The position numbers were made by a program, and so were the translations under genes. A stretch of DNA of 64,000 nt. It comes from an uncultured Nitrososphaeraceae archaeon (GTDB taxonomy: Archaea > Thermoproteota > Nitrososphaeria > Nitrososphaerales > Nitrososphaeraceae). The DNA lies in contig CAWGVG010000036.1 of assembly GCA_963825865.1 (NCBI GenBank), positions 64,001 to 128,000 of the forward strand. Direction: 5' to 3'. Positions 1 to 64,000 of the stretch are shown piece after piece (position 1 is the first letter of the stretch; the number at the start of each line of letters is the position of its first letter). The notes beneath the pieces are model-generated. The model searched no databases. It was not told the origin of the DNA and worked only from the letters and a program-made list of their open reading frames with translations.

Positions 1-609
1 ATAGCTTCCCTCAAATACTGATGTTCTATTACATTACAACAATAACTAAGGCTCATAAAGTTAGTTAGTTAAAAATTTAGCTAAAATATATATTCCAATT
101 TCATATTATAGTAATGAAATTGTTCATATATCCTCAAACAATAGCATACATCTGATTTATAGATCAAATGAAGCGTTCAGATAGATAATAATAGGTTATA
201 TAGTTAAGTCAAATACAACAAAAGGCTATCTGCAGAAATTTTTTATTTTATGCAGAAACAAAAAAAGAAAATAGGTCGTTGGCCTATTAAAAGGTCAAAC
301 GGAAATTTACTGTGACTTAATGAAATTATATGATAAAAAGGTTAATTGACTATTTTTCTTTTAGGGAATTTCGAATTGACCGTAATGGTGCGGAGAATGT
401 TGTAATGCAAGGACGTGTAACGAAATAGAGAAGAGGCTGTAGTTATTATTGCCAGTATTGTTATATCTATACCTCAGGAGATTTAATTTGTTGTTGTTTT
501 TTGTTTTTCGTTCTTGTTACTATGTCGCTATGGTGATGATGGTAACGATGATGACGCTTGCTTTGCAGTTGCATCTACAGTATATGTTACTGTGAATGCA
601 AACTATATT

Positions 610-800
610 AGACAAAAAAAGGGTGGCGATAACAGAATATGGTAGCAGAAGAATCTATCCAAAATATTGGTGGATAGAACACATCAGTCACAATATTAGT
701 GGATATAATTCCCTCCTGCGAACAAGTCACATTGTTGCCTGGATGGATACATATCAGGTTGTGTGGTTGTAGTGCAGATGATGATGAAGTTGTGCAGCTA
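610..800 (-). pseudogene. Decayed fragment of the ICTHP secreted-protein family (paralog of 9195-9737)
   Basis: Minus strand reads LQPHNLICIHPGNNVTCSQEGIIST; DNA 698-780 resembles 9561-9650; no start codon or promoter element attached. Confidence 0.6.
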
Positions 801-896
801 ATGCCTTATTCTTGTAAACAATTATAATTAATAAAAGTAGATGAATTTTCTTAATGCATATGACGAAATGTTATAGGGGATAAATTATTGTGTCTT

Positions 897-1116
897 CTAT
901 CTGTTATTTAATGGTAGGCTAACGTAAAATGTAGCTCCTTTGCCATCAGGGTTGTTTTCAGCCCACATCCTTCCACCATGAGCTTCTATAATGCTCTTTG
1001 AGATAAACAAACCCAAGCCGGTACCTGCAACTGATTTTGTAGCAAATTTTGTAAACAATCTAGGCAATATTTCAGGATCTATTCCTGTGCCTGTATCTTT
1101 AATACTGACCATTAAT
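897..1116 (-). pseudogene. C-terminal HATPase_c fragment of a sensor histidine kinase
   Basis: DTGTGI (G1), F box LFTKF, GTGLGL (G2), IIEAHGG...GATFYVSLP; HisKA and sensor parts absent. Confidence 0.8.
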
Positions 1117-1836
1117 ATCAGGATATGTCTCCCCAACATACAAAGGAACTACCTTGGCTAACATCCACATGCTACTACTTTTTATCAACCGTTTTTGATG
1201 GATACAAGTTGCTATTCTTTTTCTTGTCTTATAGTTAGATAGTTAGCGTTTGTTATCTTTTATATTTGCAGATATCCCATTACCTGATTCTTCAACAAAT
1301 AAAATCTCTGATAATGGTTTTCTTTGCCTTGGTATGAATGCTTTTTGTATTAATCTTTCTGTTATAATATGCGATGTGTATTATTCATAAACTGGTGTTC
1401 CATCTGAATTATATCTTTTAACTTTTTTATCCTTGTTACTTTAACTACTGGAGGAACTAATGGGAGATCCCTTGTTGCTAATTCTGGTAGCCTTCCTCCT
1501 AATTCCTCTTGATACAAATAATACTGCTGCCTAATGCTGCCATAGTACCAGCCATCGTTGCAAACATGAATATTTGATCGGCCATTGTTTTATCTTTGCA
1601 AGATGTCCAAATTAAACATATCGTTAATAAAGATGAGTTTTTAGCTTCAAAATGTATTAGATATAAAAGATTTTGAAATATTTTGAAATATTAGACCAAA
1701 ATCATCTTATCTTGCATCTTCAATATCAGGAAAGTTTCCACAATATACAAGGTAACGAGATGGTTCTAACTTTCTAACATCAATTCCATATAAGTGATGT
1801 ATTACAGAAGGAAAAAGTAAAAAAGGCAGTATTATA

Positions 1837-3063
1837 ATGCTGGGCAATGAATTGCAAAGACAAGGTAATGAACTAACTTCGCCACAAACAATACTTGATT
1901 TAGGATGTGGAAATGGACGCAATTCATTATATTTGGCTAAAAAATACCAATCAGCTCAGTGTGGTTCTAGTTGATTCTGATGCTAGCATGCTTGAATGGG
2001 CACAACAATTATTTAGTTTACATGGATTACCTGTTAAATCAGTTCACACAACCATAGAAGAACTTGCAAGCGATCCATTAAGATTTATTGAAAAAATAGG
2101 AATTTCTAAATTTGATACTATTATATTTTCCTATGTTATTCAACATATAGATCCAGTTTATTATCCTATTGTGCTCGATTTTTGTAAACAAATTTGTAGC
2201 GGATACATGGCAATAGGCACATTCTGGAATCCTTCTAGATTAAGAGTGGGAGAATTTACAAAAATTGGTTCCGTAAATTGGTATGGACTCCCCTATGAGG
2301 AACTTGTAACACTGTTAGCTCCAAGATTTCGAATACTAAATGACAAGGTCTTGAAAACTAGTATAGCTTTTATGATAAATATGGTGCTTAGAGAAGGACA
2401 AACCTCGCTGGAAAGGGTGTTGAAACGCAATTATGAATACTATTCAGACAGAATTAGGCACGTTCGCTCGGTAGGAACAGATAGAACAAGAGACAAGAAA
2501 GGAATAATAAGCATTGATGAATTGGAGTGCACAAAACTACTAAGTTCTCTTTACCCCGGTGAATTTGATCTTGTAAGGACAGAAATGACTCAATGGATTC
2601 AAAATTGTGACAGAGTAACACCATCACTTACTGAGCCAAATTTCTATGGTGTTGTAGAATAAACAAGATTCCAGCGATGTTCAATGAGGTCTCAAAAGAT
2701 TTTGGCATGTCAACAAAAAGACTTATGCAAACTATGTTAGAAACAGATTATGTTCCTGGTCCAACCGGAGCAGAGTTTGTTGATAGACTTTCAAAACAAC
2801 TCGGTCTACGTGATGGCATAAGAGAAACGGCAATTGATTTAATTAGTAAAAATATAGAAGGTTCAAGTCCATCCATCACGGCTTGTTGTGCCATAATAAA
2901 AGCAACAAGGAAACATGGGGTTAAGATTAAGACTTGTGACATCGCCTCAACTTTGGATGTTACTACTACAGGGATACAACTTGCATTAAAGCGAGAAAAT
3001 GACATAGATATTGGTTCTTTTGATAGAATTTATATTGTGATGGAATCTACCAAAGTATTATAA
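1837..3063 (+). CDS. Class I SAM-dependent methyltransferase apparently fused to TFB/TFIIB cyclin repeats (frameshifts near 1955 and 2633)
   Basis: Frame 1 ILDLGCGNGRNSLYLAKK (1891-1945), then VVLVDSD and FDTIIFSYVIQHI; C-terminal AKFLWCCRINKIPAMFNEVS and FVDRLSKQLGL...GSSPSITACCAII...DIASTLDVT resemble TFB repeats 1 and 2. Confidence 0.6.
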
Positions 3064-4199
3064 TCTGAGTGTTACTTTGTGTAAGTAACATACTCCTTAG
3101 AGTCGTTTCACTACTCAATGACATCCATACGTTGCGTATAAGAACAGAACGTGTATATGTAGTTGTAACGACGAAACAATAAGTTATAACTCTACCACTT
3201 TATAAATTGAATTACTATTATTTAATAGAAGTAAATTCAACAAATTTCATTTGTATAATGCAAATGATTTAAAACATCAATTATAGTTCCATCACATATG
3301 GGCAGTCATATTTTCTATAATAATCCTAAGTTCACGCTATCATTCTAATGGCCAGAAAATATGTCTTTAGGAATATCAAATTCCGTGTAACATTCTGGCA
3401 CCCATGAAAGCAACAGATTATCAGGAAGCGGTAAGTCAAACTCCATAATCTACTAAAGTTTTTGTCTATTTTATCGTGACCAATATCACCCTCATCTCCA
3501 AAGAGTGAGGCGTGGGTTTCAGATGAAAAGCTTCGATTCATTGCCCTGATAAACAACACTCATTACAAGGTCTAACTTCTTTAACATCAAAGTTAACCCC
3601 AACTTTCGCAACTCTTCCTGAGTCTAGCTATACCAAAAAGCCGGGGTCCTCAAAGGCTCCCCCTTACTCCACATTTCTAGATACTACCTTTCGAATTCTA
3701 CCTGTACTCATATCACATCTCTGCAAGCTTTCTGATGCAAATCATTTGGGTTGCAGTAGATGAAAGTAAAAGGGCATACCTTATTACAATAATAGAAACC
3801 TATAGTAGGTTCATTTAGAAATCCCGTATCAACATCGTGTTCGGACTGATAAATATTGTTCAAACCGGTTATAGAGTTTAATGGAGCTTTCATCTATGAT
3901 TAGAAAATGCTGCCTGCTCTTTCAATGTTACTTCCTTCCAATTGTGTTACTTTGCATATTATAAAATTCAGACAAAACGGCGTTCATAATGAATGCAGAT
4001 AGATATAGATATGTTTCACAGCTAGAAACTGCCTAAGAAAGACAAAGGACTGAAACGACTGAGTGAGTAGTTCTAAAAATATACATTTGTAGAAACCAAC
4101 AAGTTTAAACTGATGCTCCATATAAAAGTGGACCTGCATTTTTTACTAGATTACTTGTGATTTTTTGCGAATCTAGAGTAAGCCATAATTAACCTTTTA

Positions 4200-4835
4200 A
4201 TGCATTGTAATATAATGAATCTAAATTATCCATCGGTTGTGATAGCTATTGTCATAGGACTATCAGTGATATTTCCAAATTATGCACTAGCACAGACAAA
4301 AGAAGAAGAAGACGAAAGTCCAAATCCACCACAATTAATAGCAGATGCACAGCGTGATGGAGTTCCACCTGCACCACCTGCTGTTCCTGAATCAATTAAT
4401 CTAACAAAATGTCATGAAACTCCTGAAGGATTGATACATAATATTGCAAATGATTTGCTACCACGATTCAAAGTTGTACAGGACTGTGTTACAGTTACAG
4501 GTAAAGTAACTTTGGTTCATACACCTTCAGATGGAGATACAGTTTTTGCACTCAAGCTCGATAAACCATTTTCAAGCATGGTTACCCCAGTCAATATCAA
4601 ATCGCCTAAAATGCACGGTGGTATTTGGGTAGAAATGATATGTCAAAGACCAAATACAAGCAATGATCCTATACATAAAGGAGATTGTTCAAAACCTGAT
4701 GAAATAAAGGAGTTTCATTGGCTCACACCAAAAGTAGGAGATCATTTGTCAGTTACAGGCAGATATCAACAGGATATTAGAGAAGGAGGTCATATGGAAA
4801 TTCACCCGACTTCAGATGTGACTATTATAAAATGA
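4200..4835 (+). CDS. Secreted protein, possible OB-fold
   Basis: Signal peptide ending ALA-Q; DGD, E-x-IC, VGDHLSVTG and EIHP motifs. Confidence 0.65.
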   Translation: MHCNIMNLNYPSVVIAIVIGLSVIFPNYALAQTKEEEDESPNPPQLIADAQRDGVPPAPPAVPESINLTKCHETPEGLIHNIANDLLPRFKVVQDCVTVTGKVTLVHTPSDGDTVFALKLDKPFSSMVTPVNIKSPKMHGGIWVEMICQRPNTSNDPIHKGDCSKPDEIKEFHWLTPKVGDHLSVTGRYQQDIREGGHMEIHPTSDVTIIK

Positions 4836-5291
4836 GTATACAATATAAGCATACCAGCTTGTATGCACTGCTTGGATTTTGTTGACTTTTCAGGTGTTTA
4901 AAGACTTGAAATATTTTTACTGATCCATAACTATATAGTTACAAGCTAAACCAAAAGCATCTAGAGCTTAACTTTCACATATAACTGAATGTTCTCTACA
5001 CTTCATCAAACAAAGCAATTTTTGTTATTTTTGCTTATCAGAGTTGAGATACTTACAAAAGTGGATAGACATCCCTAAAGATTCTTATAGAGTTATGATC
5101 GCTAGTTGATAAAAAAAGCTAGATATTCTATGGCAATATTTTCAGTGGTTGTAATATCTTTTGGATTTAAGTGCCATTGCTACCGTTAATCCTACAGCTA
5201 ATGTTGCAATCATTAGGACAGCAACTATTGGTCTTAGACTTGTCATATAAGATGATGCTGAAGGAGGCTCGGCGGCAATGGCAGCTTTTTT

Positions 5292-5729
5292 TTACCTATC
5301 AATATTTCTTAATTTGGATATGTGAGGAATTCGTGGTACCAATACAGCAAACGCTATTGCAACTATGGCCATAAAATAAAAGTTAAATCCTATTGCCATG
5401 CCTATTGAAGCTGCAAACCATATAGCTGCTGCAGTTGTCAAGTTAGTTATTCTTTCATCTGCTTCACTTTTCAAAATAATACCTGCACCAAGAAACCCAA
5501 TTCCGGATACAAGCTGAGCGGCTATTCTTGATGACGAATTCGGATCAACATGAGCCGATAGATATGTAAAGATCATGGAACCTCCAATCACAAAACAATG
5601 GGTGCTTATACCAGCAGGTTTACCTCTGGATTCTCTCTCAGCGCCTATTAGAAACCCAGCAAGTAGCGAAAGTCCAATATTGATTAAGAAATCAAGTTCA
5701 TATCCTCTCAATAAGTCCGCTGGTAACAA
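5292..5729 (-). CDS. mgtC: MgtC/SapB family membrane protein
   Basis: IGAERE...KPAGISTH, SRIAAQLVSGIGFLGAGII, LTTAAAIW motifs. Confidence 0.9.
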   Translation of the reverse strand: MLPADLLRGYELDFLINIGLSLLAGFLIGAERESRGKPAGISTHCFVIGGSMIFTYLSAHVDPNSSSRIAAQLVSGIGFLGAGIILKSEADERITNLTTAAAIWFAASIGMAIGFNFYFMAIVAIAFAVLVPRIPHISKLRNIDR

Positions 5730-5823
5730 TGATGTATGACAAAATAAAAGTCATTGTTATAACAATTTTTTGTTTTCTCGTGTGATGTAAACCCATCTAA
5801 ACTGAAGGAACAGGGAGTAATAA

Positions 5824-6060
5824 TCTGAAAATATCCTAACTAAAGAAATAGAGTCATGTAAAGGTTTTGTAGATAGTTTGAATTCGAAAGAGCACAAGGA
5901 AATATTCAATAAAATGCTAAATGATTGCTACAAATATTCTACAGCTATTAATACTAAAATACAGCCATTTCCTTCAGAACCATTAATCATGGCCTTACTA
6001 TTGTCGCAGCATAAAATGATTGATTGGTTAACTGATCAAATCAAGCTGCGTCAAAAATGA
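5824..6060 (+). pseudogene. Small conserved hypothetical protein, paralog of 17429-17641
   Basis: ILTKEIES..GFVDSLNSKEHKEIFNKMLNDCYKY...FPSEPLIM aligns with ILTVEIESWKRFANSLNSEKEKELFKRMLNDY...FSSEPLV; an in-frame stop precedes it. Confidence 0.55.
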
Positions 6061-6099
6061 GGGATTTTTGCTACGAGTCAGGAACAAAACCAAACCAGA

Positions 6100-6909
6100 G
6101 ATAATAGAAATAATATCGAACCTGAGGTTCTAAAACAAGGTGATATCTATTTCTTTTACAGGCCCAAGAAGATGCGGATGAGGTAAAAGGTATTGGGGAT
6201 ATTAGACGCTTTTTTATGGTTACTGCCCCTGAAAAATCAGAAAATACTAAGAGAATGGTGACAAAAATCAGTTTTATAGGTTATTTGTCATTGGCAAAAA
6301 ATCACTACCAGAGATTAGAAAGAGTGAAGCCAGAGCATCTGAGCGGTATTGGGCGAGGGTAGGCGGGATTTTCAATGATCCTAATGAGCTTACAAAAGAT
6401 CTCTTGTCAGATGAGTTTAGTAAAGGTGACGTAGCTAGACCTGTAGGGGAGGGAAAATATGCTATAGTGAGATATCGTAACCATGCAGAATTAGCATATA
6501 TTTTGGAAATGCCAAAAGAACCTGGTGAAGCTCAAAAAGAACTAGGTATCGCAAAGGAAGCAAGCAATGTGATTTCAGTTATTAATCCTAAAAAAAGGCC
6601 AGCCCCAACAGGTTATCCAAGCACTGAAGAACAACCAAAATATCCACCGGAGGTGTTAAACGAATTTAATGAGACTGAGAATTTCGCATCTCTTGCTAAG
6701 GATACAAAATTTATAGACTACCAGAATGCACAGATAATACAATTGGTGCAAGGGAAGGAAGGGATGTAATAAAGAATGAGATTGGCATAGAAATAGGGGA
6801 AATAGATCAATCGCAGCAGGACTCTTCACAAGCAGACACATTTAATAAACTCAAGATAAGAAAGGACCAGGTCCCTATAAGACCACTTACTGAAGGAAAA
6901 TTAGAATGA
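6100..6909 (+). CDS. Conserved hypothetical protein (several frameshifts)
   Basis: Pieces QGDIYFFYRPK, DIRRFFMVTAP, YRLFVIGKKSLPEI, ARPVGEGKYAIV..HAELAYILEMP, QVPIRPLTEGKLE* are colinear across frames. Confidence 0.6.
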
Positions 6910-7179
6910 TGTATATATGTTACTAATAATGCTAACATAACAGTATTGTTGTGAATTGCAACACTTTCACTATTGTCGGTGATCGATTTTTGCAGATTCT
7001 TTGGCTTTATGAGGGCTAATCAGGTAGACCCAATATGTACTTGCAAGATCCTAAAGATGTCCTATAAGAATTGTTATATTTTTTATTACTGTGATTTTCA
7101 AAATGATATCAAAAAGAAAGAAAAAGTTGGATATATGCGTTGAGCATATATTATATTTTTCCACAACTCTTCAGCAATA

Positions 7180-8040
7180 TCATCCTTCTATTGGTGGTGC
7201 AAACTTTATTCCAATCTCTACTAGCCGTGATTTTAGGGAAAGACCAGTATACACATCAATGGATTGTGCTCCACTTAGGATTCTATTCATTAGTTGCTCT
7301 GTCATTGTGCCGGTTGTAAGTATTTTGCATAGGTCTACAACTGTCAATTTTTGAGGTGGTGATGGGAACACGCTTAGGGCAGCCGCTTCAAAATCGTCGA
7401 TCTGTTTTTGTGAAAGTACACTTGTGAAAGTTTGTTGGCAAGATTGGAGAGTACTAACAGGTGCAAACTTTATTCCATTCCCTACTAGCCGTGATTTTAG
7501 GGAAAGACCAGTTTGCACATCAATGGATTGTGCTCCACTTAGGATTCTATTCATTAGTTGCTCTGTCATTGTGCCGGTTGTAAGTATTTTGCATAGGTCT
7601 ACAACTGTCAATTTTTGAGGTGGTGATGGGAACACGCTTAGGGCAGCCGCTTCAAAATCGTCGATCTGTTTTTGTGAAAGTACACTTGTGAAAGTTTGTT
7701 GGCAAGATTGGAGAGTGCTGCCGCCATTACCGCCGCCGCCATTACCGCCCCCTCCTCCTTTACCATGATCGCCTCCTCCTCCTCCTTTACCATGATCGCC
7801 ACCACCGCCATTACCGCCGCCCGGATGAACGCCACCTACCGCCACCGCCGCCCGGATGATCGCCACCGCCGCCCGGATGAACGCCGCCACCATTACCACC
7901 CTTACCATCGTTTTGTGCTCCTATGTTTGGTAAAGGAAATACTGATTGTGCTGATGCTGCTGCTAATGTTCCTCCTACTACTAATGTTGCTGCCATTAAG
8001 ATAGGCAGCTATTTCTGTTAATAGTACTTGTGTTGTTCAT
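7180..8040 (-). CDS. MNNT-family secreted protein with Gly/His-rich linker and two tandem helical domains (frameshifted)
   Basis: ATG AAC AAC ACA at 8040; signal MAATLVVGGTLAA; GGGGDH repeats; 88-aa domain present twice; cassette promoter upstream. Confidence 0.7.
7196..7717. repeat. Near-perfect 264-bp tandem duplication
   Basis: GTGCAAACTTTATTCCA at 7197 and 7461; translated copies differ only in a few residues near the C-terminal end. Confidence 0.95.
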
Positions 8041-8490
8041 AAGTTTTGTCACAAAGCATTACAATGATTATATATATTTGACTTGAGTCAGTCGATGCTG
8101 ATTTGTTTTATATTAATATCGAGAATATCAAATGAGGTGGAGTTATTCATTTATCTATTGTTGGTATATTATCGCAATCTGTTATTACTATATAATAGAT
8201 TATAAAGAATGTAATTGGAGAAAATATTATTTTATCTAAACATACAAATCAAACTGACAATTGTACCTTTTGGTTTAATAAATGGAATCTCGTTTTTTGT
8301 GATTTTATGAGTAATCATTGCAGTTAAAAGGATTTTATACAGTTAAGGACATCTGCCAAGAATGCATTCATACAAATGTAATTATAGATGCAATAAACTA
8401 ATTACACAATATAATACTATAATAATTTAATACAATCTGCTATCAAAAACCTTTTAGCTGTAGGTGTAGTACATTGTACTAGTCTGACGA
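8041..8490 (-). promoter_or_regulatory. Cassette upstream element, copy A (long form shared with copy D)
   Basis: tatatatttgacttgag; gagaatatcaaatgaggtggagttattcatttatctattg; distal part matches the reverse complement of 19150-19560. Confidence 0.8.
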
Positions 8491-8513
8491 GTAGTACTAT
8501 TGTTGCTACTACA

Positions 8514-8708
8514 ATGGATATGACTATAAAATTAGGAATCACTTTACCTAAATCAATAATACAGAAAATCGACAATAAGCGTGGCGATACTCCCAGGAGC
8601 AGGTATATTCGACGAGCAATTGAAAGTTGCCTTGGTGGTAATAATAAAGACATAGACAGTATTGACAACAAAGCGACAACATCCGTCAAAAAAAGTAGGA
8701 GGAAATAA
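8514..8708 (+). CDS. Ribbon-helix-helix (CopG-like) DNA-binding protein
   Basis: TIKLGITLPKSIIQKIDNKRGDTPRSRYIRRAIE; paralog at 40579-40782. Confidence 0.75.
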   Translation: MDMTIKLGITLPKSIIQKIDNKRGDTPRSRYIRRAIESCLGGNNKDIDSIDNKATTSVKKSRRK

Positions 8709-8712
8709 GAAA

Positions 8713-9129
8713 ATGAGCGGAATTGAAAGTAATATTATGCCATTTGTAGGTACTATTGGTTTTGGTGGTATAGCAGGTTTCTTGATTGGTTTCGCTTTAA
8801 AACGGATAATGAAAATACTAGCTGTAATAGCAGGAGTGTTTTTGCTGCTCTTATTGTATTTGGAATCTCAAGGAATAATGAACATACACTGGGATAAGCT
8901 GCAAGCAATATCAAATAGTATTCTATCAACAATTACCACAACGGCAACAACAAATGCAACGTCAACAAGTGGAGGAGGAGTAGGGTCAATTCAAGCTATT
9001 TTAGGCAATAACTCAACTGCAGCTGCTGCTACTCATATCTTACCTATAACGTCCACAATGGCAAACCTGGGTATTCCTTTGACTGGTAGTACGGCAATGG
9101 GATTTACAATTGGCCTATTAAAAGGTTAA
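8713..9129 (+). CDS. FUN14 family membrane protein
   Basis: GFGGIAGFLIGFALKRIMK...YLESQGIMNIHWDKL...GSTAMGFTIGLLKG. Confidence 0.8.
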   Translation: MSGIESNIMPFVGTIGFGGIAGFLIGFALKRIMKILAVIAGVFLLLLLYLESQGIMNIHWDKLQAISNSILSTITTTATTNATSTSGGGVGSIQAILGNNSTAAAATHILPITSTMANLGIPLTGSTAMGFTIGLLKG

Positions 9130-9194
9130 AGGGAAACTTACTGTGACTTCAAAATGAATTTATATAATAAATAAATTCAATCGAGTGCTTTTTT

Positions 9195-9737
9195 TTAAGG
9201 AAATGGTATTGGTAGAACGAAAGGTATTGTATCTTTTGCAGGATGATGAGTCTCTTTATTATGTATGCAGATAATAATATCACCACTACTACATTTGTTG
9301 TGATCAGCAACAGCAGCATTAGCAGTAGTAGTAGCATTTGCTTGTTGCAATAATACTACTGGAAATGTACCTGGCTTTAATGTAACAGTATTACCTGGAG
9401 ATTGTGCACCTGGAAATGAGCTTTGAGGCGATACATTATTGCCGCTTGCACTACTCGTAAAATCTTTTGCAAAAATAGTTCCAACAATGTCATTTATTAC
9501 ATCTTTTATAATTGTCAATGTAGTTGAGGGTTGTGGTGTTGGCAGTGGTATTTGAGTAGTAGTGGATATAATTTTCTCTTGTGAACAAGTTGTATTGTTG
9601 CCTGGATGAGGTACATATCAGGTTGTGTGGTTGTGGTGTAAATGATGTTGCTGCTCTGCTGATAATGATCCTGTTGTAAAGATAAGAACAACTACTATCA
9701 CTAATGCTAGATCTCTTATAGTAGTCGTGTTGTTCAT
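9195..9737 (-). CDS. MNNT/ICTHP-family protein with C-terminal beta-rich domain (frameshifted)
   Basis: ATG AAC AAC ACG at 9737; removing one base near 9611 gives PHNLICTHPGNNTTCSQEK, in frame with ORF 9195-9518. Confidence 0.6.
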
Positions 9738-9980
9738 GTATCCTCAAACAATATATCTATATATTTGGCTTGGGTAAGTAAGTGCTATTTGTTATTGCTG
9801 ACTTATTTAGCATATTTATTTAGAATATCAAATCAATTGAAATTATTCATTTAACTAATAATACTGTAATATGGCAATGTGTTATTACTAAATAACAAAG
9901 AGTAAAGAATATGATTTGAGAAATTAATATTTTATATGAATGTGCGATTCTATCTAGTAATTCTACCTTTTAATTTGATA
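9738..9980 (-). promoter_or_regulatory. Cassette upstream element, copy B (divergent)
   Basis: tatatatttggcttgggtaagtaagtgctatttgttattgctgactt...agaatatcaaatcaattgaaattattcatt. Confidence 0.75.
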
Positions 9981-10147
9981 GACGTGGTTATCATCATCAT
10001 CATTATTATTATTATCTACTTTAAGATAAAAACAATTCCAGTAATAGGAATCTGTAACTCTTCAATCGGTTCTGTTCATATTATTATGCATCGATCCAAA
10101 TTCAGTGGTTTATGAAAGAAAAAAAAGGTTTGGTAGTAAAAGAACTA

Positions 10148-10678
10148 TCACCATATACTGAATTTGTCGCCGTTGTGGGGATCTTTGTCGCCGCCGTTAT
10201 CGCCGCTGTCTCTGCCGCTGCTGCTGTCTCTGCCGCTACCGCCGTTGTCGTTACTGACAACAGAAGCTTCACTTCCGTCTTGTGAACAAGTTGCACTTGG
10301 ATGAGTACAGATAACATTTGAAGCCTCTTGTTCTAGTGTGTTATGTGACCCACGGACTTGCCCATTTTGTGTGGTTGCCTGGATGGTTTCTGTGTTACCG
10401 TTCCCGTAAATTCCTTTAGATTGTCTTACTTTCTTGTAGCTATTTTCGCCTCCTTTCATGTAGGTATCTTGTCTTTGTTTCTTGTAACCATCTTGTTTAT
10501 CTTTCTTGTAGCTATCGTCTCCTCTTTTCTTGTAGCTATCGTCTCCTCTTTTCTTATAGGAATCTTGCTTCCACGCAAATGCTGAATGGCCTGTTGTCAT
10601 TGCTGCGGATGTTCCGCCTACTACTAATGTTGCTGCTGTTAAGACAGCAACTATTGCTAGAATTCGTGTATTGTTCAT
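10148..10678 (-). CDS. MNNT/ICTHP-family secreted protein with D-S/G/T-Y-K-K repeats
   Basis: Signal peptide ending SAFA; 24-nt repeat encoding DSYKKRGD; GNTETIQ...GSHNTLEQEASNVICTHPSATC. Confidence 0.85.
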   Translation of the reverse strand: MNNTRILAIVAVLTAATLVVGGTSAAMTTGHSAFAWKQDSYKKRGDDSYKKRGDDSYKKDKQDGYKKQRQDTYMKGGENSYKKVRQSKGIYGNGNTETIQATTQNGQVRGSHNTLEQEASNVICTHPSATCSQDGSEASVVSNDNGGSGRDSSSGRDSGDNGGDKDPHNGDKFSIW

Positions 10679-10935
10679 ATGTATTTTCGTCACCAAGCAT
10701 TACGATCGTTCTATATATTTGACTTGAGTAAGTAAGTGCTATTTGTTATTGCTGACTTTATTACTATAATTATTGGGAATATCAAATGAGATGTAGTTAC
10801 ACATTAAATTATTATCAGTATTTTATGGGAATCACTTACTACCATACGATAGAGTGCAAAGAAAATGATTTGAGAAAATATTATTTCATTTGAACGTGCT
10901 ATTCAAACTGTGAATTGTACCCATTAATTTGGCAG
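10679..10935 (-). promoter_or_regulatory. Cassette upstream element, copy C
   Basis: tttcgtcaccaagcattacgat...ctatatatttgacttgagtaagtaagtgctatttgttattgctgact...gaatatcaaatgag. Confidence 0.85.
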
Positions 10936-11751
10936 ATGTACTGTTCTATACGCGCACAGAGGCAAGGTTAGCGTTATTCCTTAGTGAGTGTGCTGCATAT
11001 GCTGAGGAGGAGGATGATGGTATAATGAAAGACAACACACGAATATTAGACTGCATTATCTAGCTGAGATGGATAAAGCCTGTAATTGTGATGATGTATA
11101 TAACTAATCATTGTTAACATAACAGTACCTGTAAGACTTGCAACATCTTTAATGTCTGTGTGGGCGATGTGATGCATTCCTTAATTATTGTCGTGACTTT
11201 CAAATTATAACATGAGCCAAACCCGTGATTATTATTAATTAAGAGTTATTGATAACATTGATTGAATAACATTTACTGCACATAGAACACTATAGTTATA
11301 ATCATAGTCTTTAAAGATATAATATTGAAATTATCATATTGGAAAAAGAGGGGAAGAGTTCCTGTGTTGTCCATATAGATTTCGATTATTCTCTCCCCCT
11401 CTCTAATCTCTTTAATCTCTGCTGAACAGCCTTTTAGTTAAATCCTTAAATTTTTATATGAAATAACAGCAAAGAAATCTGACAAACCATTTGAAAACAA
11501 AGGTGGCTACAGGATATTTGGGATGGCTTTTGTAAGGTTCTGTTGTTGTTGCTGTCATAAAAAACATGTTATTAATTATAAAATTACAACATTTGTCTCG
11601 ATCATTACGATGGATTCAATTAAAGACATAAGGGCCATTCTTACTTCATTCTCTAAAGCCCTCGCATTCGCACTTATTTATTTAGAGAGAACAATCTAGT
11701 GGCATAACAGGTTCAGAAAGCTATTGTGAGAAATGAAATTTATTCAGGATA

Positions 11752-12332
11752 ATGAAACAGCAAAAAATGATGAGTGACCAAAATGTGGTAGATGCTTTGA
11801 AATTTGGCAAGGAACTACCTCACCTTAAAGACCAATTCCTACTATTAGTTGAGGAAATAGACAGCCTTGAGTATAAAAGAAATGGTCTCAGAACTGTTTT
11901 ATCGGCTTTGCAAAATCAATATCTGCAAAGGGATTCATTTAAATCCTTTCAATCGATATTAGACCAAAAAATACAAAATATAGCAGAGACAGATAAAAAA
12001 TTAGCACAGTTAGAGAATATCAAGAATAATGACAAAGATTATCAAAAAATTGAACAGGTAGCTGAACAAAAAGCAAATGATATTTTGAACAATAAAAAAG
12101 CAGTAGTATTAGCGAGCCGTTATTGCCGTTTTAGGTGACTCTTTCTATCCAATAAATAATAATGGTGTTGTAGAAATATTGGGCCAAAATGATGTCATCA
12201 TCATCAGCAAATCCGGAAAATTATCTTTCTATGTCATTCCATCATAAAGAGATACTGAAAATAGCTGATGGAGTTTATGACAATTTGTTAAAGGTCGTTG
12301 TTAACGATACGATATATCCTCTCGCCCACTGA
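11752..12332 (+). pseudogene. Coiled-coil hypothetical protein fragment
   Basis: Heptad-rich ORF; coding-like sequence continues after a frameshift near 12115. Confidence 0.4.
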
Positions 12333-12701
12333 TAGACTTTTACTTGTACCATCTGTAAAAGTCACAAGACATTACTGCTGTTGGTATCATAGCCTTAGTT
12401 TTCATAATATGCGATAGACGCTACCAAAGAAAAAGGAAAAGTAAAACGGAGATGACGATAATATGGATCCATAAGGAAAAGGGATCTAAATGAAAAATAT
12501 AGTCCCAGTGGTTCTACATAACGTTCCGTGAAAGTCAGCAGATCCTTCATAAAAGTTTAAATAAAATCTCCTGTTCCTTCCACTCCAATGAATCAAAAAA
12601 CAACATTATTAGTATTGAGGGATGATGGCAATTATTAACTAATCTATGCATAATCACTATACAAGGTAAAAAGGATTGTTATTACTCTCCCATTTTAGAT
12701 A

Positions 12702-13241
12702 ATGACAATTTTTATGGTACTCATAATAATAATAAGAATAATCAGCACTACCATTCTCAATCTTCCTCACCCTCTCCTGTTCGTTCCTCTACAAAATCAC
12801 GAATCAAATACTATCGATATAAAAACAGCAAAGGAGCCACTTTACAAAAGAATCCTTATTGTAGATGATAATGCTGATACCACTTTTACCTACAAGTTAG
12901 GTTTAGAAACGTATTATGAAGGTTATGAGGACGACAATGAAAACAAAATAAGATTTCAAGTATACACATACAATAACCCTTTAGTAGCGTTATCAGAATT
13001 CAAACTAAACTTTTACGATCTATTGGTAATTGATATTAACATGCCTTATATCAATGGCCTTGAATTTTGTCAAAAGATATCATAGTTAGATGTCAACCTT
13101 AGAGTTTGCTTTATGACTGCAGGAGAAGCAAATATTGAAGCGTTAAGAGAGGTATATCCAAATGTAAGTTTAGGATGTTTTATAAAAAAGCCAGTTTCAA
13201 TAGAATATTTGGTTAAAAGATTATCGGCAGAATTGGATTAA
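12702..13241 (+). pseudogene. Stand-alone response regulator (REC) with an in-frame TAG at 13083
   Basis: RILIVDD, DINMPYINGLEF, then the same frame continues VCFMTA...FIKKPV...ELD* past the TAG. Confidence 0.8.
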
Positions 13242-13500
13242 TGTAAGGTTGTAGCATGGTAGTAGCATTAAAAACATCATCATGATCTCATTATCTTAGC
13301 CTTAACATTGAGCATATGTGCTCCAATGTCTGTTAAAAATTATGTATCTATAAACAGTGCTCTTGACAAATCATAAGGTGTTTTTACTAAAGTAGTTTAG
13401 CGACTTTTGACACTACAATTTCTTGAAAGTCTAGCGTAATTGGTCAAGATAGATAGAGGCTAGACATAGAGAGTGACATAGAGGAGGAGATAAAAAAACA

Positions 13501-13881
13501 ATGAAAAATAATAGAATCTTGATAGTAGATGATGAAAACGATATTAATTTGCTATTCAAGATGGTTTTAGAGGATAATGGATTTAAAGTTGATACATTTA
13601 ACGATCCCCTAATAGCACTACAGAATTTTACAGCTGGTTCTTACGATTTACTACTTTTGGATATGTTAATGCCAAAGATGAATGGCTTTGAGTTATATCA
13701 AAAAATTAGAATGATAGATGATAAGGTTAAGATATGCTTTTTGACAGCAAGTGGAATAGACCATGACGAGTTAAAAAAGAGAGCAACTATTGCTAGCATA
13801 AATGATATTGAAAACTGTTTTATTATTAAGCCAATTGAAAATGAAGAGTTGATAAATAGAGTAAAGGCACAATTATCGTAG
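13501..13881 (+). CDS. Stand-alone response regulator (REC domain)
   Basis: RILIVDDE, LLDMLMPKMNGFEL, CFLTA, IIKPI. Confidence 0.93.
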   Translation: MKNNRILIVDDENDINLLFKMVLEDNGFKVDTFNDPLIALQNFTAGSYDLLLLDMLMPKMNGFELYQKIRMIDDKVKICFLTASGIDHDELKKRATIASINDIENCFIIKPIENEELINRVKAQLS

Positions 13882-14036
13882 TTGTACTACGACTAGACTG
13901 AAAATACTACCAAAGCTGCCAACCGATCTCTTGTAAAAATGGTAAAACTAATTACTTTAAAATTAACTTAGTTAAATAGCTTAGCAACCTTCATTAGGAA
14001 TCACAGGAATCAAATTTTGCTGTTACAGATATAAAA

Positions 14037-14813
14037 ATGTCATCTATTATACCTATATCACTTACTAGCGGTAAAACTCTAAATTTACAAATTAAAAAAA
14101 GTAACAGGGCAAAACAACTTTGGCTCAAAGCAAATGTTCATGGAATGTATATTGTTGTTCCGACAACTATAGACTATGAAATAAATGATATACTAAATTT
14201 TATCGATGGTAAAAAGAAATGGCTTCAAAGACAATCTGATTATTATGAAAGATTAAAGAGTAAATATAATAATCCAGATGTTTTTAAGCTAGGTGGTCAT
14301 GGGGATGATAATACAATTTCCTTTCTCGGTACAAAATATCTTTTTGATCTTATCAAAGATAAAACATCATCATATATTATAAGATCAGATAATCTAAAGA
14401 AAATAACTTTCCATATTACTGTTGATAAACGTAAATACAAAGACCATGTAAAAAAATGGTATCAAACACAAACAGCAAGGATAATATCTGATCGGCTTCC
14501 TTTAATAATCAGTAACAAATTGAATCTTCTGCTACCTGCATTAGTAGCACCTTTTTATTATAACAAAATTTCAATAAAGGACCAAAATTCAAGGTGGGCT
14601 AGCTGTTCTACAAAAAGAAATTTGAACTTCAATTTATTTTTGGCTGCCCTTCCAGTTGAAATAATAGATTATGTGATTATTCATGAACTTGTACATTTAG
14701 TTGAGCTTAATCACTCGAAAAAGTTCTGGAACCTAGTTGGATTGGCAGATTTAGAATATAAAAAACATAGAAAATGGCTGCAAAGATATGGTTCTTTAGT
14801 AAAGATACCATAA
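14037..14813 (+). CDS. YgjP/DUF45 (M48/SprT-like) zinc metalloprotease family protein
   Basis: QNSRWASCS, IDYVIIHELVHL..NHSKKFW (HExxH). Confidence 0.9.
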   Translation: MSSIIPISLTSGKTLNLQIKKSNRAKQLWLKANVHGMYIVVPTTIDYEINDILNFIDGKKKWLQRQSDYYERLKSKYNNPDVFKLGGHGDDNTISFLGTKYLFDLIKDKTSSYIIRSDNLKKITFHITVDKRKYKDHVKKWYQTQTARIISDRLPLIISNKLNLLLPALVAPFYYNKISIKDQNSRWASCSTKRNLNFNLFLAALPVEIIDYVIIHELVHLVELNHSKKFWNLVGLADLEYKKHRKWLQRYGSLVKIP

Positions 14814-14936
14814 ATATATAGAATAGTAACACTAGACTATTTATTAAAAAAAATACAATGTAGCATATAATATTTATATTGGCTCTTATAATATTTATAG
14901 TAAAGTAAGATGGAAACAGGAGGAATTATAACATTA

Positions 14937-15089
14937 ATGTATAACAAAGAATCATGCAAAGCATGTGGAACTTATCTGACTTCTGTTTCATTGTGTAATA
15001 TCTGCAAGGAACAAATTTCATGGGTGTGTGGTAAATGTGATAGAATGTATGATGTAACTCATGCGCACAATGTACTGGTTCTAAAATAA
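14937..15089 (+). CDS. Small Cys/His-rich zinc-binding protein (50 aa, absent from the ORF track)
   Basis: MYNKESCKACG...CNICKEQISWVCGKCDRMYDVTHAH; three CxxC plus HxH; GGAGG upstream. Confidence 0.75.
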   Translation: MYNKESCKACGTYLTSVSLCNICKEQISWVCGKCDRMYDVTHAHNVLVLK

Positions 15090-15882
15090 CATATTAGATG
15101 ACAATGGGTAACAGTCTAAAGTTAGTTCAAAAGGTCCTTTTGTTCTTATCTGTAGAATGTAGGTTAAATAAAATTGAAAATAGACCGATCACTCAATGAC
15201 AGTAGCATAAACTATTGATAGTATAGTATTTGAATAAATTTGCCAATATGCGATTAGTAGCAGTAGCTACAATATACCAGGCACGTTGGACTATGACGCA
15301 TCAATAAGTATGGTGTATGCCTTAAACCCCTTGAACAATACGGGGCTGTGACTCTAAAGAGCCCCTCATCGTGCAGTATTAAGGAGTCTTTTATAATAGC
15401 TGAAACCAAATAAATCCCTTAGACAATTATTTATGCAATAGAATTTGCCTAAATAGACAGGACTTTTGATATTATAATTAGGTATTACTTTTAAATTATT
15501 ATCTTATTCCATAGTGAATTTGCTTACTTACTTCCTGCCTATTGAATCTTATAATATTTTCATAGTTAGTGGCAACTATAAAAATATGTACATATATCTC
15601 TCCCTCCCTCCCCCCAAGGTGTTCCTAATCTTATTAATTCATGTCAACAAATATAGATAAAATATATGCATGAATATCTTTCATTATACAATTTTTCATA
15701 TGGACAGTGCAGTGAATATAAGAAAAGAACACCCCCTATTTATCTCGGATGTCATTATTGTTACTCATGTCAGGATAATGATAATAATATGTTAAATCTC
15801 CAGAATCGCCAAGGAGCGCAAAAGATAGGGCTTGCCATTCACATATAGGCAGCAACAACACCCAAAAGGTTGTGATTCTATT

Positions 15883-16539
15883 ATGATTAGTAAAAGACTA
15901 CGTTACTATGATCCAAAACATTTACTTTCAAAAAATAAAGAGGAGGATGTTATTTACTCTATATCCGTTATGAAAACGCTAACATATTGTCTTGATATGC
16001 TAAAAATAAAAGAAGACACTGAATTTCATAGAATTGCTGTTGAACTTATTCGAAAAAAAGTGCCGGTAGAAACTGTAAATGATAGCAGTAATGATTGGAT
16101 TACAATTATGAAGGTTATAGCAGATATATGTTCAGATAATGGTCAAACCTTTTCTCAATCAGGATTGTCTGACTTTCTGACTTTGGCTACAAAAGGTATA
16201 TTTGAAAAAAGAATGAGAGGAGGAAAAGCAGGAATAGTAAATGATGTAATATTTAAGATCTACGGAGATATTATTGAAAACTACCAAAACTTCGATCAAA
16301 CTTTAATGTCAAATTACCCAAGAATTATCGTTAACACTATTTCTATCATTAACAAAGGGATGGATACCGAAGGTAAAAAAATAGATGCTTATAGCTTATA
16401 CGGGTATTATCAATCACAAAAAATAATAAAAGTAGAAGAAGAAAAAGCAAAAGCTTTGCAGGAACATCCAGGCATACCTCAAGATAACAACGAAGAAGAA
16501 GAAGAAGAAGAAGAAGAACGAACAACAAGATCTTATTGA
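15883..16539 (+). CDS. Hypothetical protein with acidic C-terminal tail
   Basis: Long open frame in AT-rich DNA; poly-E tail. Confidence 0.6.
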   Translation: MISKRLRYYDPKHLLSKNKEEDVIYSISVMKTLTYCLDMLKIKEDTEFHRIAVELIRKKVPVETVNDSSNDWITIMKVIADICSDNGQTFSQSGLSDFLTLATKGIFEKRMRGGKAGIVNDVIFKIYGDIIENYQNFDQTLMSNYPRIIVNTISIINKGMDTEGKKIDAYSLYGYYQSQKIIKVEEEKAKALQEHPGIPQDNNEEEEEEEEERTTRSY

Positions 16540-16561
16540 AAGCCTTACTCAGATAACTGGT

Positions 16562-16918
16562 ATGGGAATGAAGGACTTAAGAGAGTCACTTGCAAAGTTG
16601 CAGGGTTCAGATGTTAAAAAGATTAGCGATCTTTGCCTCAACTATAACAAATTACAAAAATATAGTATGTTAATAGGAGAATCGGAAGGAGAATTTAGTC
16701 ATGAGGTTGAAAGGGAATTTGGAAGAAAACTCACAGACACTCAGCTGCAACATGCTATTAAATCCATACGAAAAGTTAGAACATATATTGCAAATATTCT
16801 TGATGATAAATTTGTACCCCATGATTCGCATGGCATAAACCATGTCAAACACAACCTCGAATATGGTTTTCAGTTAATGGGTCTAATAGAGTGTAAGAGA
16901 AGAAGTCTGCGGCATTAA
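16562..16918 (+). CDS. Hypothetical protein ending in an HD-domain-like N-terminal motif
   Basis: VPHDSHGINHVKHNLE; lies 22 bp after the previous gene. Confidence 0.55.
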   Translation: MGMKDLRESLAKLQGSDVKKISDLCLNYNKLQKYSMLIGESEGEFSHEVEREFGRKLTDTQLQHAIKSIRKVRTYIANILDDKFVPHDSHGINHVKHNLEYGFQLMGLIECKRRSLRH

Positions 16919-17428
16919 AAATTTACTATGAGGAATAGTTCAAACTTCCTCCTTTGCCCCCTCATCTAACTATTACTTTGGATATTATTTTTATATAATA
17001 AGGGAATGAGCGCAAATAACACTTGGATCTTCTTGTTCTCCAGCACTGATTTCTGTTGGACTAACAAGTATTTTCCATGTAGAGGTAGCTGGCGTTGGAT
17101 CTGTTACCTTATGTATCTATTGCTCAATAACAAAAAGCTATCCGGCGCTGTCAATGATAATGACCGTCTGAAAAAAAGATTAGTTGGTAGATAAATGAGT
17201 TAGGAATGGAAAAAGTACTGAGTAGAATAATAAAAGTGAATTAAAAGATAATCAAATTGCTTTATTATATATAATTTTATTTGCTAAAACACTCAAACTT
17301 TATCTGCTGACTTCTTTAGCCATTAATAATGCTATTTCTTTGTATGAATGATTAAATTATTGACTGCTACTGATCACTTTCACCCTTTGTTTTCTAAAAC
17401 CTTCTCTATTAACCAATTAATCATTTTC

Positions 17429-17641
17429 TTATACTGCGATAAAATCAAAGCTGATAACTAATGGCTCGCTTGAGAAATATTTTCCTTTCGCATTGACAAC
17501 AATACCCGCATAGTCGCAATAGTCATTTAACATCCTTTTGAATAGTTCTTTCTCTTTCTCTGAATTCAAACTATTTGCAAAACGCTTCCACGATTCTATT
17601 TCTACAGTAAGAATGTCTTTGTTTAAAAATAGGCTAGTCAA
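17429..17641 (-). CDS. Small conserved hypothetical protein, paralog of 5824-6060 (probably frameshifted at its C-terminus)
   Basis: Aligns with 5824-6060; KMINWL-like continuation in another frame. Confidence 0.55.
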   Translation of the reverse strand: MTSLFLNKDILTVEIESWKRFANSLNSEKEKELFKRMLNDYCDYAGIVVNAKGKYFSSEPLVISFDFIAV

Positions 17642-17984
17642 AATGATCGTATTTCAAACTATTTCTATCCTTTTAAGAATTGGAGCACCAAGAAGGGAGA
17701 GAGGGGGTTATGCCCCGATCAATGATAAAATAGCAAATAATATCTCTTGAACAAAAGTTCTCACCATATTTGTTACATATCGAGAACCGGTAATGGAAAT
17801 TGACAAATCCAATCTGCTATTGTTTTTTGAGTTATGTCCTGGGCCCAAATGTTATGTCATATTTGTTCTCAATCCCGATGAAGACAAAGTATCATGTGAA
17901 CTAGTCTTAAATTTACTTCAATACCTAAGAACTACTAATTACAAGGGATAGAAGAATCGATAAAAATTCTTGCAATAGAATACT

Positions 17985-18305
17985 TTAACTGCGATATTGT
18001 TCTAAATATGCCAGCGTGAGCGAATTGTTTACGGTCATTCGTTTGAATTCTCGATGCCCAATCTTTTGATATAAGTATAAGTTACGAACGCTCTGGTGGC
18101 AAGTAAATAGTTCATAGCGATCAGCTGATGTAAAGTATTCCTCAATTGATTGCATAAGGATAGTTCTGATGCCGTAGTTTTGATGGTCTGGCTCTACTAT
18201 CAATCGTCCGATAAATGAGGTCTCTTTTTCAGGATAAACACGCACTGAACCAACAATTATGTCATTTTTTACGGCCTTGATAAATACTTGACGTTTAAAC
18301 GTCAA
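17985..18305 (-). pseudogene. GNAT acetyltransferase, N-terminally truncated
   Basis: IGRLIVEPDHQNYGI, ELFT...RNLYLYQKIG. Confidence 0.8.
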
Positions 18306-18579
18306 GTGATTTAATCTATGCTTTGCATTAAAGGGGGATGCAGAGGATGTCAGTTTTCCTTTGATTCAACTATTAATTTATTTTGTCCGCAATATCTCTT
18401 GGATGTTTGATAGACTTCATCTTTGGTACTTTATCAGACCCGATAGAATCCTCTGCGACTGCATTTTTATAAATGACTTATCATTGTCTCAATAGTTATA
18501 TAAGCTAATTCTATATAATCAATGCAGAATATAGTATAATAATAAATGTTAAAAATTAATAAATTTCATTCAAAACCTG

Positions 18580-18876
18580 TTGGGTATGATGACTATGAAA
18601 TATAAAACAAAACCACATCTACTGTGTGCGCTAGCCCTTTCAAGCATACTTGTCACATCCTTTATTGCTGTTGTCAGTCAATTTGAACAGAAGGCATTGG
18701 CACAAAATGCAAGCTCAAATCCGTTAGGTAAGGTCCCTGTAATAGGAAAGCTTATGGGTGGAAACACAACAAATACGACATCATCTAAAAGTGGTGCAAA
18801 TGCAACATCAGGCAATCAAAGCTCAAATCCATTATCAAATGTACCTATAATAGGAAAGATTTTAGGCGGAAAATAA
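18580..18876 (+). CDS. Small secreted protein with two SSNPLxxVPxIGKxxGG repeats
   Basis: Signal peptide ending ALA-Q; internal repeat; downstream inverted repeat tatggtat/ataccata and T-tracts. Confidence 0.75.
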   Translation: MGMMTMKYKTKPHLLCALALSSILVTSFIAVVSQFEQKALAQNASSNPLGKVPVIGKLMGGNTTNTTSSKSGANATSGNQSSNPLSNVPIIGKILGGK

Positions 18877-19149
18877 TTGATGATCGAAACTATGGTATCT
18901 TCTTTTTTTCAAGTTCAAAGAATACCATATTTTTGTTTTCTTATTTTTTGTCTTGAGGAGTCTAGAAAAGTCTAAAGAATTCTTCGGTTTTTTTGTCTCA
19001 ATGTCTATATCTCACAAGATAGGACGCTATTACTTTTTTACCAGATTATATTTTCAAAGGTAATCTGACGATATGCTAAATTAAATTCAGAACATTCCCT
19101 TTTACAGTTAATTATCGTTCTAAATGAATCAGTATATTACTATTCCTCA

Positions 19150-19715
19150 TACTCATACAATCTACTACAATCACAGCAAAAAGGTTTTCGATAGCAGATT
19201 GTATAGAATTGTTATATTTTATAATATAACATATATTATGTACTTAAATTGGGTTAGTACGGAATGCATTCGTGGCGTAAATTCCTCAAAAAACTAACCA
19301 AAATTCAGCTGATATATCTAGCTTATCATTGTTTATGAATGTCAAATATTCCAAGCTTTTGTCCCAAATATTGTGAGTATTTTCAAAACACTTATAAAAC
19401 TACTTTCTAATTTTAAAGTCCGTTTAATTGGTAATGATTGTTCATAAAATCACAAGAAAGAGATATTCACCTATTAAATTGAAATGTACAATTGCTAGTC
19501 AGAATACGCGCATTCAAATAGAGTAATATTTTCTATACACTTTATTATATAGTAATAACAGATTGCTATAATAGACTAACAATAGATAAATTAGTAACTT
19601 CACCTCGTTTGATATCATCAATAACTATCTAAAATAGGTCAGCAATAACAAATAGCACTTACTTCCTCAAGTCAAATATATGGAACCATCGTAATGCCTG
19701 GTGACGAAAATCCAT
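19150..19715 (+). promoter_or_regulatory. Cassette upstream element, copy D (long form)
   Basis: caatagataaattagtaacttcacctcgtttgatatcatcaat...cttacttcctcaagtcaaatatatgg...ggtgacgaaaatccatATG. Confidence 0.85.
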
Positions 19716-20170
19716 ATGAACAATACAAAAACTGTATCAGCAATAGTTGCTGTCTTAATAGCAGGAGCATTAGTAGTAGGCGGAACATCCGCAGCAATGA
19801 CAACAGGACATTCAGCATTTGCATGGAAGCAAGACTCCTATAAGAAAAAAGGAGACAATAGCTACAAGAAAGATGGACAAGATGGTTACAAGAAACAAAG
19901 ACAAGATTCCTACAAGAAAGAGAAAGATACTTACATGAAAGGGGGAGAAAATTCCTACAAGAAAGGAAGACAAGCTAATGGAAATGGGTATGGGAACGGT
20001 AACACGGACACCATCCAGACAACCACACAAAACGGGAAAGTGAGTGGGTTCCATAACACACTAGAACAAGAAGCTTCAAATGTTATCTGCACTCATCCAG
20101 GTGAGGGAGTAGCAGGTGCAGATTCGGCACTGTTGAAGGATCAGCATCCTGTACCAATGAAAGCGGTTAG
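19716..20170 (+). CDS. MNNT/ICTHP-family secreted protein with YKK repeats, paralog of 10148-10678 (frameshift near 20130)
   Basis: Near-identical N-terminus to 10148-10678; alternative frame ends ASCTNESG*, like the family end CTSESG*. Confidence 0.85.
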
Positions 20171-20198
20171 AATAGTAGCTGTAGCTGTTACTATATGT

Positions 20199-20243
20199 TA
20201 AGGTAGTTTTTTTTACTACTACCACATCATTTTTTTTCTTTTT
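20199..20243 (+). terminator. Shared cassette terminator (GGTAGT...ACTACC stem plus T-tract)
   Basis: aaggtagttttttttactactaccacatcattttttttc; homologous copies near 10120, 45320, 46710, 51236 and 63060. Confidence 0.65.
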
Positions 20244-20984
20244 GCATTAATGTTATGATTAAAATAATTCTGATATCTGAGATAAATGTCCATCATCATC
20301 ATACATGGTTATTCACAAATGTTGCAATCCAGGATTTTGTGTTACTGATTATTAGTGACATGTATCATAATTACATATCATATTCATTTCAACCAAATAA
20401 GGCGGTTTCGACATTCCATTATTATTATTATTATTAATATTATGCTTAGAAACTATGTATAATCTGAAAAATAGTCTGATCTCCTGTGAATCCTTTCAAG
20501 TTATTAAATGGCCTTTTTTAGTACCAATTAATGCCTGTGTCAATTGTCATAGTTTTTCTATTATTGAAATCAGTTGTATCAATTTTTTTAAATACAGCAG
20601 TTTCAACAACAGCTATTGCTTCCTCATATTTCTTCGTCTTCTGCTAAGAGAAGAAGAAGAAGAAGAGTGACAAGATTAGTCTGTCTAGTACTTCATTAGT
20701 TGCCGAACCTGACGAGTGTGTGCCAACAACTGAAGGCACGGCGGGGGAGACTCGAATAGCAGCTACAGCATCTCTTACCATATGAGAAGGTAGTTCTTTA
20801 CTACTATCACCTTGTTTTCCTTTTTTTGTTTCTCAACGACAGCTAGGAACACAGGATAAAGAACTATCATTCAGATGCATCGCCTACAACATGCATAGAA
20901 TGACTAATCTTTTCCCATTAGTGAAGATTAGTATTGGGCCCTGTATTTCATACGGTTTATTTATAATCATTTGGTTGTAACAAA

Positions 20985-21192
20985 TAACACTAACAATAGA
21001 TAAATGAGCAACTTCACCTCATTTAATACTCCCAAAAAACTTGATATGTTACTCATCCTACTAGTCATGGAGAAGCATTAACAGTGCGTCCTCCAGTTGG
21101 AATCCTGTACAAATGAAGGCAGTGACGGATCAGCCATACCACAACCAGAGCACAAAGTAGATGAGTATCCACAACACTTCTTTATTTTTTAA
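20985..21192 (+). pseudogene. Internally deleted cassette copy E
   Basis: Distal promoter half (caatagataaatgagcaacttcacctcattt) fused directly to NLIC(T)HP and ESCTNEG coding remnants and a T-tract. Confidence 0.65.
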
Positions 21193-21372
21193 TTTTAAAA
21201 AAGATGATCTTATGCTCAAAAAATCATTATAAAGTTTTAGTCTATTATGGAGTTACGCGTATTCGAGTTTCATTTGCAGAAATTCAGCTTCCGATTAAAC
21301 ACCTTTGCCTTTGCTAGTCATTAATAATTGTCTACAAATTTGATATTTATTAAAATCCTTGATATTTTTATT

Positions 21373-22560
21373 CTAATTAAATATACTGTCCTTTATTTTC
21401 TTTTTAACATCATTTATTATATTATATGCAAGATCGTTTATATTGTTGGTGCTGCTATTACTACTACTATTATTATTACTACTACTATTAAATGCCATTG
21501 TTGTTGTCTTGTATGCAGAATTATAGCCAGGTGCGAATGCTTGTACTGTGGTTGTAAAACTACCGCTACTGCTGCCATGATTATTGTTATCATTGGAGTC
21601 TGGCTTTATATCAACAGAGTATGTAGCCTCTCCTTTATAACCAGAAATCATTTTTGTTGTACCATTAGAGATAAAAGTGATCTTCAATTTTACAACGGCA
21701 TAATCAATTTTTTTACCTGATGTTACGTCATAAGCTATAGCGGTTACAGTAGATTTGCCTTTTCCATTAACAATATTTTGAGAAGATTGAATAGAGATTG
21801 ATAATGGTTTTACTTTATTATTAATATTATTAATATTATTATTGTTATTATTGTTTGTTTTAGATGCTGATAATGCTGAGGATGTCGTAGAAGGTAAAAC
21901 TTGAGGAACAGTAAGTTCATTATTATTTCCTTTTAGTATTTTCGATGATGATGTAGTATTGTTTCTCTTATACAAAGTTGGTTTCGTATCATTATGCCCA
22001 GTTGACATCACTGGCTGTTGGATTATAGCTGTAGTTGTTGTCTGAGTATCATTAGTTTTTGATGGTATTATTGTCACTCCAGTTACATTTACACTAGACC
22101 ATTTTGTTAAGTTAGTAGAAGTAGTTATCGAATTACTACTAGTGTTGTTATTGCCATTCAGACAAGATAATTTACTGGTTATTTTATTCTGTCCTTCTTT
22201 TATAGGAGTATATTTATCATGCAAAAGTGTAAAATTCCATTTAGAATAGTCATTTATTCCATTAGGACCGGATGCTGTAGCGTTTTGATATGGTTTTATA
22301 TTATTTATTATAACTGAAACATAACAATTTCCAATATCAGTAGCTGTAGAGGTTCCTAAAATATTAAAACCACTACCTACTGGCACTGTTTGATTGTGAA
22401 TAGGAGATATGATCTTTATACCTAATGATTTTGCCGTCTGTAGTTCCTGTCCTTCAGAAAAACCACTCCTACTAATCCAGACAGCAGCAGACAGAATACT
22501 TATTACAAGAACAAACCGAAACAACGAAGAGAATGACATATTTTTTAATATCAATCTCAT
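21373..22560 (-). CDS. Secreted Ser/Thr/Asn-rich protein with Ig-like domain(s)
   Basis: N-terminal hydrophobic segment; IKIISP...C.VSVIIN..KPYQNATA...DYSKW...GQNKITSKLSC; poly-N linkers. Confidence 0.75.
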   Translation of the reverse strand: MRLILKNMSFSSLFRFVLVISILSAAVWISRSGFSEGQELQTAKSLGIKIISPIHNQTVPVGSGFNILGTSTATDIGNCYVSVIINNIKPYQNATASGPNGINDYSKWNFTLLHDKYTPIKEGQNKITSKLSCLNGNNNTSSNSITTSTNLTKWSSVNVTGVTIIPSKTNDTQTTTTAIIQQPVMSTGHNDTKPTLYKRNNTTSSSKILKGNNNELTVPQVLPSTTSSALSASKTNNNNNNNINNINNKVKPLSISIQSSQNIVNGKGKSTVTAIAYDVTSGKKIDYAVVKLKITFISNGTTKMISGYKGEATYSVDIKPDSNDNNNHGSSSGSFTTTVQAFAPGYNSAYKTTTMAFNSSSNNNSSSNSSTNNINDLAYNIINDVKKKIKDSIFN

Positions 22561-22992
22561 AATAACCTTCTTAGTAATTCGCAGAATAAAAAGCTAAGGT
22601 ATATTATATCTGCAAATATCTTAGTTTAGATTATGAAGGATGACATTTAATATGTTTTGTTTTAAATGATTGATCCTATCGTAGTTGTTTTAGATAATTA
22701 TTAGCGATTGTAAGAAGATTAGACAACATGCTGCTTATTCATATCTTCCGGAAGAGTTGGTTGTAATGCAAAAGCAAGAGTGTTTAAAGTCTGTAGCGGC
22801 ATTGTTAATACTGATATCATTGAAGACAATGATGATGGCGATTCGATTATATCAGCCACAATTATAGCTAATGTAGGCAGCAACAATGATGTGGTTATTC
22901 TTAATCCTGAAAATGTTATTCATTTTTATAATTTCCTGTAAGCTAAATTATATAGTTTTTATTCGTTTAAAAGACAGTATATCTATGATAGC

Positions 22993-23253
22993 ATGCCAAT
23001 AGCATATGTCTTAATAAACTGTGAATCAGGATCTGAATCCATTATCATAAGGGAATTAAAACGATTGTCGCAAGTTGTAGAAGTCTCTAAAGTTGACGGC
23101 TCTTATGACCTAATAGCAAAAGTCACAGCTGATACAGTTGACAAGGTAAAAGAAGTTATTAGTTTGAAGATAAGAGGATTTGAACAAATCAGAACAACAT
23201 TGACATTAATAGCAATGGAAGAAGAAGAACAGAGAGAAAGAAAGAACAAATAA
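22993..23253 (+). CDS. Lrp/AsnC ligand-binding (RAM) domain protein
   Basis: AYVLINCESGSE...VDGSYDLIAKV...IRTTLTLI. Confidence 0.9.
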   Translation: MPIAYVLINCESGSESIIIRELKRLSQVVEVSKVDGSYDLIAKVTADTVDKVKEVISLKIRGFEQIRTTLTLIAMEEEEQRERKNK

Positions 23254-23557
23254 TACTAAGAAGATATTATGATAAGAATTCTATGAAATTATATTTCCCA
23301 TATCTTTTCCTGTCCATTTATTTTCTAGTCTCCCTAAATCTATTAAGTTTTAACCATTACATAGTATTTCCAAACGTAAATGAAATGAAATATATTAAAA
23401 AATTTTAAAACATTTTTTGGTAAATTAAGTAACAAACGATGCCTTGCAATAAAAAAATTTATGCGATTAAGTGTAGGGGCAGGTACGCGATGCATACGTC
23501 ACTGTGCTAGTTAGACCATATGCTTCAAATTGTTATTCTTTATATTCTAATAATATA

Positions 23558-23685
23558 CTAATAATAGGTAAATGAATAACTTCACCTCGTTTGATATCCT
23601 CAATAATTATATTAAATAAGTCAATAATAACAAATAGCACTTACTTCCTCAAGTCAAATATATAGAACTATCGTGACAAAAATAG
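23558..23685 (+). promoter_or_regulatory. Cassette upstream element, copy F
   Basis: taaatgaataacttcacctcgtttgatatcctcaat...cttacttcctcaagtcaaatatatag. Confidence 0.85.
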
Positions 23686-24214
23686 ATGAACAACACAACA
23701 ACAGCGCTAGCAATAGCAGTTGTTATCTTAACAGTAGTAACATTAGTATCAGTAGGAGGAGGAATATTAACAATAACACCATCAGCAGCATTTGATATGA
23801 AGAAAGGAAAAGGAGGTGTAGAAGGAGGAGGACCAAATGGAAATACCATCAACGGGCAGCAGAAAGGTCAACGCCAGCTCGTCTGCACTCCTCCTAGCAA
23901 CAATTGTGTCCAAGAGGGACTTACGTCTATAGATGCTCAGAGTCCACCACGACCCACACCAACACAACTCCACGTAACCCAACGGATAGGACCTAGCAAA
24001 ACAATTACACCTGGTCAAGTCGGCGTCGTAGCCGTTACGTGTAACCCCGGTGAAATAGCTACCGGTGGAGGGTATACAGCATCAGCGAACGTTATCGTAG
24101 CATCCTCCTTGGCAGGTAACAGTAATACAGCATGGCTTGTTAATGCATTTAATAATAGTACCCAAAATGGAATTCTAGGCAGCAACTGCAGAATGTGCAG
24201 GTCTATTACCCTGA
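23686..24214 (+). CDS. MNNT-family secreted protein with C-terminal C-x-PGE-x-ATGGG...W...AEC domain (frameshift near 24178)
   Basis: Signal ending AAF; NGNTINGQ...LVCTPPSNNCVQEG variant motif; alternative frame ends AATAECAGLLP*. Confidence 0.75.
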
Positions 24215-24667
24215 TTGAAAGCTACAATGCACGTGACCTCTCTCCTAAATAATGTAGCCGTCCTAGTAAGAGAGCATGTGTATAGAGATCTTTCAAATAC
24301 ATATCTGCTTCTCCGTCTGTCTAGATGAATTAGCAAACATAAGGCCAAAAGAGCACCTTATTAACATCTAAAATCACACCACCAACACCAAAGGTGTTTA
24401 TAATACAAGATTCTGATATTACGAATCATTAGTAACGTTCATATTCTTATTTTCCTTCTGTCAATAGTCTTATAAGAATCTCATCCTTTCTTACTTTGAG
24501 TTTATTGGATAATATGTTATATGCTCTGATGGTAAGAAATACACTTGATCTTATTTGGTATCAAATCTTTTATCGTATTTTATTTAAGTATGCATATAAA
24601 GAAGTTAATATGTTAGTTAATATGTTATACATTTTATTTATCTCCATTTTGTTATAATAAATTGTAT

Positions 24668-24807
24668 TATCTATAGATAAGTAAATAACTTCAATTGATT
24701 TGATATCATCAATATTTATACAAAATAAATCAGCAGTAAATTATATTATATAAATCAGCAGTAACTTCCTCAAGTCAAATATATAGATGAGATTGTATTG
24801 AGAATAT
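24668..24807 (+). promoter_or_regulatory. Cassette upstream element, copy G
   Basis: tagataagtaaataacttcaattgatttgatatcatcaat...aacttcctcaagtcaaatatatagatg. Confidence 0.8.
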
Positions 24808-25023
24808 ATGAACATGTTTCGAATAAATGAAGTAGAATATAGTAGTGTTATTAAAAAATTCAGAAGCATTAGTCGAGTGCACGAACACGACTTTGTATCA
24901 ATTATGAATGAAGGACAAAAATCAATTATTTGTTTAACATGTGGTTTTCTTTATTGTGGAAAGTGTGGTAAGTTAGTAACAATACATAATAAAAACTATT
25001 TACAGCATAATGTCTATAACTAA
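24808..25023 (+). CDS. Small His/Cys zinc-finger-like protein behind the cassette promoter
   Basis: HEHDF...CLTCGFLYCGKCGK; no signal peptide. Confidence 0.7.
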   Translation: MNMFRINEVEYSSVIKKFRSISRVHEHDFVSIMNEGQKSIICLTCGFLYCGKCGKLVTIHNKNYLQHNVYN

Positions 25024-25521
25024 TAAAGATTAGTCGATACAGAAGAAGATAAAATATTATTAGCTATGCAGCCTGTGCAAAACACTGTCCGAAAGTAATA
25101 GAACAACACGTTATTTACTATAATACGGCAGCAACAATAAAATTCAAAAATGATATATAAGTCTACGGCAGTTAGATGATGCTACCAACAACTGACAACG
25201 ATAATATCCTTTGCTTTGAGGAACACGCCGGAGTAGTTACAGGTTACAGTTAGTGAGATTTGTCCTTCAATTAGAATACATTATTATTTATTATTTATAT
25301 CTCAGATCATAGTCACTTATTATAGCATATCACAGTCTATACTAAATATCTGAAATACCATTTTTGTTGTCTTGTTAATTTGACCGTTCTTACTGAATAT
25401 ATTACCTTCAGCTATTAAAGCTAAAAGCTTGTCTTTTTGGGATTTGAAATTATTTTTGGAGTGAGTTAGCAGCAAATGTGTTTATTTAGTCTCCTTCTCA
25501 TATTATTTCGTCTATATAAAA

Positions 25522-25737
25522 ATGAATGAAAATTTTCTTCATACTGTGATAGCATTATTATTGATCGTATTGGTAGTTGGATTTTCGTTTTATTGGTCAA
25601 CCTTGTATCCAAACCCAATTGCTCAACAAATTAAGAGAGGGATAGAATTTCGTAATGCATTACTCAGATCATTTGAACAGTCGCATCCTAACTTAAAAGA
25701 TTGTCATTGGCAAGGACCAGATATTGCATGCAAGTGA
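25522..25737 (+). CDS. Small single-pass membrane protein
   Basis: One hydrophobic helix; C-terminal CHWQGPDIAC. Confidence 0.6.
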   Translation: MNENFLHTVIALLLIVLVVGFSFYWSTLYPNPIAQQIKRGIEFRNALLRSFEQSHPNLKDCHWQGPDIACK

Positions 25738-26185
25738 GGAGAAAGTTCGAACTTTCGTTACCAATACTATAATTATCATCATCATCAGAAGAATAAAAAT
25801 TAAATCTACTACGCCTTTGGATAAATAACTGATTGCTCTCTCTAGACTAAATTCTTTCTAACTTCTCTTCTAATGAATTTACATTAATAATAGAAGGTCA
25901 TTCTTTGAATAATGCAAAATTATCTTCAATGCATTCTCTGATTATTTTTAAAGTTAAAAGCATGTATTTTGGTATAAGATTGCGTTTGTTGTAAAAAATC
26001 TCTCATCCGTACCTCCTCTCTTCCGTCAATACAGTGCTTGTAATGGCAAGCTAAATCAGATTTTGCTAAATTGTAAGCAAACTGTTGCAATGGTTCTTCG
26101 AGTGTTCTGATAACTCTATACGAGCCAGTGTTTCATGGAATGGACCAAAGAGTATTATTATACTACATTATGAGATATTGGAACA

Positions 26186-27141
26186 ATGCTATTTCGTTCA
26201 TGGAAAGAAAAAATAAGAGAATTTTTTGAACCATATGATAACAAGAAGAACAGAGAAGCCCAAAAATTGATACCTAACTTAGCAACGAATGAAAATAATA
26301 ACAACATTTACAAAGATGGCACAATAATGCTTTTCCCTACAAATCTATCTGGATCAGAATGGTGTCTTGGGGAACAGAATCTTAATTCTATTCCAACTTT
26401 TAGTACAAATGGCCACAATAATAAAATAATCCAGAAAAATGAAAAGAATATCACGTATTGGAATGTCAAAAGCGGGATCATTACATATAGGAGTAGCAAT
26501 GAAAAAGGTCGAAGCTGTAGACTCAACATATTTCCAAGTACCAACTAGACAAGTTAACGATTCGCATACTGCAATAAAACAAGGCTTTATTGGAAATTCA
26601 AGGGACTTGAAAAATCAAGAAATTACTTTCGTTGGCCGACTTCACAGAGTTATACATAAACATTTGGAAACTAGCATCAAAATTCGTGGAGGATATCACC
26701 ACAGTTACGCACCTGACCAGGCCGCATGCATTGGAATGGCTGTTTCGCACAAAAGTACAGGACATACAGCACGACGTGCAAAAGAACTTACACATCCAAT
26801 CTATGAATATGAAGAGCTATCGCCAAAATTTGAATTTTTTACTCAAGAGAATGTCTGGTTTGCTATGAAAGTAACTAGCTGGAATAATAATAATAATGAT
26901 GATGATTTAAAGGGTACTGTAACAAATCGTTGCTATATTGATTCCGAGCCATTTTTACCTGATGGAAGATTGAGAAATGGTTATAGGTTATATTCTGAAT
27001 GGATTGACCATGGCAATGGAAAAAAATATAAAGAGATTGTAAATTGGGCAGGAGGAGTACCTATTCACTGTAAGAATAGACGGATGGGATTCTGTTGATT
27101 TGTATGCCTTAAGTGCTAGGGAAATTATGCCTCCACTGTGA
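26186..27141 (+). CDS. Hypothetical beta-rich protein (two frameshifts)
   Basis: ORFs 26186-26548 and 26439-27098 overlap and join; continues RIDGWDSVDLYALSAREIMPPL*. Confidence 0.55.
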
Positions 27142-27256
27142 GATAAAGAGGTTGTTGCATTATTATCTGAAATAACGTCGGTGGCCAAATATACTACAGC
27201 GTATGTATTCATAGTAACTACAATTAATGTTGTTAATTTGATCAGATTATATGAAA

Positions 27257-27990
27257 TTATTTATAATGCTGATATGCTGTTATAGCCCTCAATATTCCAT
27301 CTGAAAAACTGATGCAGACTTGGACAATTTTACGGCGTCTCATTTTGCGGTTAGTTTTGTTTGTTACTATTGCAGTTGTATTTAATAGTTTGTCTTGGCC
27401 GGTAAATGTGTTTGCTTTATCTCCTGCTTTTGGACGCGAAGAAATAGGAAGTCCTTGGGCTGCAACAAGCACATTCCCATTCTTCACGTTTGGTGAACTT
27501 TTGTACACAATTGCGTCTATCAAAACCATTACTCCCTCGACTTTCGAGCATATTGTAAGAACAAGCTATTAAAATATCTGTCAAACTTATCATTTGCAAT
27601 TATGTCATCTGAATATATGCCCAGTGATATCACATTACCCCTTTGATAGTTAAGCTCATAGGTAGCAATAACAGGCTTTTTAATTGATGGTATTGAGTAG
27701 TTTAATAAAGAGGCATTATAATTCATTAAAATCTTGTCATTAGGATTAGTGATATATTGTTCCTCATGATGTTTGTATTCAAATGGATCATTTGCAAACG
27801 TTATTTCGCATGAATAGCAAAGATAGTTGCTTCCAACCCATTGAGATGTTTCTTTATTCCATCTTTCGGCAACACTCTTCCATGCCGATCTACCATTAAA
27901 AGCCCACCCGTGGCCTTTTACCAAAGTTGTTGTATTTGTATGTCTATCGTATTTTACTTCGGCATAGAATACATTACCATCTAGTACCAA
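27257..27990 (-). CDS. Hypothetical protein(s), probably frameshift-split
   Basis: Abutting ORFs 27529-27990 and 27257-27529. Confidence 0.4.
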
Positions 27991-28092
27991 TCATAGTACC
28001 GCCGTTGGATACGAAACGTTTCAGATTATCGTATTCTTGTTGTGTGACATACTCTTGAGTTTTAATTTAATTTACTGGAATTTCTTCTGTTG

Positions 28093-28523
28093 CTATAGCC
28101 ACCGTAAATGCTGTTGATGTTGCTGTCGTGGTTGTTGTTGTTGTTCTTCTTCTTCATCTTGAATAAATGCCTGTCTTGCTGGTTGTTCTTTTTCATTATT
28201 ATTATTATTATTATTATTAACAACGGATTCTTTTCTTCTTGGAAACATTCTCTCATATGGCTCTAATATGCTTCTACAAAATTCTACTCCCTTTTGAGTA
28301 GGCTTATAATCGCAACCATCCTTTTTCCAAATGGTAATTCGCTTTTGCTTATGAAACCATTTACTTGTAGCTCATCGAGTATGCACCTATGTTTTTTCAA
28401 ATTTAATCCACAAAAGCTAACTAGTGCAGTCTGGTTTAGTTCGCCATGCTCTACCAACTTTAGTATTATATCCTCAACGATGTAAATTCTATCACGATAC
28501 GATATTGGAGAAAGAAGAGACAT
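28093..28523 (-). CDS. Archaeal winged-helix transcription regulator (one frameshift near 28308)
   Basis: YRDRIYIVEDII...NQTALVSFCGLN...GFI; shifted frame YKPTQKGVEFCRSILEPYE. Confidence 0.75.
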
Positions 28524-29262
28524 ATGTTGATTGTATACCCAGCATCATAGTATGCAATCAGCACATTATTATAATTAAGTTAACTATGTTAAGTACCACA
28601 CTTTTTGGTTTTTGCAGGTAAATCCTTTTTTTATACTTAAAACACCTCATACAACGCCTTTCATTTTGCCTTTTCCCTAAAGTAGTGTTCGAATTTTTTT
28701 CATCTTTGTTATGTGCTATCCAACATTCATCTCAATTCCCCTATACTGTCATTAAGATAATATGGTCACTTCAAATTTGCTAATTTATAAACGAATTGAT
28801 GCGATATTTCACACCAAAAACTCATCTTTACCAGCACATATCGTAGAGGTTTTGATATAATTGACATCGTTCTAAATGGATGTCTTTCTTACTAGTGGAC
28901 TTAACTTTTAACAACAGAACATCTCTTCCATCGGTTCTTGCTCAGACGCCTATTAACAATAATAATAATAATGCTTTAAAATCGCCATAATCTTCAGCAG
29001 TAATATGGACACTGCTAGGGATGCCAAATGAAATCAATTTACGCGCTGCTTTTTCATCGCGTATTCTATCTGTAATTAAGTAAAATATATAGTAAATAAA
29101 ATCTGTGAAGTCTTCTAAATGTTAGTACTGTACATTTTGTTAGCACTAGATTAGACAATAAAATACTAGAATAGAATACCTGTGATTCTCTAAAGCATTA
29201 ACTATGTTAAGCAAGTCTTTAATTAGTTCTGCTCTATGAGCAGGTGAAGGAATAAAAACAAA

Positions 29263-29500
29263 ATGAATACAAAAACAACTTTAGCCGTTACTTGCAATCG
29301 CCACAGTCGCGATCCTTGTATCATCAACTGCTATTGCAAAACCTGTATTAGCTAGCAACAACAAAGACAACAGTGGGCACTCAGTTTCAAAATCAGACCT
29401 CAGGGGTGTGGGCAATTTCCTAAAATGTATCGGCAACCATGGAGGAAATGACATATCAAAAAGTAAATCTCAAAAGTGCGTTGATAATCACTTAGGCTAA
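29263..29500 (+). CDS. Small secreted protein with a Cys pair (frameshift near 29290; absent from the ORF track)
   Basis: MNTKTTLAV / LAIATVAILVSSTAIAKPVLA-SNNKD...FLKCIGNH...QKCVDNHLG*. Confidence 0.55.
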
Positions 29501-30499
29501 CAACAATAGCTGTAAGAACAACAAACAAACAACGCTTAGCCCTATAATGGCCTGGAGAGATAATATCTCTCTTTCTATATATTTTTATAATTAGATTCTT
29601 ATTCTTTGTAATCTATGATTAAAGCTGAGTAAGATCGGATTGAAACCATTGTGACAGAAATATGCTAAGCACCTATGCACGCACAGACAAATTGGTAAAA
29701 ACTAAGAAAAAATATTGGAATAGTAAGTAATCCCCCCAATCCCTTTTGGCTTTGGAATAGCTCTATTGGGGTGATAGTTCTATTATACTACTAACACACT
29801 GAGTATACAGCTGATAACGATAGGAAAATGATTATGTAGCATTTCTTATCTGTTACAATTCTTTTTAAATTCTATTCCTTCTTTTCTCGGCAACCAATGG
29901 TATGATTAAAGCAGCAATTTCCATTAGTCGTAGTCTTTCAAATAACGTTGTTTGCGCTGTCTCGTAATTTATACTGACTTCTTTCTTAAGATATTTGAAG
30001 GTCATTATTATCTAAATTAATAATACCTCGTGGAAAGTATTCGTAATACTATCTATGGATTAAAAATCAGTATTATCCACACATAGGTTATTGTCTATTT
30101 TGTGATGGATACTATCAACATAGTACGCTTTATCCACCAACGAGTATATCAGGTCTTTATCCGAGGGAGTTATATTATTGGATTCTTCTTCTTTTATTTT
30201 TTTCTCATTTAGCTTTATCTTTTTTTCGACTAGAATAGTATTATACATGATTGTTAACGTAGCAACATAGTATATAAAAAGATTATCTCTCAAATATTAT
30301 TTCAGATAGATACATAAAGAGTCTACAATCACCTCATGTGTCATATTAGATAATTCATTATTTCGAATTGAGTTATCCTTGGTGCAATATTATATGACAA
30401 CTTTAGTGTTAGATGTCTTGTTTTAATTCCCTGACTACATAAAATAGTCAGTCACATTTTGATAACTGTTGTCCTAAGAGTATTTGGGAAAGTGTTGCA

Positions 30500-30637
30500 T
30501 TATATATCTGACTTCGCAGTGTCGCAATCGCAATCTTTCCAAGTGTACACACTGCTGATGTGATCATGCATATTTGGAAAGCCTTGATTACACATGGGAC
30601 ACATCTTTCTTCTTGGCTCATTGTTCAAAATCGCCAT
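30500..30637 (-). CDS. Small zinc-finger-like protein (45 aa)
   Basis: MAILNNEPRRKMCPMCNQGFPNMHDHISSVYTWKDCDC; TATA-like sequence upstream. Confidence 0.45.
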   Translation of the reverse strand: MAILNNEPRRKMCPMCNQGFPNMHDHISSVYTWKDCDCDTAKSDI

Positions 30638-30781
30638 CTATATAATAAAATGAGATAGATAGGTTGTGCAATAAGAATTATTGTGGTGGTGGGGCCATTA
30701 AGATCAGACATGTGCAGCATACATAAAAATAAGATCTTTATTATCATGACTCATTTTCTTTTATTATATTGATCTGCATAA

Positions 30782-31486
30782 TCACATAAGTTCGATCCTA
30801 GAAGACCTTTTTCTTCTTTTGCTAAATACAATTTCAAGTATTCCATTTCTATATGTCGATTTGCCTGATCTAAGGTCCACATTTGATGGAATGTCAATAA
30901 TACGATGATATTTTCCTCCTTGAGTATTAGTTGCACATATTTTTACATAACCGTCATAGGCTTTTACTTTTATATCCTTCTTATTGACAAGAGGCATTTC
31001 TACTACTATTTTCACCTCTTTAGATGATGTAATTATATCTACAAGAGGAGCCTCTCTTTTAGGTGATGTAACCTGAAATTCACTATTGTCATCACTATTG
31101 ATGCTATTATTATCATAATCATTACCATCACTACTAAGCGATCTGATATTATCAAACTCTTTTAATTGTGGTCTACTACTATTTGGTCCAACAATAGATA
31201 CAGCGTGATCATAAACTACTGGACGTACATTTCGCGGATTACCTCCCTTGGACTTTTTATACTTTCTTGGAAATTTTTTTGGTATATCTGAGTAGCGTGT
31301 GTATTCAAATTGCTGTTCTACGAACATTCTCTCTTCTATTTGCCATTCAATATCATGAAATTCTCTGAATATGTCATCTATAATACTACTACTACCACGC
31401 CAAACCCTTTCTGAAGCACTATGATTTTTAAAGAATAAGTCTAAACCAATCAGCAGCAACATCGTCATCGTCATCATCGTCATCAT
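30782..31486 (-). CDS. Divergent Hsp20 small heat-shock protein
   Basis: PLVDII...VVEMPLVNKKDIKV...KSTYRNGILEIVF. Confidence 0.8.
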   Translation of the reverse strand: MMTMMTMTMLLLIGLDLFFKNHSASERVWRGSSSIIDDIFREFHDIEWQIEERMFVEQQFEYTRYSDIPKKFPRKYKKSKGGNPRNVRPVVYDHAVSIVGPNSSRPQLKEFDNIRSLSSDGNDYDNNSINSDDNSEFQVTSPKREAPLVDIITSSKEVKIVVEMPLVNKKDIKVKAYDGYVKICATNTQGGKYHRIIDIPSNVDLRSGKSTYRNGILEIVFSKRRKRSSRIELM

Positions 31487-32014
31487 TATATGGTAGAATA
31501 TTCCAAAAGCTCAAATCCATAACCACCTAAATAATAAAATTTCGCCGTTTTTAAATTGTTTGATTGTCATTTTAGTAGTAAATGGTCAAATAGTTGCTTT
31601 TCGTTTTTAATTATAACTAAATCTGTATGGATACAAGGATCTGCTACAAGTATACAAAAGAAAATAATCTATTTATAAATTTCATTAGATAAAAAGCATA
31701 ACAATGCACGAGATTTCTGACAGACTTTTGATGCGCTATATAGCGCATAGATGTAAAATTTTTGTTACATTTAACTTGGGGGTAACTTCAATGTCTTTAC
31801 CTGAGGTTAGAATATAAGATTTTTTTGGTCGTTACTATCACGAACTATCTTTTTTCTTGTAGTATATGATGAAAATATTGACGATCTATATTAAAATTAA
31901 CATATTTCCTATTTTGCCTACCGCCTTTCTCTTGAAATAGCGAAAAGGACACAAAAATATTTTATTTTTTTTATAAGTCAAATTTATATGAGAATATATT
32001 TCTAGGCATAAGAA

Positions 32015-32206
32015 ATGTCATTCATAATGCAGCTATTTAAAAGAAAAGGAAAAGAAGAAGAAAAAGTTGATAACAATAATAGAAGGGTTGTCAAATGTAA
32101 AGAATGCGGGATGCACTTTGAAAGTAAAGACAGATTAAATACACATGACAAAAAAGCTCATTCAGGCAGAGGAGAAAGGAAGAAAATGAAGAAAGAGAGA
32201 TTTTGA
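32015..32206 (+). CDS. C2H2-type zinc-finger protein
   Basis: CKECGMHFESKDRLNTHDKKAH. Confidence 0.8.
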   Translation: MSFIMQLFKRKGKEEEKVDNNNRRVVKCKECGMHFESKDRLNTHDKKAHSGRGERKKMKKERF

Positions 32207-32397
32207 ATTATATGATATAGAAATTTCTGCCTGCCTCTTTTTGTACTCTTTTATAACAAAGCCATTAGATTCTTTATCAAAGGCAAGAGTATCAATTCTT
32301 GGCGAGTCACTTTCTGAAATAGAATGGATGTATACCTTGCTTACGAGTAGCGTAAGTAATATTAAAGAAGGGGAAGGGAAAGAACAACTTGGTTTTC

Positions 32398-33066
32398 CTA
32401 TTCTATATTTATCTGCATTCCTTTGGGTTTGGATTGTTCTTTTTTCTTGAACGTTATTTCAAGTATTCCATTTTTATAAGTTGACTTGGCTGTTTCAATA
32501 TTTGTTTCAGGAGGAATTTCAATAACCTCGCGATATTTTCTTTCTTCTGGATGAGTAGTTGTAACTTCTACTGAATTGTCATACGCATTTACCTTGATAT
32601 TTTCTTTGTTGGCACCTGGCATTTCTACTATCACTTTAACTTCTGTATCTGTAGTTACTACATCTGCTAAAGGTTGCATTTCAGAAGAAATCAGTGGAGT
32701 TGAAAAAGAGCCTCCTACTCCGCCGCCACGCAATGATGATGACCTGACATTACCGAATTCTCTTACCTTTGGTTTGCCATCCTGTCCAATAGTCATAGAA
32801 TAACCATATACTATTGGTCCTACTTCACGCATCTTGCCACCTTCAGGTGTTTGATATTCTCTTACTAATTCTTTTGGTGCTGCCGACTGAAAGTTCTTAA
32901 ACTGTTCTTCAAATTGCCTTTCCATTTCTCTTCTCATTTCCTCAAATCCTCTGAACATATCGCCAAAAGGGAATTGTCTGCTAGATTTACCACTGTTGCC
33001 ACTACCACCAAAGGACCTCCTAAACCAATCAAATGGTTCTATGTTATTGTCGCCTTCAGAACTCAA
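32398..33066 (-). CDS. hsp20: Archaeal small heat-shock protein Hsp20
   Basis: GPIVYGYSMTIGQDGKPKVREFGNV; VEMPG; STYKNGILEITF. Confidence 0.93.
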   Translation of the reverse strand: MSSEGDNNIEPFDWFRRSFGGSGNSGKSSRQFPFGDMFRGFEEMRREMERQFEEQFKNFQSAAPKELVREYQTPEGGKMREVGPIVYGYSMTIGQDGKPKVREFGNVRSSSLRGGGVGGSFSTPLISSEMQPLADVVTTDTEVKVIVEMPGANKENIKVNAYDNSVEVTTTHPEERKYREVIEIPPETNIETAKSTYKNGILEITFKKKEQSKPKGMQINIE

Positions 33067-33451
33067 TTATAATAATAACACCACTGCTATAAAGGAGGTT
33101 ATAATGTTACATAAAGGTATTCTCAAAGTAGGACTAAATGACCTTTCCCGTTGGTTTTAGATTTGTAATATTTTATTGCGTATGTATGTATTTGTAGTCT
33201 TGAAATAATGTCCCTGTATCTAGAAAACAACCAAGATGAAACTTTTTGAGATAAACAAACCTATGCCTGTACTTCAATAGATTTGGTAGTACTAACCAAC
33301 TCCTTTCTATCACTCCTCTTTAGGTTTTAGAATTTATGCTACTGCTAGATTATATATTTCCATTAACCGGGCCTGACAGTTTAATTTTTATTTTTTAGCT
33401 TCTTTAAGAATATTCGCTTTTTTTGTTAAGAAAATTGTTGTCGTCCTTCTT

Positions 33452-34042
33452 CTATTTATCATCACTTCTGTTTACTATTATTATAAAAGCTACCACTAAT
33501 ACAGTACTGACAATTCCTACCAATCCTGCAGGCAAAAGCAAAGGAATTAGATAATTCATATTTATAATGCCAACTGGCTGAGATGGAACAATAACCTTGA
33601 AAGATGCTAATGCAATTGCATTATTTATCGAGGCTATTCTAATAATGACTTGATAGGTACCAGTATCAAAGAATCGTGACTTTATAGAGAAGTCCCCGTC
33701 TGGTGCGGATATATTGTTAAATTTGAAGGTTTTTTGTTGTTGATTTGTTATAGTAATATTTGTAATTAGATCTTTCAAATGTTCCCCAGTTTGTAGATTC
33801 TGTATACTGAAGTTAAGCTCGGTAAAAGTATAAACTAGAGGTTTTTCTGGTTCATAAGTAAACTGAATTTTCACATTCTCCCTTTGGTTTACCCATTCTT
33901 GTACTCTTCTCTTATCGTAAATATGTGCATAGGGAGCAATAACACTTGGGAATATAATTCCCACTAGCATAATAGAGAGTATTAAGGATAACATAATCTC
34001 AAAAGCAAGAGCCCTAGAAAATGATAATATAAAGACTATCAA
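33452..34042 (-). CDS. Exported protein with C-terminal membrane anchor (Ig-like fold suspected)
   Basis: N- and C-terminal hydrophobic segments around F..TGTYQVI. Confidence 0.65.
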   Translation of the reverse strand: MIVFILSFSRALAFEIMLSLILSIMLVGIIFPSVIAPYAHIYDKRRVQEWVNQRENVKIQFTYEPEKPLVYTFTELNFSIQNLQTGEHLKDLITNITITNQQQKTFKFNNISAPDGDFSIKSRFFDTGTYQVIIRIASINNAIALASFKVIVPSQPVGIINMNYLIPLLLPAGLVGIVSTVLVVAFIIIVNRSDDK

Positions 34043-34452
34043 ACTAATATACGAATATATGTAAAGAAAATAAATAAATTAAGAATTCTAATGAACATTA
34101 ACCGGCCAACCCAGTAATTATTATTATACACAAATGACAAACATGAATTTGCTCCGATCATTGTAATGGGTATATTTAATACTTAGATTTCATTTTATAT
34201 TTGTACCCAGCAGAAAAACGTGTATGAAGCAAGGCTGCAATATGTTACATATATATACAAATGGATAGTATAGGATTATTCCTCTTTATTCACTGCTAGA
34301 ATAGAATATATTAAATTTAGCTTACTTGACTGATATGGGGTGAGAAGGCCATTGTCATATTAAAAGTCCGATAATATGGCCAACAAATATTCTCCAAATG
34401 ATAAAAAATATGCACGATAAAAATTATTAATATCACAAAGTTTGTTCCATTA

Positions 34453-35273
34453 ATGAAGAGAGAGAAAAAGACTAATTATTATATGTCACTTTCTGAAATC
34501 GCCATTTTAACCATAGTTATAGTAATTTCAATATCTTCTATAATCGGGATTCAATTTCCGCTGAAAACATTAGCAGAAAACTCGAGCAATGCTAATCTTA
34601 CAGGAAAAACAGCAAGTCAGTCTGCTGAGTCATTGATGAAATCTATTATTGACCCACAGTCGATAATATCGTCCATATGTCAATGAAACTCGTAATACAC
34701 CCACAACAAGTACAGCTGTCGATAACATAAAAAATGCAACTTCGACGCTAACTTCAATTAAAAATATAACATCAGCAAGACAGCCCAATTGATAATTCAT
34801 TGGCAGTCGAGAAGAAAAACAAAGAAACCAGTATGCAAAGTAGCATTCCAGCTTTAAGGCAATCTGCTATATTGATGTTAGCCCATCAAATAATTCCACC
34901 AAAGGACTTCATCCCTCTTTACGATAGCTCATTAGACAAGATAGCCGATGCCCATATAACTGCAAAGATCCCATGTAATGGAAATTCTTCGTCTACATTA
35001 GAATTGCTTATAGGACATACTCCGGATTTTAAACCAGTTAAACTCGAGCCAGTTAAGGAATTGTCTAAACCCGGATACTTATGCACGTATCATACAGATA
35101 TTGGATCAACACACAATAGTAGTAGTGATGACAGAATAAATAGTACTACAATCACCAACGTATTGCTTCGTAATCCTTCAGACTATAGAACAATATTACC
35201 AAATACCAGTACCATAATTATAGACGTAAATAAAATTATTCCTCTTTATACAACTCAGAACCCAAGAAAGTAA
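34453..35273 (+). CDS. Secreted hypothetical protein (frameshift-split)
   Basis: Signal-peptide ORF 34453-34686 followed by 34800-35273 (IPPKDFIPLYDS...AKIPC...C.YH). Confidence 0.5.
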
Positions 35274-36011
35274 AAAAAGAAGGACACATCAGTAGTAATG
35301 ACTAGTGCATTCATCCTATTTTTATTGCTGTTCGTTTTGTTGTTGTCATTGAGGATAATCGTGATGATGATTGATTTTGGCTTTCTGTATTTTCATCTGC
35401 ATGCACAGTATCAGCCATTGTATGATTAAATATTCCACTTTCGCTTATTTAAGACCAGACCCTTACAATTGTAAAGGATATAATGGAGCGTCTTCCGTTA
35501 TCTACTGTTACTTTCCTTATAATGTCATAATGTCGCCAAATGACGCATGCACTTCTTATGCAATTTCTCTAATCGTTTCACGTTGTTTACAAAGCTCAAC
35601 GGTTCCCTCTTTGTCTACTAAGTAATGCATATCGTAATATTGTCTCCCCAATGCCAATAAAGTGGCTTTGCCTATAAAAGTGAAAATTAACAAGCTGTGT
35701 TTTCTCTTGTTACTACGTTGTTTTCTAATGTTACAGTTTTGCAGTTTTGTTATCACAATATGCGGCTTTGTTATTTCTTATCTCATGTTATTTTATGTAT
35801 TTTGTTCTGCACGAATTATGCTGTCAATAGAGTATAGAGTAAATAATGAAAGATTAAGACAGATAAATATTAAGCTGAGAAAAATTTTGTCCTAACTAAT
35901 TTGACATAGCTACCAGTAGTATAGCACTGAGTTATAGAGAGAACTGATCTATAAACCAAATGATTCAAATCCTCCACTCTCCTCTTTATATTTTATATTG
36001 TCCTTGGCACT

Positions 36012-38224
36012 CTAAACAAACTTCTTAAGCAGCACAGAGTTCCCAAAGACTGCAGAGTCACTTATGACCCATCCCAGTGCTGCTAATGCTGGCGTAAGGA
36101 CAAGGGAGTTTGTAATACCATATAATAGTCCAGGCAGCTATTGATATTGTTACAACATTATATGTAAAGGACATAGCTAAATTCTGTTTTATCTTTTTCA
36201 TAGAGTATTTAGCTAATTTTAAAGTATAAACAATTTGATTTAGATCGCTTTTCATTAGTATTATGTGTCCTGACGACAACGCAACATCTGTTCCAGAGCC
36301 TATTGCTATTCCTATATCTGCTGTGGTTAGTGCTGGTGCATCATTTATCCCATCGCCAACCATTGCTACTACTACTTTCTTTGCTTGGTTTTGTTGCAGC
36401 TTTTTAATTTCTAAGGCCTTTGATTCAGGTGAAACTTGAGCCAACACTGTTGTTATGCCAAGCTCTTTGGCGATGGCATTAGCAGTTGTTTTATTGTCTC
36501 CGCTCATAAGTATAACTTCCTTTTTCATATTGTATTGAATTTTATCAATTACCTGTTTTGCATTTTCTCTTAATATATCGGCTACAGCTATCAAACCAGC
36601 TAGTTTATCTTCAACAAAAACAGTAACAACAGTTTTACCTTCTGATTCAAGCTCAGTAATTTTTTGTTGTTGTTGCAGCTTTTCATGAACTGCTTCTGCT
36701 CTTGTTATTATCATTCTGTTGTTGATATTATTATTGTCCTCATCATCATCTTTTCTAAAATTGCCAATGAATATTCTTTTTTCCAAGTATGTTGCAAGGA
36801 CTCCATGGCCAGTTAGTGAATTAAAGTCAGAAACTTTCAATATGGGAATTGATTTTTCATATGCCTTTCTCACTATGGATTGTGCAATCGGATGTTCTGA
36901 CTTTATCTCAGTAGATGCTGCTAACTGCAAAATCTCAAATTCACTGTATCCGTTAATTGGGATTACATCTGTTACTTCTGGCTTTCCTTTTGTAAGAGTG
37001 CCTGTCTTATCAAATACTATGGTGTCTACAGACGATAATTTTTCCAAGTATTGTCCGCCCTTTATTAATACACCTTCTTTTGCTGCCTTGTCTATTCCTA
37101 AGGATATTACCATTGGAGTAGCTATTCCTAAAGCACAAGGACATGAGACAACAAGTATTGTGGCAAAGACAGTTATAGCAAAAGAAATAGGCTGGTGTGC
37201 CACGAAAAGCCAATAAAGTGAAGAACCAAGTGCAATAGAAAGTACAATTGGGACAAAATAGCGAACCGCTCTATCTGCAATCCTCTGTACTGGTGCTTTT
37301 GACATTCTTGCTTTCTTTACCATGTCAATTATGCTTGCAAGTACAGTATGGCTGCCCACATTGGTTGCTTTGAATTGAAGATATCCGTTTTTGTTAATTG
37401 TACCACCAATAACTTTATCACCCATTTTCTTATCTATTGGTATTGATTCTCCTGTAATCATAGATTCATCTACTGAGGATTCACCATGTACTACTATGCC
37501 ATCCGTAGCAATCTTTTCCCCTGGTTTGACAATAACTATATCTCTAGCGACAATATCGTCAGAATTAATTATTACTTGCTCTTCTTCTTTTCCTTTGATA
37601 TTTCTTCTAATTACCGTAGCTTTTTTAGGCTTTAGAGCAAGCAAGTTTCTTAGTGATTCAGATGTTGTTTTTAGAACTCTGCTTTCGAGGTATTCACCTA
37701 TTGTAAAAATAGTCAAGACCGAAGCTGATGCCTCGAAGAATAGTAAGTCAGATCCTGCTAACAGATTTACCAAGCTATAGCCGTATGCTACACTTGTAAC
37801 TCAACACAACCAGTGTGTCCGTAGTAAAACCTTTTCTTTGTTTTATTGTTCTATAGAATCGGAGATAGAATGGTTTTCCCAGAATAAATTGAACTGGAGT
37901 TGCTAAAGCTAGCGCTATAATATAGTCTGTTACGATAGAATGATAAGAAAGCAATTCGAGCAATACTATCGGTATAGTCAGAGCAAGTCCGATAACAATT
38001 AGTAATTTAGGATTGCTTAACCTCCGTTCATTATCTTTGCCCTGATGTTCTTGGTTAAACTCTTGTCCTTTTTCTTCTGTCGATGTTTCTGACGCAATTA
38101 TATTGCTACAACAACAGTCGCAACTAGTATCATTATTAGTATTATTGTTATTCCTGCCACCACCACCAACTTCTTTCGCTTTTTTTTCTTCTTTTATTAC
38201 TATTTTGTCATCAAGTTTTTTCAT
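36012..38224 (-). CDS. Heavy-metal P1B-type ATPase (frameshifts near 37790 and 36130)
   Basis: TGES, CPCALGIATP, DKTGT, SEHP, GDGINDAP, YN; shifted frame gives the last helix LGWVISDSAVFGNS. Confidence 0.92.
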
Positions 38225-38248
38225 TTTCTTAAATCTCCATGGAAAATA

Positions 38249-38596
38249 TTAGGATTTTTCTTCATTATAGTTTACACAAGCATAGATACCATTTGCTATC
38301 TCCGATAAAGTCGCATCACTTTCTTCCAATAGTTTTGAAACTTTTTTGTTTCCTAGACTATAGAATATGTTCTTTCCCTGTCTTCTATTTTTAACAAGTC
38401 CGCAATCTAGTAAACAGGCCAAGTGATTTGATACATTAGATTGGCTGTGACCAGTTTCCTTAACTATTTGCGATGTGGCTTTTTCACCTTCCCGTAATGA
38501 TTCAAGAATGGCAAGCCTTGTCGAATCCCCCAGACCTCTGAATAACTTTGCCTTTAAACCAAGCTTTTGGAGATGTATTGATACATTATTAGTCAA
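38249..38596 (-). CDS. ArsR/SmtB metalloregulator, CmtR-like
   Basis: LFRGLGDSTRLAIL...SNHLACLLDCGLV...C-terminal Cys; directly upstream of the ATPase. Confidence 0.9.
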   Translation of the reverse strand: MTNNVSIHLQKLGLKAKLFRGLGDSTRLAILESLREGEKATSQIVKETGHSQSNVSNHLACLLDCGLVKNRRQGKNIFYSLGNKKVSKLLEESDATLSEIANGIYACVNYNEEKS

Positions 38597-38952
38597 TGAT
38601 TTGTTAATTTGTTAATATGATAGATAAATGTATCTGAGATAATTTGTAGAAAAACATGATAAAATAGTTTATGTAACAACAATCAATACTACTATTCCTA
38701 TTATAGGTTCGAGACTCTTATCATTGAATCGATTAGTATATCTTGTTACTACTCAATAAAAAAGAAAAGAAATGAAAAATGATAAAGGCTAAGAAAATTT
38801 TAGTCACTCTCTTTTTCTTCATTCTTGCTGGATTCTTCGAAATAGGCGGGAGTTATTTGATATTGCTGTGACTACGAGAAGAGAGGGGGATGGCTTCTTG
38901 ATATGATTGGAGGATGAATAAACTATCCAATCATGTTAGGTAATGCAACGGT

Positions 38953-39214
38953 ATGACACACCACAAAAGGCCAGAATTGGCAAAAAAGATTGGCAAGAAT
39001 TGAAGGTCATGTTAAAGGTATTAGGAAAATGATCGATGAAGATAAGAGCTATTCAGACATAGTACAGCAAATATCTGCTGTTCGAGCAGCATTGGATGGT
39101 GTAATAGAGGTTATGGTTCAAGACTTAGTTGAGTATTACGTTAGCCAAACAGCAGATAATAAAGGGAAGAATATAGCTATCAAATTAAAGGATACAGTTT
39201 CAAGGATTCTCTAA
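38953..39214 (+). CDS. CsoR/RcnR-family repressor-like protein (poly-A frameshift near 38985)
   Basis: MTHHKRPELAK / RLARIEGHVKGIRKMI...QISAVRAAL. Confidence 0.85.
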
Positions 39215-39457
39215 CTTACCGTTATACATCGCTTTAACAATCCTTGTTTCAATATGCGTGAAATATTTATACTCACTGATTGATAGAAATATTTATTTTC
39301 CCAATTCAAAGTACGTCTATCTTCTGTAATTGATGAATGTCTTATCTTTATTGTATCATGTGCATGTGCTTCAATCCTACAAACCATTATGCTTCTTCGA
39401 AGTCTTTTGCTAGAGTTAAAAGAATAATTAGATCAAGGTTTATGACAATGTTGCCCA

Positions 39458-39790
39458 ATGGTATACAAAATAACTCCAAAAGAACTGCAAGGAAGAAAAG
39501 ATGAATACATGATAGTAGATGTACGAGAAGCCGATGAAATGGAGGAAGGCAAGATAGAAGGAGCAGTCAATATGCCACTAGGACAGCTAATAAGGAAGGC
39601 AAGGCATGGGGATCTGAATGATCTTAAGAGTAAGAAAATTGTTACTTACTGTTCTGGTGGATATAGAGGAAATATGGCTGCAGATGAGTTAACCAGGCAA
39701 GGATTTGATGCTGTAACTATTGAAGGAGGATATTCTGCTTGGAAAGATGGGGAAAAGAAAAATGAGGACAGTAGCAATAGCAATAAGTGA
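39458..39790 (+). CDS. Single-domain rhodanese (sulfurtransferase)
   Basis: IVDVRE...GKIEGAVNMP, YCSGGYR, IEGGYSAW. Confidence 0.92.
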   Translation: MVYKITPKELQGRKDEYMIVDVREADEMEEGKIEGAVNMPLGQLIRKARHGDLNDLKSKKIVTYCSGGYRGNMAADELTRQGFDAVTIEGGYSAWKDGEKKNEDSSNSNK

Positions 39791-40408
39791 AGTCTGGAAT
39801 GAAGTCTACAAATCAGACAGCACTTTCTTTGGAGAGGAACCTAGCAACTTTGCCTTGCTTTGTTTTAATCATATGAAAATGAACAATGCAAAGAAAGTAT
39901 TATTGGAGTTGGGAGCCGGCCACGGCAGAGATGCAACTTTTTTGCGTCAAATGGAATTGAAGAAGAGGCATTAGACTATTCTGTCATTGCCATTGAGATA
40001 CTAGATAAAATAGCAAAGGAAAAAAGGCTGCCAATAAAACCACAAATCTTTGATGTTAGAAAGCCGCTTCCATTTACAGATGACTATTTTGATGTGGTAT
40101 ATTCACATATGCTACTTAACATGAAGTTTTCACTAGACGAGCTTCATTTTATATTTTCAGAAATGAGGAGAGTGCTAAAACCAAAAGGTTTGAACTTTTT
40201 TTCTGTCAGAAACCACAATGACAAATCCTATGGCAAAGGTGTAGAGATAGACAAAGGAATCTATGATATATATGGCTTTGAAATCAGATTCTTTACAGAA
40301 AAGGAGATTCAAGGTTTGGCAGCAGAAGGAGGCTTTCAAATACTCTGGATAAGAAAAGAATATGAAGAGCCAGTTACGCTTTATTTTGTATCCAACAGAA
40401 AAATGTGA
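39762..40408 (+). CDS. Class I SAM-dependent methyltransferase (frameshifted)
   Basis: FFGEEPS, LELGAGHGRD, ALDYS, FDVVYSHMLL, RRVLKPKG. Confidence 0.8.
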
Positions 40409-40578
40409 ATGAAACAATTTTTCTTTGTCTTTTTTTATGCATAAAATGTTCTATGTGAAGCTTTTTATGAACATAATTCTCGCGAATCTATCCATTCATC
40501 CAACGGCATCTACCCACCAAGGCCAATAGTGCTTGCAATTGGTGTATGATGGTTACTCATTCAATACTACTTTTTTTA

Positions 40579-40782
40579 CTACTTCCTTTTTTTGGCTGCT
40601 TTATTACGGTTATCTGTGTCTCTACTACTACTACTACTGCCAATATAATTCTCAATAGCTCTTAGAATATACCTGCTCCTAGGAATATCGCCACGTTTTT
40701 TGTCGATCCTCTGTATTATTGATTTAGGTAAAGTGATTCCTAGTTTTACAGTCTTATCCATTGCAATAGTGCCACCTGTCAT
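40579..40782 (-). CDS. Ribbon-helix-helix DNA-binding protein, paralog of 8514-8708
   Basis: TVKLGITLPKSIIQRIDKKRGDIPRSRYILRAIE. Confidence 0.75.
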   Translation of the reverse strand: MTGGTIAMDKTVKLGITLPKSIIQRIDKKRGDIPRSRYILRAIENYIGSSSSSRDTDNRNKAAKKRK

Positions 40783-41304
40783 ACTAGTAGTATAGAGATC
40801 TATCTACTCATATCTAAAGGATCCAGATAAGAATTATATTACATTATTATAATTAATTCACCTAAGAACATTAAAAAATGACACTAACTACTATACAAAA
40901 GTTCATCTTCTTTTAAAATTCTATGTAGTAGTAGGTCGGCAGCCTGACTGGAGTTTATACACCCGTCTTGCATTCTAGGAAAAGTGGTAAACAAAAATAC
41001 AAAAGATAATAATAATAGTGATATCTGTATTGAAAAAGTAATAAAGCTAATTATTATTTATAATTTTTTGCTATATTGAATAATAAATATATATTTAATT
41101 TTATCCTAGTTTTATATCAAAGAGATATTATATTTTATTGGTTTGTCTCTCTTTCTTCTATTTCTCTCTTAAAATATTCGAGATTCTTAAATTTTTTTCC
41201 TCTTATACATATATAAATGATCTTTTAGAATTATTTTGCTTCACTCTTTTTAAAGCTTAAAACTAAAATATATATTCGGATATTGATCTTCAAATTGTCT
41301 GTAT

Positions 41305-41484
41305 ATGTCTAAACCCTTGCAATTACCTGTCTGTACCTCCTGCAACAGACCTATAATGCCTAATGACGAGTGTGTAAAATATTATTGCCCTAACTGCGGC
41401 TATGTTTTAATTTGGAGGTGTCAAAGCTGCCGTGAATTTGCTAGAGTTTACAAATGTGTAGGGTGCGGATTTGAGGGTCCTTAG
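41305..41484 (+). CDS. DUF1610/HVO_2753-type zinc-ribbon protein (59 aa, absent from the ORF track)
   Basis: CTSC...CPNCG..IWRCQSCR...YKCVGCGFEGP*; usual position upstream of EF-1beta. Confidence 0.92.
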   Translation: MSKPLQLPVCTSCNRPIMPNDECVKYYCPNCGYVLIWRCQSCREFARVYKCVGCGFEGP

Positions 41485-41541
41485 AAATGACATCGCCATC
41501 ATCCATCACCATCATCATCGCATAGCAATAGCCGTCGTCTC

Positions 41542-41808
41542 GTGGCAAGAATTAGGATTCTACCGGCTGAATCTGATTCCAACTTGGATAGTGTTGTCAC
41601 GAATCTAAAGGACAAGATTCCAAAGGGTATGGAGCTCAAAGCTCATGCAAAAGAACCAATTGCCTTTGGTTTAAATGCAATCATTGGAGATTTTTTGATA
41701 GATGACGAAGAAGGTCAAATGGACAAGTTAGAAGATTCAATAAAAAGTATAGAAGGAGTTGGCCAAATAGAGGTAATTAACATAAGCAGGCAGTCTATAA
41801 GAATATGA
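41542..41808 (+). CDS. ef1b: Translation elongation factor 1-beta
   Basis: EPIAFGLNA motif, size and gene context. Confidence 0.92.
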   Translation: MARIRILPAESDSNLDSVVTNLKDKIPKGMELKAHAKEPIAFGLNAIIGDFLIDDEEGQMDKLEDSIKSIEGVGQIEVINISRQSIRI

Positions 41809-41913
41809 AATAAAATAAAAAATATAAAATATGATAAACAAAAACTACCACCACTACCACCATTACCGCCTCGGCCAGTACCATGGGACAGTGACGGAGG
41901 TTACCAGTAGCTT

Positions 41914-44129
41914 TTGAAAAAATCTCATGGAAGCAGTGGTGGCGATGAATCATCATCATCACGGAAAATTCAATTAAGAGTGGCTGAAGCAAAACATAGA
42001 GATGTAGGTAAACGCAGAGCACGAATTGACCCTGAAGCCATGGATAGACTTGGGATTGAGGCAGGTGAAGTTATTGAACTAGTTGGCAAACGCACGACTG
42101 CTGTAACTGCCTGGCCTGCTGATGAAGAAGAAAAGGAGACTGATATTATTCGAATGGATGGCCAGACAAGGAAGAATGCCGGTGTTGGTCTAAATGATCA
42201 GCTGGTGGTAAGGAAGATTGAATCAAAAACTGCAAAAGTTGTGGTTTTAATGCCTTTGGTAAGTAGCGAGCATTTCTGTTGATAAAGAATTCTGCGAATT
42301 TGTAAAAAATAGGCTCAGAGGTTTTCCAGTTAACGAAGGTGATGAAATATCGGTAGTAATTTTAGGAAATCCAATGGATTTTCGTATTGAAAGAGTAACG
42401 CCACATGCAATTGTAAAGATCGAACGCTCAACCAAGTTGAATATAATGTCAGAAACTGTTGTTGATAAAAAACCTCGAGTGACTTATGAGGAGATTGGTG
42501 GATTAAAAGATCAGATTAAGCGACTCAGAGAAATAGTCGAATTACCTTTAAGACATCCTGAGGTTTTTGCAAGGCTTGGTATTGAACCTCACAGTGGTAT
42601 ACTCATGTACGGTTCTCCTGGCTGTGGAAAGACACTGATTGCAAAGGCGCTTGCATCCGAATCAGAAGCAAATTTCTATATTATAAATGGTCCAGAAATT
42701 GTGAACAAGTACTACGGCGAAACAGAAGCTAGATTGCGGGATATTTTTAAAGAAGCGAGGGATTCTGCACCCAGTATCATATTTATTGATGAAATTGATG
42801 CCATAGCTCCAAAGAGAGAAGAAGCCTTTGGTGATGTTGAGAAAAGGGTTGTAGCACAATTGCTTGCGCTTATGGATGGAATGTCAGAACGTGGAAATGT
42901 GATAGTGCTTGGGGCGACTAATAGGGCTGAAAGCATTGATCCTGCACTTAGACGTCCAGGTAGATTTGACAGGGAGATTGAAATTGGTGTTCCAAACGTT
43001 GAAGGAAGGCTGGAAATTCTTCAAATCCATACCAGGGGAATGCCTCTTGCCGAAGACATCGATCTAACAGAATTATCGTCTGGGCTGTATGGATATACTG
43101 GTGCAGACATCAAGGCTTTATGCAGAGAAGCGGCAATGAAAGCCCTCAGGCGCTACTTGCCAGAGATCGATTTAGAAGGAGACAAAGTTTCACCAGATAC
43201 GCTCGAGACAATTGAGATTACGAACAGAGATTTCAAAGAAGGGATGAAGGAGATTATTCCAACTGCAATGAGAGAATTTTACGTTGAAGTTGCACGAGTT
43301 AAATGGAATGATGTGGGCGGGTTATATGATGCAAAACGAACGTTGTATGACAATCTTATTACTGCTATCAAAGAGCCTGAAAGTTTCGTCAAAATGGGTA
43401 TCAAACCGCCAAGAGGAGCGCTATTATTTGGTCCTCCTGGCTGTCGGCAAGACCTTGATTGCAAAATCTCTGGCAACTGAGAGCAATGCTAACATTATAG
43501 TGGTAAGGGGCCCTGAAGTACTATCTAAATGGGTAGGAGAATCTGAAAAGGCAATACGCGAAATTTTTAGAAAGGCAAAGGCCTCTTCGCCATGCGTTGT
43601 AGTATTTGACGAACTTGACTCTCTTGCTAGACCTAGAGGGGGTGAAGACGATATGTCAGGGAATGAAAGGGTACTTTCCCAGATTTTAACAGAAATGGAT
43701 GATTCAGGCAGTGCAGAAGTTATAGTGATTGGTATTACAAATAGACCTGACCTTATAGATACATCTATGCTTCGCCCAGGGAGGCTAGACTTGATTTTGT
43801 ATATTGGTCCACCTGATGATAAAGGCCGGCTTGAAATTATGAATATATTGACTTCTCCCATGCCACTAGCAAATGACGTTAATTTAAAAGAAATTTCTCT
43901 ATTATCTACAAAAGGATTCAGCGGTGCAGACCTTGTTGCACTATGCAGAGAGGCAGCTGTTAACGCAATGCGAGGAAAATCAGATATCATCAGTAACTCT
44001 GACTTTGGTAAAGCGTTGCATATGGTAAAGCCCTCTATAACCAAGGATGTAGAAGACTGGTATGAATCTATGAAAAAAAGTGTTACCTATGCAATGCCAA
44101 AACAGATAGACAAGATATTTTATGGATAG
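41914..44129 (+). CDS. cdc48: CDC48/VCP family AAA+ ATPase (frameshifts near 42270 and 43445)
   Basis: N-domain RVAEA..RDVG; D1 [22 protein letters not shown]; D2 GPPG.GKT, FDELD, RPGRLD. Confidence 0.95.
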
Positions 44130-44133
44130 CAAA

Positions 44134-44157
44134 GATAGATAGATAGATAGATAGATA
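44134..44157. repeat. (GATA)6 microsatellite
   Basis: Read directly from the sequence just after the cdc48 stop. Confidence 0.9.
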
Positions 44158-44363
44158 GACAGGCAGCATATACATACATACACACGTTTCATATGTTATG
44201 TCATGCAATGGTAATTTATTATTGGTATTTTACTCATTCTTACACTCAATCACCGTCCTATATAATTGAGAACTTTGCATTAGTTATTTGTCTAATTATC
44301 TGTCTTCAAAAAAAATATAAAAAATTTTGGTTAGAGCCATTATTTTTTTCTGGCTCATATGAA

Positions 44364-44578
44364 TTATGGAATGCAGACTAGCTGTGACGAATTAGTTGCA
44401 GAGCCAACTTTATCTGAGGTTGTCGATGGTGGAGTGTTCCCTTCCCCTTCGACGGGTCTGTTTGGAAACTCAAATAGAGTAGTTGTATGTGGACATGGTG
44501 CTCCTGGATCTCCTTTATCTCCTTTCACTCCCTGGAGTCCCTGGTCGCCTTTATCCCCATAGCTGTTGTATTGTTCAT
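44364..44578 (-). pseudogene. Cassette copy H cargo: MNNTTA start fused out of frame to a collagen-like fragment
   Basis: ATG AAC AAT ACA ACA GCT at 44578; another frame gives GDKGDQGLQGVKGDKGDPGAPCPH...LVCIP*. Confidence 0.6.
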
Positions 44579-44720
44579 ATATTTTCATTACAATGTCATC
44601 TATATATCTGACTTGAGGAAGTTAATGCTGTTTGTTATAACTGACTTATCTAGTATAATTATTGAGAATATCCAAGCAGGTGATGTTATTCACTCATCTA
44701 TTGTCATTAGATATTCTTGA
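44579..44720 (-). promoter_or_regulatory. Cassette upstream element, copy H
   Basis: cattacaatgtcatctatatatctgacttgaggaagttaatgctgtttgttat...tgacttatctag...attgagaatatc. Confidence 0.85.
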
Positions 44721-45398
44721 GAACAAAATTATAAACGAAATATCCTATCGAATCTTTGCTTGGTGTAGATTGTAAGATTTAGATCAATTCATTTTTTAAT
44801 GCTTTAGACTAGAGGATAACACAATTTGCAGCACATTCCACCGAACCTATATCAATATAACTGTCCGTTTGTCTGCACTATGTGATTAATAAATTAGTAA
44901 ACTACGGCCATGTAATTTTTAATATGCAAAGCTGCCAATAATAGTCAGGATCACATCATTTTTAAGAGAAGATATCTTTTTCAGGCTTATAATCCAACTA
45001 TTATTTATATTGCATCATACACTTTAAATGAACAAATACCTGAATATTATTTTTATAAATAATAGAGGAGATATATATATTCAGCACATAGATAGATAGA
45101 TGGAGAGACAGGCAACACAGACACACATACTTCTACACAAAAATAATATACACATGTATATGCACATGTGCAGTAAAGTACTCTGACTAGTGGTAGTTGT
45201 GGAGGAGGGAGGAAGAAGAAGACAAAGATTAAACCGAGTAAAAGTATTTTTGTAGATTATAAATTTTTTATTTTGTTTTATTATTTTTTATTTAAGTGCG
45301 CACAGATATATGTGAAAAAGGAAAGAAAAAATGTTGTGGTAGTAGTAATAAATTACTACCTTACCTGTAGTAACAGTCGCTGCTGTTGTGCTATTCTA

Positions 45399-45680
45399 CT
45401 AACCGCTTTCACTAGTACAGGTTGCGTTTTCGCCAGGGTGTGTGCAGATAACGTTTTCAGCTTCTTGGTCTAGTGTGTTATCAAACCCACTTACTGACCC
45501 TTTTTGTTTGTTTGCCTGGATGGTAACTGTGTTACCATTCTCATTTCCATTATCTCTTCCCTTGTCTCCTTTCTTTTGATAATAAGCAGATGCAGAGTGT
45601 GTTGCTGCGAATGTTACTCCTACTACTAATGTTGCCGCTGTTAAGACAGCAACTATTGCTAGAGTTCTTGTGTTGTTCAT
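45399..45680 (-). CDS. MNNT/ICTHP-family small secreted protein
   Basis: Signal peptide; NGNTVTIQANKQKGSVSGFDNTLDQEAENVICTHPGENATCTSESG. Confidence 0.88.
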   Translation of the reverse strand: MNNTRTLAIVAVLTAATLVVGVTFAATHSASAYYQKKGDKGRDNGNENGNTVTIQANKQKGSVSGFDNTLDQEAENVICTHPGENATCTSESG

Positions 45681-45920
45681 TTAGATTTCGTCACCAACAT
45701 TATGATTTCATCTGTATATTTGACTTGAGGAAGCTAATGCTGTTTTATCTAATATAATTTAGTGCTTACTTATCTAGCATAAGTATTGAGGATATCAAAT
45801 GACATGAAATTACTCATTTATCTATTGATAGTAGATATTCACTATAATTAAATAATAACAAATAAACGCACCACTAACATAGAGTTTTTCTTTTATACTT
45901 TTAAATAAAACACACACTGG
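45681..45920 (-). promoter_or_regulatory. Cassette upstream element, copy I
   Basis: Core motif plus distal caccactaacatagagtttttc...ttttaaataaaacac shared with copies J and L. Confidence 0.85.
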
Positions 45921-46775
45921 TCATCATATCAACACATGATGCAAAATTGTTATAAAATTATATCCTTTAATGGTTAAAGTTATAGTTGAACCCTGGATAT
46001 ATGTTCTTAAGAGTATTGTAAGTCAGTCAATTGGGAATTACGGTAAGCTATTACTTGTCTTTTTGACAAGTTCATCTTATCGTTATAGCTTTAGCTTGCT
46101 ACAGTTTAGTCAGAGGAAGGGAAGAGAGAGTTGTACGACCTTCTAGATAATAATCCTGACATTGTCATATTTTATATGACGCCTTTTTTCGTTGAATATA
46201 TATATATGTAACTAAAAAAATAATACAACACAATAAGAATCCAAACAACATCTTATAAGGACCTAAAAAGACAACATGGTAGTAAAAATGGTAATATGTA
46301 GTTGTTGATACGGTGGAGTAGGTAAACAAACAACACGGAGAGAAAGTGGATTTGATGACGCTCATTCGAGCAAGATGTTCAAAACGTGATATGTACTCAC
46401 CCAAGCGCAGCCCTGTAGGTGAAACATTAACAATACTAATAATACTAGTCACACTAATGACAACAATATCATGATAATGTCTTGCAGGTAATCGTTATGA
46501 TGATGTAAAAATGTCACTCAGGCCTATAGCAATGTTACTCCCCCCACAGAAGAGACAGGCATTGTACCTTGGAAGATCTCCATAGAGTGATGCCCCTAGG
46601 TCCTCATCATATATATGCATACACCCATGTGCGCACAGCAGAGCAGATGTGCCTAGTATCTGTGGAAGAAGAAGCAGACCAAGATAATCAAGCAGGTAAC
46701 AGCTATAAAATAAAAAAAGGTTGTGGTAGTAGTAAAGAACTACCTTCTCATGTAGTAATCGCTACAGCTGCTATT

Positions 46776-47081
46776 CTAGCCGCTTTCTTCTACACACGTG
46801 TCATCTGGATGAGTGCAGATAACATTTGAAGCTTCTTGTTCTAGTGTGTTATCAAATCCACTTACTGACCCTCTTTGTTTGTTTGCCTGGATGGTAACTG
46901 TGTTACCATTTTCATTTCCATTGTCTCTTCCGTCTTTTCCCTTGTTATCTTTTCTATCTTTTCCATTGTCTTTCTTGTAAGCAAATGCTGATGGTGTAGA
47001 TGTTGCTGCGAATGTTACTCCTACTACTAATGTTGCCGCTATTAAGATAGCAACTATTGCTAGAGTTCTTGTGTTGTTCAT
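46776..47081 (-). CDS. MNNT/ICTHP-family small secreted protein
   Basis: 96 of 101 residues identical to 63130-63435. Confidence 0.88.
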   Translation of the reverse strand: MNNTRTLAIVAILIAATLVVGVTFAATSTPSAFAYKKDNGKDRKDNKGKDGRDNGNENGNTVTIQANKQRGSVSGFDNTLEQEASNVICTHPDDTCVEESG

Positions 47082-47312
47082 TTAGATTTCGTCATCAAGC
47101 ATTACGATATCATCTGTATATTTGACTTCAAGAAATTAATGCTGTTTGTTATTACTGACTTATCTAACATAATTATTGAGAATATCAAATGACGTGAATT
47201 TATTCATTTATCTATTGATAGTAGATATTCACTATAATTAAATAATAACAAATAAACGCACCACTAACATAGAGTTTTTCTTTTGTACTTTTAAATAAAA
47301 CGCACACTAGCA
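47082..47312 (-). promoter_or_regulatory. Cassette upstream element, copy J
   Basis: Core motif plus distal extension nearly identical to 45810-45918. Confidence 0.85.
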
Positions 47313-48080
47313 GACTTTGAGTACTATAGTTATAACTAAATGATAATAATAAAAACATATGACAAATTAAAATGTCCAATATGATACTTTTTAAGCTATT
47401 ATGTAATAAAGAAATGAAACTTTGGCTTAGGCCGTCCGTGATGAACATGTGCCTCTAGTGTACATAAGACCTGAGATGTGATAATTACACATCACATGCT
47501 TCATTCGAGCATGCACTCTAACCTAAATTCGTACCCATACATCGTATTTCATATATCAATTCTTAATGTGGCTGTTTTTCCCATCACGTCGTTCTGCGAT
47601 AGTGGTAGTATATTATTGCTTCTTTCTTCTGTTGGGGGATGGCTGATGGTCGTCTTTGACTATTTTTTGTGAATGCATCAAGAATGCATCTCTTTGTTAG
47701 TCTATTGTGCACGGGATATGATGCCACTAGAAGAACACTGATAGGTACTATTCGTAATGGAGTTTGATAATTTGTAAGTAAATCTGTTGCAACTATGCCA
47801 AAGCATTAAGCTTTTATCTTCATATTTTAGAACGCTGATTTGTAAGTTTTCAATAATAATTATAGTAATTTAATAAATATATGCCAATAAACAAGACATG
47901 AATAACACAACTTTGGGATTTATAGGCGAGAAATATACTATTGAGGATACTAAAGAACAACTCATGAAAGTTTCTATAGGCAGGAGCAGAGCTGATACTA
48001 AAAGATAGAGTGGCAAATGTGAAGGAAAAAGGTTTTGCTGTAAAGTTCTCAATATGCAATAATCATGGTTTTCTTCTTGG

Positions 48081-48416
48081 TCACACTGTTTCTGGCTCCG
48101 TTACTTGTAGATCATTTAAGACTTCTGATACTCCTGAGACATTCCATGCTTCTTGACCTGCCAAACCTCTTTCTTCATAAGTTTTGACAAGGCCTTTCAA
48201 AGTAACAGCTGAATTGTTAACATATACTTCGATGTGTGAAGAATCAATCTTGTTGTTTTTTCTCAGGTTTTCATTAATCTTATTTTTTAATTCGTCATCA
48301 CCTTTACGTCCAGCTATATGGGATGAATCATATGGTTCGTTGCCCCAATAGTAGCCAGAATAAGAATCTTCAGGAGGTTCTTTTCTTGGTTCTACTCCGT
48401 TACGCTTTTCTTTCAT
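48081..48416 (-). CDS. BON domain protein
   Basis: DDELKNKI...IDSSHIEVYVNNSAVTLKGLV...AWNVSGVSEVLNDL. Confidence 0.85.
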   Translation of the reverse strand: MKEKRNGVEPRKEPPEDSYSGYYWGNEPYDSSHIAGRKGDDELKNKINENLRKNNKIDSSHIEVYVNNSAVTLKGLVKTYEERGLAGQEAWNVSGVSEVLNDLQVTEPETV

Positions 48417-48605
48417 TATTAACGTTGTTTGAATGCGGCTCTTTTAACTATATAATAAAAATCTTCTAGGCTTTATTTGCATTCATTGTGTGGACATGAA
48501 ATAGAGTCCAAAGACCACATGATTCAATTGTGCATTCAAAGGTCGATTGAATGGACGGTTAATTTTTACAACAGCAGCTTAGCATACTAATTCTTCTAAC
48601 ACTTT

Positions 48606-48925
48606 ATGCGCCTATCCATCTTAGAGATATTACTGAAGATGAGAAGAACTATCTATATGACATGATGGATAATGATGCAGAAGCAGGTTACAGAGACAAG
48701 ATTATTCTTCTTCTAAGGAGTGAAGGTTACACTATAACAGAGATACACTCATACAGACAAACCATCATGACAACAACATAAAGAAATGGATACACCGATT
48801 CAACGACTATGGCATTGTATCAAGAAAACACAATCATACCGCTCCAAAGACAACTGATGGTATAGAAAAAGAGATTGTACAGTATAGATTCAACCAATCC
48901 GAGGAAACTTGGTTTGGGTTAGGAT
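48606..48925 (+). mobile_element. IS630-like transposase N-terminal (HTH) remnant
   Basis: LRDITEDEK...YRDKIILL..EGYTITEI...NIKKWIHRFNDYGI...PRKLGL across frameshifts; no DDE domain. Confidence 0.6.
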
Positions 48926-49119
48926 AGGTTATGGGCAATATTACTAACCAGTTGACCAACTAATGATAAGAGTTAACCAACCACTAATTAGTAGATAGAA
49001 GCGTTTGCTTTTTATCCAAATATATAATAACTGATAGTTGCGTTCGTGCACCTACACATTCTGATTTTTTGCATCATCCAGTCCTGTTAGCAACTATATT
49101 CCTAAAATCCAAATTTAAA

Positions 49120-50751
49120 TCAGCAAATATCACTTGTGCTCGCATTACGCCCTGGAGCCATGGATACTCCTGGCCCAGGGTGACTGCCGGCACCACACAG
49201 GTAAATATTAGGAATTGGCATTCTATAACATCCCAATTCAGGAACAGGTCTCATAGATGATCTCTGGTATGGAACTACTGCTCCACATGAAAGAGTGCCA
49301 TATACTGATGTCGTTGGCCTTTTTTCAAAGTCTGCAGGAGAATATATAACTGGCTTAAGTGTTATTTTCTTCAAATTAGGTATATATTTTTCAGTTATCA
49401 TATCTATAATATGATCACCATATTGCTCCTTGACATTGTCCCAATCACCATTGGTAATATTACTATTATCATCGTAAGTATTATTATGATGATCATTATC
49501 AATGATATCATCATCAATCAATTTGACCTTATATGGTACGCTTAGAATTAAAAACTTCATCAGATGTTTACCGGTTGGTACCCTGCTTGGGTCCGCTATT
49601 GAGTCATTACTCATTATAAAAAGGGGCTCTGAAGGTAACTTTCCAGATCTGCATTCATAGAAGATCTTTGCAAAGAAATCTATTGTTGGCGGCGAAAGGT
49701 GAAGTTGCGTTGATTGAATAATATCTGTGCCTGCATAGTATTCAGCTGGCCCATTTAGAGCAAGGTAAACTGCAGGTACTGAGTCTCCCCACTCAATCTT
49801 CTTGATACCATTTACAATTCTTGCATCAAGGTATTCTTCTCCAATAAGCTTAAGAGCTAGTGTAGATGGATCTGCGCTTGATGCTATAATCTTTTTTACA
49901 CCAATCTCTTTTCCGCTGTCAAGTCTCACTCCTACAGCTCTTCCTTCTCTGATTATGATCTTTGTAACTGCTGTATTTGTAATTATTTCGCCTCCTCTGG
50001 ATTGAAGATACTTTGAAAGAGCAAGAGGAAGATTAACAAATCCCCCCTTTACTACATTGTTTCCTCCATCTTGCATAATAGTACTAAACAAGTAGGCTGT
50101 CTCGCCACCACCAGCATCATCTGGTGAAAGACCAACAAATGCAGCAAAGGTACCAAACATTACCTTTGCTTCTTGTGATTCGAACCATTCATTACACCAT
50201 GAACGCATAGACTGCAGACTAAATCTATACGGATTTAGTCTCTCGCCATCACTACTACTACTACTACCTGTATGACTGTTCTGCATCATAGCAATTTGAG
50301 TAGATAAAGGAAGGGGTGGTGTGTTAATAGTAGATATTATGAAATCTTTTTCCCCCAAATATCTATCAAACATCTTCTTCCAAGTATGGGCATCCTTTTT
50401 TGAATATTTCCCAATACTCTTCATGGTCTTCTCTACACTTCGATACATGGAAATATATCCACCATCAGGGAATACATGGGAATAAGAAATCTCCGGTCGT
50501 AAGAGTTCAAAGCCATATTTATCAAGATTCAGTTCATCTGGAACTGGAGACAAATTTGCAAGTTGGTAACCAAAAGCATGAACATCTGATCTAAAACCTG
50601 GCAATGTAACTTCTTCTGTTATAGTCATGCCTCTTATGGACTTGTACTGTTCAATAACCAAAACCTTCAGACCTGCTTTTGCGAGATAGCATGCACATGT
50701 CAAGCCATTGTGACCTGCACCAATAACTATGGCGTCATATTCCGAAGACAA
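49120..50751 (-). CDS. Phytoene-desaturase-family NAD(P)/FAD-dependent oxidoreductase
   Basis: IGAGHNGL Rossmann motif; YLCGAGSHPGPGV..PGRNA; probable C-terminal frameshift. Confidence 0.9.
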   Translation of the reverse strand: MSSEYDAIVIGAGHNGLTCACYLAKAGLKVLVIEQYKSIRGMTITEEVTLPGFRSDVHAFGYQLANLSPVPDELNLDKYGFELLRPEISYSHVFPDGGYISMYRSVEKTMKSIGKYSKKDAHTWKKMFDRYLGEKDFIISTINTPPLPLSTQIAMMQNSHTGSSSSSDGERLNPYRFSLQSMRSWCNEWFESQEAKVMFGTFAAFVGLSPDDAGGGETAYLFSTIMQDGGNNVVKGGFVNLPLALSKYLQSRGGEIITNTAVTKIIIREGRAVGVRLDSGKEIGVKKIIASSADPSTLALKLIGEEYLDARIVNGIKKIEWGDSVPAVYLALNGPAEYYAGTDIIQSTQLHLSPPTIDFFAKIFYECRSGKLPSEPLFIMSNDSIADPSRVPTGKHLMKFLILSVPYKVKLIDDDIIDNDHHNNTYDDNSNITNGDWDNVKEQYGDHIIDMITEKYIPNLKKITLKPVIYSPADFEKRPTTSVYGTLSCGAVVPYQRSSMRPVPELGCYRMPIPNIYLCGAGSHPGPGVSMAPGRNASTSDIC

Positions 50752-50836
50752 ATGCGAGTTATATGAAAGAAGAAAGCGCTTTTATGAGTTTTGTCAGAAA
50801 TCTGTATTAATGAGATAAGCACACCTCGATAAACTA

Positions 50837-50941
50837 ATGGCACATGCATCAACAACCAAGAGCGCCATCGTCACCGGCGCCTCACGCGGGATCGGACGCG
50901 CGGTAGCGATAAGGCTGGCACGCGATGGCTTCGCGGTATAA
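50837..50941 (+). pseudogene. GC-rich N-terminal fragment of a short-chain dehydrogenase
   Basis: MAHASTTKSAIVTGASRGIGRAVAIRLARDGFAV* (TGxxxGIG). Confidence 0.8.
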
Positions 50942-51235
50942 GAGCACGGCTGACTTTTTTTTGTTTTTTATTATTCCAATCGCCTGAAGTTACTTGACCA
51001 TTCTGGCCTAGTAACAGAAGGAATAATGATAAGATTTTCTGTCTATGCGCATTATAATCTACTCCACGTTCTCCTTGGTTCATATCTCTATGCAACATGA
51101 ACCACGAACTCGTAAAGTCGTTTCTGACGGATCTGACGGCGTATTTAACGTGCTATTTGACGATGACCATATTCAGAAAAAATGATGATATCTAAAGCAG
51201 TAGATATGAAAGATCTCTTTCTGTAGACTTAACGG

Positions 51236-51480
51236 AAAAAAAGGTTGTGGTAGTAAATTAACTACCTTGTTGTGCATCTTCTTCGGGGCTGTGGCCATCC
51301 TCATTATTGGTGCTGCCGTCATCATTACTGGTGTTATCAGTAGGATTAACGTGGTTCTTGATAGTAATGAAGATTGCAGCTTCATTAATGCATGAGTGTT
51401 TGATTGGACTTTTTTTTACCATCAGTGTCACAATTTGTCTTCTACTTCATGATGGCGGTAGAGTTGTTACCATTTACTGT
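51236..51480 (-). pseudogene. Decayed cassette-family remnant with the shared terminator
   Basis: aaaaaaggttgtggtagtaaattaactacctt terminator; coding remnant VNGNNST...NC...HSCINE. Confidence 0.45.
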
Positions 51481-52658
51481 CGTACAGTAAGACCATATGC
51501 TGCTGCCATATGCTAAATAGATGGTTGTTCTTTCAATGAAGAAACAGTGGTATTCTTGAATTTCTTAAAACACGATATATTGTATTTGCTAGTCTAACAT
51601 ACTTAGATTCCTTCAATATCTATAGTCTATTATGCTTCTAGAAAGCTTTGACGGAATCTGTCAAAAGCATGTTTTCTAGAGCCTAATGTATACTATATTA
51701 GGAATATATAGGCTATATTCATTCTACAATTATGAATATAGTAGCGATTCCAAAATCGGTACATGAAAACAGGATCCTAGAGAACAGCCAGGTGTTTGTT
51801 GACTTCCAGCTTGCGCCTGAAGATATGAAACTTCTAGACTCGCTGAACGAGAATTTGCAGACAGTCTTCTTTGGTTAGTGATTGATTGAGTGTCTTCTGG
51901 AAAAGTTTGATATTCACCTACAATTAACGGTGAATTGATCTGATAATACAATGGGATTAATCACTTTCTAACAAGACATGCGCTTATGAGTGCGTTTTTT
52001 ATTCTTGTTTATTCAGATCCAAAAATATGGAAGAAGACTCTACTTCTGTGTGTTTAATGGAACAAGAGTCACTCTATCTGGTACCTGATGTATAATCCCT
52101 GTATGTGACGTGTATAAATGGTCTGGTAGCTGGGCTGATGCCTGCATCGTCTTTGAACTTACAATAAAGCTGCCTATTGAGAAAAACAAACAAACAAACA
52201 GATAATATGGCAGCAGATATCCTAAGATTCGTTCTTATGTTTGTATATTTCAATATATAGATTATCTTAGTAATTATTGTTAGTATATTTATCTTTTAAA
52301 CATTGTTTCCTTACTTTGTTTCTGCTAAATTATAAGTGTTTTTCACTATTATTAGTAATAAGTGGATAGATATTATTATTTGATATAGTATTCTGTTTTG
52401 TCTGGTTCTCTATATCTCGCTGTGCACTATCCTGCTAACAAATGACTGATTACGATTCTTTTTAAAGCCTATTTTTCTAAATCTTTAACGTTCTCATTTT
52501 TGATAAGGACTATTTGAAAGCAAATAAATGGTAACAAGCATATCATTGTGGTAAGACAGTAACAGCTTTACAAATTGTCACGTTATGGTTAGATATATAG
52601 ATATAGATAAATCCACCTGCAAGTATCTATCCTGCTTAGTTTTTGTTACTCTTCTTGG

Positions 52659-53405
52659 TCAGTTAGTTACAAGCAGAAGCAACAACAGCATCATCCTTGT
52701 CCTGCTTCTTATTCTTCTTCTCATCCGTTCCATATAGGGTCTAATTTGCTCCCCTATTCGGTCATCGAATGCTTTACGTATCTGTAGTGTTTTTGCAATA
52801 CCATCAGCAAGATCGTCTTTACTATAAGTTACACCCCTTGACTTCATGATCTCTATCATAATATCTTGACGCTTCTTTGCCTCCTGCTCTAGTAGTTTCT
52901 GATATTCACTTGGACCCAAAGAATCGTCATATTTTAACTTCCCAGGATTGTCAGGATCAGAAACCCAATGACTATAATCATACTTCAACCATCCTGGCTT
53001 ATCTGGGTCTGGAATCTTGTTCCTACTTTTGTAAACATCTGAACCATTGTTATATCTCCCCACTGGTGAGCAATAAATCACTTGCTTCAATTCTTTTATA
53101 GTTGGTTTAGGTTTTATATTCAGAAATTTCTCAGCTAGGTCATAAGGCCAATCTATGGACCACTTGTGATCTGTACCTCGATAATGTGAAGTATCACCTT
53201 CATAAAGTTCTCTAAAACCATTTATTCGCCTTCGCAAGCCATTTTCTTTAGGAGTGATATCTTCAGAGAGATCATTCCAATTCACCCGTTTGCATTTAGC
53301 ACATCTATCTGGTATAGGGCCATTCTTGCCGTTAATACGATTAAGCCATTTATAGCCACATTTAGCGCACTCATATTCTTTAATTTGTATCTCATGAATT
53401 GGCAT
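52659..53405 (-). CDS. Zinc-ribbon-containing hypothetical protein, mobile-element-like
   Basis: CAKCGYKW...PDRCAKCK..W; internal repeat DPDKPGWLKYD / DPDNPGKLKYD. Confidence 0.7.
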   Translation of the reverse strand: MPIHEIQIKEYECAKCGYKWLNRINGKNGPIPDRCAKCKRVNWNDLSEDITPKENGLRRRINGFRELYEGDTSHYRGTDHKWSIDWPYDLAEKFLNIKPKPTIKELKQVIYCSPVGRYNNGSDVYKSRNKIPDPDKPGWLKYDYSHWVSDPDNPGKLKYDDSLGPSEYQKLLEQEAKKRQDIMIEIMKSRGVTYSKDDLADGIAKTLQIRKAFDDRIGEQIRPYMERMRRRIRSRTRMMLLLLLLVTN

Positions 53406-53415
53406 AATTAAATTC

Positions 53416-53483
53416 ACTAATGGTGAGATGACATATATGCCTTTACTAATGGTGACCACTATTAATTCAATTCACTAATGGTG
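53416..53483. repeat. Three ACTAATGGTG direct repeats at a 29-bp period
   Basis: Copies start at 53416, 53445 and 53474. Confidence 0.9.
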
Positions 53484-53962
53484 GGCTGATAAATGCTCCC
53501 ATTTGATTTTCAGCTGCCAAAAAAAGCTACCTAGAAGGCTTATTATGCTGTAAGGCTTCTTCATTTACCTGTCAAAGATTCTCAAAATCCTCGAGTTGGA
53601 TAGTCAAGCTTGTCTATAGATGGCATCTGTATCTCTTTCAGTAATATCATCCTTTGTTGTGGTCTTGTTGCAAATTTATTGAAGTCTTACGTAGGTCTAT
53701 CAATTTCCAAGCAAGTGCACCCTAATAGACAATCTATTATTGAAGTCTTTTTGTCATCAGTTAGTTTGGGCACGAACAAGTCCGAATCTAGGATCTCCTG
53801 AAGTCGCTCACTTTCTGAGGTTAATTCTTTTGAAGTCGCATAAGGTTGCAGGTGACGTTACTTCTTTTGTGTACAGACATCCCAAAGTGTAGATGTATTC
53901 TCACTTCTTTAGAGCCATTTAGCAAATTAATCGGAGAAAGTGTCCACCAATTTAGTACTAAA

Positions 53963-54140
53963 TATGCAGAAAGAACATACTGCTACAGACTGGAACGAAA
54001 AAGGTATTAGTCTTTTCAAAAGAAAAAATATGATAACAGGAAAGTATCAGGAGCTTATAGAGTGTTGCGACAGAGCTATAAAGATAATCCAAACAATATT
54101 AATGCATGGTATAACAAAGGTGCAGCTCTTGATAAGTTAA
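53963..54140 (+). pseudogene. TPR protein fragment
   Basis: WNEKGISL...YQELIECCDRAIKI / NINAWYNKGAAL. Confidence 0.6.
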
Positions 54141-54321
54141 GACAAAAGGATGCAAGGCACCCTGCCTTCTTGTCCTGTTCCTGTCTAAAGTAATAATATG
54201 TAATACTGTCCAATAAGAGACACATATGAGTAAAGTTGTTATAGTTATGCCAACTTGCCTTAGTTATGTTCAGAAATAAGGAATTTGGTTTTAACTGTAA
54301 ATGGGGAGGGTTAGTGCAATA

Positions 54322-55804
54322 ATGACTCAAGAGTTGATTGTAACCCAAAAAACAAAGGGCATTAATTTTCCAAGGTGGAGGATCACTTGGCGCATATGAA
54401 GTCGGTGTCTTTCAAGCACTCTATGAAAATATAACAAGAGAAGATGAGAAAAAAGGAGAAGAAGAAAAAGGCAGGCCATTATTTGACATTGTTGCTGGTA
54501 CTTCCATAGGTGCGATAAATGCAGCCTGTCTTGGTAAGTTATGTTGCAGAAAATGGAACTTGGAAGAAGGATGACACAGAAGCTTAATGAGTTTTGGGAT
54601 TATGTGTCAACTGAGTCTTATGCAGATGTCTCCTGGATTTACCTCCTGGTGGGACTACTGGCATAATACTGGCGGTAGTATTGCGTCAGGAGAGGCTGCC
54701 AGAAGATATTATTCGGCAAAACAATTCGGACTGTCCGGTGTACCAAACGTGTTTTCGCCACTACCTCCATCTGTTGACGATAAGTTCTTAGATGCCCAAA
54801 ATATGTGGTATCGTTATGATAACTATCCGTTAAAGACAACTATTGAAAAGTTTGCAAAATTTCCTATAGCAACAAGTCATGATGAAAATAGCCAACAACC
54901 AAGACTGCTTTTAGTAAGTGTTGATTTACAAGATGGCGCAACAGTAACATTTGATAGTTATCTAAAAGAAGATAATCAAAGAAAATCTGAATATGGAAAG
55001 TATGGCACTGAAATCAGCACTAATGGAAAGAAAGGCGGATATGAACATGTAATAATCGATAATGAAGGCATAAAGGCAGACTACGTTATTGCAAGTGCGC
55101 CTGTACCAATAAACTTTAACTATACGACCATTCAGGCAGAGAAGAAAAAGAGAAATTCAGAAAACACTATGGTGGGAAACAACAACAATAAAACCAATAA
55201 CAACAATTCTAAACAAGAGCGCTACTTTTGTGATGGTGGTCTACTAAGTAATACACCATTAAGGGAAGTATTGGAAGCACATAGAAACTATTGGTTCAAA
55301 GCGAAAAAGCACGGAACAATTAATTCAAAGAATTCTGTTCCCAGATTTAGAAATATATGTAGTGGATTTACATCCAACAAAACAAGATTCTATACCTATC
55401 GATCACGATGGAGTTGTTAATAGAAATAATGACATAACATTCCATGACAGAACTACGTATGATAAGAAAGTGGCACTACTTGTAGCAGATTATATTAATT
55501 TCGCAAACGATTTAATTAAAGTTGCAAAGGATAATGGCGTTTCAGAAGGTGCTATTGATAAAGTCTTAAAGAAAGGGGCAAAGAGCAAACACCGTACAGG
55601 AGAAATTAGAATATACCAAGATTTATTGGAAGGACGATTTAACATAGACAAAATCGTACGTATAGAACGCAAAAATGATGTTGTAGCACCATTTCAAATA
55701 AAATATTTGACTTTTCAAGCGGTACAGTAAGGCAGTTGAGAGAAAATGGATATAGAGATACTATTGATAAACTAAACCTACTACTAAATGTGCATAAGAG
55801 TTAG
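54322..55804 (+). CDS. Patatin-like phospholipase (multiple frameshifts)
   Basis: LIFQGGGSLGAYE, AGTSIGAINA (GxSxG), DGGLLSNTPL. Confidence 0.85.
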
Positions 55805-56120
55805 GAGCAGTGTCAGAAAATATGCTCCCTCCATCAAAAAGATGCATTTCCACCTGAACAATGGAATGCAAAAGGCCTATCTTCTACTAAGGTTTGGTCG
55901 ATATGAAGGTGCAATCGAGTGCTTTGATAAAGCTATAGAGATACCCCTTCGTATGCCAACAAAATATCCCCCTAAAGTCTACCCACATAACGTTACAATC
56001 ATTTAACCACCTGTGAGATTCTAGAAGAAAAGAAGCAAAAAATGAATTATACTGTAAGCAGAGACCACTATTTTTTGCTACCACAATTTTTCGTTATTTA
56101 GTTCCGTAACTAGTTGTTAT

Positions 56121-56440
56121 TGTACTCGCCCATGATAGGTTACACTTTCGATTACCTACATAGGTTACACTTTCTTGCTTCTTCATTCTGCATACAGTCG
56201 AATTATTGAATCTTTGTATAAAAACATCTCCGATGGAGTCAGACCGTTTATTCCACCATGCTCTCTAGTTTCGTTATATGCTTTGACAAACATGTCATAT
56301 CTTAATTTTCCATCACCTATATTTGATATGTCTTCAACTGAAAGAAATTCTCTCTTTATTATCTTATCATATGCTTCTACCTTTCCAACGGAATTGGATA
56401 TGCAGTCTTGTAGAAGCGTTTGTGGTTTATTTTATTATAT
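56121..56440 (-). mobile_element. IS481-like transposase C-terminal remnant with element end
   Basis: Minus strand VEAYDKIIKREFL...YDMFVKAYNETREHGGI.GLTPSE (integrase-core tail); TGT at 56121 and ATAGGTTACACTTTC repeated at 56135 and 56160. Confidence 0.65.
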
Positions 56441-57351
56441 GTATATATTCAAGAAAAAAATTAAATGTTTTCATTTCGTTCGTGCTTCCAATAGAAGAAT
56501 CATACTCCGTCTTTCATAGTTGCTCCTGCATATTTTTCTAGCAATTTTATATACACTTCTGTCGATTATATCATAATCAGAAAATCCATTTACAAGGAGT
56601 CATCATCTCTTGTACTTTCTATAAAACTTCATGGATCTTATAAGATTAGTCATGTCTCCTGCATGTTGTAGGTTATGCAACTCAATGACGATTCCCTGTT
56701 CTGTGTTCAAATCTATTTAGAAATCAGTTGTTCTTCTTCTTTCTTCTTCTTGCCCCCCCCTCCTTCCAAATCTATCTCTTTTAGTTACATCTGAAATTAT
56801 TGCCGGTTTCATCCTTGTTCCTTTGATTGTACAGTACCTTAGAATATCCACGTTTCATTTGTTTTCTGTATCTTCCATGTGTCCTCCATATTGGTACATC
56901 TCCATATCGGGCTGGGATTACACTAAATGCATGGAGTTTTTCTCTGACTAAAAGGTGGTTGTCTTCACACTATCATATCCTTTATCAGCTGTTACTACAG
57001 ATAACGGTAGAGTTTGGGATATCTTTGTTATAATTGGTTTGAAATATCAATCAATCATCTTTAAGTTGTATCTCGTCTACATTCAAATCCGAAGCTAATT
57101 GCCTTGCTTCTCTTATCTGTTTCATAATTGCCTTCTTTCTAACTTTATACATCAAACGGTAGCAGAATAATAGCATTAGAAAATGCAATTTTAGAGTTAG
57201 CACAACGCTCTTCTTCTGGGTAAGTGTTTTCAGGTATTACGTGTAGTGTGGTGGTGTGCTGTTGTCTGCCAAGAACATTAAAGGCTCTACAAACAGGAGT
57301 TTTTAACATAATAGTCATTTCTTCTTTATAGGATTTAATCAGTAACTAGAA

Positions 57352-57519
57352 TCATTTCTTCTTAAGGTCTTTAAGATACTGTCTCATAGATTCTACGATA
57401 AGAGCAGTTACTGTCGTTTTCATATTTATAGCCAAGTGTTTGAAATCATCAAGCAGATCGGTAGGAATTTTAATCGTAGTTTTAGTTTCATCATCTCCTA
57501 CCATTTCATCCCTTTCCAT
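57352..57519 (-). CDS. Small ribbon-helix-helix protein (one frameshift)
   Basis: KTTIKIPTDLLDDFKHLAI / KTTVTALIVESMRQYL. Confidence 0.55.
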   Translation of the reverse strand: MERDEMVGDDETKTTIKIPTDLLDDFKHLAINMKTTVTALIVESMRQYLKDLKKK

Positions 57520-57883
57520 ATACGATATTTATATACACACAGTTATATGTATTTATACTTTAGCATATAGATATCTTGTAGTATAGAAATAGTATTTGTA
57601 TACTCAGTTATATTTATTCCTGCTTAAACATATAACTTTCTTACCGTATAGAAGTATACACTTATATATTCTATGTCTAGCAGTATGGGTATGGACACTC
57701 GAACGTTCTCCGTAAACGTAGTAACTACGATAGCAATACCAGCTACGATGATGAAAAGTACAATGACAAAGCAAGCATTTGTATTCGAAGATCCAAAACA
57801 TTGCAACACAGATGGATGGCCCTCGACCTGTTACAACGTAGGGTATAACGACGGTCAACAAAGCTGAGGAGATGAATTAATCA

Positions 57884-58867
57884 ATGAACAACCACAATAG
57901 CAAAACTCAATTCCACAAAGTTTTGGTAATAGGGCTAGGACAGCTAGGTTTGCCTGTAGCAAAATATGTTAAGGAAAAAGGATTTGACGTGTATGGCTAT
58001 GATTTAAGTCATGAAGCCATAGAGCGTGCAGAGAGGATCGCAGCAATAAAGAAAGCTACTAATTTTAGCGACTTTGATGTTTACATTATATGCGTGTCTA
58101 CCCACAATCCTGATGACATTTACTCTCCGAAAATAGACGGGTTGTTATCAATTGCCGGAACAATCTCCAGAGAGGCAAAAGACGGAGCACTTGTTTCAAT
58201 AGAGAGCACTATTCCGCGGGGCACTTCTAAAAGAGTATTTGAAATGCTTAACCATAGAGTACATGTAGCGCATGCACCCCATAGGTGGTATTCTCTAGAA
58301 CAAGAAGAACATGGGGTAAATCAATTACGTATTGTAGGAGGAGTCTGTGATTGTTGTCTTAAGACAGCTTTGGAGTTTTATAGTGACAGAAATACTGCTG
58401 CTACTTCTACCAATAATAACACTGCCATTACCAATGCTAGCACTTCTGAGATTAGCAATGACGGTAACAATAACAATAACAATAACAAAAGCTTGGCCAT
58501 TCCTATGCATCCAGTATCTAAAGTAGAAATTGCTGAAACAACAAAAATAGTTGAAAATGCACACAGATATCTGCAAATAGCTTTCGCTGAAGATCTTTAC
58601 CTATACTGTCAAGCAAATAACATAAGCTTTCCAGAATTGCGTGATGCGCTTAATACCAAATGGAACGTTGACATTTTAGAACCAATGGAAGGAATAGGAG
58701 GACACTGCCTACCAAAAGATACTAGAATGTTTTTGCAATCATCAGTTCGAAGAAAAAGTAAGATATTAACGGCAGCTATGGAAGTAGATGAAGATTATAA
58801 AAAATATAGAGCCATGATCGAATCACAGCTTGAATGTCCTCCTCTTGTTGAGCCTAACAGCAAATAG
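57884..58867 (+). CDS. UDP-glucose/GDP-mannose dehydrogenase family protein lacking the C-terminal UDP-binding domain
   Basis: VIGLGQLGLP, IEST, AETTKIVENAHRY..IAFA, GIGGHCLPKD. Confidence 0.85.
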   Translation: MNNHNSKTQFHKVLVIGLGQLGLPVAKYVKEKGFDVYGYDLSHEAIERAERIAAIKKATNFSDFDVYIICVSTHNPDDIYSPKIDGLLSIAGTISREAKDGALVSIESTIPRGTSKRVFEMLNHRVHVAHAPHRWYSLEQEEHGVNQLRIVGGVCDCCLKTALEFYSDRNTAATSTNNNTAITNASTSEISNDGNNNNNNNKSLAIPMHPVSKVEIAETTKIVENAHRYLQIAFAEDLYLYCQANNISFPELRDALNTKWNVDILEPMEGIGGHCLPKDTRMFLQSSVRRKSKILTAAMEVDEDYKKYRAMIESQLECPPLVEPNSK

Positions 58868-59976
58868 AATGTGGGACTGAGTATAAAACATCACAATTAG
58901 CAATTGTGTTCAATTGCTATTGCTGTAACCAAAGGTCATTCTAAACTTGGAAATGGAAGGCAATTCGCATTATAAAAGACTGGTTGGCTAGGTGCAACAA
59001 GCTTGATGGGCTAAACTTTAATGCCGAATTAAAGATGAATGAAAAGGCCTTAAAGGTGCAAGCGAAAGTTATTTCTCAGTCGTCAAAGATGGATTGATGG
59101 TGGTGCAAATAATATACATGAATATGGAGAAAGGATTACTGTCAGAAGCTTACTAAAGGAATTACTTAAAGAACGTTTGAAAAATATAGAAAAAGATTCA
59201 TCGAAGACACAGACAGATGGACACAAAGTACCGTATTTTATCGTAAGACCTAACCTATTAAAAGTACTTTGTATATAATTCCGAAGATATAAGAAAAAAG
59301 CGACAGTATATTACTAGTATGGCAAATATGTGAATAGCTAGCTACAAAAAGAGAAGAATTATGTATTTTTGTAGCAGACAGAGCTCAACTGCATTGTTGC
59401 ATAACTAACCATTCTGTCGATATAATTTGACCTATTTTCATATAGCTTACATGGTATAACGTTATCGAATGATTAACTGGCATGTATACAATAAACCGCG
59501 TAATTGAAAGCTTAAATCTTTATTCTCCATTGATCTGCACATATTCGATACTGTGTTGATGTCTTACGCTTGCCTATCAAGAAGGCCGTTGTTATTCAAA
59601 TCGTTTACTGGACTGGCTGTATCAGAATTTGATGTCATTGTCAAAAAAATAGAATCAAAATATGATGACATCGTAATTACGCAATATGTCTATTCTATAC
59701 TTCACTTATCACATAACAGGTAATTCTATTATTATATCACATTTTTTCCTTTATCTTTCCTGTGGTGTTCAGCCACAGAGCTAATAAGTGAAGTTATTAT
59801 CATCTCTATTGATAAGTCCTGATTGTGGGCTGCTTATTGATAGAAAATAATAATAATAATAATAAACATATGTATTTTAGATAGCTCTTAAATTCGAGTT
59901 GATAGATCTAAAATATCCTTTTCCTTTTTTAATTAAAAAAAATAAAAAAGTGTTGGGAAGTTAAAGTTGTTGTCTG

Positions 59977-60573
59977 CTATTTCTGTATTGTTAGTCTTTC
60001 GTCTCCAGAAATCAAGCCCGCTTGTTGTAGACAATCGAATAGGGCTCTTGCGTGACCTTCAGTAATATCACCGCTTAAGACAAGTCCAATTAGTATGAGT
60101 TCGATTTGCAGATCTGATACTGTGCCGGTGTTGATTATTTTGCATACGTCTTCAATTGAGGATACCTTGAAACCCAGTTTTACGAATGCTTGAATAAAAG
60201 CTTTTTGCTCATCCAAGGTAAGCTTTGTTGTGAAACAGTCTGCGCACGGATCTTTCACTGCGCCATTATTGACTGCGCCGTTATTGACTGCGCCGTTTTC
60301 TCTTACACATGATGCATTGTCACCTGGATGTGTGCATATCACGTTTTGACATTCTTGTGCTAATGAGTTATCAAATCCGCTTTCTGTCGCGTCTTGTTTG
60401 CATGCCTGTAAGGTAACTGTGTTACCATCTCTACTATTTTCTTGTGATCCTCCTCTATTCTTCTTTTGATAAGCAAGTGCTGTTTGTGTTGTTGCTGTTG
60501 CTGCAAATGTTCCTACTACTAATGTTGCTGCCATAAAGATAGCAACTATAGCTAAAGTTTTTGTGTTGTTCAT
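59977..60573 (-). CDS. MNNT/ICTHP-family secreted protein with C-terminal 4-Cys helical domain
   Basis: Signal; GNTVTLQACKQ...GFDNSLAQECQNVICTHPGDNASC; NGAVN repeats; CADCF...VCKII...FDCL. Confidence 0.88.
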   Translation of the reverse strand: MNNTKTLAIVAIFMAATLVVGTFAATATTQTALAYQKKNRGGSQENSRDGNTVTLQACKQDATESGFDNSLAQECQNVICTHPGDNASCVRENGAVNNGAVNNGAVKDPCADCFTTKLTLDEQKAFIQAFVKLGFKVSSIEDVCKIINTGTVSDLQIELILIGLVLSGDITEGHARALFDCLQQAGLISGDERLTIQK

Positions 60574-60810
60574 ACGTTACCAAGCAATATGATTTCATCT
60601 ATATATTTGACTTGAGGAAGTTAATGCTGTTTTATTTAGTATGATTTAGTGCTAACTTATCTAGCATAACTATTGAGAATATCAAATGACGTGAAATTAA
60701 TCATTTATATATTGGTAGTATATATTCACTGTAATTAAATAATAATAAATAAACCCACCACTAACATCGAGCTTTCTTTTATGTTTTTAAATAAAACACA
60801 CGCTAGCAGT
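60574..60810 (-). promoter_or_regulatory. Cassette upstream element, copy L
   Basis: catctatatatttgacttgaggaagttaatgctg...attgagaatatcaaatgacgtgaaatt...caccactaacat. Confidence 0.85.
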
Positions 60811-61318
60811 GGACTTGATAACATGAGAACAAAAAGATGATGGAAAATAATATGCAGTAATGATAATGGTGGTAGAGGAAAACAAAAAGGCAGCAGGTTA
60901 TTATCCTCGTGTTCATCTTTTTTTGCTACTATTATTGTCAGTATTAGTTTTCATACTCAATTTTTCTATATCAATCTTATAGAGGTAAAAAAAATTTGGT
61001 TAATTTAATTAACTCATATAATAATAATGAAAAGGTTGTAATTACTCCTTCTGTTACAAAGCAGTGGTGTTATATCTATTTCTCTCTCTGTCTCTTTCTC
61101 CAATCTGCAACAGCTAATCGAGAATTCTATGCGAAGGCGTTGCACTGTGCCTGCTTGGTATAACATTATTACTATACATTATTATATATCTTATATGAAA
61201 AGATTGTTATAGTTAATTGTAAGTTAAAAAAGAGTATTTGTAAGTTAAGAGGCTCTTCCGAATCTAGTACTTTTGCCTATATATACCATTGTCATCAAAA
61301 ATACTTCATAAAAAATAT

Positions 61319-61348
61319 ATTAAAACATATTAAAACATATTAAAACAT
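61319..61348. repeat. (ATTAAAACAT)3 tandem repeat
   Basis: Read directly from the sequence. Confidence 0.8.
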
Positions 61349-61679
61349 GGTTATATCATCCATTATGCTAAAAAATCCTGGATTATAGCACCAAACTACT
61401 CAACTTTTCATTGGCACCTGAACCAAAACAATTCAATTATAATTAACATAGTTACTTAACAATCTTTTTATTCCAGATTACACCACTAACTATTAGATGT
61501 AGATTGGCATAGATAGAATGGTGGAGCGAGGTAGTTGTGTTGTTCATAATCTACTACTATTGTTGACCTATCTTCTGTCTTGCTAGTCTACATCTTTTAG
61601 ATTTAAAGTTTTAGGAGAGGGATTATTAAGAATAAACGAATAACTATTGAATTAATCTATGATATATAATTTAATTAAT

Positions 61680-61895
61680 TTACACTCTTGGTTGTTTTGC
61701 CATATTAATTACCTGCTTACCTTTTTTTGTAAGCTTGTTGTATCGCCTGTTTTTAATTATTCTTCTTTCTACTAATCCATCATTGTGTGCTTTAAGCAAA
61801 AGTTTGTGACCATAACCATATCCCCCAAGCATTTTTAGTAGTTCTCTGGCTGTAAGAGCAATAAGCAAAGTTATAGAAGCATACAAACGAGATAA
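61680..61895 (-). pseudogene. Winged-helix protein C-terminal fragment abutting the TnpB remnant
   Basis: TARELLKML...GLVERR...YNKLTKKGKQVI. Confidence 0.5.
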
Positions 61896-61899
61896 GACG

Positions 61900-62414
61900 A
61901 TTAAACCAGCATTCAAACCACCTGGTTCAATACATACGACCAGAGAAATTCTAGAATAGGAATTGATACGGCGTCTATAATGACTTTGCAAGGAAGGTTG
62001 AAACTTCCTACTAGAATAGGAGGGTATCAGAAAGCAAGGTTTGATAGGGTTCGTGGCCAATGCGATTTAATATACAGAAATGGTGTTTTCTACCTGATTG
62101 TCGTAGTAGATATGCACCAGAAAAGTCAGAAGAATATGATCCTGTTGGTGCTTTAGGCGTAGACTTGGGAATTAAAAATATAGCAGTAGATAGCGATAGA
62201 CAGATATTCGAAAGTAAAAAAGTTGAGAAAGCAAGACAGCATTATAACAAACAAAGATCAATATTACAGAAGGTAGGGACTAAATCAGCAGAGAAAACTA
62301 AAGAAAATATCTGGTAAGGAAAGACGTTTTAAGAAAGATACTAACCATTTTGAATGCCTTCAATGTGGATATAAGGAAATGGCGGATTATATTGCAGCAA
62401 AGAATATTGCTCGC
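61900..62414 (+). mobile_element. tnpB: IS200/IS605 TnpB remnant (frameshifted, internally deleted)
   Basis: RGQCDLIYRNGVFYL, LGVDLGIKNIAVDSD (RuvC-I), KERRFKKDTNH joined to FECLQCGY..ADYIAAKNI (RuvC-III). Confidence 0.85.
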
Positions 62415-62494
62415 CTAGGTTACAATCATTATTATCGTCTTATCTTTATCTATTTCTATTTCTTCTTCTATGGCTTCTTCTTTCTGTGATAACG

Positions 62495-62750
62495 CTACAT
62501 TCTTGTGATCACATGTTGTCTCCCTTGTTGTTTTTTTTGAGAATAATCTTTCCTTGTATGCTTTGTGAATTTCAAAACTTGGGGCAACAGCTTTCTTAAC
62601 CACGACTCAGATATACCTCTGATAGTAAAAGATTCAACAATCATTTTTCTAAATTGTATATTATCTATATTCAGATCTGAAGCTAATTGTTTTATTTCTT
62701 CTATCTGTTGGATGAATGTCTTTTTTGCATCTATGTAGATATTCTGTAGT
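62495..62750 (-). pseudogene. Fragment of a hypothetical protein family (second fragment near 57050-57130)
   Basis: QIEEIKQLASDLNIDNIQF resembles QIREARQLASDLNVDEIQL. Confidence 0.45.
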
Positions 62751-62756
62751 CCGTAA

Positions 62757-62895
62757 ACTGTTGACAAGTTAAAAGAAGTTATTGGTTTAAAGATAAGAGG
62801 GTTGAACAAATCAGGGCAATATTGACGTTAATAGCAATGTAGGAATCACAAGATAGTAAAAGAAAAACAACTAGGCAGCAATAAGAAGATATAAA
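62757..62895 (+). pseudogene. 3-prime remnant of an Lrp/AsnC paralog of 22993-23253
   Basis: gttgacaagttaaaagaagttatt...gataagagg...gaacaaatcag..caatattgacgttaatagcaatg matches 23137-23218. Confidence 0.7.
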
Positions 62896-63129
62896 TTTCT
62901 AAATGTTTAGTTGCTTCTAAGTCTGCTTTTAAAACGGTAGTGATTTATCTCGGGGTGGTTGACTTAGGCTTTCAATCCCATCTTCATCAGTTTCTAACAA
63001 GACATGCGTCCCTGTTAATCTTGCTTTATTTGATTTTGCGAAAAGATATGAAAAAAGAAAAGAAAAAAAAGTTGTGGTAGTAGTAGTAAAGAACTACCTT
63101 ACCATGTATTAAGAGCTACAGCTGTTATT

Positions 63130-63435
63130 CTAACCGCTTTCTTCTACACACGTGTCATCTGGATGAGTGCAGATAACATTTTGTGCTTCTTGTTCTAGTG
63201 AGTTATCAAATCCACTTACTGACCCTCTTTGTTTGTTTGCCTGGATGGTGACTGTGTTACCATTTTCATTTCTATTATCTCTTCCGTCTTTTCCCTTGTT
63301 ATCCTTTCTGTCTTTTCCATTGTCTTTCTTGTAGGCAAATGCTGATGGTGTAGATGTTGCTGCGAACGTTACTCCTACTACTAATGTTGCCGCTGTTAAG
63401 ACAGCAACTATTGCTAGAGTTCTTGTGTTGTTCAT
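63130..63435 (-). CDS. MNNT/ICTHP-family small secreted protein
   Basis: Near-duplicate of 46776-47081; shared terminator at 63061-63100. Confidence 0.88.
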   Translation of the reverse strand: MNNTRTLAIVAVLTAATLVVGVTFAATSTPSAFAYKKDNGKDRKDNKGKDGRDNRNENGNTVTIQANKQRGSVSGFDNSLEQEAQNVICTHPDDTCVEESG

Positions 63436-63590
63436 TTAGATTTCGTCACAAGCATTACAATGTCATCTATATATTTGACTTGAGGAAGTTAATGCTGTTT
63501 GTTATTACTGACTTGTCTAGCATAGCTATTGAGGATATCAAATGACGTGAAATTACTCATTTATCTATCATCAGTTATATTCTATAATTA
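63436..63590 (-). promoter_or_regulatory. Cassette upstream element, copy M
   Basis: ttagatttcgtcacaagcattacaatgtcatctatatatttgacttgaggaagttaatgctg...gatatcaaatgacgtgaaattactcatttatcta. Confidence 0.88.
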
Positions 63591-64000
63591 TTTGAGGCTT
63601 GGACATAATTCCAGATTCGTATTTTTGGCAATGTCTATTGATGAATTAGGATAAAGCTATCCTTTGAGTGTTTGAATTTGTGATGAAACATAATCAAACA
63701 TTCCCAAAGGATAGTATATGGTAGTAGTAAATGTGAATCTATCCTTTTTAGTATTCTGTATTTGATAGGATTGATACCATGGTCAGAATCACAAAAAAAG
63801 ATGAAAAGAAGGAGAAGAAGGGGCAGACCGTATGTCTATTCACCTAGCATAATTCTGAGATGTTTCATAGTAAGACTATGGTTTAGATTGGATTCTAACA
63901 ATGCATTACATAAATTCCTAGAATTGGATTATCCTTACAATAAGAAGATAATGAAAAGGTGTGGTCTGAGCCAAATACCATATAGACGAACATTTGACAG

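Follow-up and report, generated by a model that had tools for sequence, protein, structure and literature searches.

A long repeated block preceding small secreted-protein genes of a Nitrososphaeraceae archaeon is probably their promoter region

Introduction

Why does one stretch of archaeal DNA carry the same long non-coding block eleven times, each time directly in front of a start codon? Soil ammonia-oxidising archaea are major nitrifiers, and to our knowledge almost nothing is known of their transcription regulation or secreted products. In the window (the whole 64,000-nt stretch of DNA from an uncultured Nitrososphaeraceae archaeon analysed here), the same block of approximately 130-170 nt lies directly 5' of 11 listed start codons. 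An initial annotation made from the window alone read it either as part of a secreted-protein regulon spread by duplication of whole transcription units, or as a non-autonomous mobile promoter/signal-peptide cassette. Our analysis indicates that the block likely serves as promoter region for small secreted proteins that form an expanded and so far undescribed family.

Results

The element is real, numerous and tied to start codons

Searching with a 22-nt core and allowing up to 3 mismatches, we found 10 matches in the window against 0 in 100 dinucleotide-preserving shuffles, located 20-33 nt 5' of 10 of the 11 ATGs. At the remaining ATG (47081) the core is more diverged, yet the block aligns over its full length with the other copies, and the eleven copies first reported are therefore all genuine. 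A profile search of the whole genome identified 96 copies on 32 of its 62 contigs, 62 of which have a neighbouring copy within 5 kb.

These copies are not an assembly artefact. Three DNA runs from as many studies yielded contigs that cover the element, and it is carried by 71 of 80 independent contigs of soil metagenomes that had been picked by protein similarity alone. The fixed relation to start codons also holds outside the window: on the metagenome contigs, 94 of 97 element matches lie on the strand of the gene and abut it. The genome assembly reaches 82% completeness, and a large number of ordinary genes of the window appear split; some of the "pseudogenes" described below may be indel errors.

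Eleven units in the window

Units 1 to 3 are encoded on the minus strand. Unit 1 (7180-8215; element 8041-8215, ATG 8040) has an ORF ending after 14 aa, with the signal-peptide codons running on in a different frame; its displaced body is probably the 242-aa ORF at 7180-7908. Unit 2 (9195-9912; element 9738-9912, ATG 9737) encodes 39 aa (MNNTTTIRDLALV...) and represents a variant, Cys-rich body, broken at this locus. Unit 3 (10100-10865; element 10679-10865, CDS 10148-10678) encodes a 176-aa product that comprises a signal peptide, DSYKK-type repeats and a GNT..ICTHP domain.

Units 4 to 6 lie on the plus strand. Unit 4 (19531-20245; element 19531-19715, CDS 19716-20201, 161 aa) is followed from 20202 by a GGTAGT..ACTACC hairpin and T8. 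In Unit 5 (23501-24252; element 23501-23685, CDS 23686-24252, 188 aa) the signal peptide is homologous to that of the other units, and the mature body is different and longer. The element of Unit 6 (24623-25023; element 24623-24807) holds a 25-nt tandem repeat at 24716-24765, as detected by a repeat tool, and its 71-aa ORF (24808-25023) has a CxxC...CxxC pattern and lacks a signal peptide.

The remaining five units are again on the minus strand. Unit 7 (44500-44763; element 44579-44763, ATG 44578) is decayed, with an ORF of 17 aa. Unit 8 (45315-45865; element 45681-45865, CDS 45399-45680, 93 aa) carries a conserved 3' UTR, a hairpin at 45338-45360 and a T-tract downstream of its CDS, while Unit 9 (46700-47266; element 47082-47266, CDS 46776-47081, 101 aa) has a 3' hairpin at 46725-44 followed by T7. 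Unit 10 (59977-60758; element 60574-60758, CDS 59977-60573) encodes a 198-aa protein in which the family domain is joined to an additional C-terminal domain, and Unit 11 (63050-63620; element 63436-63620, CDS 63130-63435, 101 aa) ends in a 3' hairpin at 63076-98 and T8. Ten of the 11 ORFs start with MNNT and one with MNMF; judging from their lengths, those at 8040, 9737 and 44578 are truncated or frameshifted.

Decayed pieces of the family had been placed near 700, 21000 and 51300. We recovered the second as plus-strand remnants (20751-21038), comprising a 3'-module piece at 20751-20832 and the 5' part of an element at 20954-21038, and the third as a solitary minus-strand 3'-module piece (hairpin and T-tract, 51236-51268) without an element; a search near position 700 found none. 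The 3' stem, described as shared by six loci, is exact and followed by a T-tract at five sites (20202, 45338, 46725, 51249 and 63076), and at the sixth, downstream of the 10678 gene (Unit 3), both are present with the stem degenerate. Of 27 matches to this 3' module, 20 follow an element of the same strand at a distance of 56-1039 nt, and the hairpin, T-tract and 3' UTR are common to a subfamily of about 20 units.

The block resembles an archaeal promoter

Each unit comprises four parts. The first is approximately 110 nt of upstream boxes, including a directly repeated ..ATAA-TCAGCA-TAA.. unit, of which an element has one, roughly one and a half, or two copies; in the element alignment, conservation is patterned in boxes separated by variable columns, and the spacings between box B and the TATA box group into classes of 52, 65 and 77 nt. 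These upstream boxes are putative binding sites for at least one transcription regulator. The second part is a near-invariant CTCAAGTCAAATATA box, which we read as a factor-B recognition element plus TATA box. The third is ATGAACAACACA and a Sec-type signal peptide, both conserved at the DNA level, and the fourth a variable mature part, usually a K/D-rich linker followed by a domain of approximately 35 aa (GNT..Q..ICTHP..C).

The spacer between the end of the CAAATATA box and the ATG measures 22-35 nt in 52 of 56 full units and has modes at 24, 28 and 34. TATA-like hexamers upstream of 1019 long ORFs of this genome peak at -35 to -26, so that the CAAATATA box is an A/T-rich box at a genome-typical distance from the ATG, as expected of an archaeal core promoter. 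Copies with a short spacer fall inside the genome-wide peak, and in copies with a long spacer the TATA box sits approximately 10 nt farther from the ATG. Given this spacing, the mRNA is predicted to be leaderless or to have a leader of about 10 nt. For two units, the coding part is matched by contigs of an RNA library, which supports expression weakly, since libraries of that kind can hold DNA.

The same arrangement would be hard to reconcile with a transcribed RNA element (a long structured leader, riboswitch or small RNA gene), a reading to which we give almost no credence: the block's length (about 130-170 nt) speaks for it, as does a conservation at least as high as in the adjacent coding DNA, but RNAalifold predicted 0 pairs over 52 diverged copies, Rfam gave 0 matches in the window, invariance is highest in a TATA-type box that lies at promoter distance from the ATG, and the block varies in length by whole repeat units.

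A probable proximal promoter box shared with other genera

The motif CCTCAANNCAAATATA gave 28 matches in 18 other Nitrososphaeraceae genomes, compared to 1 for a reversed control. Of the 23 cross-genus loci examined, 12 have, 22-33 nt downstream of the motif, the start of an ORF that encodes a hydrophobic N-terminal signal; at 9 of the loci no ORF follows the motif. In four or more additional genera of the Nitrososphaeraceae, the core box CCTCAA-NN-CAAATATA is likewise found 5' of other genes for small secreted proteins. Because the same box precedes such genes in several genera, sequence comparison suggests that the proximal promoter is old and under selection; the distal boxes appear to be lineage-specific.

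Units appear to duplicate whole and to exchange segments

To compare conservation, we took 53 intact units, 23 of them from this genome and 30 from metagenome contigs. Across their 1378 pairs, nucleotide identity has a median of 0.72 in the upstream core; in the signal-peptide codons it is 0.86 at positions 1+2 and 0.80 at position 3, in the conserved domain 0.72 and 0.62, respectively, and linkers and tails are unalignable. The initial view that the core is better conserved than most of the coding cargo thus holds only in part. At four-fold synonymous sites, identity is 0.82 in the signal peptide versus 0.66 in the domain.

Across the 56 full units, homology runs from approximately -150 through the signal peptide, and in about one third of pairs continues to +280. 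In the 23 pairs that duplicated recently, identity changes little between -240 and +60, where it stays at 0.8-0.9, and conservation of the distal region is therefore partly plain recent ancestry. Distal half, proximal half and 5' CDS vary in similarity almost independently of each other (Spearman 0.03-0.18, 1539 pairs), and clear mosaics are present. To judge from this pattern, rather than from observed events, the copies appear clearly to have exchanged segments within the conserved block.

We propose that the repeat acts as 5' control region for a large, fast-turnover family of small secreted-protein genes, which would expand by duplication of whole units, often in tandem; copies would then swap segments by homologous recombination or gene conversion, and many would decay. 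The spread of whole transcription units at the DNA level, already suggested from the window, agrees with homology extending from approximately -150 through the signal peptide (to +280 in about one third of pairs), with the 20 units that share a 3' module and with the clustering of 62 of 96 copies.

Mostly one family of secreted proteins lies behind the element

One protein family, intact or broken, follows 48 of 75 genome copies; of the 75, 12 are not followed by an ORF and 13 are interrupted by a frameshift or stop. Besides this main family, at least six other mature bodies predicted to be exported are found behind the element. The initial description of the cargo as variable therefore overstates the diversity, as most copies precede a single family. 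That family has 330 relatives in public data, all without a name, and is common in soil metagenomes.

These bodies bear on whether the 5' module moves by a non-autonomous mechanism and lands before unrelated genes, as the initial annotation entertained. Among 1540 pairs of the 56 units, 397 are 80% or more identical over 50 nt or more within -150 to -50; of these, 92 pairs have no CDS similarity, 58 are similar only within the first 100 nt, and the remaining 247 are paralogs. Together with at least six unrelated mature bodies and one ORF without a signal peptide, this is what a travelling module would leave behind, and 47 of 96 copies lie within 10 kb of DDE transposase matches (random mean 32.4) and 17 within 10 kb of integrase matches (random mean 7.2). 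However, this excess vanishes within 3 kb, where 13 of 96 copies have a transposase match (random mean 12.2) and 1 has an integrase match (random mean 2.3). Three units examined showed no consistent terminal inverted repeats or target duplications, HSP starts are scattered over -190 to -100 instead of stacking at one end, and downstream homology ends at +90 or +280, with no defined ends common to all copies. Orientation and ATG distance of the element are fixed, no plasmid or phage match was found, several of the "unrelated cargo" cases are deletions or decayed copies, and the sole cargo without a signal peptide (Unit 6) is an orphan ORF with 2 database hits. As we found no structured RNA, terminal repeats, sharp ends or nearby excess of transposases or recombinases, transposition of such a cassette is unsupported, and we regard it as unlikely.

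The preferred reading, a promoter region of recombining paralogs, must also be distinguished from phase or antigenic variation, in which the block would be a recombination or slippage site toggling alternative surface-protein genes, the mechanism of the Mycoplasma vsp/vlp and Neisseria opa/pilC families. Conserved upstream regions and signal peptides joined to varying exported bodies, evident segment exchange, the 13 of 75 copies that are out of frame, and the occurrence of both orientations within clusters (in the window three minus, four plus, then five minus) would all suit such switching. Yet every copy has its own complete TATA box, the promoter and 5' CDS consensus contains no homopolymer or short tandem repeat tract on which slippage could act, frameshift positions are scattered without a hot spot, the window holds no recombinase gene, and integrase matches come within 3 kb of a single copy among the 96. 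We consider switching improbable.

Discussion

The closest parallels are bacterial. The erp (ospE/ospF/elp) lipoprotein genes of Borrelia burgdorferi share an "upstream homology box" and a conserved signal peptide, have divergent bodies and recombining copies, and answer to common regulators. The archaeal family likewise combines many paralogs, a long conserved upstream region and signal peptide, divergent exported bodies and recombination. Whereas erp genes use a bacterial promoter and a lipoprotein signal and reside on prophage-like plasmids, here the box is of the archaeal TATA type, the mRNA is probably leaderless, the signal peptide is Sec-type, and the roughly 96 copies are chromosomal.

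Tsuru and Kobayashi (2008, PMC2568036), in the passages that concern these families, describe S. aureus ssl and spl, M. penetrans p35 and M. bovis vsp as tandem secreted-protein paralogs with a conserved upstream-to-5' region, and propose that homologous recombination at the conserved upstream and/or signal-peptide sequence makes the family diverse. As in those passages, the archaeal conserved stretch lies upstream of the ORF and in the signal-peptide-coding 5' end, and this conserved DNA is joined to divergent mature parts, as in families of the erp, ssl, spl and p35 type. Unlike the archaeal family, these are small clusters in host-associated bacteria, and vsp is there said to switch by site-specific inversion with a neighbouring recombinase (PMC2568036), neither of which left any sign in the archaeal family.

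Nijveen, Matus-Garcia and van Passel (2012, PMC3575422) defined putative mobile promoters by at least 80% identity over at least 50 nt in -150 to -50 ahead of non-similar CDS, and 92 archaeal unit pairs would qualify under this operational definition, although several cases of seemingly unrelated CDS are deletions or decayed copies. Most archaeal pairs are instead plain paralogs, which that survey excluded, and most of its families are pairs, compared to about 96 members here. Like MITEs and related non-autonomous transposons with outward promoters, among them Correia elements (PMC3575422), the archaeal block is short, multi-copy, non-coding and probably able to drive adjacent genes; unlike them, it shows no consistent terminal inverted repeats or target duplications in the three units examined, has no defined ends, and keeps a fixed polarity and start-codon spacing.

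The layout is thus known from bacteria, an archaeal description has apparently been lacking so far, and the present family is an archaeal, unusually large variant of it. The pattern of a shared head and a variable body seen in bacterial surface-protein families accordingly arises in archaea too. About 96 copies of one long control region offer a ready-made candidate regulon for finding its regulator or factor-B paralog, and the unit could supply future genetics in this group with a native promoter and secretion signal.

A wider reading is more speculative, and we offer it as a possibility that we would not yet favour. CCTCAA-NN-CAAATATA with its upstream AGCA..TAA repeats could form a separate promoter class, read by a factor-B paralog or a dedicated activator, that defines a "secretome regulon" across at least five Nitrososphaeraceae genera, with the promoter-signal-peptide head serving as a recombination platform repeatedly re-attached to new exported bodies. 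If true, this would be an archaeal counterpart of the bacterial variable surface-protein families, amplified to nearly a hundred copies. The genome encodes roughly 14 factor-B paralogs and a single TBP gene.

An upstream element amplified across the genome

The initial annotation had placed a shared non-coding element before 11 ATGs (8040, 9737, 10678, 19716, 23686, 24808, 44578, 45680, 47081, 60573 and 63435), and alignment of the 260 nt upstream of each revealed one gene-sense block of ~170 nt in all 11, the 47081 copy having a more diverged core than the others. When up to 3 mismatches were allowed, a 22-nt core gave 10 matches in the window (34.4% G+C) and 0 in 100 shuffles. A profile from the 11 window copies returned 88 matches across the source genome G000 (4.98 Mb, 62 contigs, 35.5% G+C, completeness 82%, contamination 2.8%), and one from 56 full units, comprising element, start, signal peptide and mature body, returned 96, spread over 32 of the 62 contigs; 62 of these copies are within 5 kb of another, and the window's own contig accounts for 18. 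Among 80 metagenome contigs picked by protein similarity alone, 71 carried the element, giving 97 matches in total, of which 94 lie on the gene's strand and end at the gene start. Three studies also supplied DNA-run contigs that cover the element; the copies are therefore not an assembly artefact, and their polarity and spacing relative to start codons hold elsewhere. The feature is real, and far larger than first described.

Some finer claims held only in part. The proposed MN(NT) start is MNNT in 10 of the 11 ORFs and MNMF in the other, and three ORFs (8040, 9737 and 44578) meet early stops after 14-39 aa. Decayed family pieces were recovered at 20954-21038, 20751-20832 and 51236-51268, and none was found near 700, where another had been placed. 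A 3' GGTAGT..ACTACC hairpin and T-tract, attributed to six loci, was located by regex and profile search exactly at five and only in degenerate form at the sixth. The whole 3' module has 27 genome matches, 20 of which sit 56-1039 nt downstream of a same-strand element. Between the TAG stop and the hairpin, ~45 nt (TAG AATAGCAGC.. TTACTACATG..) are conserved among copies (45361-45398, 46745-46775 and 63099-63129), which therefore have a common 3' UTR. Several profile matches of the family protein in related genomes read through the TAG.

Architecture of a probable promoter

The consensus of the 56 units, like that of 52 window-plus-metagenome copies, resolved discrete conserved boxes with variable columns between them: AATAG-TAAATGA-TAA, TTTGATAT, ATAGTTAT, an ATAA-TCAGCA-TAA unit that occurs as a direct repeat and, last, an almost invariant CTCAAGTCAAATATA. 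Spacing between the TTTGATA box and the TATA-type box clusters at 52, 65 and 77 nt (4, 6 and 23 of the 56 genome units, respectively), the remainder being unassignable (13 units) or taking other values (10 units). A 25-nt tandem repeat at 24716-24765 was picked up independently by a repeat tool.

In 52 of 56 units, 22-35 nt separate the end of the CAAATATA box from the ATG (modes 24, 28 and 34), and TATA-like hexamers upstream of 1019 long ORFs genome-wide peak at -35 to -26. As archaeal promoters initiate ~25 nt downstream of the TATA centre, the measured box-to-ATG spacing predicts leaderless mRNAs from short-spacer units and a leader of roughly 10 nt from long-spacer units. Coding sequence opens with the 12 bases ATGAACAACACA in 25 of 56 units, and with one-base variants of them in most others. 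In long-spacer copies (47082-47105, 63436-63458, 10679-10700 and equivalents), (A/G)TGACGAAATCT is kept between the TATA box and the ATG; in some of them it begins a mini-ORF of five codons with a stop overlapping the main ATG, and in others it shares the frame of the main ORF (TTG/GTG starts). X20, the one RNA library that contains parts of the window, has contigs on coding parts only (45487-45538, 45603-45667 and 46847-46912), and the upstream elements are covered in DNA runs X1 and X3 and not in X20, a gap that is uninformative because X20 consists of contigs of one study.

Whole-unit duplication and probable exchange between copies

We compared 1378 pairs from 53 intact units at the nucleotide level. 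Median identity was 0.72 in the upstream core, 0.86 at codon positions 1+2 and 0.80 at position 3 of the signal peptide, and 0.72 and 0.62, respectively, in the main cargo domain (GNT..ICTHP). Upstream identity stayed steady at 0.69-0.75 across domain third-position identities of 0.44 to 0.85. At four-fold sites encoding the same amino acid, identity was 0.82 in the signal peptide versus 0.66 in the domain, and pooled codon usage alone predicts 0.55 and 0.36. Similarities of the distal half, proximal half and 5' CDS were almost uncorrelated (Spearman 0.08, 0.03 and 0.18; 1539 pairs), and clear mosaics occur, such as the 47081 and 63435 units, whose identity is 0.97 over the 5' CDS and 0.64 over the distal half. 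Across 23 recently duplicated pairs, identity is near-flat from -240 to +60, which shows that duplication takes in whole units and that distal conservation is partly a product of recency.

We propose that the element would act as a family-specific promoter with putative upstream regulator sites, joined to a signal-peptide head conserved at the DNA level; the family would have been amplified by whole-unit duplication, and selection on the boxes, along with recombination between copies, may maintain the similarity of its members. The element is put forward as a candidate co-regulated secretome promoter, a function we consider likely. G000 carries ~14 factor-B loci (29 TFIIB-repeat matches) versus one TBP gene, which makes a dedicated factor-B paralog plausible as the putative reader of the extended box. 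A factor-B fragment also lies within the window at 2767-2991. Neighbours of the units in the window are stress/envelope-type genes (5295-5729, 12702-13878, 30785-33066, 36061-38596 and 48084-48416), encoding MgtC, two response-regulator receivers, two Hsp20 proteins, a P-type ATPase with an ArsR-type regulator, and a BON-domain protein; they hint at possible conditions of unit expression.

Mobile, captured, structured and switching alternatives

The element had alternatively been viewed as a non-autonomous mobile cassette. G000 is very rich in insertion sequences (118 DDE_Tnp_1, 22 tyrosine-recombinase integrase and 6 TnpB-type matches), which may be the cause of its unusual 4.98 Mb at 82% completeness, and the 96 copies, which are clustered and non-independent, are enriched within 10 kb of both DDE matches (47 copies versus 32.4 at random) and integrase matches (17 versus 7.2). 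Against mobility, the three units examined showed neither terminal inverted repeats nor flanking duplications around them, the upstream homology limits are diffuse, spreading from -190 to -100, and there is no excess of transposases or integrases within 3 kb, where DDE matches accompany 13 of 96 copies against a random mean of 12.2 and integrase matches 1 of 96 against 2.3. We read the 10-kb enrichment as copies residing in plastic regions. No plasmid or phage match was found. The operational criteria for putative mobile promoters (PMC3575422) picked out 92 of 1540 unit pairs.

Capture of the promoter by an unrelated gene was considered for the 24808 zinc-ribbon ORF, an orphan and the sole cargo lacking a signal peptide; this reading is weakened by the ORF having only 2 near-identical database matches, so that it is possibly no real gene. 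The element did not pass as a MITE, a structured RNA or a slippage- or inversion-based switch. RNAalifold predicted 0 base pairs over 52 diverged copies, Rfam had no match within the window, and frameshift positions are scattered without the hot spot of phase variation.

Cargo of the units

The 75 genome copies with at least 330 nt downstream were sorted by cargo. Signal peptide and GNT..ICTHP domain lie in one frame in 30 and are separated by a frameshift or stop in 13; 5 have the domain only, 5 a signal peptide with a different body (at least 60 aa), 2 a signal peptide with a short ORF, 8 a different ORF (at least 60 aa), and 12 nothing. Among the alternative bodies are Ser/Thr/Pro-rich proteins of 319-415 aa, a CVNDQPCQ-motif repeat protein, a 123-aa protein, a Cys-rich MNNATTIR.. 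type and a fragment resembling a propeller; nearly all have an MNN start followed by a hydrophobic stretch, and none matches a Pfam family above cut-off.

Frameshifted copies number 3 of 64 in metagenome contigs, a set chosen by protein match. Many ordinary genes in the window also look split, among them a factor-B-like gene in two ORFs (1907-2659 and 2677-3060) and a CDC48-type AAA ATPase in three (41914-42279, 42374-43477 and 43284-44126); these are either real pseudogenes or assembly indel errors, which bears on the number of truly broken copies. Some breaks in G000 copies may therefore be assembly errors.

The family protein has 330 relatives at E<=0.001 in a large protein collection, the named ones being 'hypothetical' and one labelled Nitrososphaeraceae archaeon. 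No Pfam/NCBIfam entry passed cut-off for 6 window cargos or 8 other proteins, seven of them cargos, and the ESM Atlas returned unnamed Nitrososphaerota clusters only. AlphaFold2 did not fold the mature protein confidently (mean pLDDT 46 with 18 sequences and 52.7 with 124), and its models contain the signal-peptide helix, three short strands and nothing else. The ICTHP Cys is invariant, and a Cys a few residues later nearly so. Signal peptide and domain are linked by K/D/Y-rich repeats of DSYKK type (10148-10678 and 19716-20201), encoded in the 101-aa copies by 24-nt tandem DNA repeats (46921-46968 and 63275-63322).

Known systems and related lineages

The layout of the archaeal element resembles that of the Borrelia erp 'upstream homology box'. 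As set out in one published account (PMC2568036), the S. aureus ssl/spl, M. penetrans p35 and M. bovis vsp paralog families combine a conserved upstream region with a signal peptide, the same layout as here. Searches of the published literature found no description of the family or the element, nor of the layout in archaea. The layout is known from bacterial paralog families, and its archaeal, highly amplified version appears to be new.

A BLAST-type search for the element across 41 related genomes recovered G000 only, plus two weak partial matches. Among species representatives, an exact 19-nt core occurred in one other Nitrososphaeraceae MAG, with both matches at contig ends, and in three chance bacterial matches; short-read MAGs probably lose such repeats. 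Among genomes searched by DNA, the full element appears confined to G000's genus-level lineage. Protein matches extend to 19 of 81 genomes, a count that includes the unpublished G050 and is the only result here to draw on that genome.

The core box is older than the full element: CCTCAANNCAAATATA gave 43 matches in 19 of 151 family genomes (15 in G000 and 28 in 18 others), with 1 match for the reversed control. Of 23 loci outside G000, 9 have no ORF with an N-terminal hydrophobic signal downstream and the match looks intragenic, and 2 are at a contig end or ambiguous. In the other 12, from genera g7, g11, g14 and g17, such an ORF begins 22-33 nt downstream, with N-termini of MNHT.., MNNT.. and MKAIKHTNLK.. 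types. Six paralogs of a diverged form of the protein occur in genome G064 (g14); they have a distal upstream sequence of their own in common and carry the same proximal box.

In sister genus g9 the 'shared head' layout appears again, built from unrelated sequence: genome G061 has ten paralogs (loci L135-L143 and L037) of a different small secreted protein (..NQAISQANACGNGELPLNVGCQN..) behind their own, different conserved upstream block (..AAATATCAGATTTAAG..). In g17, a small secreted protein, MKAIKHTNLKTLTVLAA.., begins 23 nt behind the CCTCAA-NN-CAAATATA core box (L158-L162 and L180), an arrangement conserved in five genomes.
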